Source: Clostridia bacterium (GTDB lineage Bacteria; Bacillota; Clostridia; Oscillospirales; Acutalibacteraceae). From it: DNA of 64,000 bases. Where the stretch lies: NCBI GenBank assembly GCA_017416765.1, contig JAFQBE010000003.1:199-64198 (forward strand), read 5' to 3'. This document shows, one piece after another, positions 1 to 64,000 of this stretch (positions within the stretch are counted from its first letter, which is position 1; each line of letters begins with the position of its first letter). A program made the position numbers and the translations under genes. The notes under the pieces were generated by a model. It was not told where the DNA came from and did no database searches. It worked only from the letters and a program-made list of their open reading frames with translations.

Positions 1-136
1 GCAAGACGGTCATACCGCCGGCATTACCTGAACAATGGAAAACATAGTTTACTCCGGTCTGCCTGTCAACCCATATTTCAATAACATTAATCGCTCCCTG
101 CGAATAAGTTTTTTCAAATCTTTTATTATCAGTCAT
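1..136 (-). CDS. small hypothetical protein, N-terminal 45 codons only (gene continues past the left edge)
   Basis: ATG at 136-134 preceded by AAAGGAAAAG; frame open to nt 1; MTDNKRFEKTYSQGAINVIEIWVDRQTGVNYVFHCSGNAGGMTVL resembles, from memory, small DUF6440-type Clostridial proteins (unverified). Confidence 0.4.
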   Translation of the reverse strand, partial: MTDNKRFEKTYSQGAINVIEIWVDRQTGVNYVFHCSGNAGGMTVL

Positions 137-159
137 TTTCTTTTCCTTTCTTTATCAGT

Positions 160-351
160 TTAATCAAAGACTTCTCCTATGTCAGATATTTCAGTTAAAA
201 TCAAAACCAAAATATTAATCACAATATTCGCAACTATTATGCCGCGGATTCTTTTTTTAATTGAAAAGCGGTGCATTCTATCTGTAACCCAAATCCAGGA
301 AAATGTAAAAAACACTGCAACGGCAAAACTCAACACCAAAACTGTTCTCAA
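160..351 (-). CDS. possible small membrane protein
   Basis: 63-codon ORF in the track with hydrophobic segments; the start is TTG and there is no clear RBS, so support is weak. Confidence 0.25.
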   Translation of the reverse strand: MRTVLVLSFAVAVFFTFSWIWVTDRMHRFSIKKRIRGIIVANIVINILVLILTEISDIGEVFD

Positions 352-360
352 AGCTTTCCC

Positions 361-531
361 TTAAGCCGAAATATCAACATCAGGAAAATTAGACCGCACA
401 AAAATGTATGCAAAAACAAGCAACATACATAAAAAACTGAACAATAAATTTACTACAGCTACTTTTTCATCAAAGAACAGAAGTTTTAATTTTCTCTGAT
501 TATTACCCTGCGACATTTTCAGCCTTTTCAT
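361..531 (-). CDS. possible 56-aa membrane peptide, translationally coupled to the upstream peptidase gene
   Basis: Below the ORF-track size cut-off; its ATG (531-529) overlaps the TGA (530-528) of the upstream gene as ATGA; MKRLKMSQGNNQRKLKLLFFDEKVAVVNLLFSFLCMLLVFAYIFVRSNFPDVDISA has one hydrophobic helix. Confidence 0.3.
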   Translation of the reverse strand: MKRLKMSQGNNQRKLKLLFFDEKVAVVNLLFSFLCMLLVFAYIFVRSNFPDVDISA

Positions 532-1205
532 TTCAACTCTTCCTCTTTGAAGCCGTTTGCTTTAGGCAGAAGCCACGCTCTTTTGCCATCTTCTACAGAA
601 AGAACATTTGCAATTTTGCCGTCAATAAAGGTTACGGCTACATCGTTATCTATTGCAAGACCGTCGTGACTGCCGAGCTTTTTTATTTCATGCTTAAAGT
701 TCTGCCAGCTGTTGCTTTCATAATGCGGGCAGTTACAAAATGGAAGCAGACCGACACACTCAACAAAGGTGAAAACGCCGCCTTCAAGGCAATCGTCCCA
801 GCCCCAATCAAACCAACACATTGCGCCCGAGCTTAAACCGGAAAGGATAATTCCCTTTTCGTAGGCTTCGCGGAAAATTTCGGTTGCTCCGGTTTTATTC
901 CATGTATCCATAAGGAATTTCAGGTTACCGCCGTCAACATAAACTATATCGCTGCCAAGAATTTTTTCGCGTATAACTTCATAAGTAAGGCTTTCATCGG
1001 TTAAGTAAAGAGCTTCACCAGTACCGCCAACCTCTTCAAAAGCTGACAGAAATATCGGCGTATCGCCTTTATCATCAAAGCTTGCTGTTGGCAGGAAAAG
1101 CCACTTCGGATTTTCTTTATCACACAAAGAGCGAATGTGACGAAGCAGCGGCCACATTTCGCCGTATTCAAAACTTCCGCCGCCAAGTGCTACAATTTTA
1201 CCCAT
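528..1205 (-). CDS. peptidase S51 (dipeptidase E-like) family protein
   Basis: GKIVALGGGSF N-terminus, nucleophile elbow GLSSGAMCW and CPHYES motif typical of PepE-type S51 enzymes; start set at ATG 1205 (AGGAG 9 nt upstream), which removes the overlap with the upstream gene. Confidence 0.75.
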   Translation of the reverse strand: MGKIVALGGGSFEYGEMWPLLRHIRSLCDKENPKWLFLPTASFDDKGDTPIFLSAFEEVGGTGEALYLTDESLTYEVIREKILGSDIVYVDGGNLKFLMDTWNKTGATEIFREAYEKGIILSGLSSGAMCWFDWGWDDCLEGGVFTFVECVGLLPFCNCPHYESNSWQNFKHEIKKLGSHDGLAIDNDVAVTFIDGKIANVLSVEDGKRAWLLPKANGFKEEELK

Positions 1206-1218
1206 AATTTTTATCTCC

Positions 1219-1716
1219 TTAATTGTTAATGATTTCGTTGACATCTTTTTTATTATAAAGCCAGACTACTTTTTCATTATATTTATTCAATATGGCTTTA
1301 ATTTCTTTCAGATTTTTATTTTGAAATGTATCCGTCCATTTTATAAGGGCTATTACTGATTTTAATGTTTCCTTTTTGCCCTTTGCAAATCCCAATTTCC
1401 TTTTTACAGAGCGGAATAAAATACGCGATTTATAAAGGTATTGAGGCATATCCAACACAAAAATTTTGTCCGCATCTTCAAAGCTCTGTCCTACCCAAGA
1501 ATAATAAACGCCCTCAATTATCCAACTATCGTTTTGCAATATCTGTTCCAACAGTGCATTTCGCTTTTCAACAGGCATTTTTACTCCGTAACTATCCGCA
1601 GAATTATACCATTGGATATCGTCCAAATCAAAGCAAGGAATTTTATATTTTCTCGAAAGCCCTTTGGCTAAATATGTTTTTCCCGAACCACTGCAACCGA
1701 TTATATGTATTTTCAT
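1219..1716 (-). CDS. small P-loop NTPase, adenylate-kinase-like (topology-modulation-protein type)
   Basis: Walker A GCSGSGKTYLAK at the N-terminus; 165 aa, layout of small AAA/adenylate-kinase-like kinases. Confidence 0.65.
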   Translation of the reverse strand: MKIHIIGCSGSGKTYLAKGLSRKYKIPCFDLDDIQWYNSADSYGVKMPVEKRNALLEQILQNDSWIIEGVYYSWVGQSFEDADKIFVLDMPQYLYKSRILFRSVKRKLGFAKGKKETLKSVIALIKWTDTFQNKNLKEIKAILNKYNEKVVWLYNKKDVNEIINN

Positions 1717-1854
1717 AATTCACCACTTCATTAAATCTACATTGTACTTTCAAAAAATGAATTTAGCTTTTTGTATATTGTAACATAAATGCCGTATAAC
1801 GGCAAATATTTTGACAATAATATCCTTAAAAGAATGAAAGGATATGATAAATTT

Positions 1855-2394
1855 ATGGAACTCAAAGGTTCAAAGACAATGAACAACCTGCTTGCCGCAT
1901 TTGCAGGTGAATCGCAGGCGCATACCAAATACCTTTACTATGCCGAAAAGGCAAAGCAGGATGGCTACGAACAAATAGCTGCAATTTTTGAAGAAACGGC
2001 AAACAACGAAAAGGAACACGCTGAAATATGGTTCAAGCTGATTAACGACAACACTATGCCTGAAACCACGCGCAACCTTACCGATGCGGCATCGGGCGAA
2101 AACTATGAATGGACCGAGATGTATAAAGGTTTTGCGCAGACAGCCAAGGAAGAGGGCTTTGAAAAAATCGCCTTCCTTTTTGAACATGTTGCAAACATTG
2201 AAAAAGAACACGAGGAGCGCTACAGAAAGCTGCTGGGCAACATTGAACAGGGAATTGTATTCAGCCGTGACGGTGACGCAATCTGGCAATGCCGCAACTG
2301 CGGACATATATTTATCGGCAAGGGTGCGCCGAATGTCTGCCCCGTTTGTTCACACGAACAGAGCTATTTCCAGATCAAACCCGAAAACTATTAA
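1855..2394 (+). CDS. rbr: rubrerythrin
   Basis: Ferritin-like di-iron motifs ([28 protein letters not shown]) plus C-terminal rubredoxin CRNCG...CPVCS; start set at ATG 1855 (MELKGSKT) after AAAGGA. Confidence 0.9.
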
Positions 2395-2405
2395 TAACGA
2401 TATAA

Positions 2406-2434
2406 AAGAGCCATCCCGAAAAAGGATGGCTCTT
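2406..2434. terminator. hairpin shared by convergent rubrerythrin and the last gene of the fibre locus
   Basis: AAGAGCCATCC-N7-GGATGGCTCTT, an 11-bp perfect stem between two convergent stop codons (2394 and 2439); flanking U-tracts are weak. Confidence 0.5.
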
Positions 2435-2438
2435 GAAG

Positions 2439-3023
2439 TCAGTTATCTAAAATTGTAAGTTCAACCGTGCATTTGTTTTCGCCGCAGTAAATACCATCTT
2501 CATTGTAGGCTTTTACAACGCAGATGCAGGTATAATGACCTTTTTTCAGGTTAATTCTGTTGGTCAGCTTATCGTTAAGCAAGCATTCACCCGGAGCTAA
2601 ACGCGGCGACTGATAAAACGGGTCTACCTGATTTTTCGGAAGGTAGAAAGAAAACTCAAGGTCATATTCGGAAACCTTAGGATTTTCAAGCATTATACTG
2701 CCACGGCAATACAGATTATCAAAAATAATATCGGTATTAAGTCGGTAGCGGATTTCACCTTCGGGGATTTCGGTAATCTGATGTTTTTCGTTAATAACAC
2801 CGTACTTAACCGCACCGCGCGGAATTGTAAAGCCGGCTATCATGTGGAAAAAGCCCAGTGCATTAAGTGCAAAAACCGCAATTGCAAGTACAACACAGCT
2901 GGCAAGCAGCATAATTGAAGCCTGCATAATTTTAGGATTATTTTTGGCATCGGCAAGAGTTATTTTTGCTTTTTTTTCTGTATTATCTTTCTTGTGTTTT
3001 TTCATCAGTTTCTTCCTCTTCAA
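2439..3023 (-). CDS. single-pass membrane protein, Lys-rich cytoplasmic N-terminus, extracellular beta-rich domain (paralog of 2983-3852)
   Basis: MKRKKLMKKHKKDNTEKK then TM IMLLASCVVLAIAVFALNALGFF; C-domain aligns by eye with the neighbouring gene (E-x-RY...T-x-I-x-F ... YQS-x-x-L-x-x-G ... AY); start overlaps the upstream stop. Confidence 0.6.
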   Translation of the reverse strand: MKRKKLMKKHKKDNTEKKAKITLADAKNNPKIMQASIMLLASCVVLAIAVFALNALGFFHMIAGFTIPRGAVKYGVINEKHQITEIPEGEIRYRLNTDIIFDNLYCRGSIMLENPKVSEYDLEFSFYLPKNQVDPFYQSPRLAPGECLLNDKLTNRINLKKGHYTCICVVKAYNEDGIYCGENKCTVELTILDN

Positions 3024-3852
3024 TTCCCACCTGAACGGTCAGGTCGGAATACTGAACTCCTATAAGCTTATAGCTTTCGGGATCATATGCCACAACGACA
3101 AGCTTTGTTTCGTGCGTACCGTAGGGCAATGAGTTAATTGTTATATCGGCAAGGCGCCTTCCTGCAGGCAGACCAAGCGACTGATAGACTACATTACCTG
3201 CTTCGTCAACAATTGAAGCGATAAGCACACATTCGTTATCAAAAACATTTACAAGGTTAAGCTTTGCCGGCAAATATTTTTCAACAAAGGTAATTTCAGT
3301 TTCTGCATAGTAACGGAATTCGTCCGTATCGCCTTTGCGCTTCATTCTGTCAGTAAATTCGTACTGCGTCGCCAGGTCATCCGTCACAACAAGGGCTTCG
3401 GAATCATCAACATTCACACCCATATACTTTACCTTTGCCTCACTCGGCACGGTAAAACGAAGCGACAGAATCAGCGCACCTACGCAGATTACAGCAATAA
3501 CTATACTGACTGCAAGTATTACAGCAGAACCTTTTTTAGGGTCAACAGAAGCAAACTTCTTTTTTATCTGAAACTTGATTTCTTTAAAGGTTTTCTGCTT
3601 TTTAACAGGCTTTTTCTTTTGCTGTTTTTTAGGCTTTGCGGTTTGCTGCTTTTCAACCTGCTGTTGTTTTACAGGCTGCGGTTTGGGTTGCGGTTTAGGT
3701 TCGGGCTTTTTTTCCGTAGCCTGAGCAGGTTTGGGCTGTTCCGGCTTTTTCACCGCAGCGGGCTTTGCAACAGCATTTTTACCCTTATATGCAGCGGCCG
3801 CCTGTTTTGCAGCCTGGCTGTTTTTTTTCTTCTTTTGTCTTTTATTTGCCAT
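2983..3852 (-). CDS. single-pass membrane protein with K/P/Q-rich cytoplasmic tail (paralog of 2439-3023)
   Basis: About 110 aa of low-complexity KKPEQPKPAQATEKKPEPKPQPKPQPVKQQQ, TM AVILAVSIVIAVICVGALILSL, then a ~150-aa extracellular domain; GGAG 9 nt upstream of the ATG. Confidence 0.65.
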   Translation of the reverse strand: MANKRQKKKKNSQAAKQAAAAYKGKNAVAKPAAVKKPEQPKPAQATEKKPEPKPQPKPQPVKQQQVEKQQTAKPKKQQKKKPVKKQKTFKEIKFQIKKKFASVDPKKGSAVILAVSIVIAVICVGALILSLRFTVPSEAKVKYMGVNVDDSEALVVTDDLATQYEFTDRMKRKGDTDEFRYYAETEITFVEKYLPAKLNLVNVFDNECVLIASIVDEAGNVVYQSLGLPAGRRLADITINSLPYGTHETKLVVVAYDPESYKLIGVQYSDLTVQVGIEEEETDEKTQER

Positions 3853-3879
3853 TGTAAATTACTCCGCAATTATTTTGGT

Positions 3880-4524
3880 TCAGCTTCTCCAAGGAAGAGT
3901 ATTCATACCCCACACCTGTCTGTAGCGGTTGAACTGAACCGCATCAACGGTAAAATCAATTTTAAGGGTTACGGATTGGTATGTTCCCGCATCAAGTGCG
4001 ACAGAAATAGCAGACATATCAAAGCTTGCTGTATCAAAGCCGCTGAACACTTCAACCTTTTCATCTTCACCCGTCGGGAAAGAGCCTGCATAATAGACAA
4101 AGCCGTCTGCTGATCTGTTATCGTAAAGTTTACCGTCTGTTCCAAGTTTGAACGGAAGGTTATATTCACCCTGCAAGCGTACTGTATCACCGTTCGCATC
4201 AACCGCAGTCCATTCGTGTGAAACGCGGAAGCGGACAAAGGGAACGCCGTTGCCGGTTTTTTCAACAGTAAAACTCAAACCTGAAAGCTGTGAAATATCA
4301 ACATTGTTTTTAGTAAAAGTATAGGTTAATACACCGTTACTGCTACTGGGAGTAACAGTAAAATGAAAATCGTCAAGCTGTGTAAGGTGCCAAGGATTAA
4401 TAGGTGCACCGCTTGTAATCCATGCGGTTGTGCCGCAATATACCGCAACCAAGGCGCAAAGCACCAACGCAACAATCGCCAACGGATTGAGCTTGAATTT
4501 TTTTGTAGTTTTAGTTTTGCTCAT
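3880..4524 (-). CDS. TasA-like protein with SipW-cognate-type signal peptide (minor subunit candidate)
   Basis: Signal MSKTKTTKKFKLNPLAIVALVLCALVAVYCGTTAWITSG; C-terminal TLKIDFTVDAVQFNRYRQVWG resembles the terminal strand plus A-x-Q motif of TasA/camelysin proteins. Confidence 0.6.
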   Translation of the reverse strand: MSKTKTTKKFKLNPLAIVALVLCALVAVYCGTTAWITSGAPINPWHLTQLDDFHFTVTPSSSNGVLTYTFTKNNVDISQLSGLSFTVEKTGNGVPFVRFRVSHEWTAVDANGDTVRLQGEYNLPFKLGTDGKLYDNRSADGFVYYAGSFPTGEDEKVEVFSGFDTASFDMSAISVALDAGTYQSVTLKIDFTVDAVQFNRYRQVWGMNTLPWRS

Positions 4525-4553
4525 TGTTTTATGCGCCCTTTCGGTAAAAATTA

Positions 4554-5366
4554 TTAAGCGTTAGCATCCAACTCACTGCCATCACACTGTTCGGCACTCA
4601 ATTTAACATCAACATTATAATTTACTGTACGGATATTATCATTATCAACATCATCAAGTTCAATAAACCTATCATACTCTACCCAGAAACAGATGCAATA
4701 GGTTTTAGAATTGCCTGGTTCAAGATGTTCAATCTGCTTGTTCGCTGTATTCAAAAATCTGAGCTCATCAAAGCTATTGTCAACGGTAACACCGACGAGC
4801 TTTTCACCAAGCTTTTCGCTGAGTTTTGAATCGAAATATTTACCTGCCGACTTAATAACACAGCTTTCATCCTGATTAACATAAACACCGTCAACAAGTT
4901 CGGTAACGCCTGTTGCGTCAGCAATTTCATCAGAATCGGACACTTCATAAATAAAATATCTCAAGCCCTTGTCAAACTCGGCTGATTCCTGAACATCACT
5001 GCCATTAACAGAATCGACAACTTCAATTCTAATCTGTGCGTTAAGTTCACTGTCACTCTGATTTTCAACTTCGAAAATATAATACTTTGCCGCATGCTCG
5101 AACATATTATTGCGTTCGTTTTCGTCAAGGAACTTGGTTGCGGCATCAAACTCCAAATCCAATGCTTTAATACTGCTGTCAATGGGATTACCTGCGGCAT
5201 CTTTAAAATTAACAAGGAGCTTTTTCATTGAGTAATCCTGCGACTTTTCATCCTTATCGGAAAAATACGAAGTTGTAGGCTCTGCCATTGTATAGAAGCC
5301 GACGCTGAAAACAAGCATAGCGCAAAGCACTACACTAAAAGCACTGCGGAAATTAAAATTTTTCAT
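4554..5366 (-). CDS. TasA/camelysin-like (Peptidase_M73-type) secreted protein with SipW-cognate signal
   Basis: Signal ending EPTTSYFSDKDEKS is very close to the camelysin/TasA GTFAYFSDKE box; ATG overlaps the stop of the upstream peptidase gene (ATGA at 5363-5366). Confidence 0.7.
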   Translation of the reverse strand: MKNFNFRSAFSVVLCAMLVFSVGFYTMAEPTTSYFSDKDEKSQDYSMKKLLVNFKDAAGNPIDSSIKALDLEFDAATKFLDENERNNMFEHAAKYYIFEVENQSDSELNAQIRIEVVDSVNGSDVQESAEFDKGLRYFIYEVSDSDEIADATGVTELVDGVYVNQDESCVIKSAGKYFDSKLSEKLGEKLVGVTVDNSFDELRFLNTANKQIEHLEPGNSKTYCICFWVEYDRFIELDDVDNDNIRTVNYNVDVKLSAEQCDGSELDANA

Positions 5367-5848
5367 ACAGCTTCAGCCTCCTTTTTATTTTTTAAACGAT
5401 AAACTATAAAACGTATTGCCATTAAAGCAACAAGAACAACCGCAAGCACAACCATAACTGAAACCGGCTCAAACTTCAAGGCTAAATTGCCAAGCATGGG
5501 TACACTGAACACCACTTTGCCAACGATATCATCAAAAGCTGTCGGCAGCGGGTCAGGCTGCGAATTATTATCGCCCATAGTATATACGAGTTTTTTTTCG
5601 TTATCTACCGAAACGATACGGTGAGTAAATGTGCCGCCCGAGGGTAGGTTCGCTGTAATTATATCGCCTTCAAGGTATTCCCCTGCTGCACGGACAAAAA
5701 CCATATCACCTTCAAAAAGCTCATCCTGCATACTGGGGGTTGCAACGGCATAAACCTTGGTATCTGTAATTTTCAGACCGAGGGTAAAAACAAACACCGC
5801 AACGATAACTATAGAAACAATATTGTAAATAATATTAAATATTCTCAT
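5363..5848 (-). CDS. signal peptidase I, archaeal/ER (SipW, S26B) type
   Basis: N-terminal TM, Ser box ATPSMQDELFEGDMVFV, His box FTHRIV, GDNNSQPDP box, C-terminal TM; start set at ATG 5848 (MRIFNII), 4 nt after the upstream stop; the track ORF extends to 5896. Confidence 0.8.
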   Translation of the reverse strand: MRIFNIIYNIVSIVIVAVFVFTLGLKITDTKVYAVATPSMQDELFEGDMVFVRAAGEYLEGDIITANLPSGGTFTHRIVSVDNEKKLVYTMGDNNSQPDPLPTAFDDIVGKVVFSVPMLGNLALKFEPVSVMVVLAVVLVALMAIRFIVYRLKNKKEAEAV

Positions 5849-5852
5849 AAAA

Positions 5853-6554
5853 TCAACTTGCCTGAACTGTAGTTGTCGGATCGGGAACCTGTTCAAAAGG
5901 ATGCTCAGCAGTACCCATTACTTCCCATTCAACATGCGCAGTCTGCTTGGCTTCAAAGGTTAATTTAACTGTAATAGTCTTACCTTCACCAAAACTGCCT
6001 GAAGGTAAAACAGAATTTTTGCCGCTGTAGTACATTGCGGAAAACAGCGGAATAATCTGCTGGGTTACATTTTCAGCAAGACCTTGTATTGTATCGTCTG
6101 TACCTTCGATAGCGGGGTCATCATAATAAAAATAACCGTCTGCATCGTTATATGACCAATAGGTTTTTGAATTACTGTCTGCTGCTGGTTCTGCAACAAA
6201 GGGTGCGCCTGTATCCGCTGCACTTACAAAAGAACTGAGTTCTTCAAGACGGTTTCCGGCAGCATCAAAATATGTATAAGAAACCTTAACTCTTACCTGA
6301 GTATCAATAGAAGAATTGTTGATAAGATAAAAACTTGCATCTTCTTTAATTAAGTTCTGCAAGGGTTCAATTGAAGCGGTATTATCTGCAAAATCGCCAA
6401 CCAGAGTATAACCCATATTACCTGATTGGAAATTGTGAAGCACGCCGCCTGCACCCTCGCCATAGCTGGGAAACCATGCATAAGTGCCGTTAACACCGAA
6501 CACACCCGCTATAAAAACAAGGGAAAGGACAAGACAGATTATTTTATTTTTCAT
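5853..6554 (-). CDS. TasA-like protein with SipW-cognate signal peptide
   Basis: MKNKIICLVLSLVFIAGVFGVNGTYAWF signal; INNSSIDTQVRVKV and KLTFEAKQ motifs as in the TasA/camelysin family; ATG overlaps the upstream stop (ATGA 6551-6554). Confidence 0.7.
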   Translation of the reverse strand: MKNKIICLVLSLVFIAGVFGVNGTYAWFPSYGEGAGGVLHNFQSGNMGYTLVGDFADNTASIEPLQNLIKEDASFYLINNSSIDTQVRVKVSYTYFDAAGNRLEELSSFVSAADTGAPFVAEPAADSNSKTYWSYNDADGYFYYDDPAIEGTDDTIQGLAENVTQQIIPLFSAMYYSGKNSVLPSGSFGEGKTITVKLTFEAKQTAHVEWEVMGTAEHPFEQVPDPTTTVQAS

Positions 6555-7069
6555 GCCTTCACCGCTTTCTTTTCAGATTTATATTTTTCGATTTCAACCG
6601 CAAGCCAGATTATATAAAACAAAGCTATTATAGCCTTACCCCACACGGTATTAAGAGCCTGAACTACATAGCCCCAATAAGGGAAGAAGAACAGCACCCT
6701 GCCCTTACAATTTGCAAAAGGGGTAGGCAGCGGGTCTGAAACCTTGCTTGCATCGCCCTTTGTAGCAACCGTTTCGTTTTCATAATCAACGCTCATAACG
6801 CGGTGGGTAAAGGATTTTGTTCCTGCCTCGTTTGAAAAAAGCAGAACATCTATACCCGGTTGAATATCGTTAATTTCAATTTTTTCAATATAGACCATGC
6901 TGCCCTTGGGTATATTGGGCTCCATACTGCCGGTTTTTACATAGTAGCTTTCCACACCTAAAAGTTTCGGAAACCACACGGCAACACATAGCAGGACCAG
7001 CACAGCCGAAAAAGCCGCAAAAAATTTATTGCTTTTTCTTTTTTTCTTCATCTTCATTGTTCTTTTCAT
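6551..7069 (-). CDS. signal peptidase I, SipW (S26B) type
   Basis: KTGSMEPNIPKGSMVYI, FTHRVMSV and KGDASKVSDPLP boxes, TM at both ends; exact start uncertain (three in-frame ATGs at 7069-7051, overlapping the upstream gene). Confidence 0.8.
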   Translation of the reverse strand: MKRTMKMKKKRKSNKFFAAFSAVLVLLCVAVWFPKLLGVESYYVKTGSMEPNIPKGSMVYIEKIEINDIQPGIDVLLFSNEAGTKSFTHRVMSVDYENETVATKGDASKVSDPLPTPFANCKGRVLFFFPYWGYVVQALNTVWGKAIIALFYIIWLAVEIEKYKSEKKAVKA

Positions 7070-7598
7070 TCATTTTTTTGCTGATATTAACCATTTCCAT
7101 AGTAATGATTATACACATGGGAAGCACAATCAGCACAAGGAAAAACGCAGGATTTTCGCGTATTTTCATCAGCTTTTGCATTAAATTACTTTTACCCACT
7201 ACCTTGCCGATAATTTTTTCACTTTCGGCAGAATATTCATCGGGGATTACATTTGCATCGCCCTGGGTAACAAAGCTGTAGGTTCCGTCACCGTCGTCGG
7301 TAACTTCCATAATTCTGTGGGTAACAATCATATTACCCAATGAGGGATTGCTCGAATAAAAGGTTATAACATCCTTTTCTTTAAGCTGAGAAGGGTCGGT
7401 TTCTTTAATAATAATAACCGTACCTATCGGATATTCGGGGGTCATACTGCCGGTTTGTACAGCCATAAAGCCGTAGCCGAAAACGGTAGTAGCCTCGCCC
7501 CTTTTGGCATTGTAGCCAACAAGAACAAGAACCGCTACAGCAAAAAGGATAAGCGCAACAAGAACAAAATTAATTATTTTACCTATAACTTTTTTCAT
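7026..7598 (-). CDS. signal peptidase I, SipW (S26B) type
   Basis: QTGSMTPEYPIGTVIII, VTHRIMEV and QGDANVIPDEY boxes, TM at both ends, short acidic/Lys tail; GGAAGGA upstream of the ATG. Confidence 0.8.
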   Translation of the reverse strand: MKKVIGKIINFVLVALILFAVAVLVLVGYNAKRGEATTVFGYGFMAVQTGSMTPEYPIGTVIIIKETDPSQLKEKDVITFYSSNPSLGNMIVTHRIMEVTDDGDGTYSFVTQGDANVIPDEYSAESEKIIGKVVGKSNLMQKLMKIRENPAFFLVLIVLPMCIIITMEMVNISKKMNEKNNEDEEKKKKQ

Positions 7599-7604
7599 TT
7601 TGCT

Positions 7605-8273
7605 TTATCCTTCCGCTTCTTCGCCGGATTCTTCTGTAATTAAGTCTGCTTCCAAAACAAAGGAAAGCACCTTATCCATATAAATATTTCTGGCTTTCTC
7701 GTCCATTTTTATTTCATATGTATATTCATATTGTGTAGCATTTTCAGGCTTTTCCCCTACAACACCATTGAAAATAAGAGCAGATGCACCGTCGCCGGCA
7801 AGTTCATCAATACTTTGAAATGCACCGCCGTTAACGCTTACAAGAAGTACCTTTGAAAGCATATTTTCCTCAACAACAGGGTTGTAAATATCAACAGGTG
7901 CAGCGGTTGTTTCTGTACCTTCTTGAACATCGCTTTCTGTTTGGGGTTCTCTGAGTTCAGCAGAAATCTGTGAAAGAGACATTTTCAAAGTGTCAGTTGG
8001 CTGCGCGGTAAAATACACTTTGAATCTCCATGTTTTACCGGGAACAAGCTCAAGATGCTGACCGTTATATGTAGACCAAAAATTAACGGACTGTTCGTAC
8101 TGAATTGAATTAAACTGTGAGGGGACTTTAGGGGAGCTGACAGACGCAAGAATCTGACCCACCGATGCGTGATTGCCGACTGCAAACCATGCAAAGGTAG
8201 CACAAACAAGCACAAGCACCAATACGCCGCCTGCGACTGCCAACTGAAAAGCATTTGTTTTCTGACTTTTCAT
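7605..8273 (-). CDS. secreted protein with SipW-cognate signal peptide (TasA-like minor subunit candidate)
   Basis: MKSQKTNAFQLAVAGGVLVLVLVCATFAWFAVGN signal; starts 31 nt downstream of the giant gene stop. Confidence 0.6.
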   Translation of the reverse strand: MKSQKTNAFQLAVAGGVLVLVLVCATFAWFAVGNHASVGQILASVSSPKVPSQFNSIQYEQSVNFWSTYNGQHLELVPGKTWRFKVYFTAQPTDTLKMSLSQISAELREPQTESDVQEGTETTAAPVDIYNPVVEENMLSKVLLVSVNGGAFQSIDELAGDGASALIFNGVVGEKPENATQYEYTYEIKMDEKARNIYMDKVLSFVLEADLITEESGEEAEG

Positions 8274-8304
8274 TCCTTAAAGTCCCCTTTTGATTTAATA
8301 AAAT

Positions 8305-11300
8305 TTAGAAAAAGCTTACAAGCTTGTGGACACCCCAAGCCTCTTCAACTGCGGTAATATCAATTGAAACCGTAGTGAAGTTTACAAGCTCTGTTGTTGC
8401 TTCTGAACCGATAACAACTGTAAATGAACCGTTCTGATTCTTGATGATGTCTGCTGATACATTTACATTATCAAACTTAACATCAATGTCCTCAGCTATC
8501 AGTTTTTCATCAAGCTGTGCCGTTACGGTGAAGGTATAAGCCTCAAGCTCTTCATCGTAAGCAAAAATCATGTTATTGCATATTGATTCGTAACTTTCGG
8601 CGTAGTTTGCAGTACTATCAAAGATTGTGGCTGCACTCTTACCTTCGCCCACACCGGTTACAACAGAAATAATTGCCTTTGATGAATCAGCAATTCCGCT
8701 ATCTTTCAGCTTATACTGTACAGCCTTAACGGTTTTACCGAGAGTGAAATCAATATATCTTACAAGGCTTGTATCTGCAAGAGTATAAGTGAATTCACCT
8801 TCTGCCGTTTCGCCCAGAGCAAGACTGCTTGTATCAGCTTTGAGGCTTGTGCCGGAAGTTGTTGCACCAAAGTATTTGACCGTATCACCTGAAACAGTCA
8901 TTATTGCGCCCCAATCATCAGCCGCAACACCGGTAAATACCTTTGAAGTACCTGCGCCCGTGCCGTTGACAAAGCTTATCTTTGCACTTGCAAGCTTAAC
9001 AGCATTCATGAAAGCATCGCCGTAATTTTCACCCGAGGCTATTGCAGCAGGTACGGGATAGCCGGAGAAGCTGTTTATTCTGCCCATTGTTGAAACAAAA
9101 TCTGAAACAAGAGCAGTAGTAAGGTAATGTGTAGAGGCTGCTGTTACTCCGTTTTCTTCTGCTGCTACCATTGAAAGCTGCTTATCGTAGTAGCTGTTTG
9201 TAACGGTAATATTTTTACCGTCACCTGCTATATTACCGACTGTTGCACCATTTACATTACCTGCAAATACTGTGTTTGAAACTGATACTGAATCTGTTGT
9301 ATTAGCAGGGCCGCTTCCGATAATACCGCCGACTGCGGAATTGCCGCCATCTACCAATACGGTTGAAAGGCTGTTTGTAACTGATACGCCGTTTTCAGCC
9401 TTACCGATTACACCGCCTGCACTGCCTTCGGAATTGACAACCTTACCGGAAACTACACAACCGTCTATAATTACAGGACCCTGTGCATCACCTATAAGAC
9501 CGCCGATATACTCGCTTGTTGCAGCTTTACCGTCAGGACCGGTAACTGTACCGACGACAACGCAGTTGGTAATTGTAGAGGTATTGTTCATGGCTTTTGC
9601 GGCAAGCATACCTGCCGCATCGGTATTACCTTCCGGAACGGTAATACTGATACCTGCTATACCGAGGTTGGAAATATTACCGCCATCAATTACACCGATA
9701 AGTGCGTTATCGCCTTCCGGCGGAATTGTTACATTGGAAAGTGTGTAACCTCTACCGTCGAGGTTTGCGCTGAACAAATCAATGTATGCGCCCCAATCGG
9801 TACCCGTCATATCAAGTGCGCCGTTTGTGATATCGTCAATATCGTTACCTTCGGCATCTGTGACTTCACCGATAATAAAGTAACTGTCGGGGTTTGAACC
9901 GTAGTAGGAAAGAGCAACAACCTGTTCCTTGGTAGCGATGATATACGGTGTTTCTTCTGTACCGTTACCGCCGCTGAAGTTCGGATTGGGATTGTTATTT
10001 ACCGTAATATGGAGATTGTAAGTATCATAAATCTTACTTTCTTCCTTAGTGTAGGAATGGTATTCTTCAATCTCAATACCCAAATCAGGCTTATTAGTAA
10101 TATCAGGATTTCGAACGCTGATAATTGTTGAGGCAGCTTTATTATTTGTTGTGAAATATTTGCCACCGCCTGCAAAGTCATCCATTTCAGCAACGGATTC
10201 ATCAGCCATTTTCCAGATAAATTTGCTGCTGATAACAGTATCGGTTCCGTAGGGCAGATAATCGATATAGTTATCGTTATTTACCATAGCACCTGCTGAA
10301 CTCAGATTAGAGTAGGAACGCAGAGTTCTGTACATAAGGCTCTGTTCTGTTTCTTCTTTAATCTTATTACCGTCTTTATCAGCTTCGCCGGTTTCCTCAA
10401 GCACTTTAGTATCAAGAATTGCTTTCAACTGCGGATATTCAATATCAACAACTGTTTCTACACCATCAATTACAGCAGTTTTACCTGCATTATCGGAAAC
10501 TACATAAGCACCCTTTACCATTATGTTCATATTGGAAAGAGTAGCTACTTCAAGCGTACGCTCTGCAAGATAGAAGTCATCGGCAAAGGATGAACCGCTC
10601 ATCTGCTTATCAAACATACTGTCATTAATCGAACCATCATTGTGGCCGACAAACACATGCGTTGTACCTGCATTATCAACGGTAAACAAACCTGCAGCAT
10701 AACAAGCGTTTATTGTGCCATTAGTTCCGTTGTTTGCAGCAAAGCTGCCTGCATTAAGTCCGGAATTTTCACCGCGCACAATAATATTGCAACGAGTATA
10801 GCAATTTGTGATTGCGCTGTTATTTGTGCCGACAAAGCCTGAAACAGAGCTTGTGGGAGAATCAAGAAGAATATCGCCCATTGTAAAGCAGGTTGAAATT
10901 GTGTTGTTGTTTTCGCCGACAAAGGCCGCTGCACTATTTGCTGAACCTGTTATATCGCCTACCGAAGCACTCATGGCAATTGTACCGTTATTGGTAAGAG
11001 CTATACCTGCAAATGAATCATTTGCTGTGCCTTCCCAATCAAGGTTGACAACGCAGCCTTCGATTATACCGTTTTTATTTACAGTCTGTGCAATACCTGC
11101 AACATTGTTGCCGCTGCTCTTGGTATGTGTATACTTCAAAGTGCCGTCGGTATTTTTCTCGTTGACGGGCATGCTGAATACATTTACGCCTCTGACAATA
11201 CCGTCAAGATTGCCTACAAGGCTTTCACCTTCGCTGAATACTGTATCCTTAAAGGTTACATTCGTGATAACAGAACTTTCGTTTACGGTATCTGCAAGAG

Positions 11301-14300
11301 TTTCGCGCAGACCGTGTACAAAGTAGCCGTTACCGTCGAATGAGTAGCCATGAGCGAGTGCGGCAAAACCTACAGGTCTTGTATATGTACCGTCAAGGTA
11401 AACATTACCCATCATACGGTAATAAACCTTTGTATCATTGCTGTCAGTATTGGCATCAAGCGGTTCGTTCCATTCAAGGTACAAGCTCTCCGGATCAGCC
11501 GCTGCAGTTGCGGTAAGTTCGTTTGAAGTCATGGCAACATGCTTCATATCCTCTTGTGATGCTACAAGGAAGGGATAATCATCTGTACCAAGCATCTGTG
11601 CGCAGATACGCGACAGCGGACGGCTTGCAACTGTGCTGTAAACTACACCGTCACTCGGGTCAACTTTCTGACCGCCAACAGTTTCAATCGTGATAATGAA
11701 GTTAGCCTGTTCTGCCTTATTGCTTGAACGCTGAACAGAAAGAGTATTTGTATTCGGGTCAACAATGGCTTTCGCTGAACCCTGCTGAGTATTATCTGCT
11801 TCAAAGCCGAAGGTATATGCTGTACCGTTATGTGTAACTTCGGTAGGTATATTCATTGCCATGGATATACCCTTACCTTCTGCCGCCATCTGATCAAGCG
11901 GGTTAAGTTCAATAGCAACTACACTCAAAAGAGCGTTGAACTGAATTGTTCTGGAAACATTTTCATTAAATAATGCTTTAAGATAAGGATACGCACCGGG
12001 GGTATAACCGAAAACACTTCCACCAAGTTCAGATTGCAAACTACTGCCATCAATAAACTGAGCAGTTGTTGCTTGGGCAGCATTATCGAATGAACCGCTG
12101 ATAACTTTACCCACAGAACCCTGTGAAGCATCTGTTTCAGCATCGTATTCTATAGCGGAAACATTAAGGTCATAACGAAGGTGTTTAGCAGATACTCCGC
12201 CGGCAATAACACCGATAACGCCGCCGACACCGTAATTGGCTGATGAATAATCCTTCATTCTGGGTTCAGCAAGAGTTGAACCGGATGAATAACCGTATTC
12301 TACACCGGCTTTAATTACGCCAAACAGACCGCCTGCACCTACAGCAGAAGCCGCAGATACATCACCGAATTTTGCTGCAACAGAAGCACTTGAATAAACA
12401 TTCAATGTTGAACTGCCAAGTACGCCGACAAGACCGCCGACACCAAGGGTGAGCGACTGACAAGACGGCAATTCAACTGAGCTGCCGGTTTCGTTATCAT
12501 CTTCGCTATCGCCATCGGAATATGAATATCTGACACCACCGCTGGAGAATACGCCGGAAAGCTGAGCACCGTCACCTACATGACCTACCAGACCGCCGAC
12601 ACCATATTCACTCGATGTAATGTAAGTCATGCCGTCATTGAGACCAACATCAACAGCACTGCTTGAGAACGAAGACGATATAACAGCAGCAGAGCCGTTT
12701 GATACACCTACAAGACCGCCGATACCGTGAGTACCGCTGTATGTGCCGGTAATTGAAGAGTTTACATCGCCTGTTGCGTAACTGTTATCAACAGCCATTT
12801 CATTGTAGCCTACAAGACCACCGACTACATTAGTACCGGAAACGGTAACTTGTGTAAACGAATGTGAAATAATTGAACCTGTTCCGCCCTTTGCGTAACC
12901 TACAAGACCGCCGACATTATTGCTGCCGATTACGCCGCTGCCAACCGGTTCTTTTTCAGCTGTTTCTCCATCTGCAGATTCTTTATCCTTCATCAGATGA
13001 GAAACAGAACAGTTGGTAATATTTACTGTTTTACCTTCTGCAGGCTGAATTGAACCAACAAGAGCACCAACATTATTACCGCCGCTAACAGTACCGATTT
13101 CAAGCACCATGTTACTTAGCGAACCGCCAAGCATAGTACCAATGAAGCCGGTATTATCGGATGCTTCAATATTAAGGTTGGAAAGCTTAAATCCGTTTCC
13201 TTCAAAGCGACCTGAATAATCCGGTATAGGATTAAACTTGTAATTACCGAGAACGATATCATCAGTAAATGTATAGCTTTTATCAGGTGTAAGAGCAACA
13301 AACTTGGTATCTATTACCTTGCCGTATTCGTCAGTTGCCTTAATACCTATAGAATTAAGCTGTCTTTCAGTTGAGATGGGATAAATCCTGCCGATACTGT
13401 CATTTCTGACTTGTACCGGATAAACAACCTTACGGTAAAGCTCAACCGAAGTATCATCGACAGTAACGGGAGCTGAATCCGTAACAACAAAATACGGAAC
13501 CCTGTCGTTATAGAACATTTCACCGTTTTTAAGAACTTCACCTGTATACTTTTCAGCATCTTCTTTGAAGATATTGATATATACCTTGATACCGCCCTGT
13601 ACATTTTCAAAGAGCAAATCCGTGTTCCTTATGCTCTTATCTTTACCGTCACCGTAAAGCTCGGTATCCATTTCGGACGGATAGTCATCAAGGTTATCAC
13701 TTGTATCAAAGCGTGAAGATGAAGCTATAATACCTTCACCCATCACGGTAACAGGATAAAACAGACCGTCTTTATAAAGGGTGTTATTCTGTCTGTCGGT
13801 AATTTCTTTAGCTGACGGGTCAACCTGCAGCTTTGCAAGCTCAACATAAGCTAAGGTATAAGCATCTGTACCGGCATTAGCAGCAAGATTTACACCGTTT
13901 AATGAGAAATCTTCACCCGAAGCAGGTGTTACACCCGATTCATCTGAAACAACAGTAACCCATTCAGTTACGACTTCATCATTCTCATCAACTATCGGGT
14001 TGCCTTGTTCATCAACTACAGCCTGCTCTGCAGCTATACCCATTAGGTCAGCATCATAAATAACCGAACCCTTTGCATCATCCGGCACGGTAACACCGCC
14101 CAAAACACCAAGAACAGGATTGATCTTATCCGTGTCGCCTACCTGTGTTGCGGCAACTGCTGCACTGATACGTACATTCTTTGCGGTAATATCAGACCTT
14201 TGTGTATTTGAGCCGCCGATAGTAAGACCCTTGTAGAAATTAATACCGTTAGAATCCGATACGCTGGCGCCTACAAAAACATCTGATATTTCAAGCTTGG

Positions 14301-17300
14301 CGTTTGTGCCGACATAGCCTGCGAGACCGCCGACTGCACCGTAAATTCTTTCATCATTACTTTCTTTTACACCAAGGCTTACATATCCGAAAGTAAAGCT
14401 GCCGGAAACTGATGTTGTGCCGGAAACAAAGCCGACCAAAGCACCTGCGTTCTTATTTTGTCCGCTGTATTCTTTACCGGTAAGCTTTGAATAAACGGTT
14501 GTGGAAATAAAGCAGGAATCAATTGTTGCACCTGCACTTTCGCCGATAAGACCACCCAAAGCAGTATCGCCTATTACATTGCCCTTAACAACAGAGCAGT
14601 TTGTAACTGTTGCATTGTTTACCCTGCCAGCAAGTCCGCCGACATAGCTGTTAGCGGTAATACCGCCGACCAAATCCGCTGTTATATTAAAGTTTTCGGG
14701 ATTTGTATTAACAGTCATCGGTCCAGCCAGTTCGATGTGAATATTTTTAAGTTCAGCACCTGAGCCGACACAACCGAACAGACCTGCATAATCGCTGCTG
14801 CGGTTAATATAAAGGTTAGTAATTAAGTATCCGCCGCCATCGTAGGAACCGATAAACGGAATCTGCTTTGTGCCGATAGGTTCAAAGCCCTGACCGTCTT
14901 TCCAGAGCGGACTTGTAACCGTTGTACTGTAGCCATACTGCGGAGCAAGGTCAATATTATTAACCTGCTTATAGTATGCGTCCGGCAAAGCACGCACAAC
15001 ATCAAAATGTTTAGGTGTGCTGATTAAGTACGGATCATCTTCTTCACCCATACCTTCAATTTCAACCGTAATAAGTCGAATACCTACTTCAAGACCGTAG
15101 GAATAAGTAAGGACAAGGTCACCGATAATATCCTCTTTTACTTGGCTGATAGTCAAAGTACCGTAAGGCTTTTCGTAATTATCAATTGAAATTACTGCAC
15201 TTGTTTCGCCTTCATTCAAAACAATATGTGCACCGTTTTCCTTATTATAGGAAATAACATCGCTGCTTGTATTATCTGATTTAAACTTAATATCATTATA
15301 TACAAGTCTGAAATGGCGGGACGCAGAAACACCTTCTTCGCCGATGTTTTCGGTATCAAGAGGAATAAGCGCACTTGAAGAATATTTATCATCAGCCGGA
15401 GAAATGCTGATATCTTCAGATGTACCTACCATGAATGACTTGCCGTTTTCAGTATAAGTAGTACCATCTTCCGTATAGGTATAGGTAGCTACATTGATAT
15501 CTGTATATGTTTCAGCGGTATTCTTCTGACCGTAGAAATCTTTACAGCCATAGGCAATAATATCCTGCGGATATGACGATACATAAATATTTTCAAAATA
15601 TGCAGTAAGATCTTCGGCAGATGTTGCAAAATTGTTACCCTCAATTGCAAAACCTAACAATTTACCGACATTTGTTGAAACACTCTGAGGATCTTTAACT
15701 GTAGCGTTTGTAGCGTCAACCATTGTACCGGTTGAATTGGTATAAAGATTAACTTCTGCAGACATTACACCGTGAGAAACGAGCGGAGTTTCACCTGCAT
15801 CACTTACAGTTGAACGGATTTTACCGATATAGCCGCCTGCTGCACCGAGATACGGCTCAAAAGCAGGTGCAGTTTTACCGCTGCGGAAGCCTGAAACCTC
15901 ACCCGAAACAGTTGTATCAACAACTGTTAAAGACGAAATATTTTCAAGCTGTTCGGAAATATAGCCGATTACACCGCCTGCAGTACAGTCCTTATTAAGG
16001 TTATCATAAGAATATGTACCTACATATCCGCTAAAACCGCTGCCGTTAATATTAAGAGAAGCCAGATTATCAACCTTACCTACAATACCGCCTGCTACAT
16101 TATAGAACTGACGAAGATTGCTTGTTGAAAGGTTAGATGAACTGAGAACTCTGATATCTGCATTGCTGCCGGCAACTGCGTAATCACCGACATTGCTGTT
16201 GGTGATATTGACAACTGCTTCATCATCGTTTTCAATTTCACCAATGATACCGCCTGCTGTATCAAACGCTGTAATTGAAACACCGTGAAGCTTTGCCGAA
16301 GCGATATTCACATTACCGTATGAGTGCGCAACAATACCGCCGATACGGTCAGCAACCAGCTCATGATCATCTGCATTGGCAACATAGCTGCCCGCAGCCG
16401 TTGTACCGGTTACATTTACGGAACATGTTGCATCGCGAAGCTGCGTATTATTAACTTCAGCGTTAGTTATATTACCTGTTGCCCATGCGGCAATACCGCC
16501 TGCATAGGAAACATAGGTATTACGGAATCTGTCATAGCGTTCTGCAAGGATGCGGGAATCCGAAACAGAAGCATCAACAATTTCTGCTGCGCTTGAACCT
16601 GCAATACCGCCGACTTTGACTGTATAGAGTTTTCCTGAAGTATTACCTGCAAGCGTTGCACCTATAACATCAAGACCGCTGACTGAACAGTTGTTAATTT
16701 TTGTTGCAGCATCTGCAGAACCGACAATGCCGCCGACATTTGTCGAAGCAGGAATCATCTGACGAAGGCTCATAACATAAGCTTCACCCTGAGTACCTAT
16801 GCGTTCTACACTTACATCGGTAATAGTTGCGCCAACAGCAGAACCTGCAAGAACACCGACAAAGTTTTCGGCATCGCGTGAACCGATTACTTCAATTTTC
16901 GGGTTTACAAAGGTAAGACCAGTTACAGTTGCGCCGTTGAGAGAATTGAAGAAGCCAGATTTTTCAGCATCCTCACCCTGTGCGGTAACATTTACATCGT
17001 CATGTGATTCAAAGCCGTAAATGGAGAAATAATCCCCTGCCTGTGTTAAGCCTGTGCTATTTATATTATCAACAGCAACAGCTGAAAGAACACGATAATC
17101 ACCGGCAAAGTCAAGATCAAAATGATCCGATGAATTTTCAGTATATGTACCGTACTGTGTTGCAGAAACACCGTCAACAAGCTTACTGAGCTTGACATTT
17201 GCCAAATCAGTAACACCGAGATATTCTTCAATGTCAATTTCAGTGCGTTCATCAACACCTGCCTCAAACTTGGGGTTTGGATGTACTGAAGCGGCAAGCA

Positions 17301-20300
17301 AAGCCAAATCTTCAGCACTCATAACCTGTGAAAGAGTAACATTTTCAGCATAGGTATCAGCTGATGTTATAAGTGGATTATTGTTTTCTATTGCACAGAA
17401 AATATCATAGCACTGAATAATTGTTGAAGAAGCATTTACCTTTTCAATTGTGGAATAGAGGTTTGATGCATTGAAAACAAAGTATGTGTTTTCATAACGA
17501 TAATAGTCATTGCCTGAAACTTCTACTACAAAGGCTGCAGCAAGCTCCATACCGTTGGAGTATGTAAAGACGAGGTTAAACTCAACGGTTTCTGTAAGCG
17601 TTACACCGTCAGCAGGAGCAAGAATATAGCCACCCTCTGCCGCTTTAACCGAAATCTTATTTGAATCGGTTTTTACAGATTCGGGCATCAAAACAGCTGT
17701 CTGTTCAAGAGCGGTATCTGTTCCCCCCTTATTGACAGCAGAAACGGTAAAGCCGTTAATCGAAGCCGCAGAATCAAAGATATAGTTTAAATCATTATCC
17801 GGCACATTTTGCGGCAAAGCATCAAAGCTGAAATCAGACATAGCAACAGGATATCCCGTTGCAAAAAGCAGAGAATTAATCGGAGTTATATTTTCTTCGT
17901 AATCATAATCCTTATGCTTTATACGGTACTGCTCACCAAATGTGAGAGCGCGCGTCTGTTCATTAATGGTATGATTCTTTATACCGGGTTCATTCTCTTT
18001 ATCTGCTTCGTAGCTGTTTATATCGTAGATGTAATCAGTAAGACCGGATTTTGTATTTGCAGAATTGTCATTACCCGACTGTACAGGCTTGAGAACACCG
18101 AAGAGATAAGCCGAGCCGGACTGATACTTATAGCCGGAATAATAGATATTAAAGAAAGGCTGATTGGTATATCCGCTGAATGATGAACCTGAAACCATTA
18201 CACCATTGGAAGGATTAGCTTCAAAATCATAAATGTAGCCGACAACGATACCTGTGGTAGTGGTTTTCTTTACAAATGAATCTTCACCCGCAAGGTTTTT
18301 AAAGCTTGCGGAAATTACACAGTTTTCTGCAAAGTGATGGTTCATCTCGTTAAACTTAGCTTCATCAACAATCATTCCGCTGGTCCAGATAGCACCAACA
18401 AGACCACCTACAGCAGAATCTCCGGAAATTGTTCCACCTACATGGCAATTGGAGATATGAATGCCGGAAAGGTATGTATCTTTTGACAATGAACCAATAA
18501 TACCACCAGCACCCATATTATAATAAAGATTTGATATTGTGTCGGTGATTTTTGTATTATCACTTTCGGTAGCAGTTACTGTTGCCGATGTGTTACAAGA
18601 ATCAATTACTATATTATAAACTCTTATTTTTGATGTATCTGTTGGTGCTTCAAAGCAACCAACGATACCACCTACACCATAGGGTGCTTTAACTGTTGTT
18701 TGCTCATCTAAAGTACAATCGGTAACTGTATGATTAACAGAAGGTGCATCAACACGAGCAATAATACCGGCTGAAGATATTGTTCTGTAAGAATACTTAT
18801 CTGCTGTGTGTATATGTGTTCCTTCAACTATTGTAGAAAAAATATCTACAGCATTGATTGACACTCTTTCAGCAACAACTGATGCATGATTTGTGTTGCT
18901 TGAAAAAGATGAAAACACATCATTTGCATTCGATGTATATGTGCGTACAACAGCACCTGCAGCAATTTCACCCTTGACAAGTGAATCTTTTACAGTATTG
19001 CGCTTGTTACCGTTAGCCGAAATATCACCGGAATATGCAAAAGCTATACCAGCAGCACCATTGTCAAAGTATGTTGAATCATCAGTATCGTTTTCCGTTC
19101 CCTGAATAATTGCACTACCGGAAACGGTAACACCCTTTATTGAAGCTGCGTTCTGATCAGTATGAACAACAATACCGGCAGATGCAAGATCGCCCTGAAT
19201 TGTTGTGGTATAACTGCTGTCAGCGGTTCTTTCACCTATTAACTTTGATTCGGAAATATTCCAAGAAATTGCGCCTTGACCTGCACTGAACAAGCCTCCA
19301 AATAAGCCTGCAGTATAATCTGCACCGCTTATATGAGCATTTTCTACTGTAACATTTGTAGCATTAAGCGAACCGGTTGCTACCGCTGCAACAGCTGCAG
19401 CGTATTTAACATCAGCCGTTGAAGTAACATCGGTTATTTTAAAATTATCAAAAGATGCATTTTGAGTGTAACCGAACAAACCGGCTACTTTATTTGTATC
19501 AGCAGACGCCGTTAACTGTAAACCGGAAATTTCAAACTGCTCATTTCCCGCATCCTTTCTTGAACCGAAAGTACCTGTAAACGGAGCACTTGATGTACCT
19601 ATAGGAGTAAAGCCGCCCTTATACATACCGTTGGTGGGATCAAACATATTTTCAGTAAATACGATATCATTTGCTAACCAATAGTTATAAGCAAGAGCTT
19701 CATCCTTGATTAGTTTAAAATCAATCGGATCTGTTATAAGGCGATATGTTGTTCCGTTATAGTTAACAGTCTGTAAAGGAACAAAAGCTGTTGAAGTAAA
19801 TTTAAATCCTACAGGAAGGCGCGCTTCATATGACCACCCTTCCCCGTCTGTAACTGAACCGATATAATCAATACTTACATCAATTGTTTCGGGGTTTTTA
19901 GGTGTAACGGTAAGTGAATTATATTCCGTATCGGAAACAATAGCGATACTGGGATTAGAACCGACCCAATGCGGTTTCTTACCGTTTTTATCCGCTGTAT
20001 CTAAACGGAATTCGCCACGGTTTACTTCCGGGAAAACATAACCTACAAATTCCGTACCGGAAGAATAATCAGTGAGCTGAGGCTCAACATTACCATTATC
20101 AAAGTCACTACCTTTAAGATTAACATCATAATAGCAATTAACTATTAAAGAAAAAGTTTCAAAATAAGTAGGTATATAATTTGACCAATTATTTGACTTA
20201 TCAGCACCGCAATAACCCATAAACGGGAATGTTGTTGTATCAATAGCAAATGATGAATAGTAAATGTTACTAAAGGTATAGGACATATCATCACCTATAA

Positions 20301-23300
20301 CCATTTCCAAGGCGAAACCAGATCCTGAGTATCCGCCTGCAATGTAGGAATCCGTATTAGCAACTATACTACCAATTGTAACACCGCCACGTATCATGGT
20401 ATTAGTTTCATTTGCTAATGTAGATTTAAGTGAACCGGATATTACAATATTTTTAAGTAGATCTTTGGGAAGATGAGTTTCTTCTGAGTACTCATAGCAA
20501 AAAGCAGATGTTATGGAACCAATTGCGCCACCAATACAATCTGTACCAATAATACTGCCGTCAAATACACTGTCAGTAATTGAGAGATATTGCGTATAAG
20601 CAACATATTCACTATAAAGATCAATGCCCCTGAAAAATCCAATAAAACCACCTGTACCGACACGCCAATACTCCTGATCGGTATGGTATGGCTCAGAAAC
20701 CACATTCATATCAGCCACTGAAGTAATCTGAGCTGATACAGTGTTATAAGAAAGTTTTAACTGCGTTCCAGTAGATTTATATTGAGTTGCTAAACCAACA
20801 ATACCGCCTGTTGCAGAAAAATATTTTAAAGTCTCATTATCGCATTCAATATAATTGGTGATTATTGTTTGAAAATCGACATCACAATACTTGATATTCA
20901 CATCTGATATGTAAGAATCTCTATATGAATTATAGTTTGCAGTATTAGTACCAAGTATGCCTCCTACACCGAAATCATAAGTTTCTAGTGAATATCCACA
21001 AGGAACACAATCTTTGACAGTAGTAATAACAGATAAAAAAACATCACAATTGTTAATATGCAACACATTACCGATATTAACATATAACATAATGTTAGCG
21101 CCAACTATACCGCCAACAACAACGCCTTCAACCAAACTGTTTTTAAGAACACAGTCAACAAGCGTATCACCTTCTGCCGGACCGTTAACAGCACCGACTA
21201 TGCCGCCAACAACAACATTACGATTCTTGACAGCAGTCGGTGAAGAAATATTGATATCTGTCGCTTTAATTTCTGCATTTTCAACAACTGCATTGCTTAT
21301 AAAACCATATATCTTGCTGACTGCTTCTATCGCATCAGCATTATCATAAGATCTGTATGGACCTACATAACCAGCTATACCACCGATATAAAGTTCGGTA
21401 GTACTGTGGATAGTTGTACCTTTTTCTGAATCTGCAGAAACCTTTACATTTTTTATTGTTGTTTTAGCGTTTGTAGCCGCAACGATACCGCCGGCATTAC
21501 CTGCCGACCTGACAGTAAGATTTGAAACCGTAATATCGAAGTCTGCTTCATCTTCCGGAACTTCTCGGCCAATATTAAGAGAAGATGCAGACATATTTGC
21601 TGCTGTTTCATAATATTTCTGATAAGTACCGATAAGGCCGCCGGCATTAACAGTGGCATAACCATAAACGTTGCCGATACTTGGACCTGCAACAACAATA
21701 TTGCTTGCTGCAACACCATAAACATTTATTGTATGTGCTTCAGTATCGCTTTCTTCAGCTGAACCTATAATAGCGCCGATACCGCCGATAACAACAGCAT
21801 TGTCCTTAAAGAATTTAGCACCATCGGTATATGACGTCTGTACCGTAACACCGTTAAGGGTAACATTATATATATCTGCATCACAGTCTTTCATGCTTGC
21901 TACAACAGCAGCAACACTTTTACCTGTACCGATTGCAGATGAGTCAATTATTTCTACATCATGGATATTGACTTTATCAATGCCTGTACCGACAAGCACA
22001 GCTGTACTGTCGCCGCCTGAAACAGCAAAATCCCTTATTTTCAAATTATATATACCGGAATCAGATGAAACACCGTTAACACTTACACCTTCAGAAAAAT
22101 CAACAGCAGCAAAAAGAGCAGAATTGTCATTGGTACTTGTGATTGTAAGTTCGCTGATTTCGTAATTGTTACCATCAAATATACCTGTGAAAGGATAAGC
22201 GTTAGAGCCTATGGGCGGAATTACAGTATCGCCCATGCGTATATTTGCGTCCAACTTATATGCTTTTGAAAGATAGGTTAAATCTTTATTTTCAGAATCA
22301 GGATTGACTTTGTTGGAAAGCATAACCAAATCTTCTTTGGTAGAAAGGATTATATAGCCGTCCTGTGTTACAAAATCGGAAGATTTTACAAGATATTTTA
22401 CATATGTCTGGAAGCCTGTTTCAAAGTTAACAACTTTAAGATAAACACTGTCACCTGCCTGCGCAGAGGTTGCTGCTTTGACAGTTACATTGAGTTTACC
22501 GTTTTCTACAGTAATACCTTCAATAGTAAATTTATCTGCCTCATATGCAGTTTCATTATTATTACTATCAATATTAATAAGAGAAACCGTAAAGTCGGAA
22601 ACAGAAGCACCTTCAAAGGCTGTGACATGCTGCGGAATATCAACAGTCCATACAAAGTCGCCGCCTGCCATCATGTTCTGAGTAGGTACACTTTCCCCAC
22701 CCCAAAGAGATACGCTTTCCTGCTCAACATTGGAAGCCTTATTGGTTGAAGCAAAGCTAAGCTTTGACCAAACTATATTTTTATAAGCTCTACTATATAC
22801 ACCGGCATGTTTACCAAATACCGCATAAACATATGTAGAACCAATAATACGGGAGCTGATAATACTGTTTGCTATAAGACCGCTGTTCTGTTCAGAATCT
22901 GCAATAAAGGCTGCACGGGAAATTTCGTTGCTGTCCCCAGATACATAAACACTTATTGCATTAACAAAACAATTATCAACAACTACTGCACCGCTGACAT
23001 AAGCAATAAAGCCTGCAACATAGTTTGTTGCACCGAATTTTACAGATACATCGGTTGAGCAGCCATAAATATAACTGTTACCTACTGCGCAATCAATAAA
23101 TGCAGCAGAATATGCAGGTGCTTTTGAAAGGTCTGCGATATAGCCTTCATATACAGTTTCGTCACCGTCATCCGGTGTGGGATCGCCGTCGGAAAGAGCA
23201 ACTTTTACAATTGTGGAATCATATACGGTACCCAAAACAGATTCGTCTATATCTGCTGAAAGCTCAAAATTAAGATTTGATATATAGCCGCCCTTTCTGT

Positions 23301-25659
23301 TGGCTGTATCCAAATTTGGGTCGCTGACTGCATCTTTATAGTACGGACCTTTATCGCGTGTACCGATAACTGCTGTAAATAGCTTTGTATCTGTTGCAAT
23401 AATATTATCGTCACCGTAAATTGAACCTGTAAAGATTGTTTTTGTCCAGGAAGACTCTGTAATAGCAATATCAGTTGTGATCTTATAATTACCGTACGGT
23501 GCAAGATGAATATACTGTGCCATTGCAGTCGACTTGATTTCAAACGGACTGCCTACACCTTTTGAAGGGTCGTAATCGGGATCACCTGTGGCATTGCTTG
23601 TGACAAAAATATCAAGAGCAAATGAAACCGGCAGATTCTGCATTGAAGATGCACCGGCACCTGTTCCCGCAAAATCAAAATCAGCCAAATATGATTTAGT
23701 TATAAGTGTGTTGTTGGAACCCGAACCCGTGTATGAAACATCGTCGCTTACTGTAACAATTGCCGCTGTAGTTCCTTCAATAACATTGAACGCATGTGTG
23801 TTATCTGCTGCATTGAGATTGCCTAAATCGCCACGTTCTACAACAACAGCTCTGTTTGAAGAAACAAGCTTACCGGCAGAAGTTTCAAGGATATAGGGGC
23901 GTCTTGAATCAACAGTATCAGTAAATACGTATGCAGTTGCACATTTACTTATTGCATCAGACCAATAGCAACCGGAAGCTTGGGCAGCATTGCCGCCAAA
24001 ACCGATTACCGCACCTATATACTCCCTTGCAGGATTAATAAGCCTTACAAGCGTATAGCAATTTGAAATTGCCCCGTCAGGTGTGTTACTGTCTGCAAAT
24101 GCAACAATACCGCCGGCATAACCATAGGTTTCGTTGTCTGACAAAAATGAACCTGTAGCAACACAGCCAGAAATTATACCACCGCTAACTATACCGGTAT
24201 TTTCATCTTTTTGTCCTATTGTAACAGCAGCAATACCGCCGTAATAGCCATTGTAAAGTGCTGACTTCATGTATGCACCGACATTATGAACTGTGGAAGA
24301 AACGATTTCGCCATTATTAACAGAAGTTATACCACCGTAATATGCAAAATTTTCACCGCAATCAACACCGCAATAAATATTGTATGATGATGCTGTTGCC
24401 GCCTGAGCTGATGTTACAGAGCCTGTTACGGTAGAGTTATAGACATAACCCTTATTGTAACCGACAAGACCGCCGACATAACCGCCGCCGGTTATATTAT
24501 TTTTGATATCAGCTGTACCTGCAAAATCAACAACACAGTTTTTAATACCATTCTCTGTTCCGCTTGTTTCATTATAACCGACAAGACCACCGATATAATG
24601 ATTGTTACTTGTTATGTTAAGTTTAATTTCGGAAACTGATGATGAATCAACTATGCCGCGGTTCTGTCCTACAAGACCTGCTACATAGTCGTTGCTTGAT
24701 TTTGTCGGGAGATTAACTGTAAAGTTATTTACCTTAACATTCTCGATCCTTGATCTGTTATCGGAAACAGCGGCAGCAATACCGTTGTAAAGAACATATG
24801 TATCAATTGTTACAGAAGAACCATCCGTATTTTCTGAACTGATGTCAGGAGAAACAAGTTCGATTTTACTGTCAACAATTTCACAGTTTGAAATTGTGCC
24901 GGCATTCATGTACGAAATAACAGCCATACGCTTGGGCTGGTCAGATGTTGCAGCAACATTAATGTCTTCAAATATAACATTGCTGATTTCAGATTTTTCA
25001 TTGAGATAACCGAACAGTGCGAAGTTTTCATGGGGTACGCTGATTCGTGTACCTTCACTGCAGCTGATAACATATTTTTTTACATCGCCGTTTTCTTCGT
25101 ACACAATGTTACCCTGCGTATCCCTTACAGTACCATCAAGAATAAAACGCACAACATCGGAAGTCGGCTGTCTGAAATTAGTTGAAACAAGATAGGCATT
25201 ACCGGCTTTTTCAGGGAAGGGCAATTCAACACCTTCTGCAAAAAGAGGTGAAAGATCAATATTAGCACCGAGTCTAAAGTATTTATTTGATGTATCATCA
25301 GCCTGAAGATTGGGGAACTGGGCATTGACAATTTTATTTGCTTCAAGGAAATCGGAAGCATCCATAATAATATAAGGATTCTGCTGTGTACCCTCACCTT
25401 CAAGTGTTATTTCTTCAGCCGCTTGAAGTTGTATTGAAACATCGGAATCAAGAGTAAGTTCACCGCCCTGAACCGAAATTTCAGGTTCGGAGGATTCGGC
25501 ATCAACAGAGGAACCGGAGGCAGATTCAATGGCAGAAAGAGAATTGGCAACGCTGTCCTGGTTTGCGTAAACCAAGAGATTGTATGCACCAGTAGACGAC
25601 AGCAGTAATGCCGTCGCCAAAAGTATTACAAATGAGCGGAATGCCAACCTTTTCTTCAT
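8305..25659 (-). CDS. giant (5,784 aa) secreted GLUG-repeat, beta-helix-type surface/adhesin-like protein
   Basis: Single uninterrupted 17,355-nt ORF; GGAGG 8 nt upstream; Sec-type signal MKKRLAFRSFVILLATALLLSSTGAYNLLVYA/NQ; dozens of GG(L/I)(V/A)G GLUG-type repeats; at least 8 module heads of the form PY-x-I...(N/D)IDL...PIG...PF-x-G-x-(F/Y)DG-x-G(Y/F)-x-I-x-x-L; no LPXTG, SLH, TM or choline-binding tail recognised. Confidence 0.9.
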   Translation of the reverse strand: MKKRLAFRSFVILLATALLLSSTGAYNLLVYANQDSVANSLSAIESASGSSVDAESSEPEISVQGGELTLDSDVSIQLQAAEEITLEGEGTQQNPYIIMDASDFLEANKIVNAQFPNLQADDTSNKYFRLGANIDLSPLFAEGVELPFPEKAGNAYLVSTNFRQPTSDVVRFILDGTVRDTQGNIVYEENGDVKKYVISCSEGTRISVPHENFALFGYLNEKSEISNVIFEDINVAATSDQPKRMAVISYMNAGTISNCEIVDSKIELVSPDISSENTDGSSVTIDTYVLYNGIAAAVSDNRSRIENVKVNNFTVNLPTKSSNDYVAGLVGQNRGIVDSSSVSEIKLNITSNNHYIGGLVGYNETSGTENGIKNCVVDFAGTADIKNNITGGGYVGGLVGYNKGYVYNSTVTGSVTSAQAATASSYNIYCGVDCGENFAYYGGITSVNNGEIVSSTVHNVGAYMKSALYNGYYGGIAAVTIGQKDENTGIVSGGIISGCVATGSFLSDNETYGYAGGIVAFADSNTPDGAISNCYTLVRLINPAREYIGAVIGFGGNAAQASGCYWSDAISKCATAYVFTDTVDSRRPYILETSAGKLVSSNRAVVVERGDLGNLNAADNTHAFNVIEGTTAAIVTVSDDVSYTGSGSNNTLITKSYLADFDFAGTGAGASSMQNLPVSFALDIFVTSNATGDPDYDPSKGVGSPFEIKSTAMAQYIHLAPYGNYKITTDIAITESSWTKTIFTGSIYGDDNIIATDTKLFTAVIGTRDKGPYYKDAVSDPNLDTANRKGGYISNLNFELSADIDESVLGTVYDSTIVKVALSDGDPTPDDGDETVYEGYIADLSKAPAYSAAFIDCAVGNSYIYGCSTDVSVKFGATNYVAGFIAYVSGAVVVDNCFVNAISVYVSGDSNEISRAAFIADSEQNSGLIANSIISSRIIGSTYVYAVFGKHAGVYSRAYKNIVWSKLSFASTNKASNVEQESVSLWGGESVPTQNMMAGGDFVWTVDIPQHVTAFEGASVSDFTVSLINIDSNNNETAYEADKFTIEGITVENGKLNVTVKAATSAQAGDSVYLKVVNFETGFQTYVKYLVKSSDFVTQDGYIILSTKEDLVMLSNKVNPDSENKDLTYLSKAYKLDANIRMGDTVIPPIGSNAYPFTGIFDGNNYEISELTITSTNDNSALFAAVDFSEGVSVNGVSSDSGIYNLKIRDFAVSGGDSTAVLVGTGIDKVNIHDVEIIDSSAIGTGKSVAAVVASMKDCDADIYNVTLNGVTVQTSYTDGAKFFKDNAVVIGGIGAIIGSAEESDTEAHTINVYGVAASNIVVAGPSIGNVYGYATVNAGGLIGTYQKYYETAANMSASSLNIGREVPEDEADFDITVSNLTVRSAGNAGGIVAATNAKTTIKNVKVSADSEKGTTIHSTTELYIGGIAGYVGPYRSYDNADAIEAVSKIYGFISNAVVENAEIKATDINISSPTAVKNRNVVVGGIVGAVNGPAEGDTLVDCVLKNSLVEGVVVGGIVGANIMLYVNIGNVLHINNCDVFLSVITTVKDCVPCGYSLETYDFGVGGILGTNTANYNSYRDSYISDVNIKYCDVDFQTIITNYIECDNETLKYFSATGGIVGLATQYKSTGTQLKLSYNTVSAQITSVADMNVVSEPYHTDQEYWRVGTGGFIGFFRGIDLYSEYVAYTQYLSITDSVFDGSIIGTDCIGGAIGSITSAFCYEYSEETHLPKDLLKNIVISGSLKSTLANETNTMIRGGVTIGSIVANTDSYIAGGYSGSGFALEMVIGDDMSYTFSNIYYSSFAIDTTTFPFMGYCGADKSNNWSNYIPTYFETFSLIVNCYYDVNLKGSDFDNGNVEPQLTDYSSGTEFVGYVFPEVNRGEFRLDTADKNGKKPHWVGSNPSIAIVSDTEYNSLTVTPKNPETIDVSIDYIGSVTDGEGWSYEARLPVGFKFTSTAFVPLQTVNYNGTTYRLITDPIDFKLIKDEALAYNYWLANDIVFTENMFDPTNGMYKGGFTPIGTSSAPFTGTFGSRKDAGNEQFEISGLQLTASADTNKVAGLFGYTQNASFDNFKITDVTSTADVKYAAAVAAVATGSLNATNVTVENAHISGADYTAGLFGGLFSAGQGAISWNISESKLIGERTADSSYTTTIQGDLASAGIVVHTDQNAASIKGVTVSGSAIIQGTENDTDDSTYFDNGAAGIAFAYSGDISANGNKRNTVKDSLVKGEIAAGAVVRTYTSNANDVFSSFSSNTNHASVVAERVSINAVDIFSTIVEGTHIHTADKYSYRTISSAGIIARVDAPSVNHTVTDCTLDEQTTVKAPYGVGGIVGCFEAPTDTSKIRVYNIVIDSCNTSATVTATESDNTKITDTISNLYYNMGAGGIIGSLSKDTYLSGIHISNCHVGGTISGDSAVGGLVGAIWTSGMIVDEAKFNEMNHHFAENCVISASFKNLAGEDSFVKKTTTTGIVVGYIYDFEANPSNGVMVSGSSFSGYTNQPFFNIYYSGYKYQSGSAYLFGVLKPVQSGNDNSANTKSGLTDYIYDINSYEADKENEPGIKNHTINEQTRALTFGEQYRIKHKDYDYEENITPINSLLFATGYPVAMSDFSFDALPQNVPDNDLNYIFDSAASINGFTVSAVNKGGTDTALEQTAVLMPESVKTDSNKISVKAAEGGYILAPADGVTLTETVEFNLVFTYSNGMELAAAFVVEVSGNDYYRYENTYFVFNASNLYSTIEKVNASSTIIQCYDIFCAIENNNPLITSADTYAENVTLSQVMSAEDLALLAASVHPNPKFEAGVDERTEIDIEEYLGVTDLANVKLSKLVDGVSATQYGTYTENSSDHFDLDFAGDYRVLSAVAVDNINSTGLTQAGDYFSIYGFESHDDVNVTAQGEDAEKSGFFNSLNGATVTGLTFVNPKIEVIGSRDAENFVGVLAGSAVGATITDVSVERIGTQGEAYVMSLRQMIPASTNVGGIVGSADAATKINNCSVSGLDVIGATLAGNTSGKLYTVKVGGIAGSSAAEIVDASVSDSRILAERYDRFRNTYVSYAGGIAAWATGNITNAEVNNTQLRDATCSVNVTGTTAAGSYVANADDHELVADRIGGIVAHSYGNVNIASAKLHGVSITAFDTAGGIIGEIENDDEAVVNITNSNVGDYAVAGSNADIRVLSSSNLSTSNLRQFYNVAGGIVGKVDNLASLNINGSGFSGYVGTYSYDNLNKDCTAGGVIGYISEQLENISSLTVVDTTVSGEVSGFRSGKTAPAFEPYLGAAGGYIGKIRSTVSDAGETPLVSHGVMSAEVNLYTNSTGTMVDATNATVKDPQSVSTNVGKLLGFAIEGNNFATSAEDLTAYFENIYVSSYPQDIIAYGCKDFYGQKNTAETYTDINVATYTYTEDGTTYTENGKSFMVGTSEDISISPADDKYSSSALIPLDTENIGEEGVSASRHFRLVYNDIKFKSDNTSSDVISYNKENGAHIVLNEGETSAVISIDNYEKPYGTLTISQVKEDIIGDLVLTYSYGLEVGIRLITVEIEGMGEEDDPYLISTPKHFDVVRALPDAYYKQVNNIDLAPQYGYSTTVTSPLWKDGQGFEPIGTKQIPFIGSYDGGGYLITNLYINRSSDYAGLFGCVGSGAELKNIHIELAGPMTVNTNPENFNITADLVGGITANSYVGGLAGRVNNATVTNCSVVKGNVIGDTALGGLIGESAGATIDSCFISTTVYSKLTGKEYSGQNKNAGALVGFVSGTTSVSGSFTFGYVSLGVKESNDERIYGAVGGLAGYVGTNAKLEISDVFVGASVSDSNGINFYKGLTIGGSNTQRSDITAKNVRISAAVAATQVGDTDKINPVLGVLGGVTVPDDAKGSVIYDADLMGIAAEQAVVDEQGNPIVDENDEVVTEWVTVVSDESGVTPASGEDFSLNGVNLAANAGTDAYTLAYVELAKLQVDPSAKEITDRQNNTLYKDGLFYPVTVMGEGIIASSSRFDTSDNLDDYPSEMDTELYGDGKDKSIRNTDLLFENVQGGIKVYINIFKEDAEKYTGEVLKNGEMFYNDRVPYFVVTDSAPVTVDDTSVELYRKVVYPVQVRNDSIGRIYPISTERQLNSIGIKATDEYGKVIDTKFVALTPDKSYTFTDDIVLGNYKFNPIPDYSGRFEGNGFKLSNLNIEASDNTGFIGTMLGGSLSNMVLEIGTVSGGNNVGALVGSIQPAEGKTVNITNCSVSHLMKDKESADGETAEKEPVGSGVIGSNNVGGLVGYAKGGTGSIISHSFTQVTVSGTNVVGGLVGYNEMAVDNSYATGDVNSSITGTYSGTHGIGGLVGVSNGSAAVISSSFSSSAVDVGLNDGMTYITSSEYGVGGLVGHVGDGAQLSGVFSSGGVRYSYSDGDSEDDNETGSSVELPSCQSLTLGVGGLVGVLGSSTLNVYSSASVAAKFGDVSAASAVGAGGLFGVIKAGVEYGYSSGSTLAEPRMKDYSSANYGVGGVIGVIAGGVSAKHLRYDLNVSAIEYDAETDASQGSVGKVISGSFDNAAQATTAQFIDGSSLQSELGGSVFGYTPGAYPYLKALFNENVSRTIQFNALLSVVAIELNPLDQMAAEGKGISMAMNIPTEVTHNGTAYTFGFEADNTQQGSAKAIVDPNTNTLSVQRSSNKAEQANFIITIETVGGQKVDPSDGVVYSTVASRPLSRICAQMLGTDDYPFLVASQEDMKHVAMTSNELTATAAADPESLYLEWNEPLDANTDSNDTKVYYRMMGNVYLDGTYTRPVGFAALAHGYSFDGNGYFVHGLRETLADTVNESSVITNVTFKDTVFSEGESLVGNLDGIVRGVNVFSMPVNEKNTDGTLKYTHTKSSGNNVAGIAQTVNKNGIIEGCVVNLDWEGTANDSFAGIALTNNGTIAMSASVGDITGSANSAAAFVGENNNTISTCFTMGDILLDSPTSSVSGFVGTNNSAITNCYTRCNIIVRGENSGLNAGSFAANNGTNGTINACYAAGLFTVDNAGTTHVFVGHNDGSINDSMFDKQMSGSSFADDFYLAERTLEVATLSNMNIMVKGAYVVSDNAGKTAVIDGVETVVDIEYPQLKAILDTKVLEETGEADKDGNKIKEETEQSLMYRTLRSYSNLSSAGAMVNNDNYIDYLPYGTDTVISSKFIWKMADESVAEMDDFAGGGKYFTTNNKAASTIISVRNPDITNKPDLGIEIEEYHSYTKEESKIYDTYNLHITVNNNPNPNFSGGNGTEETPYIIATKEQVVALSYYGSNPDSYFIIGEVTDAEGNDIDDITNGALDMTGTDWGAYIDLFSANLDGRGYTLSNVTIPPEGDNALIGVIDGGNISNLGIAGISITVPEGNTDAAGMLAAKAMNNTSTITNCVVVGTVTGPDGKAATSEYIGGLIGDAQGPVIIDGCVVSGKVVNSEGSAGGVIGKAENGVSVTNSLSTVLVDGGNSAVGGIIGSGPANTTDSVSVSNTVFAGNVNGATVGNIAGDGKNITVTNSYYDKQLSMVAAEENGVTAASTHYLTTALVSDFVSTMGRINSFSGYPVPAAIASGENYGDAFMNAVKLASAKISFVNGTGAGTSKVFTGVAADDWGAIMTVSGDTVKYFGATTSGTSLKADTSSLALGETAEGEFTYTLADTSLVRYIDFTLGKTVKAVQYKLKDSGIADSSKAIISVVTGVGEGKSAATIFDSTANYAESYESICNNMIFAYDEELEAYTFTVTAQLDEKLIAEDIDVKFDNVNVSADIIKNQNGSFTVVIGSEATTELVNFTTVSIDITAVEEAWGVHKLVSFF

Positions 25660-25750
25660 TTTTAAGAACCTCCAAAATATCCGGTAAAGTGTTCAGCTTT
25701 CGGTGTCTTTCTGCCGTTACACCGCAAGGCTTAATTTAATATTGCCTTTA

Positions 25751-27883
25751 TTAATCCTCGTTGTTTTTTAATGCCTTTGCTTTTTCAGCAGCCTTTTGCT
25801 TAGCTGCTCTTTCTTTTTCCTTTTGTTTTGCTTTTGCAGCTTTCTCTTTTTCAGCTTGTAAAGCTTTTTCCCTTGCAGCCTTTTCTTTTGCCTTCTGTTT
25901 TGCCTTGGCTGCCTTTTCTTTTTCAAGCTCTAAAGCGCGCTGTTTAGCCATTTTTTCTTTTTCCTTGGCTTTTTGAGCTGCGGCTTTTTCTTTTTCAGCC
26001 TGTAAAGCTTTTTCCTTTGCTGCCTTCTCTTTAGCCTTCTGCTTTTCAGCAGCTTCTTTTATTTTTTGAGCTTCAAGAGCTTTTTGCTTGGCTATTCTTT
26101 CTTTTTCTTTCTGTTTAGCCTTCGCAGCCTTTTCTTTTTCAGCTAAAAGTGCTTTTTCTTTAGCAGCTCTCTCTTTTGCCTTGAGCTTTTCAGCTGCTTC
26201 TTTAGCTCTTTGAGCTTCCAGAGCCTTTTGCTTTTCTATGCGCTCTTTTTCCTTTGACTTGAGTTTTGCTTTACGCTCCTTTTCAAGCTGTAAAGCTTTT
26301 TCCCTTGCCAGCTTTTCTTTTGCTTTTTGTTTAGCTGCACGCTCTTTTTCTTTAGCAGCCTGTTGTGCTGCAAGCTCTTTTTGTTTTTTCTGCTCTGCAA
26401 GAAGAGCTGCTTTTCTTGCTTTTTCTTCTTCAAGTGCTTTGAGCTTTTCCTGTCTTGCCTTTTCTTTGGCAATTCTTGCTTTTTCTTTTTCCTTAGCCTG
26501 TCTTTCAAGCTCCTGCTCACGCAGCTTTGCTTTTCTTGCGCGCTCTTTTTCTTTTGCCTTGCGCTCTTTTTCGAGTGCAAGTTCTTTTTCCTTCTTTGCT
26601 TTGAGTCTTGCCTTTTCTTTTGCTTTTCTTTCCTTTTCCAAAGCAAGCTCTTTTGCAATACGAGCCTTTTCGCGTTCCTTACGACGCTTTTCAATTTCTT
26701 TCTGACGCTGAATCTCAGCCTGAATCTTAGCTTCAATTTCAGCCTTACGCTCGTTTTCAGCCTTCAATGCGCGGTCGATAGCTTCATTAATCTTGGTTTC
26801 TCCCGCGGTCTTCTTCTTGTTGGCTCGTTTAAGCTCATCAACAAAAATTCTTCTTATCTCAACTTCTTCCATATCGTAGTTGAGAACAAGCTCTTCTGCA
26901 AGGCGCTTGAGAAGTTTCGGCTTAACCTTACGCTTTTTAAGCTTTGCTTCTTCAAGTTCCTGCTCACCTATATTCTTTTTAAGGAGCATATAGTTAACGC
27001 TTGCCAATTTGAACAAGTCGTTTTTATAATCGTCGGGAACCATTTCGTTGGACTCTTTGGCTGTAATTTCATAACCTACTTCATCATAGGAAGAAATAAA
27101 CTGCCAGAGATTAAGACAAGCACGGAAATTTGGGTCCTTCTGAATAACATTTGTACGCATAATCGGAGGACGGACCGGAGTACAGTGCTCAAGATCACGC
27201 ATAAAGGATGAACCACAGAAACCGTTTACAACTCGCTTGATTCTTTCAATTCTTGCAAGTGCGCTTACATTTTCGTCACCGGGTTTCATATCTTCAGCAC
27301 TCATTGTTGCAGTAGTTTGTGTTGCTACTTCCAATTTATAAGTAATTGTTTCATGACCGCGCTTTATTTCACTGTTCATGCTGAGCGATGATTTCTTTTC
27401 ATCCTGCTCCATATTGAAAAGAACATTATAACGCGTATCAATAAAGTGTCTGAGATTTCTGAGAAGTGTGAAGATAAAACGGTTTTCATAAATTTCAAAG
27501 CTTTCTTCACGGAAAACGTTAAGAATCTGGCTGGGAGTAACGCGGTCGCCGTCAACACGGGCAATCATACTGGTGTGCTGTGCAAGGTGACGGACAGATT
27601 CAGCTGTAATTTTTCTTGCACGCTCAATGGGAACGATTTCTTCTTCCTGAACGATGAACTTACGGGGGTTACGCACAATCGTATCGAGTGCAACTGTACA
27701 AGCTTCAATAGCTTCAACCCATTTAAGGTCAATCTTCTTTTCAAAGAAACGATTGAACATAGAAATTTCATGCTTGCCGCTTTCCATAGCTTCAAGCATA
27801 TCGCTGTAGTAATCATCACTGCCAAAAAGTGATAATGTACCTGCCTGATATTCGTTGTAAAGGTCTTCATATGAAGTTCCCAT
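25751..27883 (-). CDS. McrC-like (DUF2357-type N-domain) protein lacking a nuclease domain, fused to a ~340-aa K/E/A-rich helical tail
   Basis: Directly downstream of the McrB-like gene; motifs SFEIYENRFIFTLLRNLRHFI and TNVIQKDPNFRACLNLWQFI; C-terminal half is an uninterrupted KEKA-type repeat with no Pro or Gly; start set at ATG 27883 (AAGGAG 9 nt upstream; the track ORF begins at a TTG). Confidence 0.6.
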   Translation of the reverse strand: MGTSYEDLYNEYQAGTLSLFGSDDYYSDMLEAMESGKHEISMFNRFFEKKIDLKWVEAIEACTVALDTIVRNPRKFIVQEEEIVPIERARKITAESVRHLAQHTSMIARVDGDRVTPSQILNVFREESFEIYENRFIFTLLRNLRHFIDTRYNVLFNMEQDEKKSSLSMNSEIKRGHETITYKLEVATQTTATMSAEDMKPGDENVSALARIERIKRVVNGFCGSSFMRDLEHCTPVRPPIMRTNVIQKDPNFRACLNLWQFISSYDEVGYEITAKESNEMVPDDYKNDLFKLASVNYMLLKKNIGEQELEEAKLKKRKVKPKLLKRLAEELVLNYDMEEVEIRRIFVDELKRANKKKTAGETKINEAIDRALKAENERKAEIEAKIQAEIQRQKEIEKRRKEREKARIAKELALEKERKAKEKARLKAKKEKELALEKERKAKEKERARKAKLREQELERQAKEKEKARIAKEKARQEKLKALEEEKARKAALLAEQKKQKELAAQQAAKEKERAAKQKAKEKLAREKALQLEKERKAKLKSKEKERIEKQKALEAQRAKEAAEKLKAKERAAKEKALLAEKEKAAKAKQKEKERIAKQKALEAQKIKEAAEKQKAKEKAAKEKALQAEKEKAAAQKAKEKEKMAKQRALELEKEKAAKAKQKAKEKAAREKALQAEKEKAAKAKQKEKERAAKQKAAEKAKALKNNED
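25790..26380 (-). repeat. 144-nt (48-codon) imperfect tandem repeat inside the K/E-rich coding region
   Basis: The motif CAGC(C/T)TGTAAAGC and its variants recur at 25852, 25996, 26140 and 26284, exactly 144 nt apart; protein units look like KAKEKAAKEKALQAEKEKAAKAKQKEKERIAKQKALEAQKIKEAAEKQ. Confidence 0.75.
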
Positions 27884-27928
27884 ATTCAATCGCTCCTTAA
27901 TTCAGACTTTTGCTTTTTTCACAAGCCT

Positions 27929-27950
27929 CCGTCCCGTAAAAACGGGACGG
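27929..27950 (-). other. GC-rich intercistronic hairpin between the McrB-like and McrC-like genes
   Basis: CCGTCCCGT-N4-ACGGGACGG, a 9-bp perfect stem; not followed by a U-tract on the minus strand. Confidence 0.5.
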
Positions 27951-27982
27951 AATAACTTGCAAGAAATTAATATAGTAATAAA

Positions 27983-29578
27983 TTACATCATCTTCTGAAG
28001 TCTTTCGAGATATTCCTTAGATTCGCTCATGTTAGACTTACCGAAGTGTTTGTTCAGGTATGTGATAAGACCCTGGATTTCATCGCGGATGAAAGAAAGG
28101 TTGAGTGATTCAAACTTACGAAGAATCTTATGACAGAGAACGAAATCAAGACCGTCGATTTCTGTACCACCGCAGCCTACATACGCGGGAACAAAATCCT
28201 GCAGCTGCTTAACGATACGGTTACCGAATGCAAGACGGAAATGTTCAATAACATAGTCGTCAAGTTCTGCAAGCTTGCGAAGGCTTTCTTCGGAAACCTT
28301 ATATTTCTGCTTACATTCATCAAACATTGATTCGAGATGCTTGTAGCTGAGTGTAAGGTTATCGGTCCAGGGAGCCTCAAAGAACTTACCCTTTGTGTTA
28401 ATATCAATCGGGATAGCACGGTCATAAACCTTATCGGTAACGGCGAAGGTCGAGTCGTCGTTATTGATTGTGCCGATGTACCACATGTTGTCGGGAAGCT
28501 TGAGCTTACCGTCGAACAGATGCTTGGGGTCAGTAGGCCATACGGAGGGAACAAGAGAAACAATCCATTCGTCACGGCTGGGCATTTCGAGAATTGAAAG
28601 CATTTCAGCGAAATAGTACTCAACACGTGCGATATTCATTTCGTCGAGGATGGTAAGATAAATATCTTCTTTGTATGTAGCTTCATACATCTTTTTGAGA
28701 ACTTCAGTTTCGTTGAAGCGCTTGGTAAATTCGTTGAAGTAACCGAAAAGCTCGGTACGGTCACGCCATGACGGCTGAACGGAAGCGATAATAGCATCGT
28801 TCTGGAGGAACTTACCGAAAGAGTACGGAAGTGAAGTTTTACCTGTACCGGAAATACCCTGAAGGATAATCAGACGGGTTGAAGCAAATGCAGCAAGGAA
28901 AAGACGAAGGGTTCTGTGTTCATAGTAAAGACCCATACGGGAAGCTGCAAAGTTACGGTACATATCAATAATACCGGGAAGTGTGATTTCGTTATTATAT
29001 TCGGGCGGCTCATAGCCCTCCATTTCGATATCAACCTGCGTGAGTTTGTAGAAACGGCTATAGTCATCCGCTGTTCTTTCATCTACACCGTCAGCAGTGG
29101 TTGTTGTTTCGCCTTCTTCACCTTCAGCTGCAGCAACTGCCGCACCCGAAGAACCGTCTACAGCGGATTCGAGATAGGGGTTTTCGCCGGGACGAAGACC
29201 GAGCTGAGAAACCTTCATAGCAAGGATTTTATCCTTTTCAATTGAAAGCTTCATAATTTCGCGGTTGAGAGTGGCAACTTCATTGAGAAGCTCTTCCTGA
29301 TTAACAACCGTTTTACGGAAACGGATGTACTTCTTGATAAGAAGGGCAAGAAGTACAATAATGCCTGCAAGAAGTGCAAGCACAAGCAAGCAACAAAGTG
29401 CACCGAGGATAATACCGCCAACACCTAAAGTACCTGCATACTCTCTGAAAATTCTGACATATTTCGGAACATTGAAAATATTTGCAATGCCAAGACCGAA
29501 GCCTTTGATTATTCCCCAGAAGCCTTTAACAAAAAGCTGGTCAAGGAAATCACCGAGAAACTGGAAAATACCGCTCAT
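27983..29578 (-). CDS. membrane-anchored McrB-family AAA+ GTPase
   Basis: TM at aa 51-81 followed by KKYIRFRK; Walker A GISGTGKTS, Walker B LTILDEMN plus IARVEYYFAEMLSILE, and WYIGTINNDDS (NxxD box), as in McrB-type AAA_5 domains; AGGTGG 8 nt upstream of the ATG. Confidence 0.75.
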   Translation of the reverse strand: MSGIFQFLGDFLDQLFVKGFWGIIKGFGLGIANIFNVPKYVRIFREYAGTLGVGGIILGALCCLLVLALLAGIIVLLALLIKKYIRFRKTVVNQEELLNEVATLNREIMKLSIEKDKILAMKVSQLGLRPGENPYLESAVDGSSGAAVAAAEGEEGETTTTADGVDERTADDYSRFYKLTQVDIEMEGYEPPEYNNEITLPGIIDMYRNFAASRMGLYYEHRTLRLFLAAFASTRLIILQGISGTGKTSLPYSFGKFLQNDAIIASVQPSWRDRTELFGYFNEFTKRFNETEVLKKMYEATYKEDIYLTILDEMNIARVEYYFAEMLSILEMPSRDEWIVSLVPSVWPTDPKHLFDGKLKLPDNMWYIGTINNDDSTFAVTDKVYDRAIPIDINTKGKFFEAPWTDNLTLSYKHLESMFDECKQKYKVSEESLRKLAELDDYVIEHFRLAFGNRIVKQLQDFVPAYVGCGGTEIDGLDFVLCHKILRKFESLNLSFIRDEIQGLITYLNKHFGKSNMSESKEYLERLQKMM

Positions 29579-29611
29579 TTTGTAGCCACCTTTGCTGTAT
29601 TTTTTGAAAAA

Positions 29612-30481
29612 TTATTTATTTTCGCTGTCGTTTATTTCGTTTTGCTCTGTCTGCTGCTCTTCTGCAGCCTTTTGCTGTGCAAGGAACTCCGCGATAATTG
29701 CTTTTATCTTTGCTTCCTCTGCTTTTTCTTTTTCAGCCTGTTCAAGTTCTTTCTGCTTGGCTAAATATTCTTCGATAATCATTTGTTTTCGTGCTTCTTC
29801 TTCCTGCTGTTTTCTCAGGTATTCCTGAATAATAGCGTCTTTTTCGCTTTGAGCCGCAGGAGGGTAATACTGCGGCGGTACATTGTATGCCACAGCAGGC
29901 TGCTGATTGCCCTTTTTATCGAGGGCCAGCGAACGAAGATAGCCGAAAAGCTGCCATATAACTATTAATGCAGCGGGCAACACAATAAGGAGCATAACAC
30001 CTTGTGATGTTGCGGCAAAATCAAAGAATGCGCCAAGCTTTTCAACTCGTTTGCCTTGATACTGACCAAGAATTTTAGAGGAGGTAACATGTTTTTTATC
30101 GGGCTGGTCTGCATTATCGCCTTTTGTAACGTAGCTGACCGAACCGTTGCTTTCGATTACATCGTAAACCCTGTGGGTATTGATATACATTGAACCCGTT
30201 TTATCGTAAGCGAGGAAAGAAATTATATCGCCCACTTCATACCGATGGGTTTTAGGGTAGCGCTTAATGATAATCAAATCGTCGGGAAAGAATTCGTCTT
30301 CCATCGAATCACTCTGAACGGAAAGGAACGAATATCCGCCGAGATTTGCAACACCGGTTGACGATTTAACCGAAATTATAACCACCGCACAAATTACGAT
30401 TGAAAAAACTAATATCACAGATGAAACCACATTCATCGCGATATGAAATATTCTGTTGTCCAAAATATTGGCTTTTTTCAT
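29612..30481 (-). CDS. SipW-type (S26B) signal peptidase I with a ~105-aa charged C-terminal cytoplasmic tail
   Basis: VQSDSMEDEFFPDDLIIIK, NTHRVYDV and KGDNADQPD boxes; second TM GVMLLIVLPAALIVIWQLFGYL; tail carries three (A/M)II-x-E(Y/F)L-x-(K/Q)Q motifs. Confidence 0.8.
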   Translation of the reverse strand: MKKANILDNRIFHIAMNVVSSVILVFSIVICAVVIISVKSSTGVANLGGYSFLSVQSDSMEDEFFPDDLIIIKRYPKTHRYEVGDIISFLAYDKTGSMYINTHRVYDVIESNGSVSYVTKGDNADQPDKKHVTSSKILGQYQGKRVEKLGAFFDFAATSQGVMLLIVLPAALIVIWQLFGYLRSLALDKKGNQQPAVAYNVPPQYYPPAAQSEKDAIIQEYLRKQQEEEARKQMIIEEYLAKQKELEQAEKEKAEEAKIKAIIAEFLAQQKAAEEQQTEQNEINDSENK

Positions 30482-30527
30482 ATGCGTTTCCTTTGCGGGG
30501 TTAATATGTATTCAAGCGGCTTATAAA

Positions 30528-31400
30528 TTAAGCTGCGGGTTCTTCTTCACTTGATGAACCGAAGGAGATTTTAGCTGAAAGGTGCTTTGCGGAAAGCTTT
30601 TCACCTGTACAGTCAGCATCGTTACCTTCAATCCAGATGCGTACTATGATTTCATCAGAACCGGTATTACCGGAAATCTGCGGAAGCTCAAAAGTAGCTT
30701 CGTACTTGTTGATTTCTGCTTCGCTCGCTGTAAGCTGACCAACAATATTCTGAGTTGAAACATAAGAACCATTGAAGTTAGCATCTTCAGAATCAAGAAT
30801 GCTGTTGTTGTTTGAATCCTTAACAGTTGCAGCAGGAAGTTCGTTTGTAACAACTGCCTGTGCGCTGTCGCCTTCCATGGCGAATACTGTTGTCTGACCT
30901 TTATATGTAACTGAAACACGGGCTGCTTCAACAGCTGCGTTATCGCCATCGCGACCTGTAAGGGCGATGTTCATTCTGCCGTCAACAGTTTCTGTTGTTG
31001 TGGAACGGATTTTGATTGTAAGTTCGTTATAATCGCTGCCCTTTTCGGGTGTAAGGGAAGCGAAGTAGCCGCCTTCAAGACCGACCTTTGTGAAAGCTGC
31101 ACCGTCAGCGCTTGAAACAGGAGAATAGCTGCCGTCTTCTGCTATAAGCTCACCTTCTGCGAAACAGTCTCTCTGGAGATATGCGCCCCATTCAACTGTC
31201 TCTGTTTCTTCTGCGCCCATGTGAGCATGACCAGCGGAACCCTGAATTTCAATACCACCGCCGGCTTCAATAACATCGAAGCCCAGGTCGAACAGCTCTG
31301 CGAAGCCACCGACAAGGAACCAGGCGTATGTACCGGATACCATTGTTGTTGCGGCAACGATAAGAACGATGATAGACATTCCTAATTTGCGTTTTGCCAT
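30528..31400 (-). CDS. TasA-like fibre subunit candidate with SipW-cognate signal
   Basis: MAKRKLGMSIIVLIVAATTMVSGTYAWF signal; C-terminal VRIWIEGNDADC motif shared with 32909-33712 and 33845-34717. Confidence 0.7.
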   Translation of the reverse strand: MAKRKLGMSIIVLIVAATTMVSGTYAWFLVGGFAELFDLGFDVIEAGGGIEIQGSAGHAHMGAEETETVEWGAYLQRDCFAEGELIAEDGSYSPVSSADGAAFTKVGLEGGYFASLTPEKGSDYNELTIKIRSTTTETVDGRMNIALTGRDGDNAAVEAARVSVTYKGQTTVFAMEGDSAQAVVTNELPAATVKDSNNNSILDSEDANFNGSYVSTQNIVGQLTASEAEINKYEATFELPQISGNTGSDEIIVRIWIEGNDADCTGEKLSAKHLSAKISFGSSSEEEPAA

Positions 31401-31461
31401 TTTGTTTACCCTCTTTACTGAAATTTTTATTTAAGAGCAATGCGCTCTTGAATACTCTTTT

Positions 31462-31646
31462 GCGGACGGCCGATGGCCGCCCCTACGGTTTGGTTTGTTT
31501 CGGACAACCATAGGTCGCCCATAAGGTTTTGTTTTGCGGGCGATTCGTAAATCGCCCCTATGGTTTAATATTGTTATTAATATTATAAATATTTAGTTAA
31601 TACTATTCGGGATTTTTTCGCGGACGACCGAAGGCCGCCCCTACGA
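31462..31646 (-). repeat. four copies of a ~27-nt GC-rich hairpin repeat (consensus TTTGCGGACG-stem-loop-stem-CGCCCCTACGGTTT)
   Basis: Copies at 31462-31488, 31500-31527, 31536-31563 (about 37-nt spacing) and 31619-31646; 7-8 bp stems with 3-6 nt loops. Confidence 0.8.
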
Positions 31647-31648
31647 TT

Positions 31649-32617
31649 TTATTTATCAGATTCTTCGGCGGCTTTTTCGGCTTCCTGCTGTGCGAGGTAT
31701 TCAGCGATAGCCTGTTTTTTGAGTTCTTCCTCTTTAGCGGCCTTCTCAGCGGCAGCCTTTTCAGCCTCCTGCTGTTTGATATATTCTTCAACAGCCTTTT
31801 TCTTTATTTTCTCTTCTTCGGCTGCTTTTGCGGCGGCAGCTTTTTCAGCCTCCTGCTGCTTGATATATTCTTCAACAGCTTTTTTCTTTATTTCGTCTTC
31901 TGTTTCTTCCTTCTTTTCGGGTTCAGCCGGAGCCTGTGGCTTTTCTTCCGGCGCTTTTGCGGGAGCGGAATTGCTTTCAGCCTGATGTGCCTGAATTTCA
32001 GCCATCAAGCGCTGCTTGATTTCTTCTTCCGCATCCTTAACAGCAGCAACAGCTTTTTCTTTCTTTGCGTCCATAAGAGTTGAAATAAACTTGAACAGTT
32101 CAAAGAAGAAGAATATAGCGGTCGGAATAACTACGCAAAGCATGAAACCGAGCTGTGACTGGAGAAAATCCATTATTGTACCGAGTTTCGGAATTGCTAT
32201 ACCAGTCCAAACACCTATGATACTTTCACAGTTGATCGGGAACTCATCATGAGTAACGGTATTATCACCTTTAGTGGTATAATAGTTGTATGAACCATGC
32301 CATTCTTTTTCAATAATTCTATGGGTATCATAGTACATCTGCTGTTCATAATATGCAGTATATGTTACTACATCACCTACATTCAAATCATTAGCTTGGT
32401 CTCTATCCAATAATTCAATTACAATCAAAGAACCAACTGGAAAGCCTTCCGGTCCTTCCATTGAATCCGTTTGAACAGACATTATTGCCTTACCGAACAA
32501 ATTAGGAAGTTTTGCATCTCCTACCGTTGATGAAATAACTAATACAGTCATAACTATTGAAAATATTAAAATAATGGTTACAAAAACATTTCCAACAATT
32601 TTTCCTACTTTTTTCAC
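31649..32617 (-). CDS. SipW-type (S26B) signal peptidase I with a ~140-aa charged C-terminal cytoplasmic tail
   Basis: VQTDSMEGPEGFPVGSLIVI, DTHRIIEK and KGDNTVTHDEF boxes; second TM LGFMLCVVIPTAIFFFFELF; start set at GTG 32617 (GGAGG 9 nt upstream); the track ORF starts at a TTG at 32680. Confidence 0.8.
   Translation of the reverse strand: MKKVGKIVGNVFVTIILIFSIVMTVLVISSTVGDAKLPNLFGKAIMSVQTDSMEGPEGFPVGSLIVIELLDRDQANDLNVGDVVTYTAYYEQQMYYDTHRIIEKEWHGSYNYYTTKGDNTVTHDEFPINCESIIGVWTGIAIPKLGTIMDFLQSQLGFMLCVVIPTAIFFFFELFKFISTLMDAKKEKAVAAVKDAEEEIKQRLMAEIQAHQAESNSAPAKAPEEKPQAPAEPEKKEETEDEIKKKAVEEYIKQQEAEKAAAAKAAEEEKIKKKAVEEYIKQQEAEKAAAEKAAKEEELKKQAIAEYLAQQEAEKAAEESDK
31753..31894 (-). repeat. 84-nt tandem duplication within the peptidase tail coding region
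   Basis: 31753-31810 and 31837-31894 are near-identical (about 3 mismatches in 58 nt); they encode KKKAVEEYIKQQEAEKAAA twice. Confidence 0.8.
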
Positions 32618-32711
32618 TAAATTATTCCTCCGGATATTTAAAATTTGGGAGCAACTGTCATTTCGATTTTGATTATTCAATCAATATCCAAATCGCACCT
32701 GCTCAATCGGA

Positions 32712-32868
32712 GTCCGGTCGAATCGCGAAAACGACCGGACACCGTTTGTAGGGACTGCTAATCAGCAGCCAAAAGTACCTTTGTTAGCTAACAACTTAAT
32801 TTCGGGCGGTTCATTAGCCGCCCCTACGGGGGAGATATCGCATAGGGGTGAGTTGCCCACCCCTATGC
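32712..32868 (-). repeat. cluster of four hairpins in the spacer after the major subunit gene
   Basis: GTCCGGTCG-N11-CGACCGGAC (32712-32740); an inverted degenerate copy of the repeat family (32741-32775); a direct copy CGGGCGGTTCATTAGCCGCCCCTACGG (32803-32829); a perfect 11-bp palindrome GCATAGGGGTG-N7-CACCCCTATGC (32840-32868). Confidence 0.75.
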
Positions 32869-32908
32869 AAAAAGTAAACCTTTTAATTAAGAATAACTAA
32901 GTTATTGC

Positions 32909-33712
32909 TTATTTTGCAAGGTTAAGGCTAAGAGTGATGTTATCTGTATTTACAAGACCGAAACAGTCAGCATCCTGACCTTCTGCCCATACAAATACAT
33001 CGAAGGAAACCTTATTTGTTTCGCCTGTTGCACCTTCAGCAAATGTGTAGCTGATTGTCTGAGTAGCAGCTTCGCCAACTGTTACAGCTGTGCCAAGTGC
33101 AAGACCGTCGGTAGAAGCAGCAGCTTCTGATGCATCGATAATACCATTAGCGGGAATAGCGGAGTCAGCAGCTGTACCTGCAGCACCGATGGGTGTGTAG
33201 GTGTTGTCCTTAGCACCGAACAGTGTGTATGCACCGTTGTTAAGCATTGCACCGTAAACATAACCACTTGCAGATGTGAGAGTGGGAGTTACTGTAACTG
33301 TACAAGGAACTTCAGCATAAAGATAAACTGTGAACTTAATGTACTTGCCGTTAAGCTGGTCAGCAGATGCTTCAGAAGCATTGAGAACAGAGATTGCTGA
33401 ACCCTCAGCCTGAGCAAGGTTAGCGTTGAACCACTTCTTAGCAGTTACATCAAAAGAAACAGGAGTAAGGGCAGCGGGGAAGCTGTTGCCTGTAACAGCA
33501 CTGAGTGAAGTCTGTTCAAGGCTTGTGCCCCATGTGCCTGTTGCGCCTGTTGCTGAGATGTAGATAGAACCTGCATCGTTAGCTGTTGTTGCGGAAATGC
33601 CTGTAACAGAAGCTGTGTTAGCTGCTGCGAACCAAGCGTAGGTTGATGATGTGAGAACTATTGCAGATACCATGAGCATCGCAAGAGCTGCCACGAGTGA
33701 ACGTTTTTTCAT
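32909..33712 (-). CDS. TasA-like fibre subunit, candidate major subunit (SipW-cognate signal)
   Basis: MKKRSLVAALAMLMVSAIVLTSSTYAWF signal; mature part is very rich in A/T/S/G and poor in charge; C-terminal VFVWAEGQDADC motif; start set at ATG 33712 (GGAGG 8 nt upstream); structured spacers on both sides. Confidence 0.75.
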   Translation of the reverse strand: MKKRSLVAALAMLMVSAIVLTSSTYAWFAAANTASVTGISATTANDAGSIYISATGATGTWGTSLEQTSLSAVTGNSFPAALTPVSFDVTAKKWFNANLAQAEGSAISVLNASEASADQLNGKYIKFTVYLYAEVPCTVTVTPTLTSASGYVYGAMLNNGAYTLFGAKDNTYTPIGAAGTAADSAIPANGIIDASEAAASTDGLALGTAVTVGEAATQTISYTFAEGATGETNKVSFDVFVWAEGQDADCFGLVNTDNITLSLNLAK

Positions 33713-33844
33713 AGTTTTTTCCTCCATTTAAGAGTTAGTGTTTTTTTAGGGATTAGAAACACATTTTATCCAAAGTGTTTCGGACTTTATGCGGGGTTAA
33801 TCAAACGCTGTGACAAGGAAAAGCTTTATTAAGTCTCCCCCAAC

Positions 33845-34717
33845 TTATTGGGCTTCTTTGTCGAGAACCTCAAGGTTCATCTTGAGTTTGACTTCACCTC
33901 CCATAATGTCGTTAACACATTCAGGATCTTCGCCTTCCAGCCAGACGACGACAGTATATCTGTCACTTTCGTCTACCTTGAAGTTTCGGCGGATATGTTC
34001 CATGACTACCGTATCGGAGACAAAGTTTTTATCCGCTTCGAATGTTTCCTTTTTGTTTTCGGTACCTACCTGCGGTTTTGCGTAAACCGTAGGCTTACCG
34101 TTTATGAAAACCATGACGCGTATTGCTTCGTCAGCACCCTTGTAGGCTGTGACTACTTCAAGACTTGCCAGGTAATCAACCGTTGCATCCTCTCCGCCCG
34201 GAATTTCTTCGCCGGCGTTACGCACCGCAAAGGTATAGGCGAGGTAGTTGGTGCCGTTATGGTCACCGTAGACTTTATCAATTGCTTCGTAGCTTTCGTA
34301 AACCGGGTCATCACCAAGCTCACCGTTCTGGTTGAGTAGCCAATGCTTTGTTATGTTATCCATGTTTTCGATTGCCGAGCCGTAAAGCTGAAGCGTGGGA
34401 TTTTCAAACTTTTCGTTATCTGCAAGCTGGATACCGTAGAGGTTGCCCGCCATGCTGACCGTAAAACGGCCTGCGCTGTTGATAACCGAGGTACAGGCAT
34501 AGCCTATAGCAAGCAGTATCAACAAAATGCCGACGATAATAGCAAGAATACGGATTAACCAATTGCGCTTATAAACTTTTTCGGCAGAGGTATTAACATC
34601 GTACTTATCCATGCCGTCCGGACTGAGTGCCGGTATGTAAGGACCGCTGGCGCCGGGAACGAAGCCGTTGTTTACGGGCTGCTCGGCTGCGGCGGTTTCT
34701 TTTTTCTTTTTAGCCAT
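33845..34717 (-). CDS. membrane-anchored protein with a TasA-like extracellular domain (anchor/nucleator candidate)
   Basis: Cytoplasmic N-terminus MAKKKKETAAAEQPVNNGFVPGASGPYIP, TM WLIRILAIIVGILLILLAIGYA, C-terminal VVVWLEGEDPEC motif; start set at ATG 34717 (GGAG upstream); the longer track ORF reads into a hairpin repeat. Confidence 0.65.
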   Translation of the reverse strand: MAKKKKETAAAEQPVNNGFVPGASGPYIPALSPDGMDKYDVNTSAEKVYKRNWLIRILAIIVGILLILLAIGYACTSVINSAGRFTVSMAGNLYGIQLADNEKFENPTLQLYGSAIENMDNITKHWLLNQNGELGDDPVYESYEAIDKVYGDHNGTNYLAYTFAVRNAGEEIPGGEDATVDYLASLEVVTAYKGADEAIRVMVFINGKPTVYAKPQVGTENKKETFEADKNFVSDTVVMEHIRRNFKVDESDRYTVVVWLEGEDPECVNDIMGGEVKLKMNLEVLDKEAQ

Positions 34718-34750
34718 ATTTATCAACTCCGATGAATTAATTCGGGTTAT

Positions 34751-34777
34751 GCGGACGGCCATTGACCGCCCCTACGA
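34751..34777 (-). repeat. single copy of the GC-rich hairpin repeat
   Basis: GCGGACGGCCATTGACCGCCCCTACGA, between the EAL gene stop and the next start. Confidence 0.75.
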
Positions 34778-34785
34778 AAGGTAGA

Positions 34786-35583
34786 TTATTTGATTTTCTT
34801 TTCGTCCCAAAGCTCTTTGCAGTACTGTTTACCGCGAAGCCTGTCTGCACCCATTTTTGTAAGTAACGCTGCAAGCTCGGGAGTATCCACACCGCTTACC
34901 ATTGTTTTAACGCCGAGTTTTTTTGCAAAATCCATAACACCCTGAACGATTATTCTCGGTCTGTCCTCATCCTCGTAAAGCTCGGGGTTAATGGGTTCTA
35001 CCAGCTTGCTGTTGATGCCTATGTAATCAACCTCATACTGGGAAAGGTTTGACATTGAGGTATATTCAACGCCGACATCGTCAATTGAGAAGTAGCAGCC
35101 CTCTTCACGCAGAGCAACTATATTCTTTCTGACCTGCTCGCTGTCGCTTGCGTAGATGCTTTCGGAAATGTTGAAGCAGAACTTGTCAAACTCAACGCCC
35201 TTCTTTTCGAGAATCTTTTTAACCTGCGATACAAAGTAGGGCTTTGCAAGGTACTTGACAGAGATATCAAGAATAAAGCTGTTGATGCTTGCCTCTCTTG
35301 CTTCTGCACGGTTGAGCACATCGCAGCATTCTTCGATTGCCCAACGGTTAATTTCGCAGATGCGGTTGCTTTTTTCTGCAACGGGGATGTAGTATTCGGG
35401 AAGCATGACACCCATTTTTAAATCGTTTATGCGAACGCTTGTTGCATAGTCGAGAGCCATGTTGAGGTGATTGTCGAAAACGGGTTCAAACATGAGAACC
35501 ATCGGACGGTTGCGTCTGCCGCCGGTGTTTTTCTTTTGCTGAACCTCATTTTGTTCAGCGGAAAGATTTTTGTTTTCTGCCAT
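34786..35583 (-). CDS. stand-alone degenerate EAL-domain protein (likely inactive phosphodiesterase, possible c-di-GMP receptor)
   Basis: EAL-fold landmarks in the canonical order: FEPVFD, YIPVAEKSNRI, SIDDVGVEYTSMSNL, MVSGVDTPE. Catalytic positions are changed: EAL to TSV, N to D (LDIS), ExTE to NISE, KxD to GIN, EGVE to SGVD, QG to RG. Start set at ATG 35583; the track ORF begins at a TTG. Confidence 0.7.
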   Translation of the reverse strand: MAENKNLSAEQNEVQQKKNTGGRRNRPMVLMFEPVFDNHLNMALDYATSVRINDLKMGVMLPEYYIPVAEKSNRICEINRWAIEECCDVLNRAEAREASINSFILDISVKYLAKPYFVSQVKKILEKKGVEFDKFCFNISESIYASDSEQVRKNIVALREEGCYFSIDDVGVEYTSMSNLSQYEVDYIGINSKLVEPINPELYEDEDRPRIIVQGVMDFAKKLGVKTMVSGVDTPELAALLTKMGADRLRGKQYCKELWDEKKIK

Positions 35584-35656
35584 TGATGCCTGACCCCTTT
35601 GCAAATTAATTATTTATATATAATTATTATATATGAAGATAAAAATACACAGTAGA

Positions 35657-35685
35657 ATTGTAACACCGTAAAACTGATTTGTCAA
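35657..35685 (-). promoter_or_regulatory. sigma-A-type promoter of the fibre locus
   Basis: Minus strand TTGACA (35685-35680), 17 nt, TACAAT (35662-35657); sits ~70 nt upstream of the EAL start and just downstream of the neighbouring operon's terminator. Confidence 0.65.
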
Positions 35686-35782
35686 CCGAAACAGCTAATA
35701 AAGATTAATATAATTTATAATTTTATACATTGTCACAAAAAAGTAACAAAACTCTGTGAAATTTGCACAACGTGAAAAATAA

Positions 35783-35814
35783 ACCGATGAAAATTCATAC
35801 GAATAATCATCGGT
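35783..35814 (-). terminator. intrinsic terminator of the upstream sugar-related operon
   Basis: ACCGATGA-N16-TCATCGGT; on the minus strand it is followed by TTATTTTTCAC. Confidence 0.6.
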
Positions 35815-35837
35815 TTTTACAAACTGTTTTTATTTTT

Positions 35838-36668
35838 TCAATAAATGCCAAAGTATGAATCGAACGAGCTTTCATGCCACGAGGTAACAATTGCATCGGC
35901 AAAATCCGGCCGCGAAGAAACTATACCGTCCGCCCCGAATTTAAGGGCTCTTACCGTATCGTAAACATCTGCTCCGCAATCAACCCATATAGCCAAATCA
36001 AGCTCTTTTGCACTCTGAAAAAGGGCTTTGTTTATGCTTTCCGCATCAACAAAAATGCCCGCGGCACCCGCCTGCTTAATTTCTTCCAAGCTGCGCTCAC
36101 TGTTCTTTGAATAGTTACACATAACATGAAGTTTCGGGAAATAGCCCACTATATACTCAAGCGCATATTCATCCACACCCGTTATTATACAGCCCGTTTG
36201 AATAAAGCTGTTGGTAAGGACATAATTTATTGCGGAAAGTCTGCTGTATTCGCTCAAGTTTACAACCAGTTTTTCAGCACTGTCTTTTTCCATCTGCTCA
36301 ATAACGCGGCGAAGTTCAGCCGGATTTTCTCCTATTGAAGAATAAGAATCCGACAGTACGGCTGTATTTGAATCTGTTACGGCAACCTTTACTTCGATAC
36401 AGCCCGTACGGTAATCAAGCTGATTTCTTGCGCCTAAAAATTCGCCTGCGGAATAGCCGTCCGTCTGCGAAGCGACAGCAACCGGTACAAGAAGCGTCCT
36501 GCCCTCTTCATCGGTTGCAAAGGGAGATTTTGAAAGGTACTGATTGATATACTGCCGCTGAATAAAGGTGACTTCATCCCTGCCTTTATAAAGGCACAAA
36601 AAACAGCCACCGACAGCTACTGCCACGCAGACAAGCGCAATTATAACCTTTTTACGCAAGGAATTCAC
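35838..36668 (-). CDS. membrane-anchored glycerophosphodiester-phosphodiesterase-like (GDPD fold) protein, atypical
   Basis: N-terminal TM; C-terminal LKFGADGIVSSRPD resembles the GDPD end motif; the N-terminal HRG-type motif was not seen. Confidence 0.4.
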   Translation of the reverse strand: MNSLRKKVIIALVCVAVAVGGCFLCLYKGRDEVTFIQRQYINQYLSKSPFATDEEGRTLLVPVAVASQTDGYSAGEFLGARNQLDYRTGCIEVKVAVTDSNTAVLSDSYSSIGENPAELRRVIEQMEKDSAEKLVVNLSEYSRLSAINYVLTNSFIQTGCIITGVDEYALEYIVGYFPKLHVMCNYSKNSERSLEEIKQAGAAGIFVDAESINKALFQSAKELDLAIWVDCGADVYDTVRALKFGADGIVSSRPDFADAIVTSWHESSFDSYFGIY

Positions 36669-36676
36669 CCCCGTAA

Positions 36677-37795
36677 TTATTTTAATGCAGAATAAATTTC
36701 CTGCGTAATTGCCATGAGCTCATCGTACTTCTTTTCAATATCTGCAACAAGTGCAAACTGGGTACGGCAACGGTCCAGATTATGCTCCGGACGGCTGATT
36801 CTGAAATAAACATCGCCGTTGAGATAATCCGTAAGGAAGCGTATGCCGCATTCAAGCGTCATAATCTTACAGGAAAACGGAAGATAGTAAACCTCAGCGT
36901 CATTAAGACTTTCTGCAGCTGCTGAAAGATAGCCTTCGGTATAGCTGCGGTAAAAAGCTGTATTGAAGCTGACTTTGCTAAGATCCTTTTCATCTTCATC
37001 AGCGGTATTGCCTGTAAAACGAAGGCTGTCGCCAAAATCGTAAAGAGAAAGACCGGGCATGACCGTATCAAGGTCGATAATACATATACCTTCGCCTGTT
37101 TCCTTATCGAAAAGAACATTGTTAAGCTTGGTATCGTTATGGGTAACGCGCAGAGGAAGCTCGCCTTTTTCAAGCAAATCAAGCAAAACCGCACAATCAT
37201 CCTTGCGCATTTTTACGAATTCAATTTCAGCCTGAACTTCTGCTGCTCTGCCCATTTTATCAGCTGAAAGTGCAGCTTCAAAATCGGCATAGCGTGAAAC
37301 AGTATTGTGGAAATTGGGTATGGTTTCAAACAGCTTATCGGCAGGATAATCCTGAAGCAGCTGCTGAAAGCCGCCAAAAGCTTTGCCTGCTTTATAGCAT
37401 AGCTCGGTATTTTCCGGAAAATCGTAACTGACTGTATCGGTTATGAAATTGATTACGCGCCAATACTTACCCTCTTTATCAAGATAATAGGGCTTACCGC
37501 CGTTGGTATAATAAACCTTCAGCGCTTCTCTTTTTACATTGCCGCCCGCTTCCTTCACCTTCTGCTGAACAAATTCAGTAACACCGACATAGTTTTGCAT
37601 AAGTATATCGGGGTTTTTGAAAACATTCGTATTAATCTGCTGAAGAATATAGGTTTTTTCAGCACCATTATCGTTAAAAGTAAGGGCAAACGTGTTGTTG
37701 ATATGGCCATTGTTCATTACTACATAGCCCGTATATTCACCTTTGAATTTGTAATTTGAAAGTATTTCTTCAAGCGGAAACATAGCGGAGTTCAT
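36677..37795 (-). CDS. APH-family sugar kinase, N-acetylhexosamine 1-kinase (NahK)-like
   Basis: GHINNTF nucleotide-loop region, catalytic VTHNDTKLNNVLFD and IIDLDTVMPG motifs. Confidence 0.6.
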   Translation of the reverse strand: MNSAMFPLEEILSNYKFKGEYTGYVVMNNGHINNTFALTFNDNGAEKTYILQQINTNVFKNPDILMQNYVGVTEFVQQKVKEAGGNVKREALKVYYTNGGKPYYLDKEGKYWRVINFITDTVSYDFPENTELCYKAGKAFGGFQQLLQDYPADKLFETIPNFHNTVSRYADFEAALSADKMGRAAEVQAEIEFVKMRKDDCAVLLDLLEKGELPLRVTHNDTKLNNVLFDKETGEGICIIDLDTVMPGLSLYDFGDSLRFTGNTADEDEKDLSKVSFNTAFYRSYTEGYLSAAAESLNDAEVYYLPFSCKIMTLECGIRFLTDYLNGDVYFRISRPEHNLDRCRTQFALVADIEKKYDELMAITQEIYSALK

Positions 37796-38424
37796 TATAA
37801 AACTTCCCTTTCATCAATAAATTTTACACTACCGAAAAATTCGGGTCTGTGATAATCCGGCTTCGGTGTCGGAACAATAAATAACGAAGAATAATGAGGA
37901 TATTGCGTTTCATCACCGCACTTGTATGCGTTGAGTTTAAGCTGCTTTTGTGACGCAAATGAAAACGGCAATTTAAAACAATCCGCAATAAGCTCATCGG
38001 GTATAAATATTTCAACGCCCCAGCCCGAATCAGCCTGCAAAGCATTGGTTTTACAGGGAATATCGGAAACTGAGCTCAACAAAGCCCTGTCAGCGCGGCA
38101 GGTGCCGATTTCGCTCAGATATGCCGCATTGGGGTTGATTTCAAAATTGACATAGCGTTTATCGTCCGATACAGGCTGTATAAACAGCTCCATACAGCTG
38201 TCCCTATAAATCGGTTCGTCCCGCTTTGTATAAACCGCTTTAGGCTGCGGCTCTTCACTGAACAAGCGGACAAAAAGCCCTTTGCTCTTTACAGCGCAGA
38301 GCTTTATATACGATGCATAAAAGCAAGGATATTCTTCTGCCCAAAGGTGGTTGGACAAAGCAAGCCGCTCAACCTTTTCCCAATCGGGAGAATTATTGAA
38401 AACGGGTATTGTAATTTCTTTCAT
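37795..38424 (-). CDS. carbohydrate-binding family 9-like protein (no signal peptide)
   Basis: DSCMELFIQP and YVNFEINPNAAYL motifs resemble CBM9-like/DOMON-type proteins; its stop overlaps the kinase start (TAATG). Confidence 0.5.
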   Translation of the reverse strand: MKEITIPVFNNSPDWEKVERLALSNHLWAEEYPCFYASYIKLCAVKSKGLFVRLFSEEPQPKAVYTKRDEPIYRDSCMELFIQPVSDDKRYVNFEINPNAAYLSEIGTCRADRALLSSVSDIPCKTNALQADSGWGVEIFIPDELIADCFKLPFSFASQKQLKLNAYKCGDETQYPHYSSLFIVPTPKPDYHRPEFFGSVKFIDEREVL

Positions 38425-38427
38425 AGC

Positions 38428-39195
38428 TTATTTTTCCGTATAAAGGCTCCAGAGCTGACCGAAGGTAAGCCCTGTTTCGTCTGTCCAGAAGGATTCCTTA
38501 TAAGAGCCGTCAAGCAAGACTTTATTAAGACGGTAAATTATATCCTGTTCATTTCTGGCATCAATCCATTTAAGGAAAGCTGCACCGTAAATGCCGCCTT
38601 CTTCATATGACTTACCTGTATATGAACCGGGAAGCCCCCAGTTTTTATCTGCATACTGTGTTTTGAATTCCGAACGCAGATACGCCTGGATTGAAGACTT
38701 TATCCAATCCGGATATGTGCCCGAATACTCCTGCATGGTTTTAGCAATGGCAGAAAGAAGTGCATCGCAGTCATCGGGATGGTCAACAAACCAATTGGGG
38801 TTGATATATATTGTTTTGTCGCTGGCATGGCAGGCAGATTCGGCAGTATAGTTTACATCAATAACAAGGGTTATTTTCGGGCAGTTAAAGCCTTTACCGT
38901 ATCTGTTATACATGGTTGTATAGCGGCTGCGGACTATATTTTCAAGCTTGTCGAACACGCCTTCGGGAAGCAGGTTCGGATCGCCCGAAAATTCATAATA
39001 CTTATTTTTATTCTCGGTTGTTTCAATTTCAACAGCTATATCGCCCTTGGCAAGCTCATCGTAATACGATGCAAGTTCTTTAAAGCTTGTTGTGGTTTCG
39101 GGTTCACCGCCATTGGGCTTATTGCCTGCGCAGCCTGTAAACAGCAGCGTTACCGCCGCAAGCAATGCCGCAACAGACACAAGTGATTTTTTCAT
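38428..39195 (-). CDS. lipoprotein of unknown function
   Basis: Lipobox LLFTGC at the end of the signal MKKSLVSVAALLAAVTLLFTGCAG; start set at ATG 39195. Confidence 0.6.
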   Translation of the reverse strand: MKKSLVSVAALLAAVTLLFTGCAGNKPNGGEPETTTSFKELASYYDELAKGDIAVEIETTENKNKYYEFSGDPNLLPEGVFDKLENIVRSRYTTMYNRYGKGFNCPKITLVIDVNYTAESACHASDKTIYINPNWFVDHPDDCDALLSAIAKTMQEYSGTYPDWIKSSIQAYLRSEFKTQYADKNWGLPGSYTGKSYEEGGIYGAAFLKWIDARNEQDIIYRLNKVLLDGSYKESFWTDETGLTFGQLWSLYTEK

Positions 39196-39269
39196 ATTCT
39201 GTAACACACCTTTATGTATTTTGACTCAACAGTATCCGACACCGCTTTAAGTGATGCCGGATTGGATTT

Positions 39270-39986
39270 TTACATATTAGCTTCGGGAGATTCAACATGC
39301 GGGCAATCTATCTGCGGCAGAGTGTAAAGAGGAGCTGCCCAGCGGACCGCATTTGTGATTATGCGCTGAATTTCGGGGATATGATAGGTCGGGTTGCTTT
39401 CATGACCGGGCTGGAAATAGAACACCTTGCCCAATCCTCTGTACCATGTGCAGCCTGAACGGAAAACTTCGCCGCCCTTGAACCAGCCCATGAAAACGAG
39501 TTCATCGGGTGCAGGAATATCAAAGCGTTCGCCGTACATTTCTTCTGCCGGTATTTCAACATAATTACCTATACCCTGTGCAATGGGGTGAGAAGGCATA
39601 ATGTTCCAGAGGCGTTCTCTGTCGCCCTCGCGCCAGCAGAGCGAGCAGGTTGTTCCCATAAGCCTGCGGAAAGGCTTTGAGAAATGGGCTGAATGCAAAG
39701 CAATAAAGCCCATTCCGCACATTACTCTGTTGTAAACTCTTTCGGAGATTTCATCGGGCACTTTGTGGTGTGCCATATGACCCCACCAGAGAAGAACATC
39801 GGTATTATTAAGCAGTTCATCAGTAAGCTCTTCAACAGTTGAGAGAGTAACTGTTTTAACCTTCATATCTTCATTCTTGCCAAGGAAAGCGGCAATGCAG
39901 TTATGAATACCGTCGGGATATACGGCAGCAATTTCTTCGCTTTCAACTTCGTGCAGATATTCGTTGTATATTGTAACATTAATCAT
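39270..39986 (-). CDS. ThuA-domain (trehalose utilisation-like) protein
   Basis: MINVTIYNEY...DVLLWWGHMAHHKV...GFIALHSAHFSKPF pattern typical of the ThuA family. Confidence 0.75.
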   Translation of the reverse strand: MINVTIYNEYLHEVESEEIAAVYPDGIHNCIAAFLGKNEDMKVKTVTLSTVEELTDELLNNTDVLLWWGHMAHHKVPDEISERVYNRVMCGMGFIALHSAHFSKPFRRLMGTTCSLCWREGDRERLWNIMPSHPIAQGIGNYVEIPAEEMYGERFDIPAPDELVFMGWFKGGEVFRSGCTWYRGLGKVFYFQPGHESNPTYHIPEIQRIITNAVRWAAPLYTLPQIDCPHVESPEANM

Positions 39987-40019
39987 AAAAACAGCACTCC
40001 TTAAAACATAATTACTTAT

Positions 40020-40048
40020 ATTTTACTTTAAAGTGCTGTTTTAGTCAA
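40020..40048 (-). promoter_or_regulatory. sigma-A-type promoter of the ThuA operon, interleaved with the upstream terminator hairpin
   Basis: Minus strand TTGACT (40048-40043), 17 nt, TAAAAT (40025-40020); the spacer is the 5' arm of an 11-bp hairpin AAAACAGCACT-N33-AGTGCTGTTTT (40042-39987). Confidence 0.5.
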
Positions 40049-40077
40049 TATCTTTTATGCTAATCTGTTAATAAAAT

Positions 40078-41148
40078 TTACAGCGGTAATTCGGTGAGCG
40101 GTTTGAAAACATAGCCCTGCGCGAGCGCATAATCTATTATATCGCCCAAAGCTTCGGCATTGTCCTTCGAAACAGAGTGCAGAAGAATAATTGCACCGGG
40201 GTGCAGACGCGCCGTTACGGTGTCAAAAGCGTACTGCTTACCCTTCTGGTTTGATGTATCCCAATCGGAATAGGCAAGCGACCAGAATACGCTTTTATAG
40301 CCGAGAGAGCCGACAAGGTCAAGCGCATTTTCGCTGTACGCTCCTTCGGGGAATCTGAAAAACGGCGAAGTATAGCCGAAATTCGTGCGCAGATAATTAT
40401 CCGTAGTTTCAATTTCCTGTGCCATTCTTGTACGGCTTATTTTGCTGAAATTAGGGTGTTTATCGGAATGGTTGCCGACAATATGCCCTTCTTTTATCAT
40501 TCGTGAAATAAGCTCCGGCTCTGCCTTGATATGGTCAAGTGTACAAAAAAATGCCGCGCTGACATTCTTCTCTTTAAGTGTATCAAGCACCTTGAAGGTG
40601 TAACCGTTTTCATAGCCGCAATCGAAGGTAAGATACAACACTTTTTCCGTTGATTTTGTATCGTAAGTTACGGCGTTGTAGCCCTTGGTTTCAAAAAACT
40701 TCTGCGAATTTACGCTTATATCGTGCGGTTTTCCGTCCTTTGCTACACCGAAACTGTGGTTTATTGCAGCCGTAGGCAAGCCCCTTGAATTCTCGGGGTC
40801 ATTTACCGCAAAATTAACCGACGGCAGGGCGGCATAGCCCGTAAAAGTTTTTGCTGAAGAATCGGGCGCACCGGTGATATTTTCCGCTCTGTACGGTGGA
40901 TTTGTAACGGAAGGCTTATATTCCGTTGTCGGCTTTGTTACTGTTGTTTCAGCAGGTTTAATAGTAGTCGGCGTAACGGTATTTTTAACGGTTTCCTCAA
41001 CCTTATTTTCAGCATTCTGAACTGTCTGTTCTTCCGTTTTTTCCGTTACATCTTCGCCGCCGAAAAACATATCAATATTGCTTACAAAAGCAACTGCCGC
41101 AACCAGCAAAAGTGCTACACAGGCAACAATAAGTGTATTTTTTCTCAT
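40078..41148 (-). CDS. polysaccharide deacetylase (NodB homology, PdaA-like), membrane anchored
   Basis: LYLTFDCGYENGYTFKVLDTLKEKNVSAAFFCT and GNHSDKHPNF motifs; start set at ATG 41148 (GGAGG upstream). Confidence 0.8.
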   Translation of the reverse strand: MRKNTLIVACVALLLVAAVAFVSNIDMFFGGEDVTEKTEEQTVQNAENKVEETVKNTVTPTTIKPAETTVTKPTTEYKPSVTNPPYRAENITGAPDSSAKTFTGYAALPSVNFAVNDPENSRGLPTAAINHSFGVAKDGKPHDISVNSQKFFETKGYNAVTYDTKSTEKVLYLTFDCGYENGYTFKVLDTLKEKNVSAAFFCTLDHIKAEPELISRMIKEGHIVGNHSDKHPNFSKISRTRMAQEIETTDNYLRTNFGYTSPFFRFPEGAYSENALDLVGSLGYKSVFWSLAYSDWDTSNQKGKQYAFDTVTARLHPGAIILLHSVSKDNAEALGDIIDYALAQGYVFKPLTELPL

Positions 41149-41223
41149 TTTTCTTCCTCCTATGTTAAGGCAGTACGAAGCTGCCTTTAATTGATTATAC
41201 CGCAAATGCTGACAAAATAAAAG

Positions 41224-41406
41224 CTATTTCATCATGGAATTTACCGTATCCATCATATTGCCTACTGTTTTCATTGCCTTCATTGCGTTTTTTCTTGTCT
41301 GTTTTTTAAGGCTGGGGGTCATCATAGCTGTGCCGAGTGCGGCAGCACCGCCAAGCACAAGACCGACACCAAGGCTCTTTACCATTGTTGATGTGGTTGC
41401 TTTCAT
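41224..41406 (-). CDS. small (60 aa) membrane-associated hypothetical protein
   Basis: GAGGTG RBS before ATG 41406; Gly/Ala-rich hydrophobic helix followed by a Met/Lys-rich tail. Confidence 0.45.
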   Translation of the reverse strand: MKATTSTMVKSLGVGLVLGGAAALGTAMMTPSLKKQTRKNAMKAMKTVGNMMDTVNSMMK

Positions 41407-41491
41407 TTTTATTTCACCTCGCAAAATTCAAGTTGTTATTATTTTTGTCTGAACAGCGGCAAAAAATCGGTTGAATTTAATGGAATGAGGC

Positions 41492-41521
41492 TTGATATAC
41501 TGTTTCCTGTTGTGTTATAAT
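41492..41521 (+). promoter_or_regulatory. candidate sigma-A promoter for pdxK-trmL
   Basis: TTGATA (41492-41497), 18 nt, TATAAT (41516-41521), 33 nt upstream of the pdxK start. Confidence 0.5.
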
Positions 41522-41554
41522 TTTAATGTTATTTTTGTTTTGGCGGTGATACCT

Positions 41555-42412
41555 ATGCAAACGGCAAAGCGTGCCCTTGCAATACACGATATATCGGGCT
41601 TCGGCAAATGCTCACTAACTGTTGCTCTGCCAATTATTTCAGCCTGCGGCGTTGAAACAGCGGTTATGCCTACAGCCGTGCTTTCCACACACACAGGCGG
41701 CTTTACAGGCTACACCTGGCGCGATTTAACAAGCGATATGCGCCCGATGGCTGACCACTGGAAAAGTCTGGATTTGAAATTTGATGCAATTTATTCCGGC
41801 TATTTAGGCTCATTTGAGCAGATAGAAATTGTCAAAAGCATTGTTAAGGATTTTAAAACTGAGAATAATTTTTTCCTTTGTGACCCTGCAATGGCAGACC
41901 ACGGAAAAATGTATGCACTATTCAGCCCTGATTTTGCAAAAAAAATGGCTGAGCTTTGCGCTATGGCAGATATTATTGTACCCAATTTTACGGAAGCTGC
42001 ATTCATGACAGGTGAAGAATATATACCCGGACCATATAGTAAGGAATATGTTGAACATCTGCTTAAAAAGCTTGCTGAACTCGGTCCGAAAAAAATTGTT
42101 CTGACAGGCGTTTATTTTGATGAAAACGAGCTTGGCTGTGCCTGCCTTGACACAGTAAGCGGCGAAACGGATTACTGCCTGCGCCCGATATTACGTGGCG
42201 TTTACCACGGCACCGGCGACACCTTTGCAAGCGCACTTTGCGGTGCGCTGCTCAACGGATTGGAGCTTAAAGAAGCCGCAAAAATCGCAACAGAATTCAC
42301 CTGCGGCTGTATACGCAGAACACTTGAAATAACACCCGATGTACGCTACGGAGTTGCGTTTGAGGGCGAATTACCGCACCTTATGCAGGAGCTTGAAAAA
42401 TATGGAAAATAA
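41555..42412 (+). CDS. pdxK: pyridoxal/pyridoxamine kinase
   Basis: ALAIHDISGFGKCSLTVALPIISACGVETAVMPTAVLSTHTGGF and the ribokinase-fold C-terminal GTGDTFASAL anion hole; start set at ATG 41555. Confidence 0.8.
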   Translation: MQTAKRALAIHDISGFGKCSLTVALPIISACGVETAVMPTAVLSTHTGGFTGYTWRDLTSDMRPMADHWKSLDLKFDAIYSGYLGSFEQIEIVKSIVKDFKTENNFFLCDPAMADHGKMYALFSPDFAKKMAELCAMADIIVPNFTEAAFMTGEEYIPGPYSKEYVEHLLKKLAELGPKKIVLTGVYFDENELGCACLDTVSGETDYCLRPILRGVYHGTGDTFASALCGALLNGLELKEAAKIATEFTCGCIRRTLEITPDVRYGVAFEGELPHLMQELEKYGK

Positions 42413-42911
42413 AGTACTCAACATCGTTCTTATAGAGCCTGAAATACCGCAGAATACTGGCAATATAGCCCGCACCTGCGCCGCAACAGGAGCAAGGCTG
42501 CACCTTGTAGAGCCGATGGGTTTCAAGGTTGACGACAAAAAATTGAAGAGAGCAGGACTTGATTACTGGCATCTGCTTGACATTACATATTATAAGGACA
42601 CGCAGGACTTTTTTGAAAGAAATAAAGACGGTAACTTTTTCTATTTTTCAACAAAAGCGGTACACCGCCATACCGATGTTGAATATCCGGACAACACATA
42701 TCTTGTTTTCGGCAAGGAAACAAAAGGACTTCCCGAAGAATTACTGCTTGCAAACCCCGAAAAATGCGTGCGTATCCCTATGATTAACGATTCGGCAGCA
42801 AGAAGCCTTAACCTTTCAAATTCCGCCGCAATAGGCGTTTATGAGGTTTTAAGGCAATGGGATTTCCCTGAATTACTGTGCGAAGGCAAATTAACAAAAT
42901 ACGAGTGGTAA
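42402..42911 (+). CDS. trmL: tRNA (cytidine/uridine(34)-2'-O)-methyltransferase TrmL (SpoU/TrmH family)
   Basis: LNIVLIEPEIPQNTGNIARTCAATGARLHLV and LNLSNSAAIGVYE motifs; about 170 aa; start overlaps the pdxK end. Confidence 0.85.
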   Translation: MENKVLNIVLIEPEIPQNTGNIARTCAATGARLHLVEPMGFKVDDKKLKRAGLDYWHLLDITYYKDTQDFFERNKDGNFFYFSTKAVHRHTDVEYPDNTYLVFGKETKGLPEELLLANPEKCVRIPMINDSAARSLNLSNSAAIGVYEVLRQWDFPELLCEGKLTKYEW

Positions 42912-42929
42912 TAAACAAGGAACATATTT

Positions 42930-43343
42930 ATGTGCTTGAATTTAGAAAAATTAGATTACATATTTACCTATAAACCGTTATTAATTGGCGGCAAAGCAAT
43001 GGAATACTACGGGTTAAGAAAAGCCGGTAAAGACATTGATTTGGTTGTCCATCCTCAAGATCACGCAAATTTAGTAAACAAATATCCCGATAACATTAAG
43101 AATTTATACGGAGATATAGGTGTTTGTGAATTCGGGTTTGAGATATGGAATCAAATATGCACTTTTGATTATTCATATTTGAAAGCTGATGCTGTTGAAG
43201 AAGACAACTGTCTTATTATTTTTTTGGAAAAGCTGCTGTTTTTAAAAGCGTTAGCTATGGAAATACCCAAATACCACAAAGATTTAGAATTGGTGGTTAA
43301 AAAAGTTTTAGACAAAGCATATGAGAACTATAAATTAGATTAA
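42930..43343 (+). CDS. hypothetical protein, possible minimal nucleotidyltransferase fold
   Basis: The GGKAMEYYGLRKAGKDIDLVV pattern (G-G/S ... D-x-D) is suggestive only. Confidence 0.4.
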   Translation: MCLNLEKLDYIFTYKPLLIGGKAMEYYGLRKAGKDIDLVVHPQDHANLVNKYPDNIKNLYGDIGVCEFGFEIWNQICTFDYSYLKADAVEEDNCLIIFLEKLLFLKALAMEIPKYHKDLELVVKKVLDKAYENYKLD

Positions 43344-43358
43344 AACTAATCGGCTTTT

Positions 43359-43384
43359 GCGGCGGGGTCAAAACCCCGCCCTAC
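43359..43384. repeat. copy of the GC-rich hairpin repeat between convergent genes (may act as a terminator)
   Basis: TTTTGCGGCGGGGTCAAAACCCCGCCCTACTTT: 8-bp perfect stem with the same GCGG...CCCTAC flanks as the copies in the fibre locus. Confidence 0.7.
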
Positions 43385-43462
43385 TTTAAATAATCTCAAT
43401 ACTCATAAAATAATGACACCGCAAGTCTTTTTTCACAAGGTTTGCGGTGTTTTCTGTTTGAT

Positions 43463-45565
43463 TTATTTGATTTTAAGCTCTGTGCAGGTTGTACCTGTAA
43501 GGCGGTTGCTGACTTCATCAGGCTGATGTCCGCCGACAAAAAGTGTTATTTCACCGTCGGGTTCTGCTCTGCTGCCGTCATTAAGCACAGCCTTGAGCCA
43601 ATAGCGGTCAATTACTGCGGTAAGCGTTGCGGTTGCACCTGCTTCAAGCTCTGCCGTAGCTATACCGCAAAGCTGATAATTAGGTGTTGCAACTCTGCTG
43701 TCAGAATACTTTGCATATACCTGCATATGCTCGATACCTGCCGTTTTACCCGTGTTTGTAACATCGGCTGAAACAGTAATTTTTTCATCATTCACATCAA
43801 CAAGCTTTACATTATCATAGGCAAAGCTTGTGTAAGAAAGACCGAAGCCAAAGGGATACAAAGCCTCACCGTCAATATACCTGTAGGTTCTGCCAGCCAT
43901 TGAATAATCGCCGAAATCGGGCACATTGTGTGCACCGTCATAAATTGTTACGGGCAGCTTACCTGCAGGAGAAACTTCACCTGCAAGGATATTTGCAACA
44001 GCAAGTCCGCCGAGTGCGCCCGGATACCATGCATGAATAATAGCCTTTGCGTGATTTCTGACCTTTTCACCAAGGTCGATTGAGCTGCCGCACATAAGCA
44101 CAACAACAACATTTTCACAGACATCGCATACGCCTTCTGCCAGCTTCTGCTGTGTTTCGGGAAGATAGAGTGTTTTCTTATCACCTGCTGCGGTATACGG
44201 GTCATCAAAGCCCGTATCTTCACCTTCAACAGAGCAGTCAAGACCAAGAGCAAGCACCGTAACATCTGCTGCCGATGCAGCGGCAAGACCGTCGGAAAGC
44301 ATATTATTAAAGCCGCTCCAATGGTTCTTCTGTTCAAAGCAGTAGTTACAGCCGCGTTCGACATTGACCGTTGCATCAGAGAATACCCTGCGTACACCGT
44401 CAGCAACTGTTACATACTCGGAAGCGTATGCATTATAGTTACCCTCAAGCGCTGTAAGCGACTGGGCATTAGGACCGACAACAGCAATACGCATATCGGT
44501 ATTTTTATCAAGAGGAAGATAATTATCATTTTTGAGAAGTACGGGACACTGCTGTGCCGCTTTAAGGTTGAGCGCTTTATGTTCCTTACAATCGAGCTTA
44601 TCGTAGCCAATATGTGCAAAGGGATTTTCTTCTTCAAACTCACCGAGAAGGAAGCGGATAGTATAAATATTTTCTGCAGCAGCAGTAATATCTTCATCAG
44701 TAATCAAATCCTGCTCATATGCATCAACAAGAGCTGAATATGTATCGCCGCAGTTGAGGTCACAGCCTGCTTTAAGAGCAACGGCAGCAGCCTCTTCCTT
44801 GGTTGCTGTATAGGCATGGTCGCGGTAAATATCGCCTATAGCACCGCAGTCTGAAACAAAATAGCCGTCAAAGCCCCAATCGCCGCGCAAAACCTTCTGC
44901 ATGAGATACGGATGAGCACAGCATGGATCGCCGTTTGTACGGTTGTACGCACCCATAACACCTGCAACGCCGCCTTCTTTAACAGTCTTTTCAAATGCAG
45001 GGAGATAGGTTTCATACATATCGTGCAAATCAACCTTTGCATCGAAACCGTGGCGGGTTTTTTCGGGTCCTGAATGTACGGCATAGTGCTTGGAGCAAGC
45101 CGCACCCTTCATAAACTCGCCATCGCCCTGAATACCTTTTATAAAGGCTGTACCGAGGGTTGCGGTAAGGTACGGGTCTTCACCGAAGGTTTCCTGACCT
45201 CTGCCCCAACGGGGATCGCGGAAAATATTGATATTAGGGGCCCAGAAGGTAATACCCTTGAATATATCGTAATCGCCGAATTTTACGTGCTGATTGTACT
45301 TTGCACGGCCTTCGGTAGAAATTACATCTGCAATTTCATTGATAAGTTCAGGATTAAACGAAGCTGCCATAGCAATTGTATGGGGAAAAACGGTAGCAGT
45401 ACCTGCACGGGCTACACCGTGCGCACCCTCATTCCACCAGTTGTATTCGTTTATGCCAAGTCTTTCAATAGCAGGAGAATTGTAGAGAAGCTGACTCATT
45501 TTTTCTTCAGCTGTCATCTTTGAAACAAGCTCTTTTGCCCTTAATCTTGCAGTTGCTTTATCCAT
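43463..45565 (-). CDS. glycoside hydrolase family 3 (beta-glucosidase/beta-xylosidase type)
   Basis: FRDPRWGRGQETFGEDPYL, KHYAVHSGPE and GFDGYFVSDCGAI motifs; start set at ATG 45565 (GGAGG upstream). Confidence 0.85.
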   Translation of the reverse strand: MDKATARLRAKELVSKMTAEEKMSQLLYNSPAIERLGINEYNWWNEGAHGVARAGTATVFPHTIAMAASFNPELINEIADVISTEGRAKYNQHVKFGDYDIFKGITFWAPNINIFRDPRWGRGQETFGEDPYLTATLGTAFIKGIQGDGEFMKGAACSKHYAVHSGPEKTRHGFDAKVDLHDMYETYLPAFEKTVKEGGVAGVMGAYNRTNGDPCCAHPYLMQKVLRGDWGFDGYFVSDCGAIGDIYRDHAYTATKEEAAAVALKAGCDLNCGDTYSALVDAYEQDLITDEDITAAAENIYTIRFLLGEFEEENPFAHIGYDKLDCKEHKALNLKAAQQCPVLLKNDNYLPLDKNTDMRIAVVGPNAQSLTALEGNYNAYASEYVTVADGVRRVFSDATVNVERGCNYCFEQKNHWSGFNNMLSDGLAAASAADVTVLALGLDCSVEGEDTGFDDPYTAAGDKKTLYLPETQQKLAEGVCDVCENVVVVLMCGSSIDLGEKVRNHAKAIIHAWYPGALGGLAVANILAGEVSPAGKLPVTIYDGAHNVPDFGDYSMAGRTYRYIDGEALYPFGFGLSYTSFAYDNVKLVDVNDEKITVSADVTNTGKTAGIEHMQVYAKYSDSRVATPNYQLCGIATAELEAGATATLTAVIDRYWLKAVLNDGSRAEPDGEITLFVGGHQPDEVSNRLTGTTCTELKIK

Positions 45566-45580
45566 TTTACCTTCCTCCAA

Positions 45581-46879
45581 TTAAACATCGTTACGGATTA
45601 TATCTTCATAGGTTTCGCGTTTTACAACAACTCTTGCTTTACCGCCGCTTACCATTACAACGGGCGGCTTGGGTATACGGTTGTAGTTGGATGACATGGA
45701 ATAATTGTATGCGCCCGTTGAGAACACAGCTACGATATCGCCGGGTTCAACACGCTGAATCATAGCATTTTCCTGTATAAGGTCGCCGCTTTCGCAGCAG
45801 CGTCCCGCAAGGGTGATTTTATAGTCCTTCGCTTTATCAGCTTTGTTTGCGCACACCATTTCGTAGGTTGCCTGGTAAAGAATATAGCGGGGATTATCGC
45901 CCATTCCGCCGTCAATTGAAACATAATTTCTGACACCGGGAATTTCCTTTACCGCGCCAACGGTATAAAGAGTAATACCCGCAGAGCCTGCAATACTTCT
46001 GCCCGGCTCGATAATAACAAAAGGTGTTTTTACACCGTACTTTTCACAGGCAGATTTGAGTACACCTGCAACGGTAGCCATATATTCCGAATATTCAAGA
46101 GGCTTATCAGCATCGGAATACTTGATACCGAAACCGCCGCCAAGGTCGAGCTCATCAAGCTCTGCGCCCGTTTCAGCCTTAATATCCGCCATAAACTTAA
46201 CCATAACCTCTGCAGCATGCTCAAAGGGCATAACCTCAAAAATCTGCGAGCCGATATGGCAATGTACACCCTTGAGGCAGATATTTTCAGCCGCTATTGC
46301 CGCCTTTATGCCCTGCATTGCTTCGCCTGTTTCAAGTGCAAAGCCGAATTTACTGTCAATCTGACCGGTCATGATAAAAGAATGTGTGTGTGCGTCAATA
46401 CCCGGCTTTATGCGCAGGATTACATTAACCGTTTTGCCCTGCTTTTTGGCTTCTCTGTTGACATTTTCAAGCTCGTACATATTATCAACAACAATTCTGC
46501 CGACATTTTCGCGAACAGCAAATTCAAGCTCATCAAGCGTTTTGTTGTTGCCGTGGAAGAATATTTTATCAGTCGGGAAGCCTGCGCTGATTGCGGTATA
46601 AAGCTCACCGCCCGAAACAACATCAAGCCCCATTTTTTCTTCGTTCACAATTTTGCACATTGCCTTGCAGTTAAATGCCTTTGATGCGTAAATTGCAAGA
46701 CCGTTGCCTGCGTAATTATCTTCTATTGACTTTACATACGCGCGGCAGTTTTCTCTTATTTTATCTTCATCGACAACATAACACGGTGTACCGTAGGTTG
46801 CGGCAAGCTCAACCGTATCGACACCGCCTATTGTCAGATGACCTTTTTCATTTACCGACAAACAATCTGAAACAAACAT
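45581..46879 (-). CDS. lysA: diaminopimelate decarboxylase
   Basis: PLP-dependent group IV decarboxylase pattern: YASKAF, HCHIGSQ, LDLGGGFG, EPGRSIAG and CESGD motifs. Confidence 0.9.
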   Translation of the reverse strand: MFVSDCLSVNEKGHLTIGGVDTVELAATYGTPCYVVDEDKIRENCRAYVKSIEDNYAGNGLAIYASKAFNCKAMCKIVNEEKMGLDVVSGGELYTAISAGFPTDKIFFHGNNKTLDELEFAVRENVGRIVVDNMYELENVNREAKKQGKTVNVILRIKPGIDAHTHSFIMTGQIDSKFGFALETGEAMQGIKAAIAAENICLKGVHCHIGSQIFEVMPFEHAAEVMVKFMADIKAETGAELDELDLGGGFGIKYSDADKPLEYSEYMATVAGVLKSACEKYGVKTPFVIIEPGRSIAGSAGITLYTVGAVKEIPGVRNYVSIDGGMGDNPRYILYQATYEMVCANKADKAKDYKITLAGRCCESGDLIQENAMIQRVEPGDIVAVFSTGAYNYSMSSNYNRIPKPPVVMVSGGKARVVVKRETYEDIIRNDV

Positions 46880-46900
46880 ATTTTAACCTTCTTAATTATT

Positions 46901-47488
46901 TTAGTCGCAAGCCTTTTCGATTTCGGCTTTTACAGCTTCAACACCGTCACCCTTCACGGATGAACAGGGAATTTTTACTATATCGGTATAATCTGCAAGC
47001 TCGGTTTCAAGCGCTTCAAGCCTTGCATTATACTCGGTTTTGTTTAATTTATCGCACTTTGTAAGAGCAATAATAAACGGATAATTCATCTCTTTAAGGA
47101 AAGAGAGCATGGTCATATCGTCGGCTGTGGGCTTATGGCGCATATCAATAAGCTGAACAACCAGCCGGATATCGCGCTCAGTTTTGAAGTAACCTTCCAT
47201 AAGCTCTGCCCAGCGGCGCTTTTCACCGGGAGCTGCCTTTGCGTAGCCGTAGCCGGGCAGGTCAACAAGCCTTGCATTACCCACGCTGAAAAAGTTTACC
47301 GTTATGGTCTTGCCCGGTACGGAGCTGACGCGAGCAAGAGATTTGCGGTTGAATATTTTGTTAAGAAGCGAGCTTTTGCCGACATTTGAGCGACCTGCAA
47401 AAGCTACTTCGGGTACTGATGATTTGGGAAGCTGACGCAAAGTACCGAAAGCGGCTTCAAACTTTACGCTGTTATAGTTAATTTTCAC
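46901..47488 (-). CDS. engB: ribosome biogenesis GTP-binding protein YsxC/EngB
   Basis: FAGRSNVGKSSLLN (G1), DLPGYGYA (G3), TKCDK (G4); located immediately downstream of lon, as in many Firmicutes. Confidence 0.9.
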   Translation of the reverse strand: MKINYNSVKFEAAFGTLRQLPKSSVPEVAFAGRSNVGKSSLLNKIFNRKSLARVSSVPGKTITVNFFSVGNARLVDLPGYGYAKAAPGEKRRWAELMEGYFKTERDIRLVVQLIDMRHKPTADDMTMLSFLKEMNYPFIIALTKCDKLNKTEYNARLEALETELADYTDIVKIPCSSVKGDGVEAVKAEIEKACD

Positions 47489-47500
47489 GTCTTACACCTC

Positions 47501-49906
47501 TTACTGGGCATAGTCATGCACGGAAACTTTTTTATCGTCCACGGGAGTTTTTGCTTTTTTTGCCTTCTTATCCTTTTGGGGAAGTTGACAAAGTGCAGTT
47601 TCAAGCACAGTCATAACATCCGTAGCGGGAACAAACTCAACATTTTCCTTGACTATTGCTTCAACATCGTCGAGCGACGGAATATTGCGCTGCGGAATGA
47701 TAACCGTTTTAACACCTGCAAGGTAAGCCGCCATGGTTTTTTCTTTAAGACCACCTATGGGAAGCACTCTGCCGCGCAAAGTAACCTCACCCGTCATGGC
47801 GACACTTGATTTAACAGGAATACCTGTAAGCGCAGAAACCAAGGCAGTGGTAATTGTTATACCTGCGGAAGGACCGTCTTTTGGCACAGCACCTTCGGGG
47901 AAATGCAGGTGAATATCCTTGTGTTTATAGAAATCGGGCTGAATACCGAGCTTTTCGGCATTGGCGCGGATAAAGCTGATTGCCGCATGGGCAGACTCCT
48001 TCATAACATCGCCGAGTGAACCGGTAAGCTCAAGCTTGCCTGTACCGTCAAGCACAGCAGCTTCAACATCAAGCATTTCGCCGCCGACAGCAGTCCATGC
48101 AAGTCCGCGGGCAACACCAACCTCATCCCTGATAAATTTATCTTCACGCTCAAATCTGCGTGTTCCGAGTATATCCTTCAAGCCTTCGGGTTTTACCCCA
48201 AAGCTCTTTGCGCCGTTGGCAACTGCAACCGCACCCTTACGGCATACTGCAGCAAGCTCTCTTTCAAGCTGACGCACACCTGCTTCGCGCGTATAGCCAT
48301 CAATAATTTCGCGTATTGCGGAGTCACTTACGCGAAGAGTTCTGCCGTTGAGTCCGTGGCGCTTTGCCTGCTTGGGAAGAAGATGCTTTTTAGCTATATT
48401 GAACTTTTCTTCGGCTGTATAGCTGCCAAGCTCAATAAGCTCCATTCGGTCAAGCAAAGGCTGCGGAATTGCAGAACGGTCGTTAGCCGTTGTAACAAAA
48501 AGCACACGGCTTAAATCAAACGGCAGTTCAACATAATGGTCGCGGAAGGTGTCATTTTGCTCACCGTCCAGCACCTCAAGAAGTGCCGAGGACGGATCCC
48601 CCTTATAATCTGCACCGAGTTTATCTATTTCATCAAGCAGAATAAGCGGATTACAGCTGCCTGCCTGCGAAATTGCGTTGATAATTCTGCCGGGCATTGC
48701 ACCGATATAGGTTTTTCTGTGACCTCTGATTTCAGCCTCATCACGCACACCGCCAAGGGAAACGCGGGCATATTTTCTGCCCATTGCCGCGGCAACGGAA
48801 CGCGCAATTGAGGTTTTACCGACACCGGGAGGTCCGACAAGGCATATAATCTGCCCTTTTATATCGGGCGAAAGCTTACGCACGGCAAGCATTTCAATCA
48901 TGCGCTGTTTGACCTTTTCCATGCCGTAATGGTCATTATCAAGTACTTTTTTGGCTTTTTCAAGGTTAAGGTCATCGGTTGTGTATACATTCCACGGCAA
49001 AGCAAGACAGGTTTCAAGGTAAGTTCTGATAACCATAGCTTCGGGCGAAGACTTTGAGGTTTTATCAAGCCTTGAACATTCCTGCAAAAGCTTTGCTCTG
49101 CCGGCTTCATCAATATTGAGTGCTTCAATTTTCTCGCGGAAAACTGCGGCTTCGTCGGCTTCTTCACCGTCAAGCTCAACTGAAATTGCACGCATCTGCT
49201 CACGCAGATAGTATTCACGCTGATTCTGGTCCATCTGATCCTGAACCTTTATCTGAATCCCCTCTTCAAGTTCAAGAATCTGTGTTTCACTGCGAAGCAG
49301 GGCGCACAGCTTTTCAAGACGGACAAGCGGATTAAGTTCAGCAAGAATCGGCTGCTTTTTATCGGCTGAAATTGCCGAATTTGATATTATGAAATCAGCA
49401 AGCTCGCCCGGATTTTCCTGTGCGAGAACATCGAGAATGAATTCGGTAGGCATATTCGGTACAAATGCCGCATATTCCTGAAAATCATCCTTACATACGC
49501 GCACAAGTGCCTGGGCATATTCTCTGTCCTCAGATTTGATTCGCGTTGTGTTGCGCTGCTGAACAAGGGTTACAAGGTAGGGTGATGTGCGCTGGATTTC
49601 AACAACACTGCCTCTGTAAAGACCCTCTACCGCAACACGAAGGTTTTCATTGTTGGGCGAAGAAAGAATCTGCTGAACTGAGCAGATAACACCCATTGAA
49701 TAAAATTCGGAAGGCAAAGCAGGCTCTTCTGTACGAAGGTCCTTCTGCATTACCAGAAAAATTTCACGGTTGCCCGCCATAGCTGCTTTAAGTGCCGCTA
49801 TTGACTGCTTGCGACTGACTTCAAAGTGCAGCTGCATATTCGGAAATACCGCCATGCCGCGTATAGCGACGGTCGGCATTGAACGGATTATAACTTCTCT
49901 TGCCAT
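47501..49906 (-). CDS. lon: ATP-dependent Lon protease (LonA)
   Basis: LON N-domain, AAA+ core [13 protein letters not shown], protease Ser box [15 protein letters not shown]. Confidence 0.95.
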
Positions 49907-49991
49907 TTATTTAAACTTTTCCTTTCGCTTTCGCTATACAGACTTATGCTGTATGTACAAATGCTGTCGAAAGCTGATTTTATAGTTGTTT

Positions 49992-50020
49992 ATTTTAACA
50001 TAAAGATATTTTTTAGTCAA
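49992..50020 (-). promoter_or_regulatory. sigma-A-type promoter of lon
   Basis: Minus strand TTGACT (50020-50015), 17 nt, TAAAAT (49997-49992), about 85 nt upstream of the lon ATG. Confidence 0.6.
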
Positions 50021-50058
50021 CTTAATTAAATTAGTAATATATAGGTTTTCTTGAAAAC

Positions 50059-50090
50059 ATCTGTGTAAAGCAAGATATCTTTACACAGAT
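50059..50090. promoter_or_regulatory. 12-bp perfect inverted repeat upstream of the lon promoter
   Basis: ATCTGTGTAAAG-N8-CTTTACACAGAT, 39 nt upstream of the -35 box. Confidence 0.4.
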
Positions 50091-50202
50091 ATCGAATTGT
50101 AATAAAAGTGAAGAAATGTTTTGTTTTTCTTCTTCAAGGGATATTTCCGTTGATATATCACACTTTATTGAATCAGATATAAAAAACAGAAGCAATAAAT
50201 CA

Positions 50203-50246
50203 TATAAAAAATGGCACTATGTAAAGGTAGAAGCCATTACATAGTG
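50203..50246 (-). terminator. intrinsic terminator of serA
   Basis: Minus strand CACTATGTAA-N12-TTACATAGTG followed by CCATTTTTTAT, about 30 nt after the serA stop. Confidence 0.65.
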
Positions 50247-50278
50247 TCCAAGTAAGCAAATTAAGTTTTGTATTAATT

Positions 50279-51415
50279 TCAGCCGATTACGCGTACTCTG
50301 TATACGCCTTCAACCGCATTGAGCTTTTCGACAACACAGTCGCAGGACATATCTGCTACCGTATAGGAAACACCCTTTCTTGAAGCTGTGGTAACATTTG
50401 CTGTGCAGCCTTCCATAGCAGCCATAACTGCGGATATGCATGCATCTGTATGAAGAACACATACACGCTTACCGTTGAGCGCACCAAGACGCATTGCAGG
50501 AGCATTAACGGAGTTGATAATTTCGCCCTTTTCAAGGTAAGCTGTAAGCTCATCAGCAGCCATAACAGCACAGTTATCCTCCGATTCGGGAGTTGATGCA
50601 CCGAGGTGAGGCAGAGCAACAACACCGTCAACACCAATCTGTTCATCAGTCGGGAAATCGGTTACATAAGCCGCTGCCTTGCCGCTTGAAAGAGCTTCAA
50701 TAACGCTTGCGTTATCAACAAGCTCGCCGCGTGCAAAGTTGAGAATACGGACACCGTCCTTCATCTTTGCAAATGTATCTGCATTAATCATGCCTTTTGT
50801 GCTGTCATTACAGGGAAGGTGGAGAGAAATATAGTCAGCTGCGGCATAAACAGCTTCAAGGCTGTCAACAATCTTAATATCGGAATTGAGAGAAGCTGCT
50901 GCCTCTGCGCTGAGGAAAGCATCGAAGCCGACAACATCCATACCGAGTGCAACAGCGGCATTTGCAACCTTTGCACCGATAGCGCCAAGACCGATTACAC
51001 CGAGGGTTTTGCCCATGATTTCAGGACCGACAAACTGTGACTTGCCTTTTTCAACAAGCTTGGAAACATTTGCACCTTCGCCTTTAAGGGTTTTGCACCA
51101 ATCCATAGCAGCAGGAATTCTTCTGGAGGAAAGGAAAAGACCGCAGAGGACAAGCTCTTTAACCGCGTTTGCATTTGCGCCGGGTGTGTTGAAAACAACT
51201 ATACCCTGCTCTGTGCATTTGTCAAGCGGAATATTGTTAACACCTGCACCTGCGCGTGCAATAGCTACTGTATTTGCGGCAAATTCCATATCGTGCATTG
51301 CTGCGGAACGAACCATTATTGCATCGGGTGCTTCAACTGCATCTGCACAGGTATAGCCTGCGGGGAATCTGTCTGTACCGCACTTTGCAATTTTATTAAG
51401 AGTAAGAATATTCAT
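50279..51415 (-). CDS. serA: D-3-phosphoglycerate dehydrogenase
   Basis: 2-hydroxyacid dehydrogenase fold with NAD motif GVIGLGAIG, followed by a C-terminal regulatory-type domain; directly downstream of serC. Confidence 0.85.
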   Translation of the reverse strand: MNILTLNKIAKCGTDRFPAGYTCADAVEAPDAIMVRSAAMHDMEFAANTVAIARAGAGVNNIPLDKCTEQGIVVFNTPGANANAVKELVLCGLFLSSRRIPAAMDWCKTLKGEGANVSKLVEKGKSQFVGPEIMGKTLGVIGLGAIGAKVANAAVALGMDVVGFDAFLSAEAAASLNSDIKIVDSLEAVYAAADYISLHLPCNDSTKGMINADTFAKMKDGVRILNFARGELVDNASVIEALSSGKAAAYVTDFPTDEQIGVDGVVALPHLGASTPESEDNCAVMAADELTAYLEKGEIINSVNAPAMRLGALNGKRVCVLHTDACISAVMAAMEGCTANVTTASRKGVSYTVADMSCDCVVEKLNAVEGVYRVRVIG

Positions 51416-51429
51416 TGTAAAAGTTCACC

Positions 51430-52512
51430 TCAACCGTTGTTCTTTTCGAATTCAGTCATGAATTCAACAAGCTTTTCTACACCTTCATAGGGCATAGCAT
51501 TGTAGATGGAAGCACGCATGCCGCCGACTGAACGGTGACCCTTGAGGTTCACAAAGCCTGCTTCTGTAGCTTCCTTGACAAACTTTGCATCAAGGTCTGC
51601 ATCGCCTGTAACAAATGTTACATTCATCATTGAACGGTCTTCCTTATTGACACCGTTTTTGAAAAGCTTGCTGTTATCAAGGAAATCGTAAAGAACCTTT
51701 GCCTTTGCTGCATTGCGTTCCTTCATTGCTTCAAGACCGCCGATGCTCTTTATCCATTCAAGAACAAGCTTGCAAATATAGATGGAATAACAGGGAGGTG
51801 TGTTGTACATTGAACCGTTATCGGCCATCTCTTTGTAGTTGAGCATTGAGGGTGTGTAATCGCGTGCGTTGCCGAGCAAATCTTCACGAACAATTACAAC
51901 AGTAAGACCTGCGGGACCGATATTCTTCTGCGCGCCGCCATAGATAAGACCGAACTTTGTAACATCCATGGGTTCTGAAAGGAAGCAAGATGAAACATCG
52001 GCAATAAGCGGAACATCGCCTGTATCGGGAATGTACTTGTAGGTTGTACCGTAGATAGTGTTGTTGAAGCAGACATAGACATAGTCAGCTTCGGGGTCAA
52101 AATCAGACTTTTCAAGCTTGGGGATATACGAGAATGTATCTTCCTTGGAGCTTGCAACTACGCGTACATCGCCGTACTTGCATGCTTCCTTATATGCCTT
52201 GGTTGAAAACTGACCTGTGAGAACATAGTCTGCCTTTTTGCTGCCGTTCATAAAATTGAGCGGGATAGCTGCAAACTGTGTGGATGCGCCGCCCTGGAGG
52301 AAGAGGACTTTGTAGTTGTCGGGGATGCCCAGAACCTCACGGAAAAGTGCTTCAGCTTCTTTGATTATACCCTCGTAGATTTTGGAGCGGTGGGACATTT
52401 CCATAACGGACTGACCGCTGCCCTTGTAATCAAGCATTTCTGCCGCTGCTCTGTTGAGAACGGATTCAGGAAGCATTGAGGGACCTGCTGAAAAATTATA
52501 AACTCTTGCCAT
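51430..52512 (-). CDS. serC: phosphoserine aminotransferase
   Basis: YNFSAGPSMLPESVL N-terminus, GGAQKNIGPAG (PLP Lys region), HRS-x-GG-x-RAS-x-YNA C-terminal motif; start set at ATG 52512 (GGAGG upstream). Confidence 0.9.
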   Translation of the reverse strand: MARVYNFSAGPSMLPESVLNRAAAEMLDYKGSGQSVMEMSHRSKIYEGIIKEAEALFREVLGIPDNYKVLFLQGGASTQFAAIPLNFMNGSKKADYVLTGQFSTKAYKEACKYGDVRVVASSKEDTFSYIPKLEKSDFDPEADYVYVCFNNTIYGTTYKYIPDTGDVPLIADVSSCFLSEPMDVTKFGLIYGGAQKNIGPAGLTVVIVREDLLGNARDYTPSMLNYKEMADNGSMYNTPPCYSIYICKLVLEWIKSIGGLEAMKERNAAKAKVLYDFLDNSKLFKNGVNKEDRSMMNVTFVTGDADLDAKFVKEATEAGFVNLKGHRSVGGMRASIYNAMPYEGVEKLVEFMTEFEKNNG

Positions 52513-52561
52513 AAAAATTACCTCCTGCAAGAATAAGAATACAAATTAAAATATACTTGAC

Positions 52562-52591
52562 ATTATATGCTTTTTTATTCTTTATTGTCAA
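52562..52591 (-). promoter_or_regulatory. sigma-A-type promoter of serC-serA
   Basis: Minus strand TTGACA (52591-52586), 18 nt, TATAAT (52567-52562). Confidence 0.6.
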
Positions 52592-52686
52592 GCATTTTAA
52601 TGTTATTATTAATAGAAAGATTTGACTTTTAGCAAATTTACTAAAAAAAGGCGCAAACAGCGGTCAAATAACAGAAATTTCCATGA

Positions 52687-52715
52687 TTGAAAAGCACATA
52701 TTTTTGGTATAAAAT
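52687..52715 (+). promoter_or_regulatory. sigma-A-type promoter of pgk-tpiA-gpmI
   Basis: TTGAAA (52687-52692), 17 nt, TAAAAT (52710-52715). Confidence 0.55.
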
Positions 52716-52778
52716 AAGCAATGTAGGTTTTTACCGGTTTATAAAACAAATGATATAAATGAAAGGATGTACCGAAAA

Positions 52779-53969
52779 ATGAACGCACTCAACAAAAAGA
52801 CAGTTGAAGATATCGACGTAAGCGGCAAAAAAGTACTTGTCCGCTGCGACTTCAACGTACCGCTCAAAGACGGAGTAATCACAAGCGATAAGAGAATAGT
52901 TTCTTCTCTTCCCACAATCAAGTATCTTCTTGATAACAATGCAAGAGTTATCCTCTGCTCACACCTTGGCAGACCCAAGGGTGAGGTTATGCCCGAATTC
53001 TCACTTGCTCCCGTAGCAGCACGCCTTTCCGAGCTTCTCGGCAAGGAAGTAAAGATGGCTAAGGATGTTGTAGGCGAAAGCGCACAGGCACTTGCAGCTT
53101 CTCTCAACGACGGCGATGTAATGCTTCTTGAAAATGTACGCTTTGAAAAAGGCGAAACAAAGAACGATGCAGAACTCAGCAAGGCATTTGCTTCTCTTGC
53201 AGATATCTTTGTTAACGATGCATTCGGTTCAGCTCACAGAGCTCACTCCTCAACAACAGGTGTAGCAGACTACATTCCTGCTGTTTGCGGCTACCTTATC
53301 CAGAAGGAAATTTCCTTCATCGGCGGCGCACTTGAAAACCCGCAGCGTCCCTTCGTTGCAATCCTCGGCGGTGCAAAGGTTTCCGACAAAATCGGCGTTA
53401 TCACAAACCTTCTTGACAAGGTTGACACACTTATCGTCGGCGGCGGTATGGCATACACATTCATGAAGTACCTCGGCCACAACATCGGCACATCTCTCCT
53501 TGAAGCTGACAAGGTTGAGCTTGCAGGTGAAATGATGGCAAAGGCTAAGGAAAAGGGCGTAAACTTCCTTATCCCTGTAGACAACAAGGTTGGTAAGGAA
53601 TACGATCCCAACACAGAAGCACAGATTGTTGATTCAGACGATATCCCCGAAGGCTGGATGGGTCTTGACATCGGTCCCAAGTCACAGGAACTCTTTGCAA
53701 ACGCTATCAAAGGCGCAGGCACAGTTATCTGGAACGGTCCGATGGGCGTTTCCGAATGGGAAAACTTTGCAGCAGGTACAGTTGCAGTTGCTAATGCAGT
53801 TGCAGAAAGCGGCGCAATTTCCATCATCGGCGGCGGCGACAGCGCAGCAGCTGTTCAGAAGCTCGGCTTTGCTGACAAGATGAGCCACATCTCCACAGGC
53901 GGCGGTGCTTCCCTTGAATTTATGGAAGGCAAAGAGCTTCCCGGTATCGCAGCACTCAACGAGAAATAA
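52779..53969 (+). CDS. pgk: phosphoglycerate kinase
   Basis: [29 protein letters not shown] and GGGDSAAA motifs; start set at ATG 52779 (MNALNKKTV); ATG 52767 is also possible. Confidence 0.95.
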
Positions 53970-53983
53970 TTAATAAATGATTA

Positions 53984-54011
53984 TTGCCCGTGTAATTTTC
54001 TACACGGGCAA
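53984..54011 (+). terminator. hairpin between pgk and tpiA (partial terminator or processing site candidate)
   Basis: TTGCCCGTGTA-N6-TACACGGGCAA followed by GATTTTAG. Confidence 0.4.
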
Positions 54012-54035
54012 GATTTTAGAAAGGATGTCAATATA

Positions 54036-54803
54036 ATGGATAAGAATCTCCGTAAAGTAGTTATCGCAGGTAACTGGAAAATGAACAAGACTCCCGATGA
54101 GGCTGTTGCACTCATCAACGAAATCAAGCCCCTTGTTGCAGATGCTGGCTGTGACGTAGTTGCTTGCGTTCCCTATATCGACCTTTTTGCAGCTATGGAA
54201 GCAGCAAAGGGTTCCAACATCAAAATCGGTGCAGAAAACTGCCACTGGGCTGAAAGCGGCGCATTTACAGGCGAAGTTTCCGCAAAGATGCTCAAGACAA
54301 TCGGTGTAGAATATGTTGTAATCGGTCACAGCGAACGCAGACAGTTCTTCGGCGAAACAGACGTAACTGTTCAGAAGCGTGTAAGAGCAGCACTTGACAA
54401 CGGTCTTAAAGTTATCCTTTGCGTAGGCGAGCTTCTTGAAGAACGCGAGCAGAATATCACAATGGAAATTGTCCGTATGCAGACAAAAATTGCTCTTCTC
54501 GGTGTTTCCGAAGCAGAGCTTGAAAATATCATCATCGCTTACGAACCCGTATGGGCTATCGGCACAGGTAAAACAGCTACTGCTGAACAGGCTAACGAAG
54601 TTAACTGCGCTATCCGCGCTCTTATCGGCGAGCTTTACGGCAAGGCAGCAGCAGATAAAATTGTTGTTCAGTACGGCGGCAGCATGAACGCAGGCAACGC
54701 AGACGAGCTTCTTGCACAGTACGATGTTGACGGCGGTCTTATCGGCGGCGCATCACTCAAGGCTCCCGACTTTGCAGCTATCGTTAAGGCAGCAAGCAAA
54801 TAA
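54036..54803 (+). CDS. tpiA: triosephosphate isomerase
   Basis: [24 protein letters not shown] and GGASL motifs. Confidence 0.95.
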
Positions 54804-54829
54804 TTACTGATTATCACGAGGTAATACAA

Positions 54830-56341
54830 ATGAAAAAGCCTATTCTTCTTTGCATTATGGACGGCTTCGGCAAAAACCCGAGCGATTACGGCAACGCTAT
54901 TGTTTCCGCAAAGACTCCAAACCTTGACAACCTCTTTGCAAACTACCCCCTCACATACATTGGTGCATCAGGTCTTGATGTCGGTCTGCCCGACGGTCAG
55001 ATGGGTAACAGCGAAGTAGGTCACACCAACATCGGTGCAGGCCGCGTTGTTTATCAGGAACTTACCAGAATTTCAAAGTCAATTTCCGACGGTGATTTCT
55101 TTACAAACGAAGCATTTATGAACGCAGTTGAAAACTGCAAAAAGAACGGCTCTGCGCTTCACCTTATGGGTCTTGTATCCGATGGCGGTGTTCACAGCCA
55201 CAACACTCACCTTTACGCTCTGCTTGAGCTTGCAAAGCGCAACGGACTTGAAAAAGTTTTTGTTCACTGCTTCATGGACGGACGCGATGTTCCCCCCACA
55301 AGCGGCAAGGATTTCCTTGTTGAGCTTTACAAGAAGTGCGGCGAAATCGGCGTAGGCACAATTGCCAGCGTAATGGGCAGATACTACGTTATGGACCGCG
55401 AAAAGAAATGGGACCGTGTTGAAAAGGCATACCGTGCAATGACAGCACTTGATGCTCCCAAATTCACATGCGCTAAAGAAATGATGGAAAAATCCTATGC
55501 TGACGGCATAACAGATGAATTCATCGTACCCTGCGTAAACGAAAAGGCTGAAGCAGTAAAGAGCGGCGACAGCGTAATTTTCTTCAACTTCCGTCCCGAC
55601 CGTGCAAGAGAAATCACACGCGCATTTGTTGACGGCGAATTTGACGGCTTCAACCGCGAAGAAAAGCTTGACCTTTACTATGTCTGCATGACTCAGTACG
55701 ACGAAACCATGCCCAATGTTGAGGTTGCTTACAAGCCTGAGCGCATTACAATGCCCCTTGGCGAAGTAATCAGCAACGCCGGCATGAAGCAGTTGAGAAT
55801 TGCAGAATACACAAAATACGCACATGTTACCTTCTTCCTCAACGGCGGTGAAGAAACTGTTTACGAGGGTGAAGACAGAAGCCTTACCGATTCCCCCAAT
55901 GTTGCAACCTACGATATGCAGCCCGAAATGAGCGCATACATCGTAGCAGACAAGGTTGTTGACGCTGTTGAATCTGACAAGTATGATGCAATCATGCTCA
56001 ACTTTGCAAACTGCGATATGGTCGGTCACACAGGTGTATTTGACGCAGCAGTTGCAGCTGTTGAAGCTGTTGACGAATGTGTCGGCAAGGTTGTTGACGC
56101 TGTTATGGCAAAGGGTGGTATAGTCCTTATCACAGCTGACCACGGTAATGCAGACAAAATGTATGAAGATGACGGTTCTCCCTTTACCGCACATACAACC
56201 TTCCCCGTTCCCTTCTGCGTAGTCGGCTATGACTGCGAACTTAAAGAAGGCGGCAAGCTGTGCGATATTGCTCCCACAATGCTTCAGATTATGGGTCTTG
56301 AACAGCCCGCACAGATGACAGGCTCATCGCTTATTAAATAA
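54830..56341 (+). CDS. gpmI: 2,3-bisphosphoglycerate-independent phosphoglycerate mutase
   Basis: LCIMDGFG, GNSEVGHTNIGAGR, NFANCDMVGHTG and ITADHGNA motifs. Confidence 0.95.
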   Translation: MKKPILLCIMDGFGKNPSDYGNAIVSAKTPNLDNLFANYPLTYIGASGLDVGLPDGQMGNSEVGHTNIGAGRVVYQELTRISKSISDGDFFTNEAFMNAVENCKKNGSALHLMGLVSDGGVHSHNTHLYALLELAKRNGLEKVFVHCFMDGRDVPPTSGKDFLVELYKKCGEIGVGTIASVMGRYYVMDREKKWDRVEKAYRAMTALDAPKFTCAKEMMEKSYADGITDEFIVPCVNEKAEAVKSGDSVIFFNFRPDRAREITRAFVDGEFDGFNREEKLDLYYVCMTQYDETMPNVEVAYKPERITMPLGEVISNAGMKQLRIAEYTKYAHVTFFLNGGEETVYEGEDRSLTDSPNVATYDMQPEMSAYIVADKVVDAVESDKYDAIMLNFANCDMVGHTGVFDAAVAAVEAVDECVGKVVDAVMAKGGIVLITADHGNADKMYEDDGSPFTAHTTFPVPFCVVGYDCELKEGGKLCDIAPTMLQIMGLEQPAQMTGSSLIK

Positions 56342-56357
56342 AATATTTTTCATTAAT

Positions 56358-56397
56358 AACCCCGCTGTATTGATTACCAAACCATTACAGCGGGGTT
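56358..56397 (+). terminator. intrinsic terminator after gpmI
   Basis: AACCCCGCTGTA-N16-TACAGCGGGGTT followed by TATTAT. Confidence 0.6.
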
Positions 56398-56508
56398 TAT
56401 TATACACGCAGACTTTTCTTTTTTCACAAAATAATATTGATTAATTAAATAATATATGTTATAGTGCATAATACTTAAAAATAATAAAAAGAAAGGAAAT
56501 CCAAAACT

Positions 56509-58101
56509 ATGCTTGAAGCACTTTTTGCATCAAAAGTATTCATTAAGGTTCTCACTGTACTTTCAGCTTTTCTGATGCTGTTCCTCAGCCCCGGCGGTGC
56601 TATCCGTCAACCCGCAGCAGCAGATAAATGCCCCCCCTTCATGGGTGAAGTTGCAGTTGCAGACGAGATGGATGAAATCGTTATTCCGCAGAACCCCTAC
56701 CTTGCAAAAGAGGGTACAAACGGTATGCACGGTAACTCCTACAACACAGGCTCATATAACCACATGGGTCCCCTCGGCGTCAACCCCGTTGTAAAGAGCC
56801 GCTCATTAAATGTCTTTGGCGGTCTTGTTGCAACATGTATGTTCGACAGCAAGGGTAGAATCATGTGTATCAGCGGTAATGCTGTAGGCTTCCGCCTTCT
56901 TCTCCTTGATCCCGATACACTTGAAATTCTCGCTGAAACACGTCTCCCCCAGCGTCCTTCAACTATTGAAGCCATCAAGAGATTTGATTTCGGCTCAATC
57001 TCAAGCGATACTTCCGGCGGTGCTTATTGCCACCTTCTCGCAGGCGACAGACCGATTATCGGCAACTCTGAAAATATAATTCAGATTTACAGAATTGAAG
57101 AAGCCGACGGTACACCTGAATGGGTAGTTGAAAAGGAATACAACATCAGCAGCTACCTTCCCGAAGGTTCATACCTTACAGATGCTGTTCCCGACTACGA
57201 AGGCAACATCTGGTTCGTAACACGCCCCGGCGAAATCGGTTATATTGAGCCCGAATCAGGCAAAGTTCACCTGACAAAGCTTACATTTAACGGTCAGGGC
57301 GAAGAAATTCAGAACACCTTCGGTATTTCCGAAGACGGTGTTTATATTGTTTCCGACCACGCTATGTACCGCTTCGACATTAAGGAAAACGGCGATCCCT
57401 ACTATACCTGGAGAACATCTTATGATCGCGGCACAACACTCAAGCCCGGTGCAATTAACCAGGGCAGCGGTACAACACCGACACTTCTCGATGTTCCTTG
57501 CTCCGATGGCAGCGTTAAAAAGGTTGTTGCTATCACTGACAACGCTGACAAGCAGGTTCACGTTTGCATTTATGACCGCGAAAACGGTGACATCATTGCT
57601 GAAGTTCCCGTATTTACAGAGGGCAAGAGCGTAAGCGAAAACAGCCTTATTGCTCACGGCCGTTCCTTCATCGTTGAAAACAACTATTCCGAAAGCGGTT
57701 CAGGCTTCCTTGTAACAGACCCCACAAGTGAACCCGGCGTTGTAAGAATTGACCTCAACGAAGACTGTACAGACGCATTCATCGCATGGGAAAGCCAGGA
57801 AGCATCCTGCACAGTTGTTCCCAAGCTCTCCACAGAAAATGGTCTTGTTTATCTCTACACAAGAGAGTACGACGATGCAGCGGATAGCGATGACGATGGC
57901 ATCCCCGCTAACAAAGTTGCATGGTATCTCACAGCTGTTGATTTTGATACAGGCGAAACTGTATTCAAGGTGTTCACAGGTATCGGCAGAAACTGGAACA
58001 ACAGCTACGGTCCGATTACAATTGGTCCTAACAACACCCTTTATGTAGGTGTATTTAACGGTATTATTTCCGTTAAGGATACTCCGACAGCTGCAAACTA
58101 A
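56509..58101 (+). CDS. secreted/membrane-anchored protein of unknown function
   Basis: N-terminal hydrophobic signal/anchor VFIKVLTVLSAFLMLFLSPGGA; AGGAA RBS; flanked by terminators on both sides; I recognised no family motif. Confidence 0.6.
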   Translation: MLEALFASKVFIKVLTVLSAFLMLFLSPGGAIRQPAAADKCPPFMGEVAVADEMDEIVIPQNPYLAKEGTNGMHGNSYNTGSYNHMGPLGVNPVVKSRSLNVFGGLVATCMFDSKGRIMCISGNAVGFRLLLLDPDTLEILAETRLPQRPSTIEAIKRFDFGSISSDTSGGAYCHLLAGDRPIIGNSENIIQIYRIEEADGTPEWVVEKEYNISSYLPEGSYLTDAVPDYEGNIWFVTRPGEIGYIEPESGKVHLTKLTFNGQGEEIQNTFGISEDGVYIVSDHAMYRFDIKENGDPYYTWRTSYDRGTTLKPGAINQGSGTTPTLLDVPCSDGSVKKVVAITDNADKQVHVCIYDRENGDIIAEVPVFTEGKSVSENSLIAHGRSFIVENNYSESGSGFLVTDPTSEPGVVRIDLNEDCTDAFIAWESQEASCTVVPKLSTENGLVYLYTREYDDAADSDDDGIPANKVAWYLTAVDFDTGETVFKVFTGIGRNWNNSYGPITIGPNNTLYVGVFNGIISVKDTPTAAN

Positions 58102-58112
58102 GCTACATAACT

Positions 58113-58139
58113 ACAGCCCAACCTTTACGGTTGGGCTGT
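58113..58139. terminator. bidirectional terminator between convergent genes
   Basis: ACAGCCCAACC-N5-GGTTGGGCTGT followed by TACTTTTTTA on the plus strand. Confidence 0.65.
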
Positions 58140-58171
58140 TACTTTTTTATGGATAATTTATAAAACTGAAA

Positions 58172-59233
58172 TTACAGCAATACTTCCTTACCTGTTTTTG
58201 CAGATTCGTAAATTGCGCAAAGAATTTTAATCATATCAATACCCTGCTGAGGCTCAAAAATCGGTTTTGCTCCGTTAATTACAACATCGTAGAAATGGCG
58301 AAGATTGTACATATGACCATGCTTTTCCGTCATGTTTGCGGGAGCGATGTCAAGCAGCTGACCGTCTTCTTCCGTAAATATTTCAAGCACACCGTTGCGC
58401 CATTCAAGACCTGACTTTGTACCGCGAAGTTCAACAAAGCGGTTTTCGCGCTTGATATTGGATGCCCAGCTGAACTCAATCTGAAGCACTGCACCGTTAT
58501 CAAAGCGTATCATACCCATTGCAAGGTCTTCAACATCAAAGGTACCGTCTGCCATTTTATCGCCGAAATCGGAATTGACGGAATCGCTTGAATCGTTATC
58601 TGCAAACTTGCAGTATGTATTGCCGGAAACGGCTACCGGTGTGGGGTTACCCATAAGCCATATTGAAAGGTCGATAAGGTGAACACCGAGGTCAATCAGC
58701 GGACCGCCGCCTGACTGTTCTTTAGTTGTAAACCAGCCACCCTTTCCGGGGATACCGCGCCTTCTCTGCCAACCGCAGCGACCGCAGTAAATTTCGCCCA
58801 TTGCGCCCTTTTCAATATATTTCTTGGCATATTTTGAAGCATCAACAAAGCGGTTGTTTCTCATAATCATGAGCGTTTTGCCCGCCTTTTTAGCTGCTTC
58901 ATTCATGCGGACAGCTTCCTCAACGCTGACAGCATCTGGCTTTTCGCAGAAAACATGCTTGCCTGCCTCAAAAGCGGCAACAGCTATAATCGAATGAAGA
59001 TAGTTAGGTGTACAGATGTCAACGGAATCAATGGTTTCATCCTTTAAAAGTTCCTTATAATCCGTATAAACATCTGCATTAGGGAAATAGTTATCTTTAA
59101 GATACTGTGCCCTTTCTTCAATAATATCACAAAGGGCAACAACCTCTATTCTGTCATCATCAAGATATTCTTCAAGGTGTGCACCCTTACAGATGCCGCC
59201 GTTGCCTATAATACCTACACGCCATTTTGCCAT
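58172..59233 (-). CDS. Gfo/Idh/MocA family oxidoreductase
   Basis: Rossmann motif WRVGIIGNGGI and the EKP motif (FCEKPDA); start set at ATG 59233 (AAGGAGG upstream). Confidence 0.8.
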   Translation of the reverse strand: MAKWRVGIIGNGGICKGAHLEEYLDDDRIEVVALCDIIEERAQYLKDNYFPNADVYTDYKELLKDETIDSVDICTPNYLHSIIAVAAFEAGKHVFCEKPDAVSVEEAVRMNEAAKKAGKTLMIMRNNRFVDASKYAKKYIEKGAMGEIYCGRCGWQRRRGIPGKGGWFTTKEQSGGGPLIDLGVHLIDLSIWLMGNPTPVAVSGNTYCKFADNDSSDSVNSDFGDKMADGTFDVEDLAMGMIRFDNGAVLQIEFSWASNIKRENRFVELRGTKSGLEWRNGVLEIFTEEDGQLLDIAPANMTEKHGHMYNLRHFYDVVINGAKPIFEPQQGIDMIKILCAIYESAKTGKEVLL

Positions 59234-59302
59234 AATATATACCTCCTTATATTTTAACATTAAAATAACATTATTACAAACCGCTGTCAACAGTTGTTTT
59301 TA

Positions 59303-59884
59303 TTACAAATATTTTTCAATTACAAAATAATCATTATACGCTGTCCCGTCATGACCGATTAGCTTTTTCTCCGACAAAGCAAAGCCGATATCTTTAAGTG
59401 CCTTTATTCTTTCTGTAGCAGCCGGTACAGCTTTTGTGGCAATTTTTCTGCAATGAAACAATTTGAATGTTGGTGTAAAGATTAAAGACATTATATTGAT
59501 TATAAACTTTTGCTTTTCATAATCGCTTCTCAAATCAAGGCGTAGTAAACCGCAAGCATTAAAATAATCATCCGATTTTCTTTTAAAAAGTTCTATTGTG
59601 CCTACAGCTTCATTAGTAGTTTTATCAATAATTGACCAGCGCACAAAACCTTTTCTTTCATATTCCCACAGCCAATACGCTATAGCTTCTTTCATTCGTT
59701 CACAAGAAGTGTAATAAAAAGTATCACCGCCGCAATTATCACTGTTAAAAAAAGGTACGGCTTTTTCATCGGAATATACTTTGAGCAAATCGTCACAATC
59801 TTTCAGCTCAACTTTTCTCAATAAAAACATTTCATTTTCGAAGCTCGGACACGCTTTGTAAACATCATTATTTTTCAGACACAT
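59303..59884 (-). CDS. GNAT family N-acetyltransferase
   Basis: RimJ/RimL-like layout (FLLRKVELKDCDDL...WSIIDKTTNEAVGTIEL...); start set at ATG 59884 (AGGAG 7 nt upstream); the track ORF extends to 59926. Confidence 0.55.
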   Translation of the reverse strand: MCLKNNDVYKACPSFENEMFLLRKVELKDCDDLLKVYSDEKAVPFFNSDNCGGDTFYYTSCERMKEAIAYWLWEYERKGFVRWSIIDKTTNEAVGTIELFKRKSDDYFNACGLLRLDLRSDYEKQKFIINIMSLIFTPTFKLFHCRKIATKAVPAATERIKALKDIGFALSEKKLIGHDGTAYNDYFVIEKYL

Positions 59885-60047
59885 AAGTTTTCTCCTTTTG
59901 TCGAACATTTGTTCATAGTTTAACATTGTTTTTCTATCTTGTCAACAAAAATAACCTCTTTTTTATATGGAAGCTGACATATTGCGATAGGACCATATGT
60001 ATGGTATAATTCTATCAAGAAAAAATACAAGGAGATACATATAAATT

Positions 60048-61313
60048 ATGAAAGCAGCAAAAAAGGTTATTGCAATTTTTCTTTGTTTAACCTGTATAAT
60101 TTCCTGCACCTGTTTTTCGGGTACGGCAAAGGAAGATAATGCGACCGTAACAGGCTTTACCAATGAAGATTTTCTTAAAACTAAGGGGCAGAAGCTCGTT
60201 AACCAAAACGGCGAAGAAGTACGGCTTAAAGGTGTTAACCTTGGCGCATGGATGATTTGGGAGGACTGGCTTTGTCCCTATGACCCTGTTGAAGATAAGC
60301 TTGACCACTATACTGTACTTACCGAGCTTGAAGACCGTTTCGGCAGAGAAGGTGCATATAAGCTTTTCAACACATACATGGATAACTGGATTACAGAATA
60401 CGACCTCGACGAAATCAAAAAGCTTGGTTTTAATGCGGTGCGTGTCCCCTTCTGGTACAGAAATTTTTACTACGATGACAAGGGTACAAAAATCCTTGAT
60501 GAAAACGGCAAATGGGATTTCTCACGCCTTGAATGGATTGTCGGCGAATGTTCGGAGCGCGGTATATATGTTGTGCTTGACATGCACGGTGCCGTAGGCT
60601 ACCAAAGCGATGCACCACACAACGGTAAGGGAGATTCCTGCGGACTGTATGACGATACCGAACAGGGCGAAAAATACCGCAAGCTTACCGACGAGTTGTG
60701 GACAGAAATTGCAACCCGCTTTAAGGATGAGCCTGCCGTTGCAATGTACGATTTGCTCAATGAGCCCATGTGCGATGTTGACTGCGACGAATTTCAGCGC
60801 AGAAAAAACAACGAATTCATTTATACAAGGCTTTATGATACCGTCAGAAAAGTTGATGACCGACACATAATCACAATGGAAGCTATATGGACAGCGATTG
60901 CCCTGCCGCACGCATTCATGAAAGGTTGGGACAATGTTGTTTATCAAGTACATTTTTACAATAATTCAAACTTTATATTTACTGCCTTCGCTTTTTTGAC
61001 AAAAATTATTTTCTTTGATGTTCCGATGATGATGGGCGAATTCTTCCCACATGGTGACACAACCTGGGAAAACTGCTTCAACACAATGGATAACCTTAAT
61101 TACAGCTGGTTTTTGTGGACATACAAGGCATCCAACCATGGTATGTGGGAATCAGACTGGTGTTTACGCGGTGCAAAGGACGGCTTTAAAAGAGCTGACA
61201 TATACACCGACAGCTACGAAGAAATCGAGCAAAAGTGGGGCGAATGCTTACGCACAGAAATCGGATTTCAGGACAGCGGACACTATGAAAGAAATGTAAA
61301 AGACCATTTATAA
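60048..61313 (+). CDS. secreted glycoside hydrolase family 5
   Basis: Signal peptide; GVNLGAWM, FNAVRVPF, VVLDMHG, acid/base LLNEP and nucleophile region MMGEF. Confidence 0.8.
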   Translation: MKAAKKVIAIFLCLTCIISCTCFSGTAKEDNATVTGFTNEDFLKTKGQKLVNQNGEEVRLKGVNLGAWMIWEDWLCPYDPVEDKLDHYTVLTELEDRFGREGAYKLFNTYMDNWITEYDLDEIKKLGFNAVRVPFWYRNFYYDDKGTKILDENGKWDFSRLEWIVGECSERGIYVVLDMHGAVGYQSDAPHNGKGDSCGLYDDTEQGEKYRKLTDELWTEIATRFKDEPAVAMYDLLNEPMCDVDCDEFQRRKNNEFIYTRLYDTVRKVDDRHIITMEAIWTAIALPHAFMKGWDNVVYQVHFYNNSNFIFTAFAFLTKIIFFDVPMMMGEFFPHGDTTWENCFNTMDNLNYSWFLWTYKASNHGMWESDWCLRGAKDGFKRADIYTDSYEEIEQKWGECLRTEIGFQDSGHYERNVKDHL

Positions 61314-61338
61314 AATTTCCCAAGGAGGAATTTACATA

Positions 61339-63042
61339 ATGACCATTTTAAGAACAACAATCACACTTTTTACGGCAATTTTCATGTTCATATACAACGG
61401 TATCACTTCATTTTTGCCCGTAGCCATACCCGAAGCAAAAACGGAAGCAGAATTGAATGAGCTCCTTTATGATTTTGATGTAAAGCCGCTTGCAGATGAA
61501 ATAGTTGTTGTAAGCGGACTGAGCAAGGATGAACGCGCAGCTGTACAATGCCTTCAGGGTCTTGTAAGCAGAGATAAGCCATCAATTTTCATAAATTACG
61601 GTATGGATTCAGCTACCGAACTCAAAGAGCTTGAAGCAGCAGGCTACACCCTGCTGTACAAGGACGAAAGTGGCAACAACTGGGACCTTACAAGCCTTAT
61701 CAACCGCTATTCTTCACACATAAGCGATAAAGGCTATGTTCTTTATTCCGATTCAGACACACATTCTCAGATTAATCTTGCATTCAACTACGCTACGGTT
61801 AATGGCTGGCTTGCAGTACCCGTTTCGTCAGAAAGTAAAGCAATAGCCGCAGGGCTTGAAAAGAAAGAGGATTTAAGCACAACTGTGCTTGATTTTACAC
61901 ACGAAGAAACATTTTATGACCAATACAAGGACGAATTCCGCAAGGACTGCCTTGTTCACCTTTATGCCGATGCAAGCGGTCTGCGTGACCTTGCAGTACA
62001 GCAAAAAATATTTATAACCTTTGTTGAAGACGATGACTATGTTGCACGCGCTTTCCGCGATAAGATTTACGGCGACCTTGAACCCGCTTCGATGATACTC
62101 GGCTGGTGCAAATACGAAATAAAGCACACAGAATGCGCTGGCAGATTCGGACACTATGTTATTCCGTCAGACCACAGTTTCAACATGAGCCTGCTCACCT
62201 GCAACAGAATTGAAACAGGCAAAATCGGTGCAGAAAATGTAGTTGCACCTGAGCTTGACCCTTCAAAGCACTACATTGCAATTGTATGGAGTGACGGCGA
62301 CAATGCACAGTGGATTTCCAACGGATATAAGGAATTTCACACCTGGCAGAGCTATGATATAGACACACCCATCACATGGACCTTTGCCCCTCAGATGTAT
62401 AAATTTTCAACTATAGCTGTAAAAAAAGCACTTGATAACAAAGATAATGAGGATTCCTTCATTACGGGTCCTTCAGGTGCGGGTTACGCAAGAATTTCAA
62501 AAATGTCCCCTGAAGAGGTAAGAGCTTATTCTGACCTTACAGCAGCAACGATGCTTAAGAGCGGTATTTCAACAATGACCCTGCTTGATGAACTGAACAA
62601 CGAAATTGACTTTGCTTTATACGCCAACAAGCTTGGCTACTTTGCAAGATACGATAACATCAAAGGCGGTGTGCTTCAGATAGACCCTGATGAGTACACC
62701 GGCGGTTACGGCGGTGGCAGAGGCAGAGTTTTCTTTGCAAACGACAAGCCCTTTGTTTCAGTAAGATTTTCACTCTGGCATCCGAGCGGTGACGCAAGCC
62801 AGGTAACTCAGGAATGGCTCAAAGCACAGGCAGATATTATCAACACCTACCCTGCAGATATAAAAACAATCAACGGCTACAGCATAATCAATGTCCACCC
62901 GTGGACAGTAGGACCGGACGACCTTGCATATTTTGTAAGCCAGCTTGATGACGGAATTGAAGTAATTTCGGCAGATGAGCTTATTGCCGCAGTAACGGAA
63001 AACATACCGCACAAAGATGCCAAACCCGATACAGCTAAATAA
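61339..63042 (+). CDS. membrane-anchored/secreted protein, possibly a GxGYxYP-family putative glycoside hydrolase
   Basis: N-terminal TM; GPSGAGYARI partly matches the GxGYxYP signature; sits between GH5 and GH16 genes. Confidence 0.4.
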   Translation: MTILRTTITLFTAIFMFIYNGITSFLPVAIPEAKTEAELNELLYDFDVKPLADEIVVVSGLSKDERAAVQCLQGLVSRDKPSIFINYGMDSATELKELEAAGYTLLYKDESGNNWDLTSLINRYSSHISDKGYVLYSDSDTHSQINLAFNYATVNGWLAVPVSSESKAIAAGLEKKEDLSTTVLDFTHEETFYDQYKDEFRKDCLVHLYADASGLRDLAVQQKIFITFVEDDDYVARAFRDKIYGDLEPASMILGWCKYEIKHTECAGRFGHYVIPSDHSFNMSLLTCNRIETGKIGAENVVAPELDPSKHYIAIVWSDGDNAQWISNGYKEFHTWQSYDIDTPITWTFAPQMYKFSTIAVKKALDNKDNEDSFITGPSGAGYARISKMSPEEVRAYSDLTAATMLKSGISTMTLLDELNNEIDFALYANKLGYFARYDNIKGGVLQIDPDEYTGGYGGGRGRVFFANDKPFVSVRFSLWHPSGDASQVTQEWLKAQADIINTYPADIKTINGYSIINVHPWTVGPDDLAYFVSQLDDGIEVISADELIAAVTENIPHKDAKPDTAK

Positions 63043-63070
63043 AACAAATAACTAAAACGGAGGAACAAAA

Positions 63071-64000
63071 ATGTTTGAAAAATTTTTAACAGATGTACTT
63101 AAACTTGCTCCAAGGCAGATGTGGGGCGTTGAACAGCAGAAAATTTATGTAAAAAAGCTGTTTTCTGCAAAAAGCCTGAAAGCAGCAATTTCAATTATAC
63201 TTGTAATTATTGAGCTTTGCGGACTTACCATTCTTGATTACCCCACAACACCCCGCGGAGAAGAGCTTGACCTGACAGGCTACAGCCTTGTTTTTGAAGA
63301 CGAATTCAACGGCAATGCGCTTAACACAGATGTATGGAAATACTGCAACACAGGCGTACGCCGCGGCGGTTACCGCACACCAAGTCAGGTTGCAGTGAAA
63401 GACGGTAACCTTGTAATTACCGCAGAATACCTTAAAGACGGTCAGTTTGGTGAAGGCTGGTACGCAGGTGACCTTGCAATGCGTGAATGGTATAAGCAGG
63501 GCTATTACGAAATCCGCTGTAAGGTAAGCGACGGCGGCGGATTCTGGAGCGCATTCTGGATTATGGCAGCTCACCCGTACGAGGCAGAGTATTCCAAGGG
63601 CGGTATAGGCGGCGCTGAAATTGATATATTTGAAGCGCCCTACTACGGTAAAGGCATACAAGAAAACGCAGTTACACAAACAATTCACTGTGCAGGTGTT
63701 GACGGAGTAAAGGAAGGCTATCAGTCACGCATGCTCGGCGCATTCTACGGCAACGATATTTACAACGAATACAACACCTACGGTGTCAAATGGACAGAAA
63801 ACGAATACATTTTCTACATCAACGGTGTTGAAACCGCACGCTCCTCTTTCGGCAACGGCACATCACAGGTTGCGGAAGAAGTACGCGTTTCGCTTGAAGT
63901 ACCCGATGCAGAATTCCTTGCTCCCCTTGATAAAGAAACATATCACAGCGAATTTGTTGTTGACTATGTAAGAATTTATCAGCCCACACTCACACCGGTT
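63071..64000 (+). CDS. glycoside hydrolase family 16 (beta-glucanase/laminarinase type), 3' end outside the window
   Basis: Not in the ORF track because it is open at the right edge; GGAGG 8 nt upstream of ATG 63071; N-terminal TM; catalytic GAEIDIFE (ExDxxE) and YGVKWTENEYIFYINGVE motifs. Confidence 0.8.
   Translation, partial: MFEKFLTDVLKLAPRQMWGVEQQKIYVKKLFSAKSLKAAISIILVIIELCGLTILDYPTTPRGEELDLTGYSLVFEDEFNGNALNTDVWKYCNTGVRRGGYRTPSQVAVKDGNLVITAEYLKDGQFGEGWYAGDLAMREWYKQGYYEIRCKVSDGGGFWSAFWIMAAHPYEAEYSKGGIGGAEIDIFEAPYYGKGIQENAVTQTIHCAGVDGVKEGYQSRMLGAFYGNDIYNEYNTYGVKWTENEYIFYINGVETARSSFGNGTSQVAEEVRVSLEVPDAEFLAPLDKETYHSEFVVDYVRIYQPTLTPV

Follow-up and report, generated by a model that had tools for sequence, protein, structure and literature searches.

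A large CoCoPALM locus of a Clostridia bacterium combines a McrBC-type GTPase pair, five SipW-type signal peptidases, and predicted surface proteins

Operons built around a SipW peptidase, namely tapA-sipW-tasA of B. subtilis, sipW-tasA-calY of B. cereus, and sipW-bsaABC of C. perfringens, place a dedicated SipW/archaeal-type signal peptidase beside its substrates. E. coli McrBC and the CoCoNuT systems possess an AAA+ GTPase fold with Walker A and B motifs, an Asn/Asp signature, and a DUF2357 partner; in McrBC, the DUF2357 domain is inserted in the ring, where it stimulates GTP hydrolysis. The nearest description is that of CoCoPALM, named by Bell et al. (eLife 2024, PMC11090510, section 7) in one paragraph, with analysis deferred. 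According to these authors, its core consists of an McrB GTPase with an FtsB-like transmembrane (TM)/coiled-coil segment, a coiled-coil McrC homologue, and signal-peptidase-family proteins, for which they independently proposed a function in pilus assembly.

The locus lies in a 64,000-nucleotide stretch of the genome of a gut Clostridia bacterium (contig JAFQBE010000003.1; the window) and is a large example of the widespread, uncharacterised CoCoPALM system. Re-reading of the ORFs confirmed the minus-strand run of 18 consecutive, tightly packed ORFs (35604 to 2439, ~33 kb) given in an earlier note on this DNA, including the overlaps at 6551-6554, 5363-5366, 7026-7069, and 2983-3023. The features, in the direction of transcription and with the cleavage position marked by an arrow, are as follows.

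35657..35685, minus: sigma-70-type promoter TTGACA-17-TACAAT with extended -10 TG, 11/12 consensus positions
34786..35604, minus: degenerate EAL-domain protein, the operon's first gene (PF00563, 1.9e-38)
33845..34762, minus: TM305, type II membrane-anchored beta-sandwich protein (AF2 pLDDT 84.7)
32909..33727, minus: T272, secreted beta-sandwich protein, signal ...LTSSTYA↓WF, proposed major subunit
32681..32908, minus: structured intergenic RNA with GC-rich hairpins, 3' of T272 (MFE -90.2 kcal/mol, z = -6.7)
31649..32680, minus: SipW-1, SipW/archaeal-type signal peptidase (TIGR02228, 69.6 bits)
31401..31648, minus: second structured intergenic region, four TAGGGGCG-type hairpins (MFE -73.6 kcal/mol, z = -4.6)
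30528..31400, minus: T290, second secreted T272-family member by family alignment, signal ...VSGTYA↓WF, C-terminal WIEGNDADC
29612..30481, minus: SipW-2, directly upstream of the GTPase gene (TIGR02228, 81.3 bits)
27983..29578, minus: McrB-like NTPase (NF008457 McrB, 2.8e-7)
25751..27889, minus: McrC-like protein with DUF2357 N-domain (PF09823, 5.9e-12)
8305..25659, minus: giant secreted protein, 5,784 aa, signal ...LLSSTGAYNLLVYA
7605..8273, minus: T222, small exported protein, signal ...VCATFA↓WF
7026..7598, minus: SipW-3 (TIGR02228, 87.4 bits)
6551..7069, minus: SipW-4 (TIGR02228, 76.1 bits)
5853..6554, minus: T233, small exported protein, signal ...VNGTYA↓WF
5363..5896, minus: SipW-5 (TIGR02228, 73.0 bits)
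4554..5366, minus: T270, exported protein, variant signal ...AEPTTSYFSD
3880..4524, minus: T214, exported protein, variant signal ...YCGTTAWITS
2439..3852, minus: last two ORFs (289 and 194 aa), each with a Lys-rich N-terminus, one TM segment, and a small ectodomain
~2406..2434, no strand assigned: bidirectional terminator hairpin AAGAGCCATCC/GGATGGCTCTT between the last ORF and the convergent rubrerythrin gene

The promoter was the top match of an 11-kb scan; it lies ~50 nt upstream of the EAL gene start, and the terminator hairpin and T-run of the upstream gene lie just 5' of it. Both this arrangement and the closing hairpin common to the operon and its convergent neighbour, confirmed as rubrerythrin, were as the earlier note had described them. 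The flanks consist of housekeeping genes, and no integrase or other mobile-element domain was found among the ten flanking proteins scanned.

The four features of CoCoPALM that were tested were all found at the locus. The GTPase is of McrB type with an NxD(D)-type signature and carries an FtsB-like TM segment and coiled coil; its McrC (DUF2357) homologue has a long helical extension and no detectable nuclease, and signal-peptidase-family genes adjoin the pair. The McrB-like NTPase comprises a conserved N-terminal stretch of 45 aa, a TM segment (~aa 51-81), an FtsB/FtsL-like coiled coil (~88-125), an acidic linker, and the AAA+ GTPase domain (~200-531), in which Walker A (GISGTGKT), Walker B (ILDE), and the signature (NNDD) are intact. 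Its profile matches the E. coli McrB structures 6hz4, 6ut6, and 7vsr (E = 3e-7). Among 20 homologues, AAA_5 gave a weak match in all and FtsL_2/FtsL in 13; the FtsL_Actino match of the protein itself was 0.009. The adjoining McrC-like protein scored 45.8 bits for DUF2357 against a cut-off of 23.3 and ends in a 382-aa tail composed of 27% Lys, 22% Ala, and 20% Glu with no Pro. These matches confirm the McrBC-derived GTPase pair recognised in the earlier note. Unlike McrBC and CoCoNuT, the locus has a TM segment and coiled coil in place of the DNA-binding N-domain; it lacks a PD-(D/E)xK or HEPN nuclease, a methyltransferase, and RNA-binding partners; and it is strongly conserved, in synteny with genes of envelope proteins.

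The core of the locus had already been named, and the claim of the earlier note that no system of this composition has been described does not hold. The paper of Bell et al. does not include the subunit family with its signal motif and anchored paralogue, the dead EAL protein, the peptidase tail motif, or the giant cargo, and the present locus, which encodes five peptidases and a protein of 5,784 aa, is unusually large. What the present analysis adds is a subunit family with a T-[YF]-A-W-F signal, an anchored paralogue in which the presumed donor strand is missing, a conserved AIEEYLA motif in the cytoplasmic part of the peptidase that adjoins the GTPase, and the structured RNA that follows the gene of the proposed major subunit.

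Conservation of the neighbourhood was assessed at the GTPase loci of 80 other species (Acutalibacteraceae, Ruminococcus, Christensenellaceae, Lachnospiraceae, and Bacilli MAGs). The DUF2357 gene accompanies the GTPase gene, downstream of McrB, in 69/69 loci, and SipW does so in 74/76. TM305 was found in 41 and the T272 family in 35 of the 42 loci with full flanks, and the dead EAL gene in 29 of the 53 with enough upstream sequence. The conserved core order is [dead EAL]-TM305-T272-SipW-McrB-McrC; a minimal form, EAL-TM305-SipW-McrB-McrC, occurs in R. flavefaciens MC2020, and the second half of the locus, from the giant protein to T214, is present only in part of the Acutalibacteraceae. Relatives of the McrB-like GTPase occur in at least 589 GTDB species; the best 120 clusters are at least 69% identical, and across families and orders identity is 54-95% with synteny kept. 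These counts bear out the proposed linkage of the GTPase pair, the EAL gene, and the giant gene to SipW, and they speak for a single conserved system and against genes brought together by chance. The GTPase module had been regarded as recruited to an expanded SipW operon; it is instead the most conserved, invariant core, and variation lies in the additional peptidases and the giant protein.

All five SipW-type peptidases claimed for the locus exceed the TIGR02228 cut-off (69.6-87.4 against 51.85 bits), and each keeps the invariant SM, THR, and GD..D motifs (Ser/His/Asp). The cytoplasmic tail of SipW-1 (148 aa) contains three copies of A(V/I)(E/A)EY(I/L)xxQ, and that of SipW-2 three copies of II(Q/E/A)E(Y/F)L. 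The CoCoPALM loci compared here have 2-5 peptidases each, some with long cytoplasmic tails. The AIEEYLA-type cytoplasmic motif is found only on the McrB-adjacent SipW and is kept across taxa; a short-tailed SipW follows the DUF2357 gene in many loci, and SipW tails are linked to McrC tails by BLAST.

The dedicated N-terminal signal of the exported proteins is a hydrophobic helix followed by T-[YF]-A-W-F. T[YF]AWF is present in four exported proteins and as variants in three, and is missing from the anchored paralogue at 33845-34762. Motifs of this type occur in 120/673 ORFs within operon spans and in 9/330 outside, and some proteins of 700-1550 aa carry the T[YF]AW-type signal as well. Mature TasA begins after GGGTWA (8AUR; site GGGTWA↓AF). 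The -3/-1 context of the present signal is identical to that of the known TasA cleavage site, and the overall context T-[WYF]-A↓x-F resembles it. The AF2 model of T272 is a confident beta sandwich (pLDDT 88.6), in which residues 29-42, just past the predicted cleavage site, fall below 50. A31, W32, and F33 are invariant among 29 homologues. The TM305 model shows a helix (60-96) followed by a beta sandwich. The TM305 and T272 families align with an hhalign probability of 88% (E = 3e-6, 215 columns) and have the motif W-x-EG-x-D-x-x-C in common; by this sequence comparison, TM305 is an anchored paralogue of T272. It lacks exactly the T272 segment that joins helix and beta sandwich (T[YF]AWF), and we propose that it serves as a fibre base or nucleator. 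TM305 is 80-86% identical in close relatives, and, like McrB, it is conserved while T272 diverges fast (identity down to 44-48% among the closest relatives). As to the minor exported proteins, T233 showed a weak TIGR04090 BsaA-family match below the cut-off (E = 0.018), T270 had no family match in profile searches, and T233, T270, and T214 each have an orthologue in one of the compared loci (L019).

The seven proteins had been called TasA-like, and the locus an expanded tapA-sipW-tasA operon. Neither label stands: the small exported proteins gave no Peptidase_M73 or TIGR04088 match and no match to TasA structures in the PDB by sequence or profile, and no clear one by fold. No test run (HMM, profile, or Foldseek) placed the subunits in the TasA family, which sets them apart from the products of the three known sipW operons; the NTPase pair, the dead EAL protein, and the giant cargo are likewise absent from those operons. 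The logic proposed here, a secreted beta-sandwich subunit with an anchoring or nucleating partner, is the same as theirs. Weak fold matches of the subunits were to AbpA (7ueg, probability 0.94), FimA, PapA, the PapG pilin domain, FimG, and cannulae, and those of TM305 to AbpA, FimA, and PapA; no match to a solved pilin was significant (best Foldseek E ~1e-2 to 6e-4, TM-scores ≤ 0.39). The likeness to the N-terminal-strand-donating beta-sandwich subunits of archaeal bundling pili, cannulae, and chaperone-usher pili is weak; it extends to the mature N-terminal segment being disordered in the monomer model.

The 5,784-aa ORF is real, as the earlier note held. Its designation as a GLUG protein fails, with matches of 20.0 and 17.6 bits against a Pfam cut-off of 20.5. 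We found no wall-sorting signal or C-terminal TM segment, no PDB homologue, no internal repeats, and no recognisable pilin-like domain in it; the N-terminus of its family has a conserved LLSSTG. In 28/42 loci, the downstream genes include one for a protein of at least 1000 aa, and many of these proteins bear a [ST][YF][AS]W signal; the giant protein is proposed to be a displayed cargo or adhesin. T222 belongs to an orthologous cluster (c8) that follows the giant gene in eight loci.

The EAL protein was rightly described as degenerate. Aligned with TBD1265 (2r6o), it shows EAL to ATS, N to D, E to N, K to G, E to S, and Q to R; all six of these positions are catalytic, and of the active-site residues the DD pair alone remains. 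All 36 orthologues from other loci have a degenerate domain as well. Judged from this alignment, the protein is catalytically dead, and with most of the residues for ligand and metal missing, its binding of c-di-GMP is doubtful. LapD and FimX likewise have an EAL fold with lost catalytic residues and are encoded with surface-adhesin or pilus machinery. The present protein differs from them in standing alone (~250-270 aa) with no GGDEF, HAMP, or PilZ partners, and in the replacement of most ligand and metal contacts, which leaves c-di-GMP binding uncertain.

Here, we propose that the locus encodes a chromosomal, conserved, GTPase-coupled envelope machine, found in gut Clostridia and in some MAGs of Bacilli, that exports, processes, and probably polymerises dedicated surface proteins, a reading that we hold to be somewhat more probable than all others together. 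The SipW peptidases would cleave the subunits after Ala, and the freed disordered N-terminal segment of T272 may act as a donor strand and let T272 polymerise on anchored TM305, like TasA on TapA or like AbpA and chaperone-usher pilins. The giant protein and minor T-proteins, which have related signals and are paired with the short-tailed SipW-3 to SipW-5, may be incorporated or displayed. On the cytoplasmic side, the McrB-like ring would be held at the membrane by its FtsB-like TM segment and coiled coil, activated by the McrC-like protein, and docked on the peptidase tails, and GTP hydrolysis would gate or power processing and assembly. The dead EAL protein could be an adaptor, possibly a c-di-GMP sensor. 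The donor-strand fibres known from monoderm bacteria and from archaea are, to our knowledge, built without an NTPase, so this GTPase role would be without precedent. The model of the earlier note, a SipW-dependent surface polymer that carries the giant protein under control from the cytoplasmic face, stands as the most economical account; the fibre and the energetic role of the GTPase are the parts that we infer.

The same components might instead form no fibre but a system dedicated to sorting and secreting very large surface proteins, in which the T[YF]AW signal and its cognate SipW make an exosortase-type pair, T272 and TM305 are non-polymeric coat or docking proteins, and the GTPase helps to extract or translocate the giant cargo. 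The large downstream proteins, many with the same signal, the lack of a significant TasA or pilin fold match, and the presence of several peptidase paralogues beside different cargo genes agree with it. However, the minimal R. flavefaciens locus has no nearby large cargo gene, and the disordered T272 segment, its absence from TM305, and the structured RNA behind the T272 gene agree with a major subunit that polymerises. Signal peptidases, moreover, act after Sec translocation, and we know of no NTPase requirement for them. On balance, we consider this reading unlikely, though the strongest of those set against the polymerising machine. That the locus consists of unrelated units side by side (an operon for SipW and matrix proteins, a gene for a giant adhesin, and an orphan remnant of McrBC) is very improbable and has largely been refuted by the neighbourhood counts. 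Strong hairpins in the two gaps of ~230-250 nt could mark transcript boundaries, and the half from the giant protein to T214 is taxonomically restricted, but the GTPase pair keeps SipW and TM305 despite rearranged gene order, and, among the peptidases, only the McrB-adjacent one carries the tail motif.

A membrane-associated anti-phage or conflict system derived from McrBC (CoCoNuT-like), in which the surface proteins would be sensors or decoys and the effector switch would be the GTPase pair, would suit the McrB/McrC ancestry within the NxD CoCoNuT-related clade and the match of the GTPase to the PADLOC candidate family PDC-M26A (1.3e-39). The other components had no PADLOC match, however; the domain profile search found no nuclease or other effector domain in the McrC homologue and no DNA- or RNA-binding domain was found in the McrB homologue. 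The conservation and kept synteny of the GTPase are unlike fast-turnover defence islands, and the flanks are of housekeeping type, all of which makes the reading improbable. We regard as similarly improbable a cell-division or septum envelope complex (for cell chains, cell-cell connections, or spore appendages) in which the FtsB/FtsL-like segment targets the GTPase to the divisome. The segment was termed FtsB-homologous by Bell et al. and gives weak FtsL, FtsL_2, and FtsL_Actino matches, but these fall well short of the family cut-offs and may come only from generic TM and coiled-coil composition, and the neighbourhood contains no divisome genes.

The membership of the last two ORFs in the system is uncertain; they had no family matches and no homologue in any fetched locus. 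The McrC-like gene contains 72/144-nt tandem repeats at 25790-26387. The structured RNA at 32681..32908 matched no Rfam family; in other species, the gaps 3' of T272-family genes contain structured RNA too (median z = -5.9, 47 gaps).

Reading of the ORFs bore out the earlier description of the locus as 18 minus-strand ORFs, running from 35604 to 2439 with short gaps and overlapping stop/start codons. The promoter assigned to it, TTGACA-17-TACAAT at 35685-35657, was the top promoter-like site in an 11-kb scan; it has an extended -10 TG and precedes the first ORF by ~50 nt, and a hairpin and T-run ending the upstream gene are located directly 5′ of it. At the other end, the hairpin described as shared with the convergent rubrerythrin gene was found as an 11-bp GC-rich hairpin at ~2406-2434, between the last ORF and the rubrerythrin gene. 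The G+C content of the locus is that of its surroundings, and exact protein matches assign the window to an Acutalibacteraceae-type MAG from animal gut. The features are as follows.

Features of the locus (coordinates, strand, description)
34786-35604, minus, EAL: EAL domain protein, catalytically dead
33845-34762, minus, TM305: N-terminal cytoplasmic tail, single TM helix and β-sandwich ectodomain
32909-33727, minus, T272: secreted β-sandwich protein
31649-32680, minus, SipW-1: signal peptidase
30528-31400, minus, T290: paralogue of T272
29612-30481, minus, SipW-2: signal peptidase
27983-29578, minus, McrB-like: membrane-tethered NTPase
25751-27889, minus, DUF2357: McrC-like protein
8305-25659, minus, giant protein: secreted, 5,784 aa
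7605-8273, minus, T222: small exported protein
7026-7598, minus, SipW-3: signal peptidase
6551-7069, minus, SipW-4: signal peptidase
5853-6554, minus, T233: small exported protein
5363-5896, minus, SipW-5: signal peptidase
4554-5366, minus, T270: small exported protein
3880-4524, minus, T214: small exported protein
2439-3852, minus, two last ORFs (289 and 194 aa): single-pass membrane proteins with a Lys/Pro/Gln-rich N terminus and a small ectodomain

The McrBC-derived GTPase pair recognized in the earlier note consists of an McrB-like NTPase and a DUF2357 protein. The McrB-like protein has intact Walker A (GISGTGKT), Walker B (ILDE), and signature (NNDD) motifs, and its profile matched the AAA+ domain structures of Escherichia coli McrB at 3e-7 (NF008457, 2.8e-7). 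The signature, I-N-N-D-D, is readable as NxD followed by D, matching the description of Bell et al.; an ungapped HMMER alignment to MNTAD permits an NxxD reading too, and the NxD sub-clade assignment is not airtight. The N terminus comprises a conserved 45-residue segment, a hydrophobic segment (~aa 51-81), the sequence KKYIRFRK, and an FtsL/FtsB-like heptad stretch, which gave weak matches, all below the family cut-offs (FtsL_Actino, 0.009; FtsL_2/FtsL in 13 of 20 homologues). The McrC-like protein (712 aa) matched PF09823 (DUF2357) with 45.8 bits against a cut-off of 23.3. Its 382-aa tail (27% Lys, 22% Ala, 20% Glu, and no Pro) has 24/48-residue repeats and is encoded by 72/144-nt tandem repeats at 25790-26387. 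The whole protein ranges from ~370 to ~1270 aa among species, indicating that the tail length is evolutionarily plastic. No nuclease domain was found in it by Pfam, NCBIfam, and PDB searches.

According to the earlier note, no system of such composition had been described; the kind has already been named CoCoPALM by Bell et al. (eLife 2024, PMC11090510), who described an NxD-type GTPase fused to an FtsB-like TM/coiled-coil domain, with coiled coils in both the McrB and McrC homologues, and postponed its treatment to a later paper. No follow-up was found in the literature, and the supplements of the eLife paper contain no text on CoCoPALM. The window encodes an McrB-like GTPase of the NxD clade (with the reservation on the sub-clade), its fusion to an FtsB-like TM and coiled-coil segment (on weak, sub-cut-off matches), an McrC (DUF2357) with a putative coiled-coil extension, and signal peptidases (five TIGR02228 matches; a SipW gene is adjacent to the GTPase gene in 74 of 76 related loci). 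As these are the four defining features, the locus is a CoCoPALM system. McrBC type IV restriction systems have a PD-(D/E)xK nuclease and an N-domain that binds DNA, whereas the GTPase pair has neither, and the N terminus of its McrB-like protein is a membrane and coiled-coil segment. Therefore, the locus is not an McrBC restriction system.

The CoCoPALM GTPase is very strongly conserved, and the published account of the system amounts to a single paragraph within a survey of McrBC systems. More than 8000 relatives of the McrB-like protein are present in the databases, and identity is at least 69% in the top 120 clusters; 759 proteins were found at ≤1e-30 among 1.84 billion representatives, with the GTPase domain alone common to most. 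The relatives occur in at least 589 GTDB species (one genome per species scanned) of gut and rumen Firmicutes, this number having been confirmed among the first 600 pattern matches, so that the true figure is higher. Eighty of them were fetched with 10-kb flanks and analyzed by phmmer with the window proteins and by all-against-all clustering; the denominators of the following counts are the loci with enough flanking sequence. DUF2357 is downstream of the GTPase gene in 69 of 69 loci, and TM305, the membrane-anchored paralogue of T272, is near it in 41 of 42. The T272 family (35/42) and a dead EAL (29/53) are also found near the GTPase gene, a protein of at least 1000 aa is encoded downstream of it in 28 of 42 loci, and 26 of 42 have at least two SipW genes. 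The system is carried by Acutalibacteraceae, Ruminococcus (among them the isolate R. flavefaciens MC2020), Christensenellaceae, one Lachnospiraceae MAG, and several Bacilli MAGs. The gene order in Christensenellaceae (L042, L049, and L055) is TM305-McrB-SipW-DUF2357; SipW thus lies between McrB and McrC, and the linkage survives rearrangement. The minimal form is the R. flavefaciens locus (EAL-TM305-SipW-McrB-McrC). Genes of the second half of the locus are found again within Acutalibacteraceae; L019, for instance, has a giant-family protein, T222-like, SipW3, T233, SipW5, T270, and T214. The neighbors are therefore kept across the fetched loci, in agreement with the earlier view of one system. 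Homologues of the two last ORFs were sought in the 80 related loci and none were found; these ORFs may be lineage-specific additions or lie outside the system. Two contigs with the system (L016 and L046) were deposited as Bacteroidales/Bacteroidaceae MAGs; at the gene level, they share 58-70% identity with the versions from Clostridia and are probably mis-binned.

All five signal peptidases, described earlier as SipW-type, scored above the cut-off of TIGR02228, and their Ser, His, and Asp motifs are intact. Their scores for the Bacillus SipW equivalog NF046067 were at most 121 bits, below the cut-off of 190. The GTPase-adjacent peptidase has a cytoplasmic tail after the second TM helix with a conserved motif, K(R/K)xA(I/V)EEYLAxQ, which is kept in Acutalibacteraceae and Ruminococcus and occurs as a variant in Christensenellaceae (L011-L078 orthologues). 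The tails of SipW-1 (31652-32095) and SipW-2 (29615-29896) contain three copies each of the AIEEYLA-type motif. The motif is absent from SipW-3, SipW-4, and SipW-5 and likewise from the downstream short-tailed peptidases of related loci. The charged tails merge the SipW and DUF2357 families in BLAST clustering. Together, the tail motif and charged tails are the strongest hint of a physical coupling between peptidase and GTPase.

The exported proteins have a common signal, a hydrophobic helix ending in T-[YF]-A-W-F, of which A-W-F is invariant in 29 homologues. Four window proteins have the exact motif, and variants are present in T270, T214, and the giant protein. Within the operon spans of the related loci, 120 of 673 ORFs carry it, and outside 9 of 330. 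Compared by eye, the cleavage site of TasA (GGGTWA↓AF, 8AUR) has like small residues at -3/-1 and aromatics at -2/+2, and from this context we infer cleavage after the Ala. The earlier note had counted seven TasA-like proteins, but none of the family tests run (HMM, profile, hhalign, and Foldseek) placed any of them in the TasA family. Pfam/NCBIfam scans of all 18 proteins gave nothing significant for Peptidase_M73 (PF12389), TIGR04088-90, or TapA; PF12389 matched 2 of 29 members of the T272 family weakly (E = 0.024). A scan of the seven N termini for TIGR04088 in NCBIfam, with E up to 10, gave no match, the model being possibly missing from the library or filtered. A profile of 29 T272 homologues matched no TasA among PDB sequences and gave spurious antibody matches only, and T233 and T270, searched as single sequences against the PDB, returned nothing. 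When TasA (sequence verified against 8AUR) was compared by hhalign with three family profiles and nine window proteins, the probability was <8%, and the local alignments, at the signal and C-terminal strand, were not significant. The AF2 models of T272 and TM305 are confident (pLDDT 88.6 and 84.7, respectively). In Foldseek searches of the PDB with these models, TasA (5of1 and 8aur) was not returned, and the TM-scores were ≤0.39; the weak matches were mostly donor-strand pilins (AbpA 7ueg, FimA, PapA, PapG pilin domain, FimG, and cannulae). The locus has the SipW-type (ER/archaeal-type, Ser-His) peptidase of the TasA/SipW biofilm-fibre operons but not the TasA/camelysin subunit; it is not a TasA operon, since its subunits fail the family test.

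T272, T290, and TM305 have a C-terminal motif, W-x-EG-x-D-x-x-C, in common, and the T272 and TM305 families are homologous (profile-profile probability 88%, E = 3e-6, 215 columns). In this alignment, the stretch joining the helix to the first strand is exactly what TM305 is missing. The same stretch, residues 29-42, is the sole low-confidence segment of the T272 model (pLDDT below 50). The pattern is consistent with the secreted subunit having a free N-terminal donor strand that the anchored base lacks; this is suggestive, not proof. In close relatives, the identity is ~90% for McrB and ~80-86% for TM305 and goes down to 44-48% for T272, a rate difference as expected for a machine (McrB and TM305) and its exposed product (T272).

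The "giant GLUG protein" of the earlier note holds as a giant of 5,784 aa but not as a GLUG protein: its matches to PF07581 (20.0 and 17.6 bits) are below the cut-off of 20.5. It has a signal peptide, contains 33 loose G[GA]hhG motifs, and lacks both a wall-sorting signal and a C-terminal anchor. Self-BLAST detected no internal repeats, and PDB searches with both halves returned nothing. In hhalign comparisons of its N- and C-terminal 300-600 aa with the subunit profiles, the signal region alone was matched, and a pilin domain at the C terminus was discarded for this reason. In nine loci of other clades (L031, L034, L037, L041, L051, L064, L065, L073, and L078), proteins of 700-1550 aa are encoded downstream of the GTPase pair; they are unrelated to the window giant and have, following a TM helix, the same [ST][YF][AS]W signal.

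The first ORF had been read as a degenerate EAL protein, and indeed its EAL domain (1.9e-38) is dead by its residues. In alignment with the TBD1265 phosphodiesterase, the EAL glutamate, Asn, Glu, Lys, second Glu, and Gln are replaced and only the DD is kept. With these catalytic and metal-binding residues lost, an active c-di-GMP phosphodiesterase is rejected. All orthologues from other loci (36/36) are degenerate.

Genes of the T272 family are followed by long, structured gaps, which in the window are very strongly so, with z = -6.7 (32681-32908) and -4.6 (31401-31648). Across species, the median z of 47 gaps, calculated with mononucleotide shuffles, was -5.9, and 81% were below -2. On the minus strand, both window gaps contain arrays of similar GC-rich hairpins on TAGGGGCG(G/A)(C/T) units. 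The operon strand has six copies of this unit within its intergenic gaps, including 34765-34774, and no U-run follows the hairpins in any of the six. The copy at 34765-34774 precedes the start codon of TM305 (34760-34762) by 3-12 nt and may be no more than the ribosome-binding site of that gene. The Rfam scan of the window detected no known RNA family; a c-di-GMP riboswitch in the leader was excluded at the gathering threshold. The RNA structure fits attenuation or 3′ stabilization raising the expression of the major structural subunit.

We consider it somewhat more likely than not that the locus directs the assembly of a surface fibre or adhesin coupled to the GTPase. The proteins would be exported by Sec and cleaved by SipW at TYA↓WF, and T272 would undergo donor-strand polymerization on TM305. 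The giant and minor proteins would be processed by SipW-3 to SipW-5 and incorporated or displayed. McrB would form a ring tethered to the membrane, which McrC would activate and which would dock to the tails of the peptidases to gate or power the process; the EAL protein may be an adaptor or sensor. A bolder form of this model can be offered tentatively: a hexameric restriction-derived GTPase, mechanically coupled to the signal peptidase via the AIEEYLA tail and the charged McrC-like helix, may hydrolyze GTP to drive or license the cleavage, release, and ordered polymerization of proteins with the T-[YF]-A-W-F signal, multi-thousand-residue adhesins among them, on a membrane-anchored base subunit, and would represent an unrecognized class of monoderm envelope machine. 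If true, no donor-strand fibre powered by NTP and no type I signal peptidase coupled to an NTPase would precede it.

The signal motif is also present on proteins of 700-1550 aa in related loci, and a sorting system that handles such proteins without a fibre is an unlikely reading beside the secreted-subunit and anchored-base pattern of T272 and TM305. A role in defence is quite improbable. In the PADLOC scan of the locus, the GTPase matched PDC-M26A (1.3e-39, AAA+ core only) and the other components were unmatched; because the match is limited to the GTPase, and to a candidate family, defence is a minor rival. The match reflects common GTPase ancestry, and automated defence finders may mis-annotate CoCoPALM loci on this account. 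A divisome-linked complex, with the FtsL/FtsB-like stretch on its side, has an equally small chance, and a set of unrelated neighbors, set against the linkage among the fetched loci, is very improbable indeed. This kind of system is widespread in gut Firmicutes, uncharacterized, and mechanistically unprecedented. If it builds surface fibres or displays giant adhesins, as we favor, it would be a major determinant of the attachment of Ruminococcus, Acutalibacteraceae, and Christensenellaceae to fibre, mucus, or each other, as well as a clear instance of a defence-type NTPase co-opted for assembling the cell envelope. The predicted cleavage site, anchored paralogue, peptidase tail motif, and dead EAL offer experimental handles in cultured carriers (R. 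flavefaciens).

The genes flanking the locus have ordinary chromosomal functions (ThuA, BSP, CBM9, APH, deacetylase, GH3, Lon, and S51 peptidase). A co-directional operon upstream (35838-39986) encodes an unknown 276-aa protein, an APH-like kinase, CBM9, a BSP-like peptidase, and ThuA. It also precedes the locus in L001 and L002, which are sequence-identical and are the two loci fetched with enough upstream sequence, and a terminator and promoter part it from the locus.

What the first reader, a model, noticed from the sequence alone, without database searches (positions are those of the whole stretch)
25751..27883. McrC/DUF2357-like partner with the nuclease replaced by a ~340-residue uninterrupted K/E/A helix
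Seen: the N-terminal ~300 aa contain SFEIYENRFIFTLLRNLRHFI and, about 100 aa later, PPIMRTNVIQKDPNFRACLNLWQFISSY. From about aa 375 to 705 the sequence is only K/E/A/R/Q/L/I, with no Pro or Gly. No PD-(D/E)xK-like region follows the N-domain. There is no signal peptide or TM.

Established: the gene after mcrB normally encodes McrC. Its N-terminal part plugs into the McrB hexamer and stimulates GTP hydrolysis, and its C-terminal PD-(D/E)xK domain cleaves DNA. From memory, the YENRF-type motif and the N-x-L-x-x-D-x-x-(Y/F)...LW motif are typical of DUF2357, which is normally fused to a DUF524 nuclease.

Inference: the effector nuclease has been swapped for a rod about 50 nm long if it is a continuous helix (340 aa x 0.15 nm rise). 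The rod could be an ER/K-type single alpha-helix or a coiled coil, acting as a spacer, ruler or tether. It is a non-defence exaptation of McrBC.
Basis: partly seen in the sequence, partly recalled or inferred. Interest (0 to 1): 0.85.

Follow-up and report, generated by a model that had tools for sequence, protein, structure and literature searches.

The report
Nuclease-less McrC partner with long charged helix
This gene encodes the McrC-like partner of a membrane-anchored McrB-type GTPase in which the DNA-cutting domain has been replaced by a ~350-residue charged helical tail; it belongs to the 'CoCoPALM' gene cluster, named in 2024 but never studied experimentally, which links McrBC-like proteins to fibre or pilus assembly in gut Clostridia.

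Summary
The gene lies on the minus strand (25751-27883, 710 aa). Residues 59-184 match Pfam DUF2357 (E 5.7e-12). The last Pro is 322 and the last Gly is 361. Residues 376-710 are 98.5% K/A/E/R/L/Q/I. There is no nuclease, TM segment or signal peptide.

It is not a one-off. Profile search finds 1,045 family representatives at E<=1e-30. In 84 Clostridia loci the order EAL, TM protein, SipW-substrate-like proteins, SipW, TM-anchored McrB-like GTPase, this protein, giant secreted protein recurs wherever enough flank is present. Bell et al. 2024 (eLife) named this architecture CoCoPALM but did not analyse it.

Additions from this work:
- The tail has no heptad periodicity, so it is not a canonical coiled coil. 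It is Ala/charge-rich, single-helix-like and net +52.
- Tail length clusters around 336 aa across species.
- Tail charge anticorrelates with the acidic linker of the McrB-like partner (rho -0.84). It does not covary with SipW tails.
- Rare natural fusions join DUF2357, tail, TM and SipW peptidase.

Best reading: a GTPase-ring plug with a helical tether or spacer to the SipW membrane machinery. It is a new member of a known, uncharacterised kind.

The parts
25751..27883 (-). Whole gene: McrC-like (DUF2357) protein with charged helical tail, 710 aa plus stop
   Evidence: ORF list and translation. There are 508 homologues at E<=0.001 in the 90%-identity database and 2,399 cluster representatives.
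26804..27883 (-). Globular N-domain, aa 1-360 (mixed alpha/beta, conserved)
   Evidence: A 23-sequence alignment has 28 invariant columns, including YEN-F at 132-136 and P240, T244, N245, K249, L259 and W260. The AF2 model has mean pLDDT 75.
27332..27709 (-). Pfam DUF2357 match, aa 59-184
   Evidence: PF09823, E 5.7e-12, 45.8 bits against a cut-off of 23.3, profile positions 89-217 of 251.
25754..26800 (-). Charged Ala-rich helical tail, aa 362-710 (strict K/A/E/R/L/Q/I region is aa 376-710, nt 25754-26758)
   Evidence: Composition. 72/144-nt tandem repeats. No 3.5-residue periodicity. AF2 helices at 340-436 and 572-709. Net charge is +52 for aa 376-710 and +55 from aa 346.
27929..27950 (-). 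Stem-loop CCGTCCCGT-TTTT-ACGGGACGG in the 99-nt gap between the McrB-like and McrC-like genes
   Evidence: Read directly from the sequence. Its function was not tested. It could modulate the B:C expression ratio.
27983..29578 (-). McrB-like AAA+ GTPase with an N-terminal amphipathic helix, TM segment (aa 47-87), short conserved coil (aa ~95-125) and acidic linker
   Evidence: NCBIfam McrB 2.8e-7. PDB 6hz4 E 1.3e-6. PADLOC PDC-M26A 1.3e-39. A TM segment occurs in 74 of 75 homologues and the motif T[IA]NNDDS is near-invariant. N-terminal alignment.
29612..30481 (-). SipW-type signal peptidase with a 105-aa acidic cytoplasmic tail
   Evidence: NCBIfam SipW 3.3e-35 and TIGR02228 6.8e-23. Tail net charge -7. 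Tail motif.
30528..31400 (-). Putative SipW substrate / fibre subunit (signal peptide ending GTYAWF)
   Evidence: Sequence. The family alignment has invariant A-W-F and W-x-EGQD-x-DC. Only sub-threshold hits to TIGR04088 and Peptidase_M73.
31649..32680 (-). Second SipW-type signal peptidase with a 141-aa acidic tail
   Evidence: NCBIfam SipW 5.8e-30. Tail net charge -10.
32909..33727 (-). Putative SipW substrate / fibre subunit (signal peptide ending STYAWF)
33845..34762 (-). Conserved single-TM protein of the operon (called P305 here)
   Evidence: TM segment at aa 65-98. Present in 60 loci.
34786..35604 (-). EAL-domain protein at the head of the operon
   Evidence: Pfam EAL 1.9e-38. A promoter-like site TTGACA-17-TACAAT lies at 35685-35657.
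8305..25659 (-). Giant secreted protein (5,784 aa) directly downstream
   Evidence: ORF. N-terminal signal-like segment and G/S/T/N-rich sequence. Only a sub-threshold GLUG motif hit in Pfam (20.1 bits against a 20.5 cut-off). ORFs over 1,000 aa lie downstream in most homologous loci.
2439..8273 (-). Tail end of the cluster: three short SipW paralogues (7026-7598, 6551-7069, 5363-5896) interleaved with small secreted or TM proteins
   Evidence: Sequences. Peptidase_S26/S24 hits.

Best explanation

**Proposed mechanism**
- Its DUF2357 N-domain is inferred to dock asymmetrically into the pore of a hexameric ring formed by the adjacent McrB-like GTPase and to stimulate GTP hydrolysis. This is by analogy with solved McrBC complexes.
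- That ring is held at the cytoplasmic face of the membrane by an N-terminal TM helix and a short coil.
- The PD-(D/E)xK nuclease of canonical McrC is absent. In its place is a ~350-residue, Pro/Gly-free, Ala- and charge-rich, net-basic helical tail with no hydrophobic heptad seam.
- The tail most likely acts as a semi-rigid, length-constrained cytoplasmic tether or spacer. It would associate electrostatically with the acidic linker of the GTPase and connect the GTPase ring to SipW-type signal peptidases in the membrane.
- GTP hydrolysis would thereby be coupled to the processing or assembly of SipW-dependent fibre subunits and a giant secreted protein.

**Shown here:** domain identity, absence of a nuclease, tail composition and periodicity, synteny, length distribution, charge covariation, and the existence of fusions.

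**Inferred:** ring formation, plugging of the ring, GTPase stimulation, physical tethering, and the fibre-assembly output.
For: **Identity**
- DUF2357 match, E 5.7e-12.
- The neighbouring gene is an McrB-type GTPase.

**No nuclease**
- No Pfam hit in aa 185-354 at E<=1.
- The part after aa 305 is all-helix or low-confidence.
- No PDB fold match.

**System**
- The order EAL, TM protein, SipW-substrate-like proteins, SipW, McrB-like, McrC-like, then SipW paralogues and a giant ORF recurs in 84 loci from Acutalibacteraceae, Oscillospiraceae, Ruminococcaceae, Lachnospiraceae and Erysipelotrichaceae, wherever enough flanking sequence is held.
- This matches the published description of CoCoPALM (PMC11090510).

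**Tail as helical tether or spacer**
- P+G median 0.46%, and length unimodal at 336 aa (IQR 292-364) across 79 species loci.
- Lengths are 335-353 aa in relatives with 81-97% N-domain identity.
- No 3.5-residue hydrophobic periodicity: power 0.9 in the window, z<3 in 58 of 61 homologue tails, against 87 for a synthetic heptad control.

**Contact with the GTPase**
- Tail net charge anticorrelates with the net charge of the McrB-like linker: Spearman -0.84, n=67.
- The value is -0.78 on 26 cluster means and -0.68 within the basic-tail clade.

**Link to SipW**
- Natural fusions of DUF2357, charged tail, TM and SipW peptidase occur in two representatives of different 50%-identity clusters. One is found identically in two independent assemblies in the same operon context.
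- SipW genes start within 400 nt downstream of the McrC-like gene in 19 of 79 loci.

**Ring and plug model**
- Taken from McrBC structures (PMC7680126, PMC6624300).
Against: - No direct similarity to E. coli McrC was found by profile, by PDB sequence search or by fold (best 6ut6_G, E 0.19, TM 0.16). The plug role is therefore extrapolated through DUF2357.
- AF2 leaves the middle third of the tail (437-571) at low confidence, so rigidity is unproven.
- i to i+4 opposite-charge pairs are not enriched (52 against 51 expected). Only i+3 pairs are enriched (70 against 51). Net charge is +52, unlike the near-neutral classical ER/K helices.
- Tail length and charge do not covary with SipW tails.
- The charge anticorrelation has not been corrected with a proper phylogenetic method.
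- In a distant clade the tail is acidic (-13 to -37), so any electrostatic rule is clade-specific.
- Fusions are rare: 2 of about 260 sequences examined.
- The identification of the neighbouring proteins as TasA-like fibre subunits rests only on signal-peptide motifs and sub-threshold hits.
Confidence: 0.6

Rival explanations
1. The tail is a genuine two-stranded coiled coil. It would dimerise two McrC-like subunits and so bridge two GTPase rings, taking over the role that the nuclease-domain dimer plays in E. coli McrBC. Alternatively it would pair with other coiled coils of the system, as the name CoCoPALM implies.
For: - Bell et al. describe coiled-coil domains on both the McrB and McrC homologues.
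- In E. coli, two McrB hexamers are bridged by an McrC dimer (PMC6624300).
- Ala+Leu+Ile make up 34% of the tail.
- AF2 gives two long helices that could fold back on each other.
- A few distant homologues do show a 3.5-residue signal (L074 z=8; L003 z=3.2, with L004 carrying the identical P0100 protein).
Against: - LIVMF residues are only 11% of the tail and show no power at 3.5, 3.6 or 3.67 residues (0.9-1.9). Adding Ala gives 0.2. A synthetic heptad control gives 87.
- 58 of 61 homologue tails have z<3.
- The dominant periods are 2 residues and harmonics of the 24-residue repeat.
- A net charge of +52 would make a parallel homodimer strongly repulsive.
Confidence: 0.15
2. The tail is a polycation that binds a cytoplasmic polyanion such as nucleic acid, polyphosphate or the anionic inner membrane leaflet. 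It would either retain an ancestral nucleic-acid link of McrBC or localise the machine.
For: - Net charge is +52 in the window and the family median is +49.
- K occupies every second position over long stretches (period-2 power 21).
- CoCoNuT relatives are predicted to act on RNA (PMC11090510).
Against: - Tails in a distant clade of the same family and operon type are acidic (-13 to -37), so polyanion binding cannot be the general function.
- No nucleic-acid-binding domain or nuclease is found anywhere in the operon.
- The charge is matched by an acidic partner segment within the system itself.
Confidence: 0.1
3. The tail is an intrinsically disordered or loosely helical entropic bristle or low-complexity expansion. 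It would have no defined length function and would be tolerated because repeat slippage generates it.
For: - The tail DNA is made of 72/144-nt tandem repeats.
- AF2 is low-confidence over aa 437-571.
- Wider family members have shorter, interrupted charged segments: the median longest P/G/aromatic-free run is 79 aa in 139 cluster representatives.
Against: - Helix breakers are almost absent over 335 aa (5 non-helix-favouring residues) and across species (P+G 0.46%), which is unlike typical disordered regions.
- Length is tightly clustered, and tail identity is 85-89% between species whose N-domains are 93-97% identical. This argues for purifying selection on both sequence and length.
Confidence: 0.1
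4. The B/C pair is still an anti-phage defence module, a Type IV restriction relative with an unrecognised effector, that merely sits next to a fibre operon.
For: - The GTPase scores 1.3e-39 against the PADLOC candidate-defence model PDC-M26A.
- A JGI annotation calls a homologue a 'predicted component of viral defense system (DUF524 family)'.
Against: - There is no nuclease or other effector domain.
- The McrC-like protein hits no PADLOC model.
- The GTPase has a TM anchor where canonical McrB carries a DNA-binding domain.
- The pair is fixed in the same co-directional operon in every locus examined, across several families, rather than in variable defence islands.
- Fusions to SipW exist.
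Confidence: 0.05

Closest known systems
[quoted passage not shown]
   Same: An McrB-like GTPase is fused to an N-terminal TM segment and coil. The adjacent McrC homologue has DUF2357 and a long charged helical extension. Signal-peptidase genes are in the operon. The proteins are close to the CoCoNuT (NxD) GTPase clade.
   Different: The paper gives only a two-sentence description and defers the analysis. Here the 'coiled coil' of the McrC homologue shows no heptad periodicity. The FtsB/FtsL homology of the anchor is only sub-threshold. The signature reads NNDD, which fits both NxD-D and NxxD.
Canonical McrBC Type IV restriction enzyme (E. coli, T. gammatolerans; PMC7680126, PMC6624300)
   Same: A B-then-C gene pair. 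McrB-type Walker A, Walker B and signature motifs align with E. coli McrB. The C subunit carries the DUF2357 N-terminal domain that Bell et al. equate with the McrC N-domain.
   Different: There is no PD-(D/E)xK nuclease. There is no DNA-binding N-domain on McrB, which has a TM anchor instead. No detectable similarity to E. coli McrC itself. The pair sits in a secretion or fibre operon, not in a restriction context.
CoCoNuT systems (CnuB/CnuC), same paper
   Same: The GTPases belong to the same clade. The McrC homologues often lack an active nuclease and carry charged helical segments.
   Different: CoCoNuTs always have an associated HEPN or other nuclease and RNA-binding domains. None is present here. 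Here the partners are SipW peptidases and secreted proteins.
[quoted passage not shown]
   Same: Long and highly charged. No hydrophobic seam. Pro/Gly-free. Expected to act as a semi-rigid spacer or spring.
   Different: The tail is 23% Ala and net +52, rather than near-neutral. i to i+4 opposite-charge pairs are not enriched, although i+3 pairs are. In composition it resembles alanine-based (EAAAK)n-type helices (from general knowledge). Monomeric helicity is untested.
tapA-sipW-tasA type fibre operons of Bacillota (PMC9674648, PMC10151520)
   Same: A dedicated SipW peptidase is encoded next to secreted proteins whose signal peptides end in a G-T-x-A-x-F-like motif.
   Different: Those operons contain no NTPase and no McrBC-like pair. 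Here there are five SipW paralogues, two of them with long acidic tails, and a giant secreted protein. TasA homology of the subunits is not established.

Membership tests
CoCoPALM (Bell et al. 2024) | An McrC homologue (DUF2357) is encoded next to an McrB-like GTPase | tested here: met
   DUF2357 E 5.7e-12. McrB E 2.8e-7 and 1.3e-6. The two genes are adjacent in all 69 loci with a complete upstream gene, with gaps of 6-149 nt.
CoCoPALM (Bell et al. 2024) | The GTPase is fused to an N-terminal TM plus coiled-coil domain homologous to FtsB | tested here: inconclusive
   The TM segment is present in 74 of 75 homologues. A conserved ~35-aa coil (QEELLNEVxxLNREVxKLxxEKxKILAMKV) is present. FtsL/FtsB homology is only sub-threshold: FtsL_Actino E 0.009, and Pfam FtsL and FtsL_2 each in 8 of 27 members, best E 0.01.
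CoCoPALM (Bell et al. 2024) | NxD rather than NxxD GTPase signature | tested here: inconclusive
   The motif is T[IA]NNDDS in 72 of 75 homologues. It reads as NxD followed by D, as the paper describes. However, HMMER aligns it without a gap to E. coli NTAD, which is an NxxD reading. The top PADLOC hit, PDC-M26A at 1.3e-39, was not checked for clade membership.
CoCoPALM (Bell et al. 2024) | Association with signal-peptidase family genes | tested here: met
   There are five SipW-type genes in the window cluster. A SipW gene lies directly upstream of the GTPase in 67 loci.
CoCoPALM (Bell et al. 2024) | Coiled-coil domain fused to the McrC homologue | tested here: inconclusive
   A long charged helical extension is present. 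It lacks heptad periodicity. Composition-based predictors would probably call it a coiled coil, but that was not run.
Canonical McrC / Type IV restriction McrBC | C-terminal PD-(D/E)xK nuclease domain | tested here: not met
   No Pfam or NCBIfam nuclease hit. AF2 shows no strand after aa 280. No PDB fold match. The tail contains one Asp and no His.
Canonical McrC / Type IV restriction McrBC | Sequence or fold similarity to characterised McrC | tested here: not met
   hhalign against E. coli McrC gives probability 0.1. A PDB profile search gives 0 hits at E<=10. Foldseek 6ut6_G: E 0.19, TM 0.16.
Canonical McrC / Type IV restriction McrBC | DNA-binding N-terminal domain on McrB | tested here: not met
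   The N-terminus is an amphipathic helix, a TM segment and a coil. There are no Pfam hits.
Canonical McrC / Type IV restriction McrBC | McrC binds the McrB hexamer and stimulates GTPase activity | not testable with these tools
   This needs biochemistry or multimer modelling. Only adjacency and charge covariation are available.
ER/K single alpha-helix (SAH) | Highly charged sequence with no hydrophobic seam | tested here: met
   K+R+E+D make up 57% of the tail and LIVMF 11%. There is no 3.5-3.67-residue periodicity.
ER/K single alpha-helix (SAH) | Enriched i to i+4 (and i+3) opposite-charge pairs with near-balanced charge | tested here: not met
   i+4 pairs: 52 observed against 51.1 +/- 5.7 expected. 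i+3 pairs: 70 against 50.7 +/- 5.0. Net charge is +52.
ER/K single alpha-helix (SAH) | Monomeric, stable helix in solution | not testable with these tools
   Requires CD, AUC or SAXS.
Canonical coiled coil | Heptad (3.5-residue) periodicity of hydrophobic residues | tested here: not met
   Power is 0.9 for LIVMF and 0.2 for LIVMF+A at 3.5 residues. A synthetic control gives 87. 58 of 61 homologue tails have z<3.

The most novel reading that the evidence does not exclude
The McrB-like ring and its nuclease-less McrC-like plug form a new kind of GTP-powered assembly motor for SipW-dependent fibres or giant adhesins in Gram-positive gut bacteria. In this reading the ~50-nm charged single helix is a mechanical tether or ruler. 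It transmits or positions GTPase-driven movement relative to the signal peptidase in the membrane, making this a restriction enzyme chassis converted into a secretion or pilus machine.
Probability: 0.3. Interest if true: 0.8.

Novelty: new member of a known kind. Interest (0 to 1): 0.45.

Why it matters
McrBC is the textbook GTP-driven restriction nuclease. A widespread lineage exists that has lost the nuclease and the DNA-binding domain. It has gained a membrane anchor and a long helical tail, and it is locked into a SipW/fibre operon. This lineage has at least 1,045 family representatives at E<=1e-30 and occurs in at least 583 species genomes of gut Clostridia.

Such a lineage would be a clear case of a defence motor being re-used for cell-surface assembly. 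TasA-type fibres are thought to need no dedicated NTPase, so a GTPase-dependent variant would change that picture.

The kind has been named but not analysed or tested. Four observations made here give concrete, testable handles:
- the tail is not a heptad coiled coil;
- tail length is constrained near 336 aa;
- tail charge is complementary to the GTPase linker;
- McrC-SipW fusion proteins exist.

Tried and rejected
- **Direct link to solved McrC.** A PDB profile search with the N-domain alignment gave 0 hits at E<=10. hhalign against E. coli K-12 McrC gave probability 0.1. Foldseek of the N-domain model placed McrC 6ut6_G only at rank 8, E 0.19. These neither confirm nor exclude McrC ancestry. 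The assignment rests on Pfam DUF2357.
- **Cryptic nuclease.** Pfam on aa 185-354 at E<=1 found nothing. The full-length AF2 model and Foldseek found nothing. Rejected.
None was found for length or for charge.
- **TasA homology of the neighbouring secreted proteins.** The PDB profile search gave 0 hits. Pfam Peptidase_M73 matched 3 of 33 members at E>=0.04. TIGR04088 matched 4 of 33, best E 0.0024. Left as putative.
- **CoCoPALM examples in the paper's supplements.** No occurrences in the files held. No follow-up paper was found.
- **Giant ORF domains.** Only a sub-threshold GLUG motif hit.
- **Defence assignment.** PADLOC hits only the GTPase, on a candidate model, and not the McrC-like protein.


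Full report
**1. Checking the observation**

The ORF 25751-27883 is on the minus strand. It encodes 710 aa from an ATG that has an AAGGAG ribosome-binding site 9 nt upstream.

The last Pro is residue 322, the last Gly residue 361 and the last aromatic residue 347. Residues 376-710 consist of K96, A78, E69, R26, L26, Q25 and I9, plus only N3, S1, M1 and D1. A hydropathy scan finds no TM segment.

At the DNA level the tail is a degenerate tandem array with 72- and 144-nt periods, corresponding to 24 and 48 aa. The plus-strand ORFs across this region are mirror artefacts of the low-complexity sequence.

**2. The N-terminal domain**

Pfam DUF2357 matches aa 59-184 with E 5.7e-12, at 45.8 bits against a curated cut-off of 23.3. 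Most homologues carry the same precomputed assignment.

An alignment of 23 N-domains (34-64% identity to the window) has 28 invariant columns. These include Y132-E-N-x-F136 and P240, T244, N245, K249, L259 and W260.

AlphaFold2 gives a mixed alpha/beta domain with mean pLDDT 75.

Direct comparison with characterised McrC fails:
- The PDB profile search gives no hit at E<=10.
- hhalign against E. coli K-12 McrC gives probability 0.1.
- Foldseek places McrC chain 6ut6_G only at rank 8 (E 0.19, TM 0.16), although with the highest 'prob' value in the list.

The McrC relationship therefore rests on two things. One is DUF2357, which Bell et al. treat as the McrC N-terminal domain. The other is gene adjacency.

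**3. No nuclease**

- Residues 185-354 hit nothing in Pfam even at E<=1.
- The full-length AF2 model has no beta strand after residue 280. It has helices at 322-336, 340-436, 477-482, 494-507 and 572-709.
- Foldseek of that model finds no PDB match at E<=0.001 and no PD-(D/E)xK fold.
- The tail has one Asp and no His.

**4. The partner and the operon**

*The upstream gene.* The gene at 27983-29578 aligns with E. coli McrB (PDB 6hz4, E 1.3e-6). It has Walker A GISGTGKT, Walker B LDEMN and the signature IGTINNDDS. It also scores 1.3e-39 against the PADLOC candidate model PDC-M26A.

Where canonical McrB has a DNA-binding domain, this protein has four elements in order:
- an amphipathic helix;
- a TM segment (aa 47-87);
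- a conserved ~35-residue coil;
- an acidic linker with net charge -12.

*Genes further upstream.* These are two SipW-type signal peptidases (E 3e-35 and 6e-30) with acidic cytoplasmic tails of 105 and 141 aa. There are also two secreted proteins whose signal peptides end in TYAWF, a single-TM protein and an EAL-domain protein.

*Genes downstream.* These are a 5,784-aa secreted protein, then three short SipW paralogues interleaved with small secreted proteins.

**5. Distribution**

- The N-domain has 508 relatives (E<=0.001) in the 90%-identity cluster database.
- A profile search of 1.84 billion cluster representatives finds 2,399 hits at E<=1e-3 and 1,045 at E<=1e-30.
The 80 retrieved loci are almost all Clostridia MAGs from animal and human guts: Acutalibacteraceae, Oscillospiraceae, Ruminococcaceae, Lachnospiraceae and Erysipelotrichaceae. 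The closest is an Acutalibacteraceae MAG at 97% identity.
- In 84 loci the order EAL, TM protein, secreted proteins, SipW, McrB-like, McrC-like, then SipW paralogues and an ORF over 1,000 aa recurs co-directionally wherever enough flanking sequence is present.

**6. It is already named**

Bell et al. [quoted passage not shown]
- the GTPase is fused to an FtsB-like TM and coiled-coil domain;
- signal-peptidase genes are associated;

They name these systems CoCoPALM and defer the analysis to a later paper. I found no follow-up.

The window matches this description. Three features remain inconclusive:
- FtsB/FtsL homology is only sub-threshold.
- The NNDD signature fits both the NxD-D and NxxD readings.
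- The 'coiled coil' label is addressed in the next section.

**7. Nature of the tail**

*Periodicity.* Hydrophobic residues (LIVMF, 11%) show no power at 3.5, 3.6 or 3.67 residues (0.9-1.9). Adding Ala gives 0.2. A synthetic heptad sequence of similar composition gives 87. Of 61 homologue tails, 58 have z<3. The dominant periodicities are 2 residues (K at alternate positions) and harmonics of the 24-residue repeat.

*Charge pattern.* Opposite-charge pairs are enriched at i+1 and i+3 (70 against 51 expected) but not at i+4 (52 against 51). Net charge is +52.

*Conclusion on type.* The tail is therefore not a canonical coiled coil, and it is not a textbook ER/K single helix either. It is best described as an Ala- and charge-rich, single-helix-like, polycationic segment.

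*Structure prediction.* AF2 supports a helix for about 235 residues and is low-confidence for 437-571.

*Selection.* It acts on both helicity and length:
- P+G is 0.46% (median) across 79 species loci.
- Tail length is unimodal, with median 336 aa, IQR 292-364, and 53 of 79 between 300 and 430 aa.
- Relatives with 81-97% N-domain identity keep tails of 335-353 aa. Tail identity is 85-89% where the N-domain is 93-97% identical.

*Wider family.* Charged segments there are shorter and interrupted. The very long uninterrupted form is therefore a trait of this clade.

**8. Clues to partners**

*McrB-like linker.* The tail's net charge instead anticorrelates strongly with that of the McrB-like linker:
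- Spearman -0.84 (n=67);
- -0.78 on the means of 26 clusters at 80% identity;
- -0.68 within the basic-tail clade.

In the window the values are +55 for the tail and -12 per GTPase subunit. This was not phylogenetically corrected beyond the clustering.

*Natural fusions.* Two representatives of different 50%-identity clusters, P0208 (1,016 aa) and P0204 (969 aa), are natural fusions of DUF2357, an E/R-rich tail, a TM segment, a SipW peptidase domain and a second TM segment. The fusion preserves SipW topology. P0204 is found identically in two independent assemblies, within the same EAL-...-SipW-McrB-like operon. This is a Rosetta-stone argument that the distal end of the tail works at a SipW peptidase in the membrane.

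**9. Mechanism**

*Established for McrBC.* McrB forms a hexamer. McrC inserts asymmetrically and stimulates GTP hydrolysis. McrC dimers bridge two rings (PMC7680126, PMC6624300).

*Inferred here.* The McrB-like protein forms a ring held under the membrane by six TM helices. The DUF2357 domain plugs and activates the ring. The tail is a length-constrained helical tether or spacer. It packs electrostatically against the acidic linkers and reaches SipW. This would couple GTP hydrolysis to the processing or assembly of SipW-dependent subunits and the giant protein.

*Confidence.* I put about 0.9 on the identity (a nuclease-less CoCoPALM McrC homologue) and about 0.4-0.5 on the tether mechanism. 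The overall figure is 0.6.

*Rivals.* These are a true dimerising coiled coil, a polyanion binder, a disordered bristle, and a cryptic defence module. Each is weighed in the rival list.

**10. Verdict**

However, the kind is already in the literature as a named, uncharacterised system. It is a new member of a known kind. The four new analytical points make it experimentally approachable.

Noticed in passing
window 29612-30481 and 31649-32680 (minus strand); loci L001-L084: The cytoplasmic tails of the SipW peptidases encoded upstream of the GTPase carry 1-4 copies of a short motif, [AIVLM][IVLA]x[ED][YF][ILVM]xx[QKE] (for example IIEEYLAKQ and AVEEYIKQQ). It occurs in 61 of 83 upstream SipWs and in 0 of 61 downstream SipW paralogues. 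That is about 1,700-fold over background in the same loci. It is a candidate docking motif.
   Followed up: partly
L086:112-3162, L087:8001-10910, L088:4811-7720: Natural fusion proteins of DUF2357, a charged tail, a TM segment and a SipW peptidase (P0208, 1,016 aa; P0204, 969 aa). P0204 is identical in two independent assemblies and sits in the usual operon.
   Followed up: yes
window 8305-25659 (minus strand): A single 5,784-aa ORF lies directly downstream. It has an N-terminal signal-like segment and is G/S/V/A/T/N-rich. Its only Pfam hit is a sub-threshold GLUG motif (20.1 bits against a 20.5 cut-off). ORFs over 1,000 aa (up to about 3,000 aa, many truncated by the end of the fetched locus) occupy the same position in most homologous loci.
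   Followed up: partly
window 27929-27950 (minus strand): A perfect 9-bp stem-loop, CCGTCCCGT-TTTT-ACGGGACGG, lies in the 99-nt gap between the McrB-like and McrC-like genes and has no following T-run. It may set the B:C expression ratio.
   Followed up: no
window 2439-8273 (minus strand): Three further short SipW paralogues (7026-7598, 6551-7069, 5363-5896), without long tails, alternate with small secreted proteins whose signal peptides end in FAWF, YAWF or TAWI. This makes five SipW genes in one cluster.
   Followed up: partly
window 27983-29578 (minus strand), aa ~130-185; 67 loci: The acidic patch in the McrB-like linker scales with how basic the McrC-like tail is (Spearman -0.84). With 6 x -12 against +55 in the window, this is close to charge neutrality for a 6:1 complex.
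   Followed up: partly
L019 (Clostridiales MAG JAAYSC010000085.1): The SipW upstream of the GTPase has a 228-aa tail with net charge -97. It is paired with a 470-aa McrC-like tail of +63.
   Followed up: no
window 34786-35604 and 35657-35685 (minus strand): An EAL-domain (c-di-GMP phosphodiesterase-type) gene heads the operon in nearly all loci. In some loci it is fused to HD_5. A near-consensus promoter-like site, TTGACA-17-TACAAT with a TG extension, lies just upstream in the window.
   Followed up: no
P0152 (1,124 aa, family representative): A relative carries a YjbR domain (Pfam E 6.3e-7) after the DUF2357 domain and a charged segment. Other relatives reach 1,380 aa with unassigned C-terminal regions.
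   Followed up: no
window 27983-29578 (minus strand): The GTPase scores 1.3e-39 against the PADLOC candidate-defence model PDC-M26A, while its partner hits no PADLOC model. Automated defence finders may therefore mislabel these operons.
   Followed up: no

Follow-up and report, generated by a model that had tools for sequence, protein, structure and literature searches.

A McrB-like GTPase with a predicted membrane anchor, encoded among SipW-type signal peptidases in Clostridia

The gene row and its McrB-like GTPase

The window, meaning the whole 64,000-nucleotide stretch of Clostridia bacterium DNA analysed here, contains a row of minus-strand genes and has housekeeping genes on its flanks (Table 1). 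A promoter-like element (TTGACA-17-TACAAT, 35685-35657, minus strand) lies near the EAL gene at the head of the row. The gene under study encodes a McrB-like protein of 531 aa, and a Shine-Dalgarno-like AAGGTGG is found 8 nt upstream of its ATG at position 29578. The original prediction had given this ORF its correct coordinates and left the strand unstated; a plus-strand reading was rejected, as its translation is broken by many stops. The neighbours are those that had been described: a SipW-type signal peptidase upstream, a DUF2357 partner downstream and, beyond it, a 5784-aa ORF.

Table 1. Features of the locus, listed from the head of the gene row
Feature	Coordinates	Strand	Basis
Stand-alone EAL-domain protein, head of row	34786..35604	-	NCBIfam EAL phosphodiesterase models, down to E=1.1e-26
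Membrane-anchored TasA-like paralogue ('m')	33845..34762	-	hhalign against alignment A4: probability 96%, E=4.8e-9
Second SipW-signal protein (SSTYAWF), paralogue of 30528-31400	32909..33727	-	Sequence alignment
Second SipW-type signal peptidase, repetitive charged C-terminal tail	31649..32680	-	NCBIfam SipW E=5.8e-30
TasA-like candidate fibre subunit ('t'), signal SGTYAWF, predicted beta-sandwich	30528..31400	-	AF2, Foldseek
SipW-type signal peptidase directly upstream of the McrB-like gene	29612..30481	-	NCBIfam SipW E=3.3e-35, sigpep_I_arch E=6.8e-23
McrB-like AAA+ GTPase with N-terminal membrane anchor	27983..29578	-	PDB McrB, NCBIfam McrB, family profile
TM helix, aa 52-81, followed by KKYIRFRK	29336..29425	-	Kyte-Doolittle 19-mer mean up to 3.35
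Heptad (coiled-coil-like) stretch, aa 92-128	29195..29305	-	Hydrophobic residues at 3-4 spacing
AAA+ core aligned to E. coli McrB, aa 217-434	28277..28930	-	PDB and profile alignments
Walker A, GISGTGKTS	28832-28858	-	Sequence
Walker B, LTILDEMN	28634-28657	-	Sequence
NxD(D) signature	28454-28465	-	Sequence
Partner: McrC N-terminal DUF2357 (~335 aa) and K/E/A-rich tail (~380 aa)	25751..27889	-	Pfam
72/144-nt tandem repeats encoding the partner's charged tail	25790..26323	-	Tandem Repeats Finder
Giant secreted protein (5784 aa), directly downstream of the partner	8305..25659	-	ORF, sequence
Downstream extension of the locus (SipW paralogues, signal-bearing and K/P-rich anchored proteins)	2439..8273	-	Peptidase matches, sequences
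Three more SipW paralogues	7026-7598, 6551-7069, 5363-5896	-	NCBIfam and Pfam peptidase matches
Proteins with SipW-type signals or a signal-peptide-like N-terminus	7605-8273, 5853-6554, 4554-5366, 3880-4524	-	Sequence
Two K/P-rich anchored proteins	2983-3852, 2439-3023	-	Sequence

McrB is the GTP-driven motor of a DNA restriction enzyme. Pfam returned no domain for the McrB-like protein, including its N-terminal 215 aa, and its identity comes from NCBIfam, PDB and PADLOC searches. The NCBIfam McrB model matches at E=2.8e-7, and the sole PDB sequence retrieved by phmmer is E. coli McrB (6hz4, E=1.3e-6, aa 217-434); chance cannot account for such a resemblance. With a family profile, McrB is found in the PDB at E=1.1e-5, and other AAA+ proteins appear at E>=0.1, around the Walker A region only. 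The core thus groups with McrB and with no other AAA+ clade, as had been proposed. The PADLOC candidate model PDC-M26A also matches the core (E=1.3e-39) in two stretches, the best of which aligns aa 214-337 to positions 312-436 of the 724-position profile.

All the peptides quoted in the original prediction are present, Walker A at the nucleotides given for it, and LTILDEMN-IARVEYYFAEMLSILE and WYIGTINNDDS both occur in the protein. The Walker A, DExN Walker B and sensor-1 Asn signatures of McrB-type AAA+ proteins can all be recognised (GISGTGKT, LTILDEMN and GTINNDDST). In an alignment of 34 diverse relatives the invariant columns are G241, G244, G246, K247, T248, D312, N315, N372, D374, S376 and T377. 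One assigned hallmark, the NxxD box, has to be corrected. The signature here reads N372-N-D374-D375, and N-x-D is present in 133/133 family representatives, the next residue being D in 102, E in 27, Q in 2, and G and A in 1 each. Because the family signature is N-x-D-(D/E), the agreement of NNDD with NxxD in this protein is a coincidence.

The N-terminal 215 aa are accounted for by an amphipathic segment, the TM helix, the coiled-coil stretch and the acidic linker, and no DNA-binding (modified-base reader) domain was found in them. The hydrophobic segment, earlier placed at aa 51-81, is recovered one residue shorter together with its basic flank. The coiled-coil-like stretch and the acidic, Thr-rich linker that were said to follow are also seen on inspection of the sequence: the former spans approximately aa 92-128 (about five heptads, ~35 residues) and the latter aa 130-172. 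FtsB/FtsL matches of this N-terminal module stay below threshold (FtsL_Actino in NCBIfam, E=0.009; FtsL_2, E=0.094), and the similarity could reflect generic TM and coiled-coil composition alone. Its sequence establishes the protein as a McrB-type AAA+ member of the NxD branch, with a predicted TM helix and short coiled coil in place of the DNA-binding domain.

Partner, signal peptidases and secreted proteins

The partner, whose true start is likely the ATG at 27883, contains Pfam DUF2357 (E=5.9e-12, 45.8 bits for a cutoff of 23.3), followed by a tail with repeat units of 24/48 aa at the protein level. Its AF2 model has a pLDDT of 75.7, and the best PDB matches of this model in Foldseek are McrC chains, at a non-significant E=0.07. 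The link to McrC is drawn from Pfam DUF2357 together with this weak structural top match: searches against PDB sequences, also with an N-domain profile, gave no match, and hhalign of the N-domain against E. coli McrC found nothing (probability 0.07%). Pfam and PADLOC detected no nuclease in the partner, nor does one appear in the top 50 Foldseek matches to its first 348 aa. No PADLOC model matches the partner, so the two-component, full-length definition of PDC-M26 does not describe this pair. The charged coiled-coil tail is missing from partners of ~370 aa in loci labelled Bacilli or Erysipelotrichaceae, so the core mechanism does not depend on it.

Five SipW-type genes lie within the 64-kb window, as judged by the NCBIfam models SipW and sigpep_I_arch and by Pfam. 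SM...THR...GD motifs, which we take from the SipW literature to hold the catalytic Ser/His/Asp residues, are visible in all five sequences. The peptidase adjoining the McrB-like gene has a TM helix in its C-terminal part and, on the cytoplasmic side, a charged tail of ~100 aa.

In the 't' protein the residues T24, A26, W27 and F28 of the SipW-type signal are invariant in the alignment. Pfam and NCBIfam contain no match to 't'; its AF2 model (pLDDT 85.9, pTM 0.81) has the TasA fibre 8aur_A as its best PDB match, at a marginal E=1.7e-3 and a TM-score of 0.25-0.31, and the archaeal bundling pilus 7ueg ranks 6th. The model thus weakly suggests a TasA-like protein. The second SipW-signal protein is 21% identical to 't' in alignment A4, and a W-x-EG-x-D-x-x-C end motif is common to both. 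The 'm' protein has a cytoplasmic N-terminus, one TM helix and an extracellular domain. In the EAL protein the EAL motif seems degenerate, YATSVR replacing EALxR. The giant protein has a signal peptide and GLUG-like G-rich repeats, for which Pfam GLUG is borderline (E=8e-4).

Conservation of the gene row

More than 8000 homologues of the McrB-like protein were found among protein clusters, and at least 593 species genomes were matched, mostly of gut and rumen Clostridia. Close homologues among the matches listed are 69-95% identical, nearly all of them covering 98-100% of the query. Synteny was surveyed in 83 related loci with 53-93% identity, belonging to many Bacillota families and drawn from MAGs labelled variously Acutalibacteraceae, Ruminococcus, Christensenellaceae, Lachnospiraceae and Bacilli.

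The usual order in these loci is EAL, anchored TasA-like ('m'), TasA-like ('t'), SipW, McrB and McrC-N (E-m-t-S-B-C). The membrane segment of the McrB-like protein is conserved as a TM helix in 83/83 loci, and a SipW homologue occurs in 82/83. In 57 loci SipW directly precedes McrB; the tail of this SipW has a median length of 67 aa and is usually charged and cytoplasmic. The DUF2357 partner adjoins McrB in 79/83, at a median gap of 44 nt. Homologues of 'm' are found in 63/83 loci, of the second SipW-signal protein in 50/83 and of the EAL protein in 38/83. The recurrence of TM-anchored McrB beside SipW and TasA-like genes, which a survey had been suggested to look for, is therefore observed. 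More distant relatives carry 2 to 4 TM helices, and the SipW-McrB-McrC-N arrangement recurs in divergent 3-4-TM relatives, where SipW is upstream in 54/80 loci.

These relatives bear on a possible role in cell division, sporulation or envelope remodelling, in which an FtsB/FtsL-like module of TM helix and coiled coil would bring the GTPase to the divisome, its link to secreted proteins being of secondary importance. Section 7 of Bell et al. (eLife 2024, PMC11090510) calls the N-terminal module FtsB-homologous, the weak FtsL-like matches agree with this, and high conservation would fit a housekeeping role. However, the similarity is sub-threshold and perhaps compositional, related clades exchange the module for 2-4 TM helices and still keep SipW and the partner, and the conserved row contains no division or sporulation genes. 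Such a role appears highly unlikely.

A giant secreted protein often comes after the McrC-N partner. Homologous giant ORFs follow the partner in at least 11 related loci, and other ORFs of >=1500 aa occur within 10 kb in at least ~20 further loci, both counts being lower bounds set by the 10-kb flanks of the survey. The module could then serve mainly this protein and not a pilus: using GTP, it would gate, chaperone or anchor adhesins of several thousand residues during export, processing or retention at the surface, the small SipW-signal proteins being accessory or anchoring subunits. Besides the position of a 5784-aa signal-peptide protein directly after the partner, the giant's N-terminal SSTGAYNLL, loosely like a SipW-type signal, would be in keeping with this. 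We nevertheless regard it as unlikely: many loci with full 10-kb flanks have no giant ORF, SipW and the partner being near-universal, and no ORF of >=1500 aa is present among the 80 loci retrieved with a query of the 3-4-TM class.

Genomic setting also bears on anti-phage defence, in which a membrane-associated McrBC derivative would sense infection at the envelope and cause abortive infection or membrane damage. McrBC ancestry points in this direction, as does the PADLOC match; the CoCoNuTs, which are the closest relatives described, are predicted by Bell et al. to act in defence; and AAA+ cores at 35-38% identity are carried by plasmids and one faecal phage contig. Yet the PADLOC match is limited to the AAA+ core, no full-length relative was found in the plasmid and phage collections, and neither the partner nor the neighbours scanned contain any detectable effector domain, nuclease or otherwise. 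The gene order that links it to SipW and secreted proteins is under strict conservation, housekeeping genes make up the flanks of the window, and identities as high as those given above are atypical of defence genes. We consider defence very improbable and have dropped it as the main explanation.

The original prediction had named three observations that would count against it, and each was looked for: a core belonging to another AAA+ clade, a hydrophobic segment that is not membrane-inserted, and close homologues sitting mainly in defence islands beside nuclease-bearing McrC genes. None was found; on the last point, the partner has no nuclease match and the surroundings are housekeeping genes.

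Relation to described systems and proposed function

In one paragraph of section 7, as a prediction only, Bell et al. describe NxD-branch McrB GTPases with an FtsB-like TM/coiled-coil module that are tied to signal peptidases, and name this class CoCoPALM; the residue after NxD is usually D or E. The present protein is a CoCoPALM member by its match to that description, so that the architecture and the signal-peptidase link had already been published in 2024. Features shared with that paragraph are an NxD-type McrB GTPase (here with the signature given above), a TM and coiled-coil module replacing the DNA reader, adjacent signal-peptidase genes, coiled coils on both the McrB (aa 92-128) and McrC homologues (here the tail), and a McrC cut down to DUF2357. 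No feature of the locus contradicts the description, agreement with which sets the membership. The five SipW paralogues, the 't' and 'm' proteins, the degenerate EAL gene, the giant protein and the 2-4-TM sister classes are seen here and absent from the CoCoPALM paragraph. A literature search returned no follow-up paper on CoCoPALM, no paper mentioning PDC-M26 and no experiment on any member.

CoCoNuTs, in the account of the same paper, share the NxD branch, coiled-coil fusions and a McrC often lacking an active nuclease. Their GTPases, however, carry long soluble coiled coils and are always tied to HEPN or other nucleases, whereas our locus has a membrane anchor, SipW and secreted-protein neighbours, and no HEPN or other nuclease domain in the proteins scanned with Pfam and NCBIfam. 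Canonical McrBC (E. coli McrB/McrC; 6hz4, 6ut6) has a homologous AAA+ GTPase core with Walker A, DExN Walker B and sensor-1 Asn, and a DUF2357-bearing partner encoded immediately downstream. It differs in having a DNA-binding domain where a TM helix is found here and NxxD in place of NxD(D/E); moreover, the partner at our locus has no detectable PD-(D/E)xK nuclease and the setting is not one of restriction or defence.

Resemblance to the B. subtilis SipW-TasA system and to archaeal bundling pili (8aur, 7ueg) lies in an ER/archaeal-type SipW encoded beside secreted beta-sandwich proteins with a 'GTxAxF'-type signal. To our knowledge the Bacillus tapA-sipW-tasA operon encodes no NTPase, whereas here an AAA+ GTPase pair is inserted and SipW is multiplied, with copies bearing charged cytoplasmic tails. 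Type IV pili and type II secretion offer an analogy only, with membrane-embedded pre-subunits, a dedicated peptidase and a membrane-tied cytoplasmic hexameric NTPase. There is no homology: the motor is of McrB type, not PilB/GspE type, SipW is not a PilD-type peptidase, and the subunits are beta-sandwiches where pilins are alpha-helical.

From gene context we infer a role in envelope assembly or secretion; the original prediction, which preferred such a role to restriction, is supported to that extent. We hold with moderate confidence that the locus encodes a module that is driven by GTP in the cytoplasm and coupled to the assembly of TasA-like fibres and their processing by SipW. This function is supported by the McrB identity of the GTPase, the invariant NxD, the universal TM helix, the synteny and the nuclease-less partner, and further by the charged tails of SipW, the TasA match of 't', the housekeeping setting and the high conservation. 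By analogy with McrBC, six AAA+ domains would assemble into a ring at the cytoplasmic surface of the membrane, and insertion of the partner's N-terminal domain into this ring would activate GTP hydrolysis. The GTPase would be held to the peptidase by its TM helix and by coiled coils or charged tails of McrB, partner and SipW. Nucleotide hydrolysis inside the cell could then control or drive what happens to TasA-like fibre subunits outside it, from cleavage and release to polymerisation, and might also serve to display the giant protein there. A c-di-GMP input may come from the degenerate EAL protein. Envelope proteins, not DNA, would be the target of such a system.

A broader proposal can be advanced only tentatively. 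The triad of SipW, TM-anchored McrB and McrC-N might be the core of an unrecognised engine, widespread among Bacillota of gut and rumen, that assembles surface filaments or adhesins. A GTPase borrowed from restriction enzymes and coupled to SipW would perform mechanical or gating work at the membrane and so drive the assembly of TasA-like donor-strand fibres and giant-protein display under c-di-GMP control. Functionally it would then parallel the type IV pilus ATPases, with parts unrelated to theirs. In this clade the DNA reader and nuclease have gone, membrane anchors have been acquired and a signal peptidase has become a fixed neighbour, which, if the proposed function is right, would mean that a restriction AAA+ motor was re-used for envelope biogenesis. 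The class is abundant, and the adjoining giant surface proteins could shape adhesion and biofilm formation in microbiomes.

Carriers of the system are not confined to MAGs: named strains include Ruminococcus flavefaciens MC2020, Ruminococcus sp. FC2018 and Eubacterium ruminantium FB3002, which make the CoCoPALM hypothesis directly testable.

A membrane-anchored McrB-type NTPase

The McrB-like ORF lies on the minus strand with the extent originally predicted, and a ribosome-binding site (AAGGTGG) stands 8 nt ahead of its ATG; the plus-strand frame across the same interval is closed. All quoted sequence features are present: a strongly hydrophobic helix at aa 52-81 (19-residue Kyte-Doolittle mean up to 3.35), the sole such segment in the whole protein, is directly followed by KKYIRFRK, then by a heptad-like stretch with 3-4 spacing of hydrophobic residues (aa ~92-128) and an acidic, Thr-rich linker. 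The Walker A motif GISGTGKTS (nt 28832-28858) is followed by LTILDEMN-IARVEYYFAEMLSILE and WYIGTINNDDS.

Genes and repeats of the McrB-like locus (window coordinates)
Feature	Position	Strand	Remarks
EAL-domain protein	34786-35604	minus	stand-alone; head of gene row
'm' protein	33845-34762	minus	TM-anchored
't' protein	32909-33727	minus	SipW-type signal
SipW-type signal peptidase	31649-32680	minus
Second 't' protein	30528-31400	minus
SipW-type signal peptidase	29612-30481	minus	directly upstream of McrB-like gene
McrB-like protein	27983-29578	minus	ORF translation, 531 aa
Partner (DUF2357)	25751-27889	minus	next to McrB-like gene; likely ATG at 27883
Imperfect 72/144-nt tandem repeats	25790-26323	minus	encode partner tail
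Giant protein	8305-25659	minus	5784 aa; N-terminal signal peptide; after partner
Three further SipW paralogues	7026-7598, 6551-7069, 5363-5896	minus	downstream of giant

Placement of the core in the McrB branch, rather than in another AAA+ clade, was borne out at several levels. A phmmer search of all PDB sequences returned only E. coli McrB (6hz4, 6ut6, 7vsr; E=1.3e-6 to 2.8e-6, aa 217-434), the NCBIfam McrB model matched at E=2.8e-7, and with a profile of 34 diverse relatives McrB alone was significant, other AAA+ proteins appearing at E of at least 0.1 and in the Walker A region only. No Pfam model catches the protein; the PADLOC candidate model PDC-M26A matches its AAA+ core (E=1.3e-39). 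The NxxD hallmark originally invoked fits this protein only because its fourth residue happens to be D, and the family signature is instead N-x-D-[DE]. Among 150 representatives of 50%-identity clusters (8252 matches at E<=1e-3) the motif reads GT[AI]N-x-D-[DE]-ST, with N-x-D in all 133 sequences in which the motif could be located and D (102), E (27), Q (2), G (1) or A (1) as the next residue. Membrane insertion of the hydrophobic segment, also foreseen, agrees with a predicted TM helix in 83/83 surveyed loci; the protein is a membrane-anchored McrB-type NTPase.

Its homologues form more than 8000 clusters, and those listed are 69-95% identical; where a source name is given, it is nearly always 'hypothetical protein' from a Clostridia MAG. 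One homologue (P0085, L003:10001-11941, 646 aa) has an internal ~125-aa duplication, which spans the NxD motif region and could be an assembly artefact or real.

A McrC-N partner with no detectable nuclease

The downstream gene matches DUF2357, the McrC N-terminal domain, above the gathering score (E=5.9e-12). An AlphaFold2 model of its N-terminal 348 aa (mean pLDDT 75.7) comes closest in the PDB to McrC chains 6hz4_M and 6ut6_G, though short of significance (E=0.07 and 0.19); an hhalign comparison with E. coli McrC by itself gave nothing informative. Searches of Pfam, PADLOC (no model of which the partner matched) and PDB sequences revealed no nuclease in it, and none is listed among the 50 best structural matches of the model; close homologues beside nuclease-bearing McrC genes, which would have spoken for defence, were not what we found. 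Beyond ~335 aa the partner continues as a K/E/A-rich tail of ~380 aa; at loci labelled Bacilli or Erysipelotrichaceae, the ~370-aa partners lack this tail. Related loci have partners of ~360 to 1245 aa, a spread that suggests rapid expansion and contraction of the tail.

Linkage to SipW and secreted proteins

The gene row reads EAL, 'm', 't', SipW, second 't', SipW, McrB-like, partner, giant, all on the minus strand, which confirms the predicted position between a signal peptidase gene and the partner and giant genes. Ahead of the EAL gene lies a strong promoter-like site. Beyond the giant, down to ~2439, the locus also encodes several small proteins bearing SipW-type signals. Outside the locus are housekeeping genes (Lon, an EngB-like GTPase, PGK, iPGM and a PLP-dependent decarboxylase of the ornithine/DAP/arginine family).

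In a survey of the kind proposed at the outset, anchored McrB genes recur beside SipW genes and often beside genes for the candidate TasA-like proteins. Genomic linkage to SipW is obligatory (82/83 loci), and SipW is directly upstream of McrB in 57/83, where it typically combines two TM helices with a charged cytoplasmic tail (median 67 aa, maximum 370 aa). The partner is found in 79/83 loci (median gap to McrB 44 nt) and 'm' in 63/83. Linkage to SipW-signal beta-sandwich proteins, the EAL protein and giant secreted proteins is frequent: 't' (32909-type) is present in 50/83 loci, EAL in 38/83 and a homologous giant ORF after the partner in 11/83, with other ORFs of at least 1500 aa in ~20 further loci, a lower bound since flanks ended at 10 kb. 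A rival reading is that the module serves mainly the giant protein.

More distant McrB relatives have two TM helices, three to four, or none. NxD McrB GTPases with 3-4 TM helices form a large sister class (L085-L164; P0157-P0263), which also lies between SipW and DUF2357 genes: in 80 metagenome loci retrieved with this class as query, SipW is just upstream of McrB in 54, and a profile of the 1-TM class detected the partner downstream in 45. Together, the two surveys define SipW - anchored McrB - McrC-N as the conserved core. Another NxD class (700-870 aa) lacks a TM helix and is probably CoCoNuT-like.

Two motifs mark the 't' family: an invariant T-x-A-W-F in the signal and W-x-EG-N-D-x-x-C at the end. 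Compared with the PDB, its confident AlphaFold2 model (pLDDT 85.9, pTM 0.81) comes closest to the TasA fibre subunit 8aur_A (E=1.7e-3, probability 0.77), with the archaeal bundling pilus 7ueg in sixth place, a modelled likeness that is suggestive, not conclusive. Paralogous to 't' (hhalign probability 96%, E=4.8e-9), the membrane-anchored 'm' protein could be a base subunit of a putative fibre; a W-x-EG-x-D-x-x-C end motif is common to 'm' and both 't' proteins of the window.

Several further features of the window were observed. The five SipW paralogues all keep the SM...THR...GD motifs; the two upstream copies have long charged cytoplasmic tails, that of 31649-32680 with a three-fold 'KKKAVEEYIKQQEAEKAAA' repeat. 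The giant contains dozens of G-rich, GLUG-like 'GGLVG/GGIVG' repeats, its sole Pfam match being a borderline GLUG (E=8e-4). Since the EAL protein's motifs look degenerate (YATSVR for EALxR, NISE for ELTE, DDVGVE for DDFGTG), it may bind rather than hydrolyse c-di-GMP. At the far end, two minus-strand genes (2983-3852 and 2439-3023), with no homologues in the surveyed loci, encode lysine-rich N-terminal tails followed by a TM helix; that of 2983-3852 is also proline-rich, with weak, composition-driven TonB-like matches.

Known classes, possible role and distribution

According to section 7 of Bell, Sahakyan, Makarova, Wolf and Koonin (eLife 2024, PMC11090510), the NxD branch, whose motif is 'usually followed by E or a second D', holds 'another large clade' with the GTPase fused to an FtsB-like TM/coiled-coil domain and linked to signal peptidases, named CoCoPALM, its analysis being deferred to a forthcoming paper. 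The locus shows every feature listed there but one, FtsB homology being seen below threshold only; it is a further member of this already named, experimentally untouched class. It lacks the DNA reader that defines canonical McrBC, and neither the nuclease of McrBC nor the associated nuclease of CoCoNuTs was detectable. A literature search found no further paper using the name CoCoPALM or tying McrB to SipW or TasA.

The proposed mechanism goes beyond gene content and draws on McrBC structures, in which, as summarised in PMC11090510, the McrB hexamer takes in the N-domain of McrC, which stimulates GTP hydrolysis. By analogy, an AAA+ ring on the cytoplasmic face of the membrane would be activated by the partner; TM helices and charged tails would connect it to SipW, and GTP hydrolysis would gate or power substrate cleavage, release and fibre assembly. 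Gene context favours the role originally suggested, in envelope assembly or secretion rather than as a restriction motor. Roles in defence or in the divisome are both disfavoured by the conserved synteny, lack of an effector, high conservation and housekeeping context.

At least 593 carriers were found in a scan of one genome per species. The best 80 are labelled Acutalibacteraceae, Ruminococcus, Christensenellaceae, Lachnospiraceae, Bacilli, Erysipelotrichaceae and others, a few bins bearing labels of other phyla; the closest among those listed is an Acutalibacteraceae MAG (93% identity), and named, non-MAG carriers include R. flavefaciens MC2020, Ruminococcus sp. FC2018 and Eubacterium ruminantium FB3002. 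Plasmid and phage collections yielded no full-length relative, only AAA+ cores at <=38% identity. One such core lies on MT835511.1, an unannotated human-faecal 'Bacteriophage sp.' contig (39956-41104; 35% identity over query aa 179-488).
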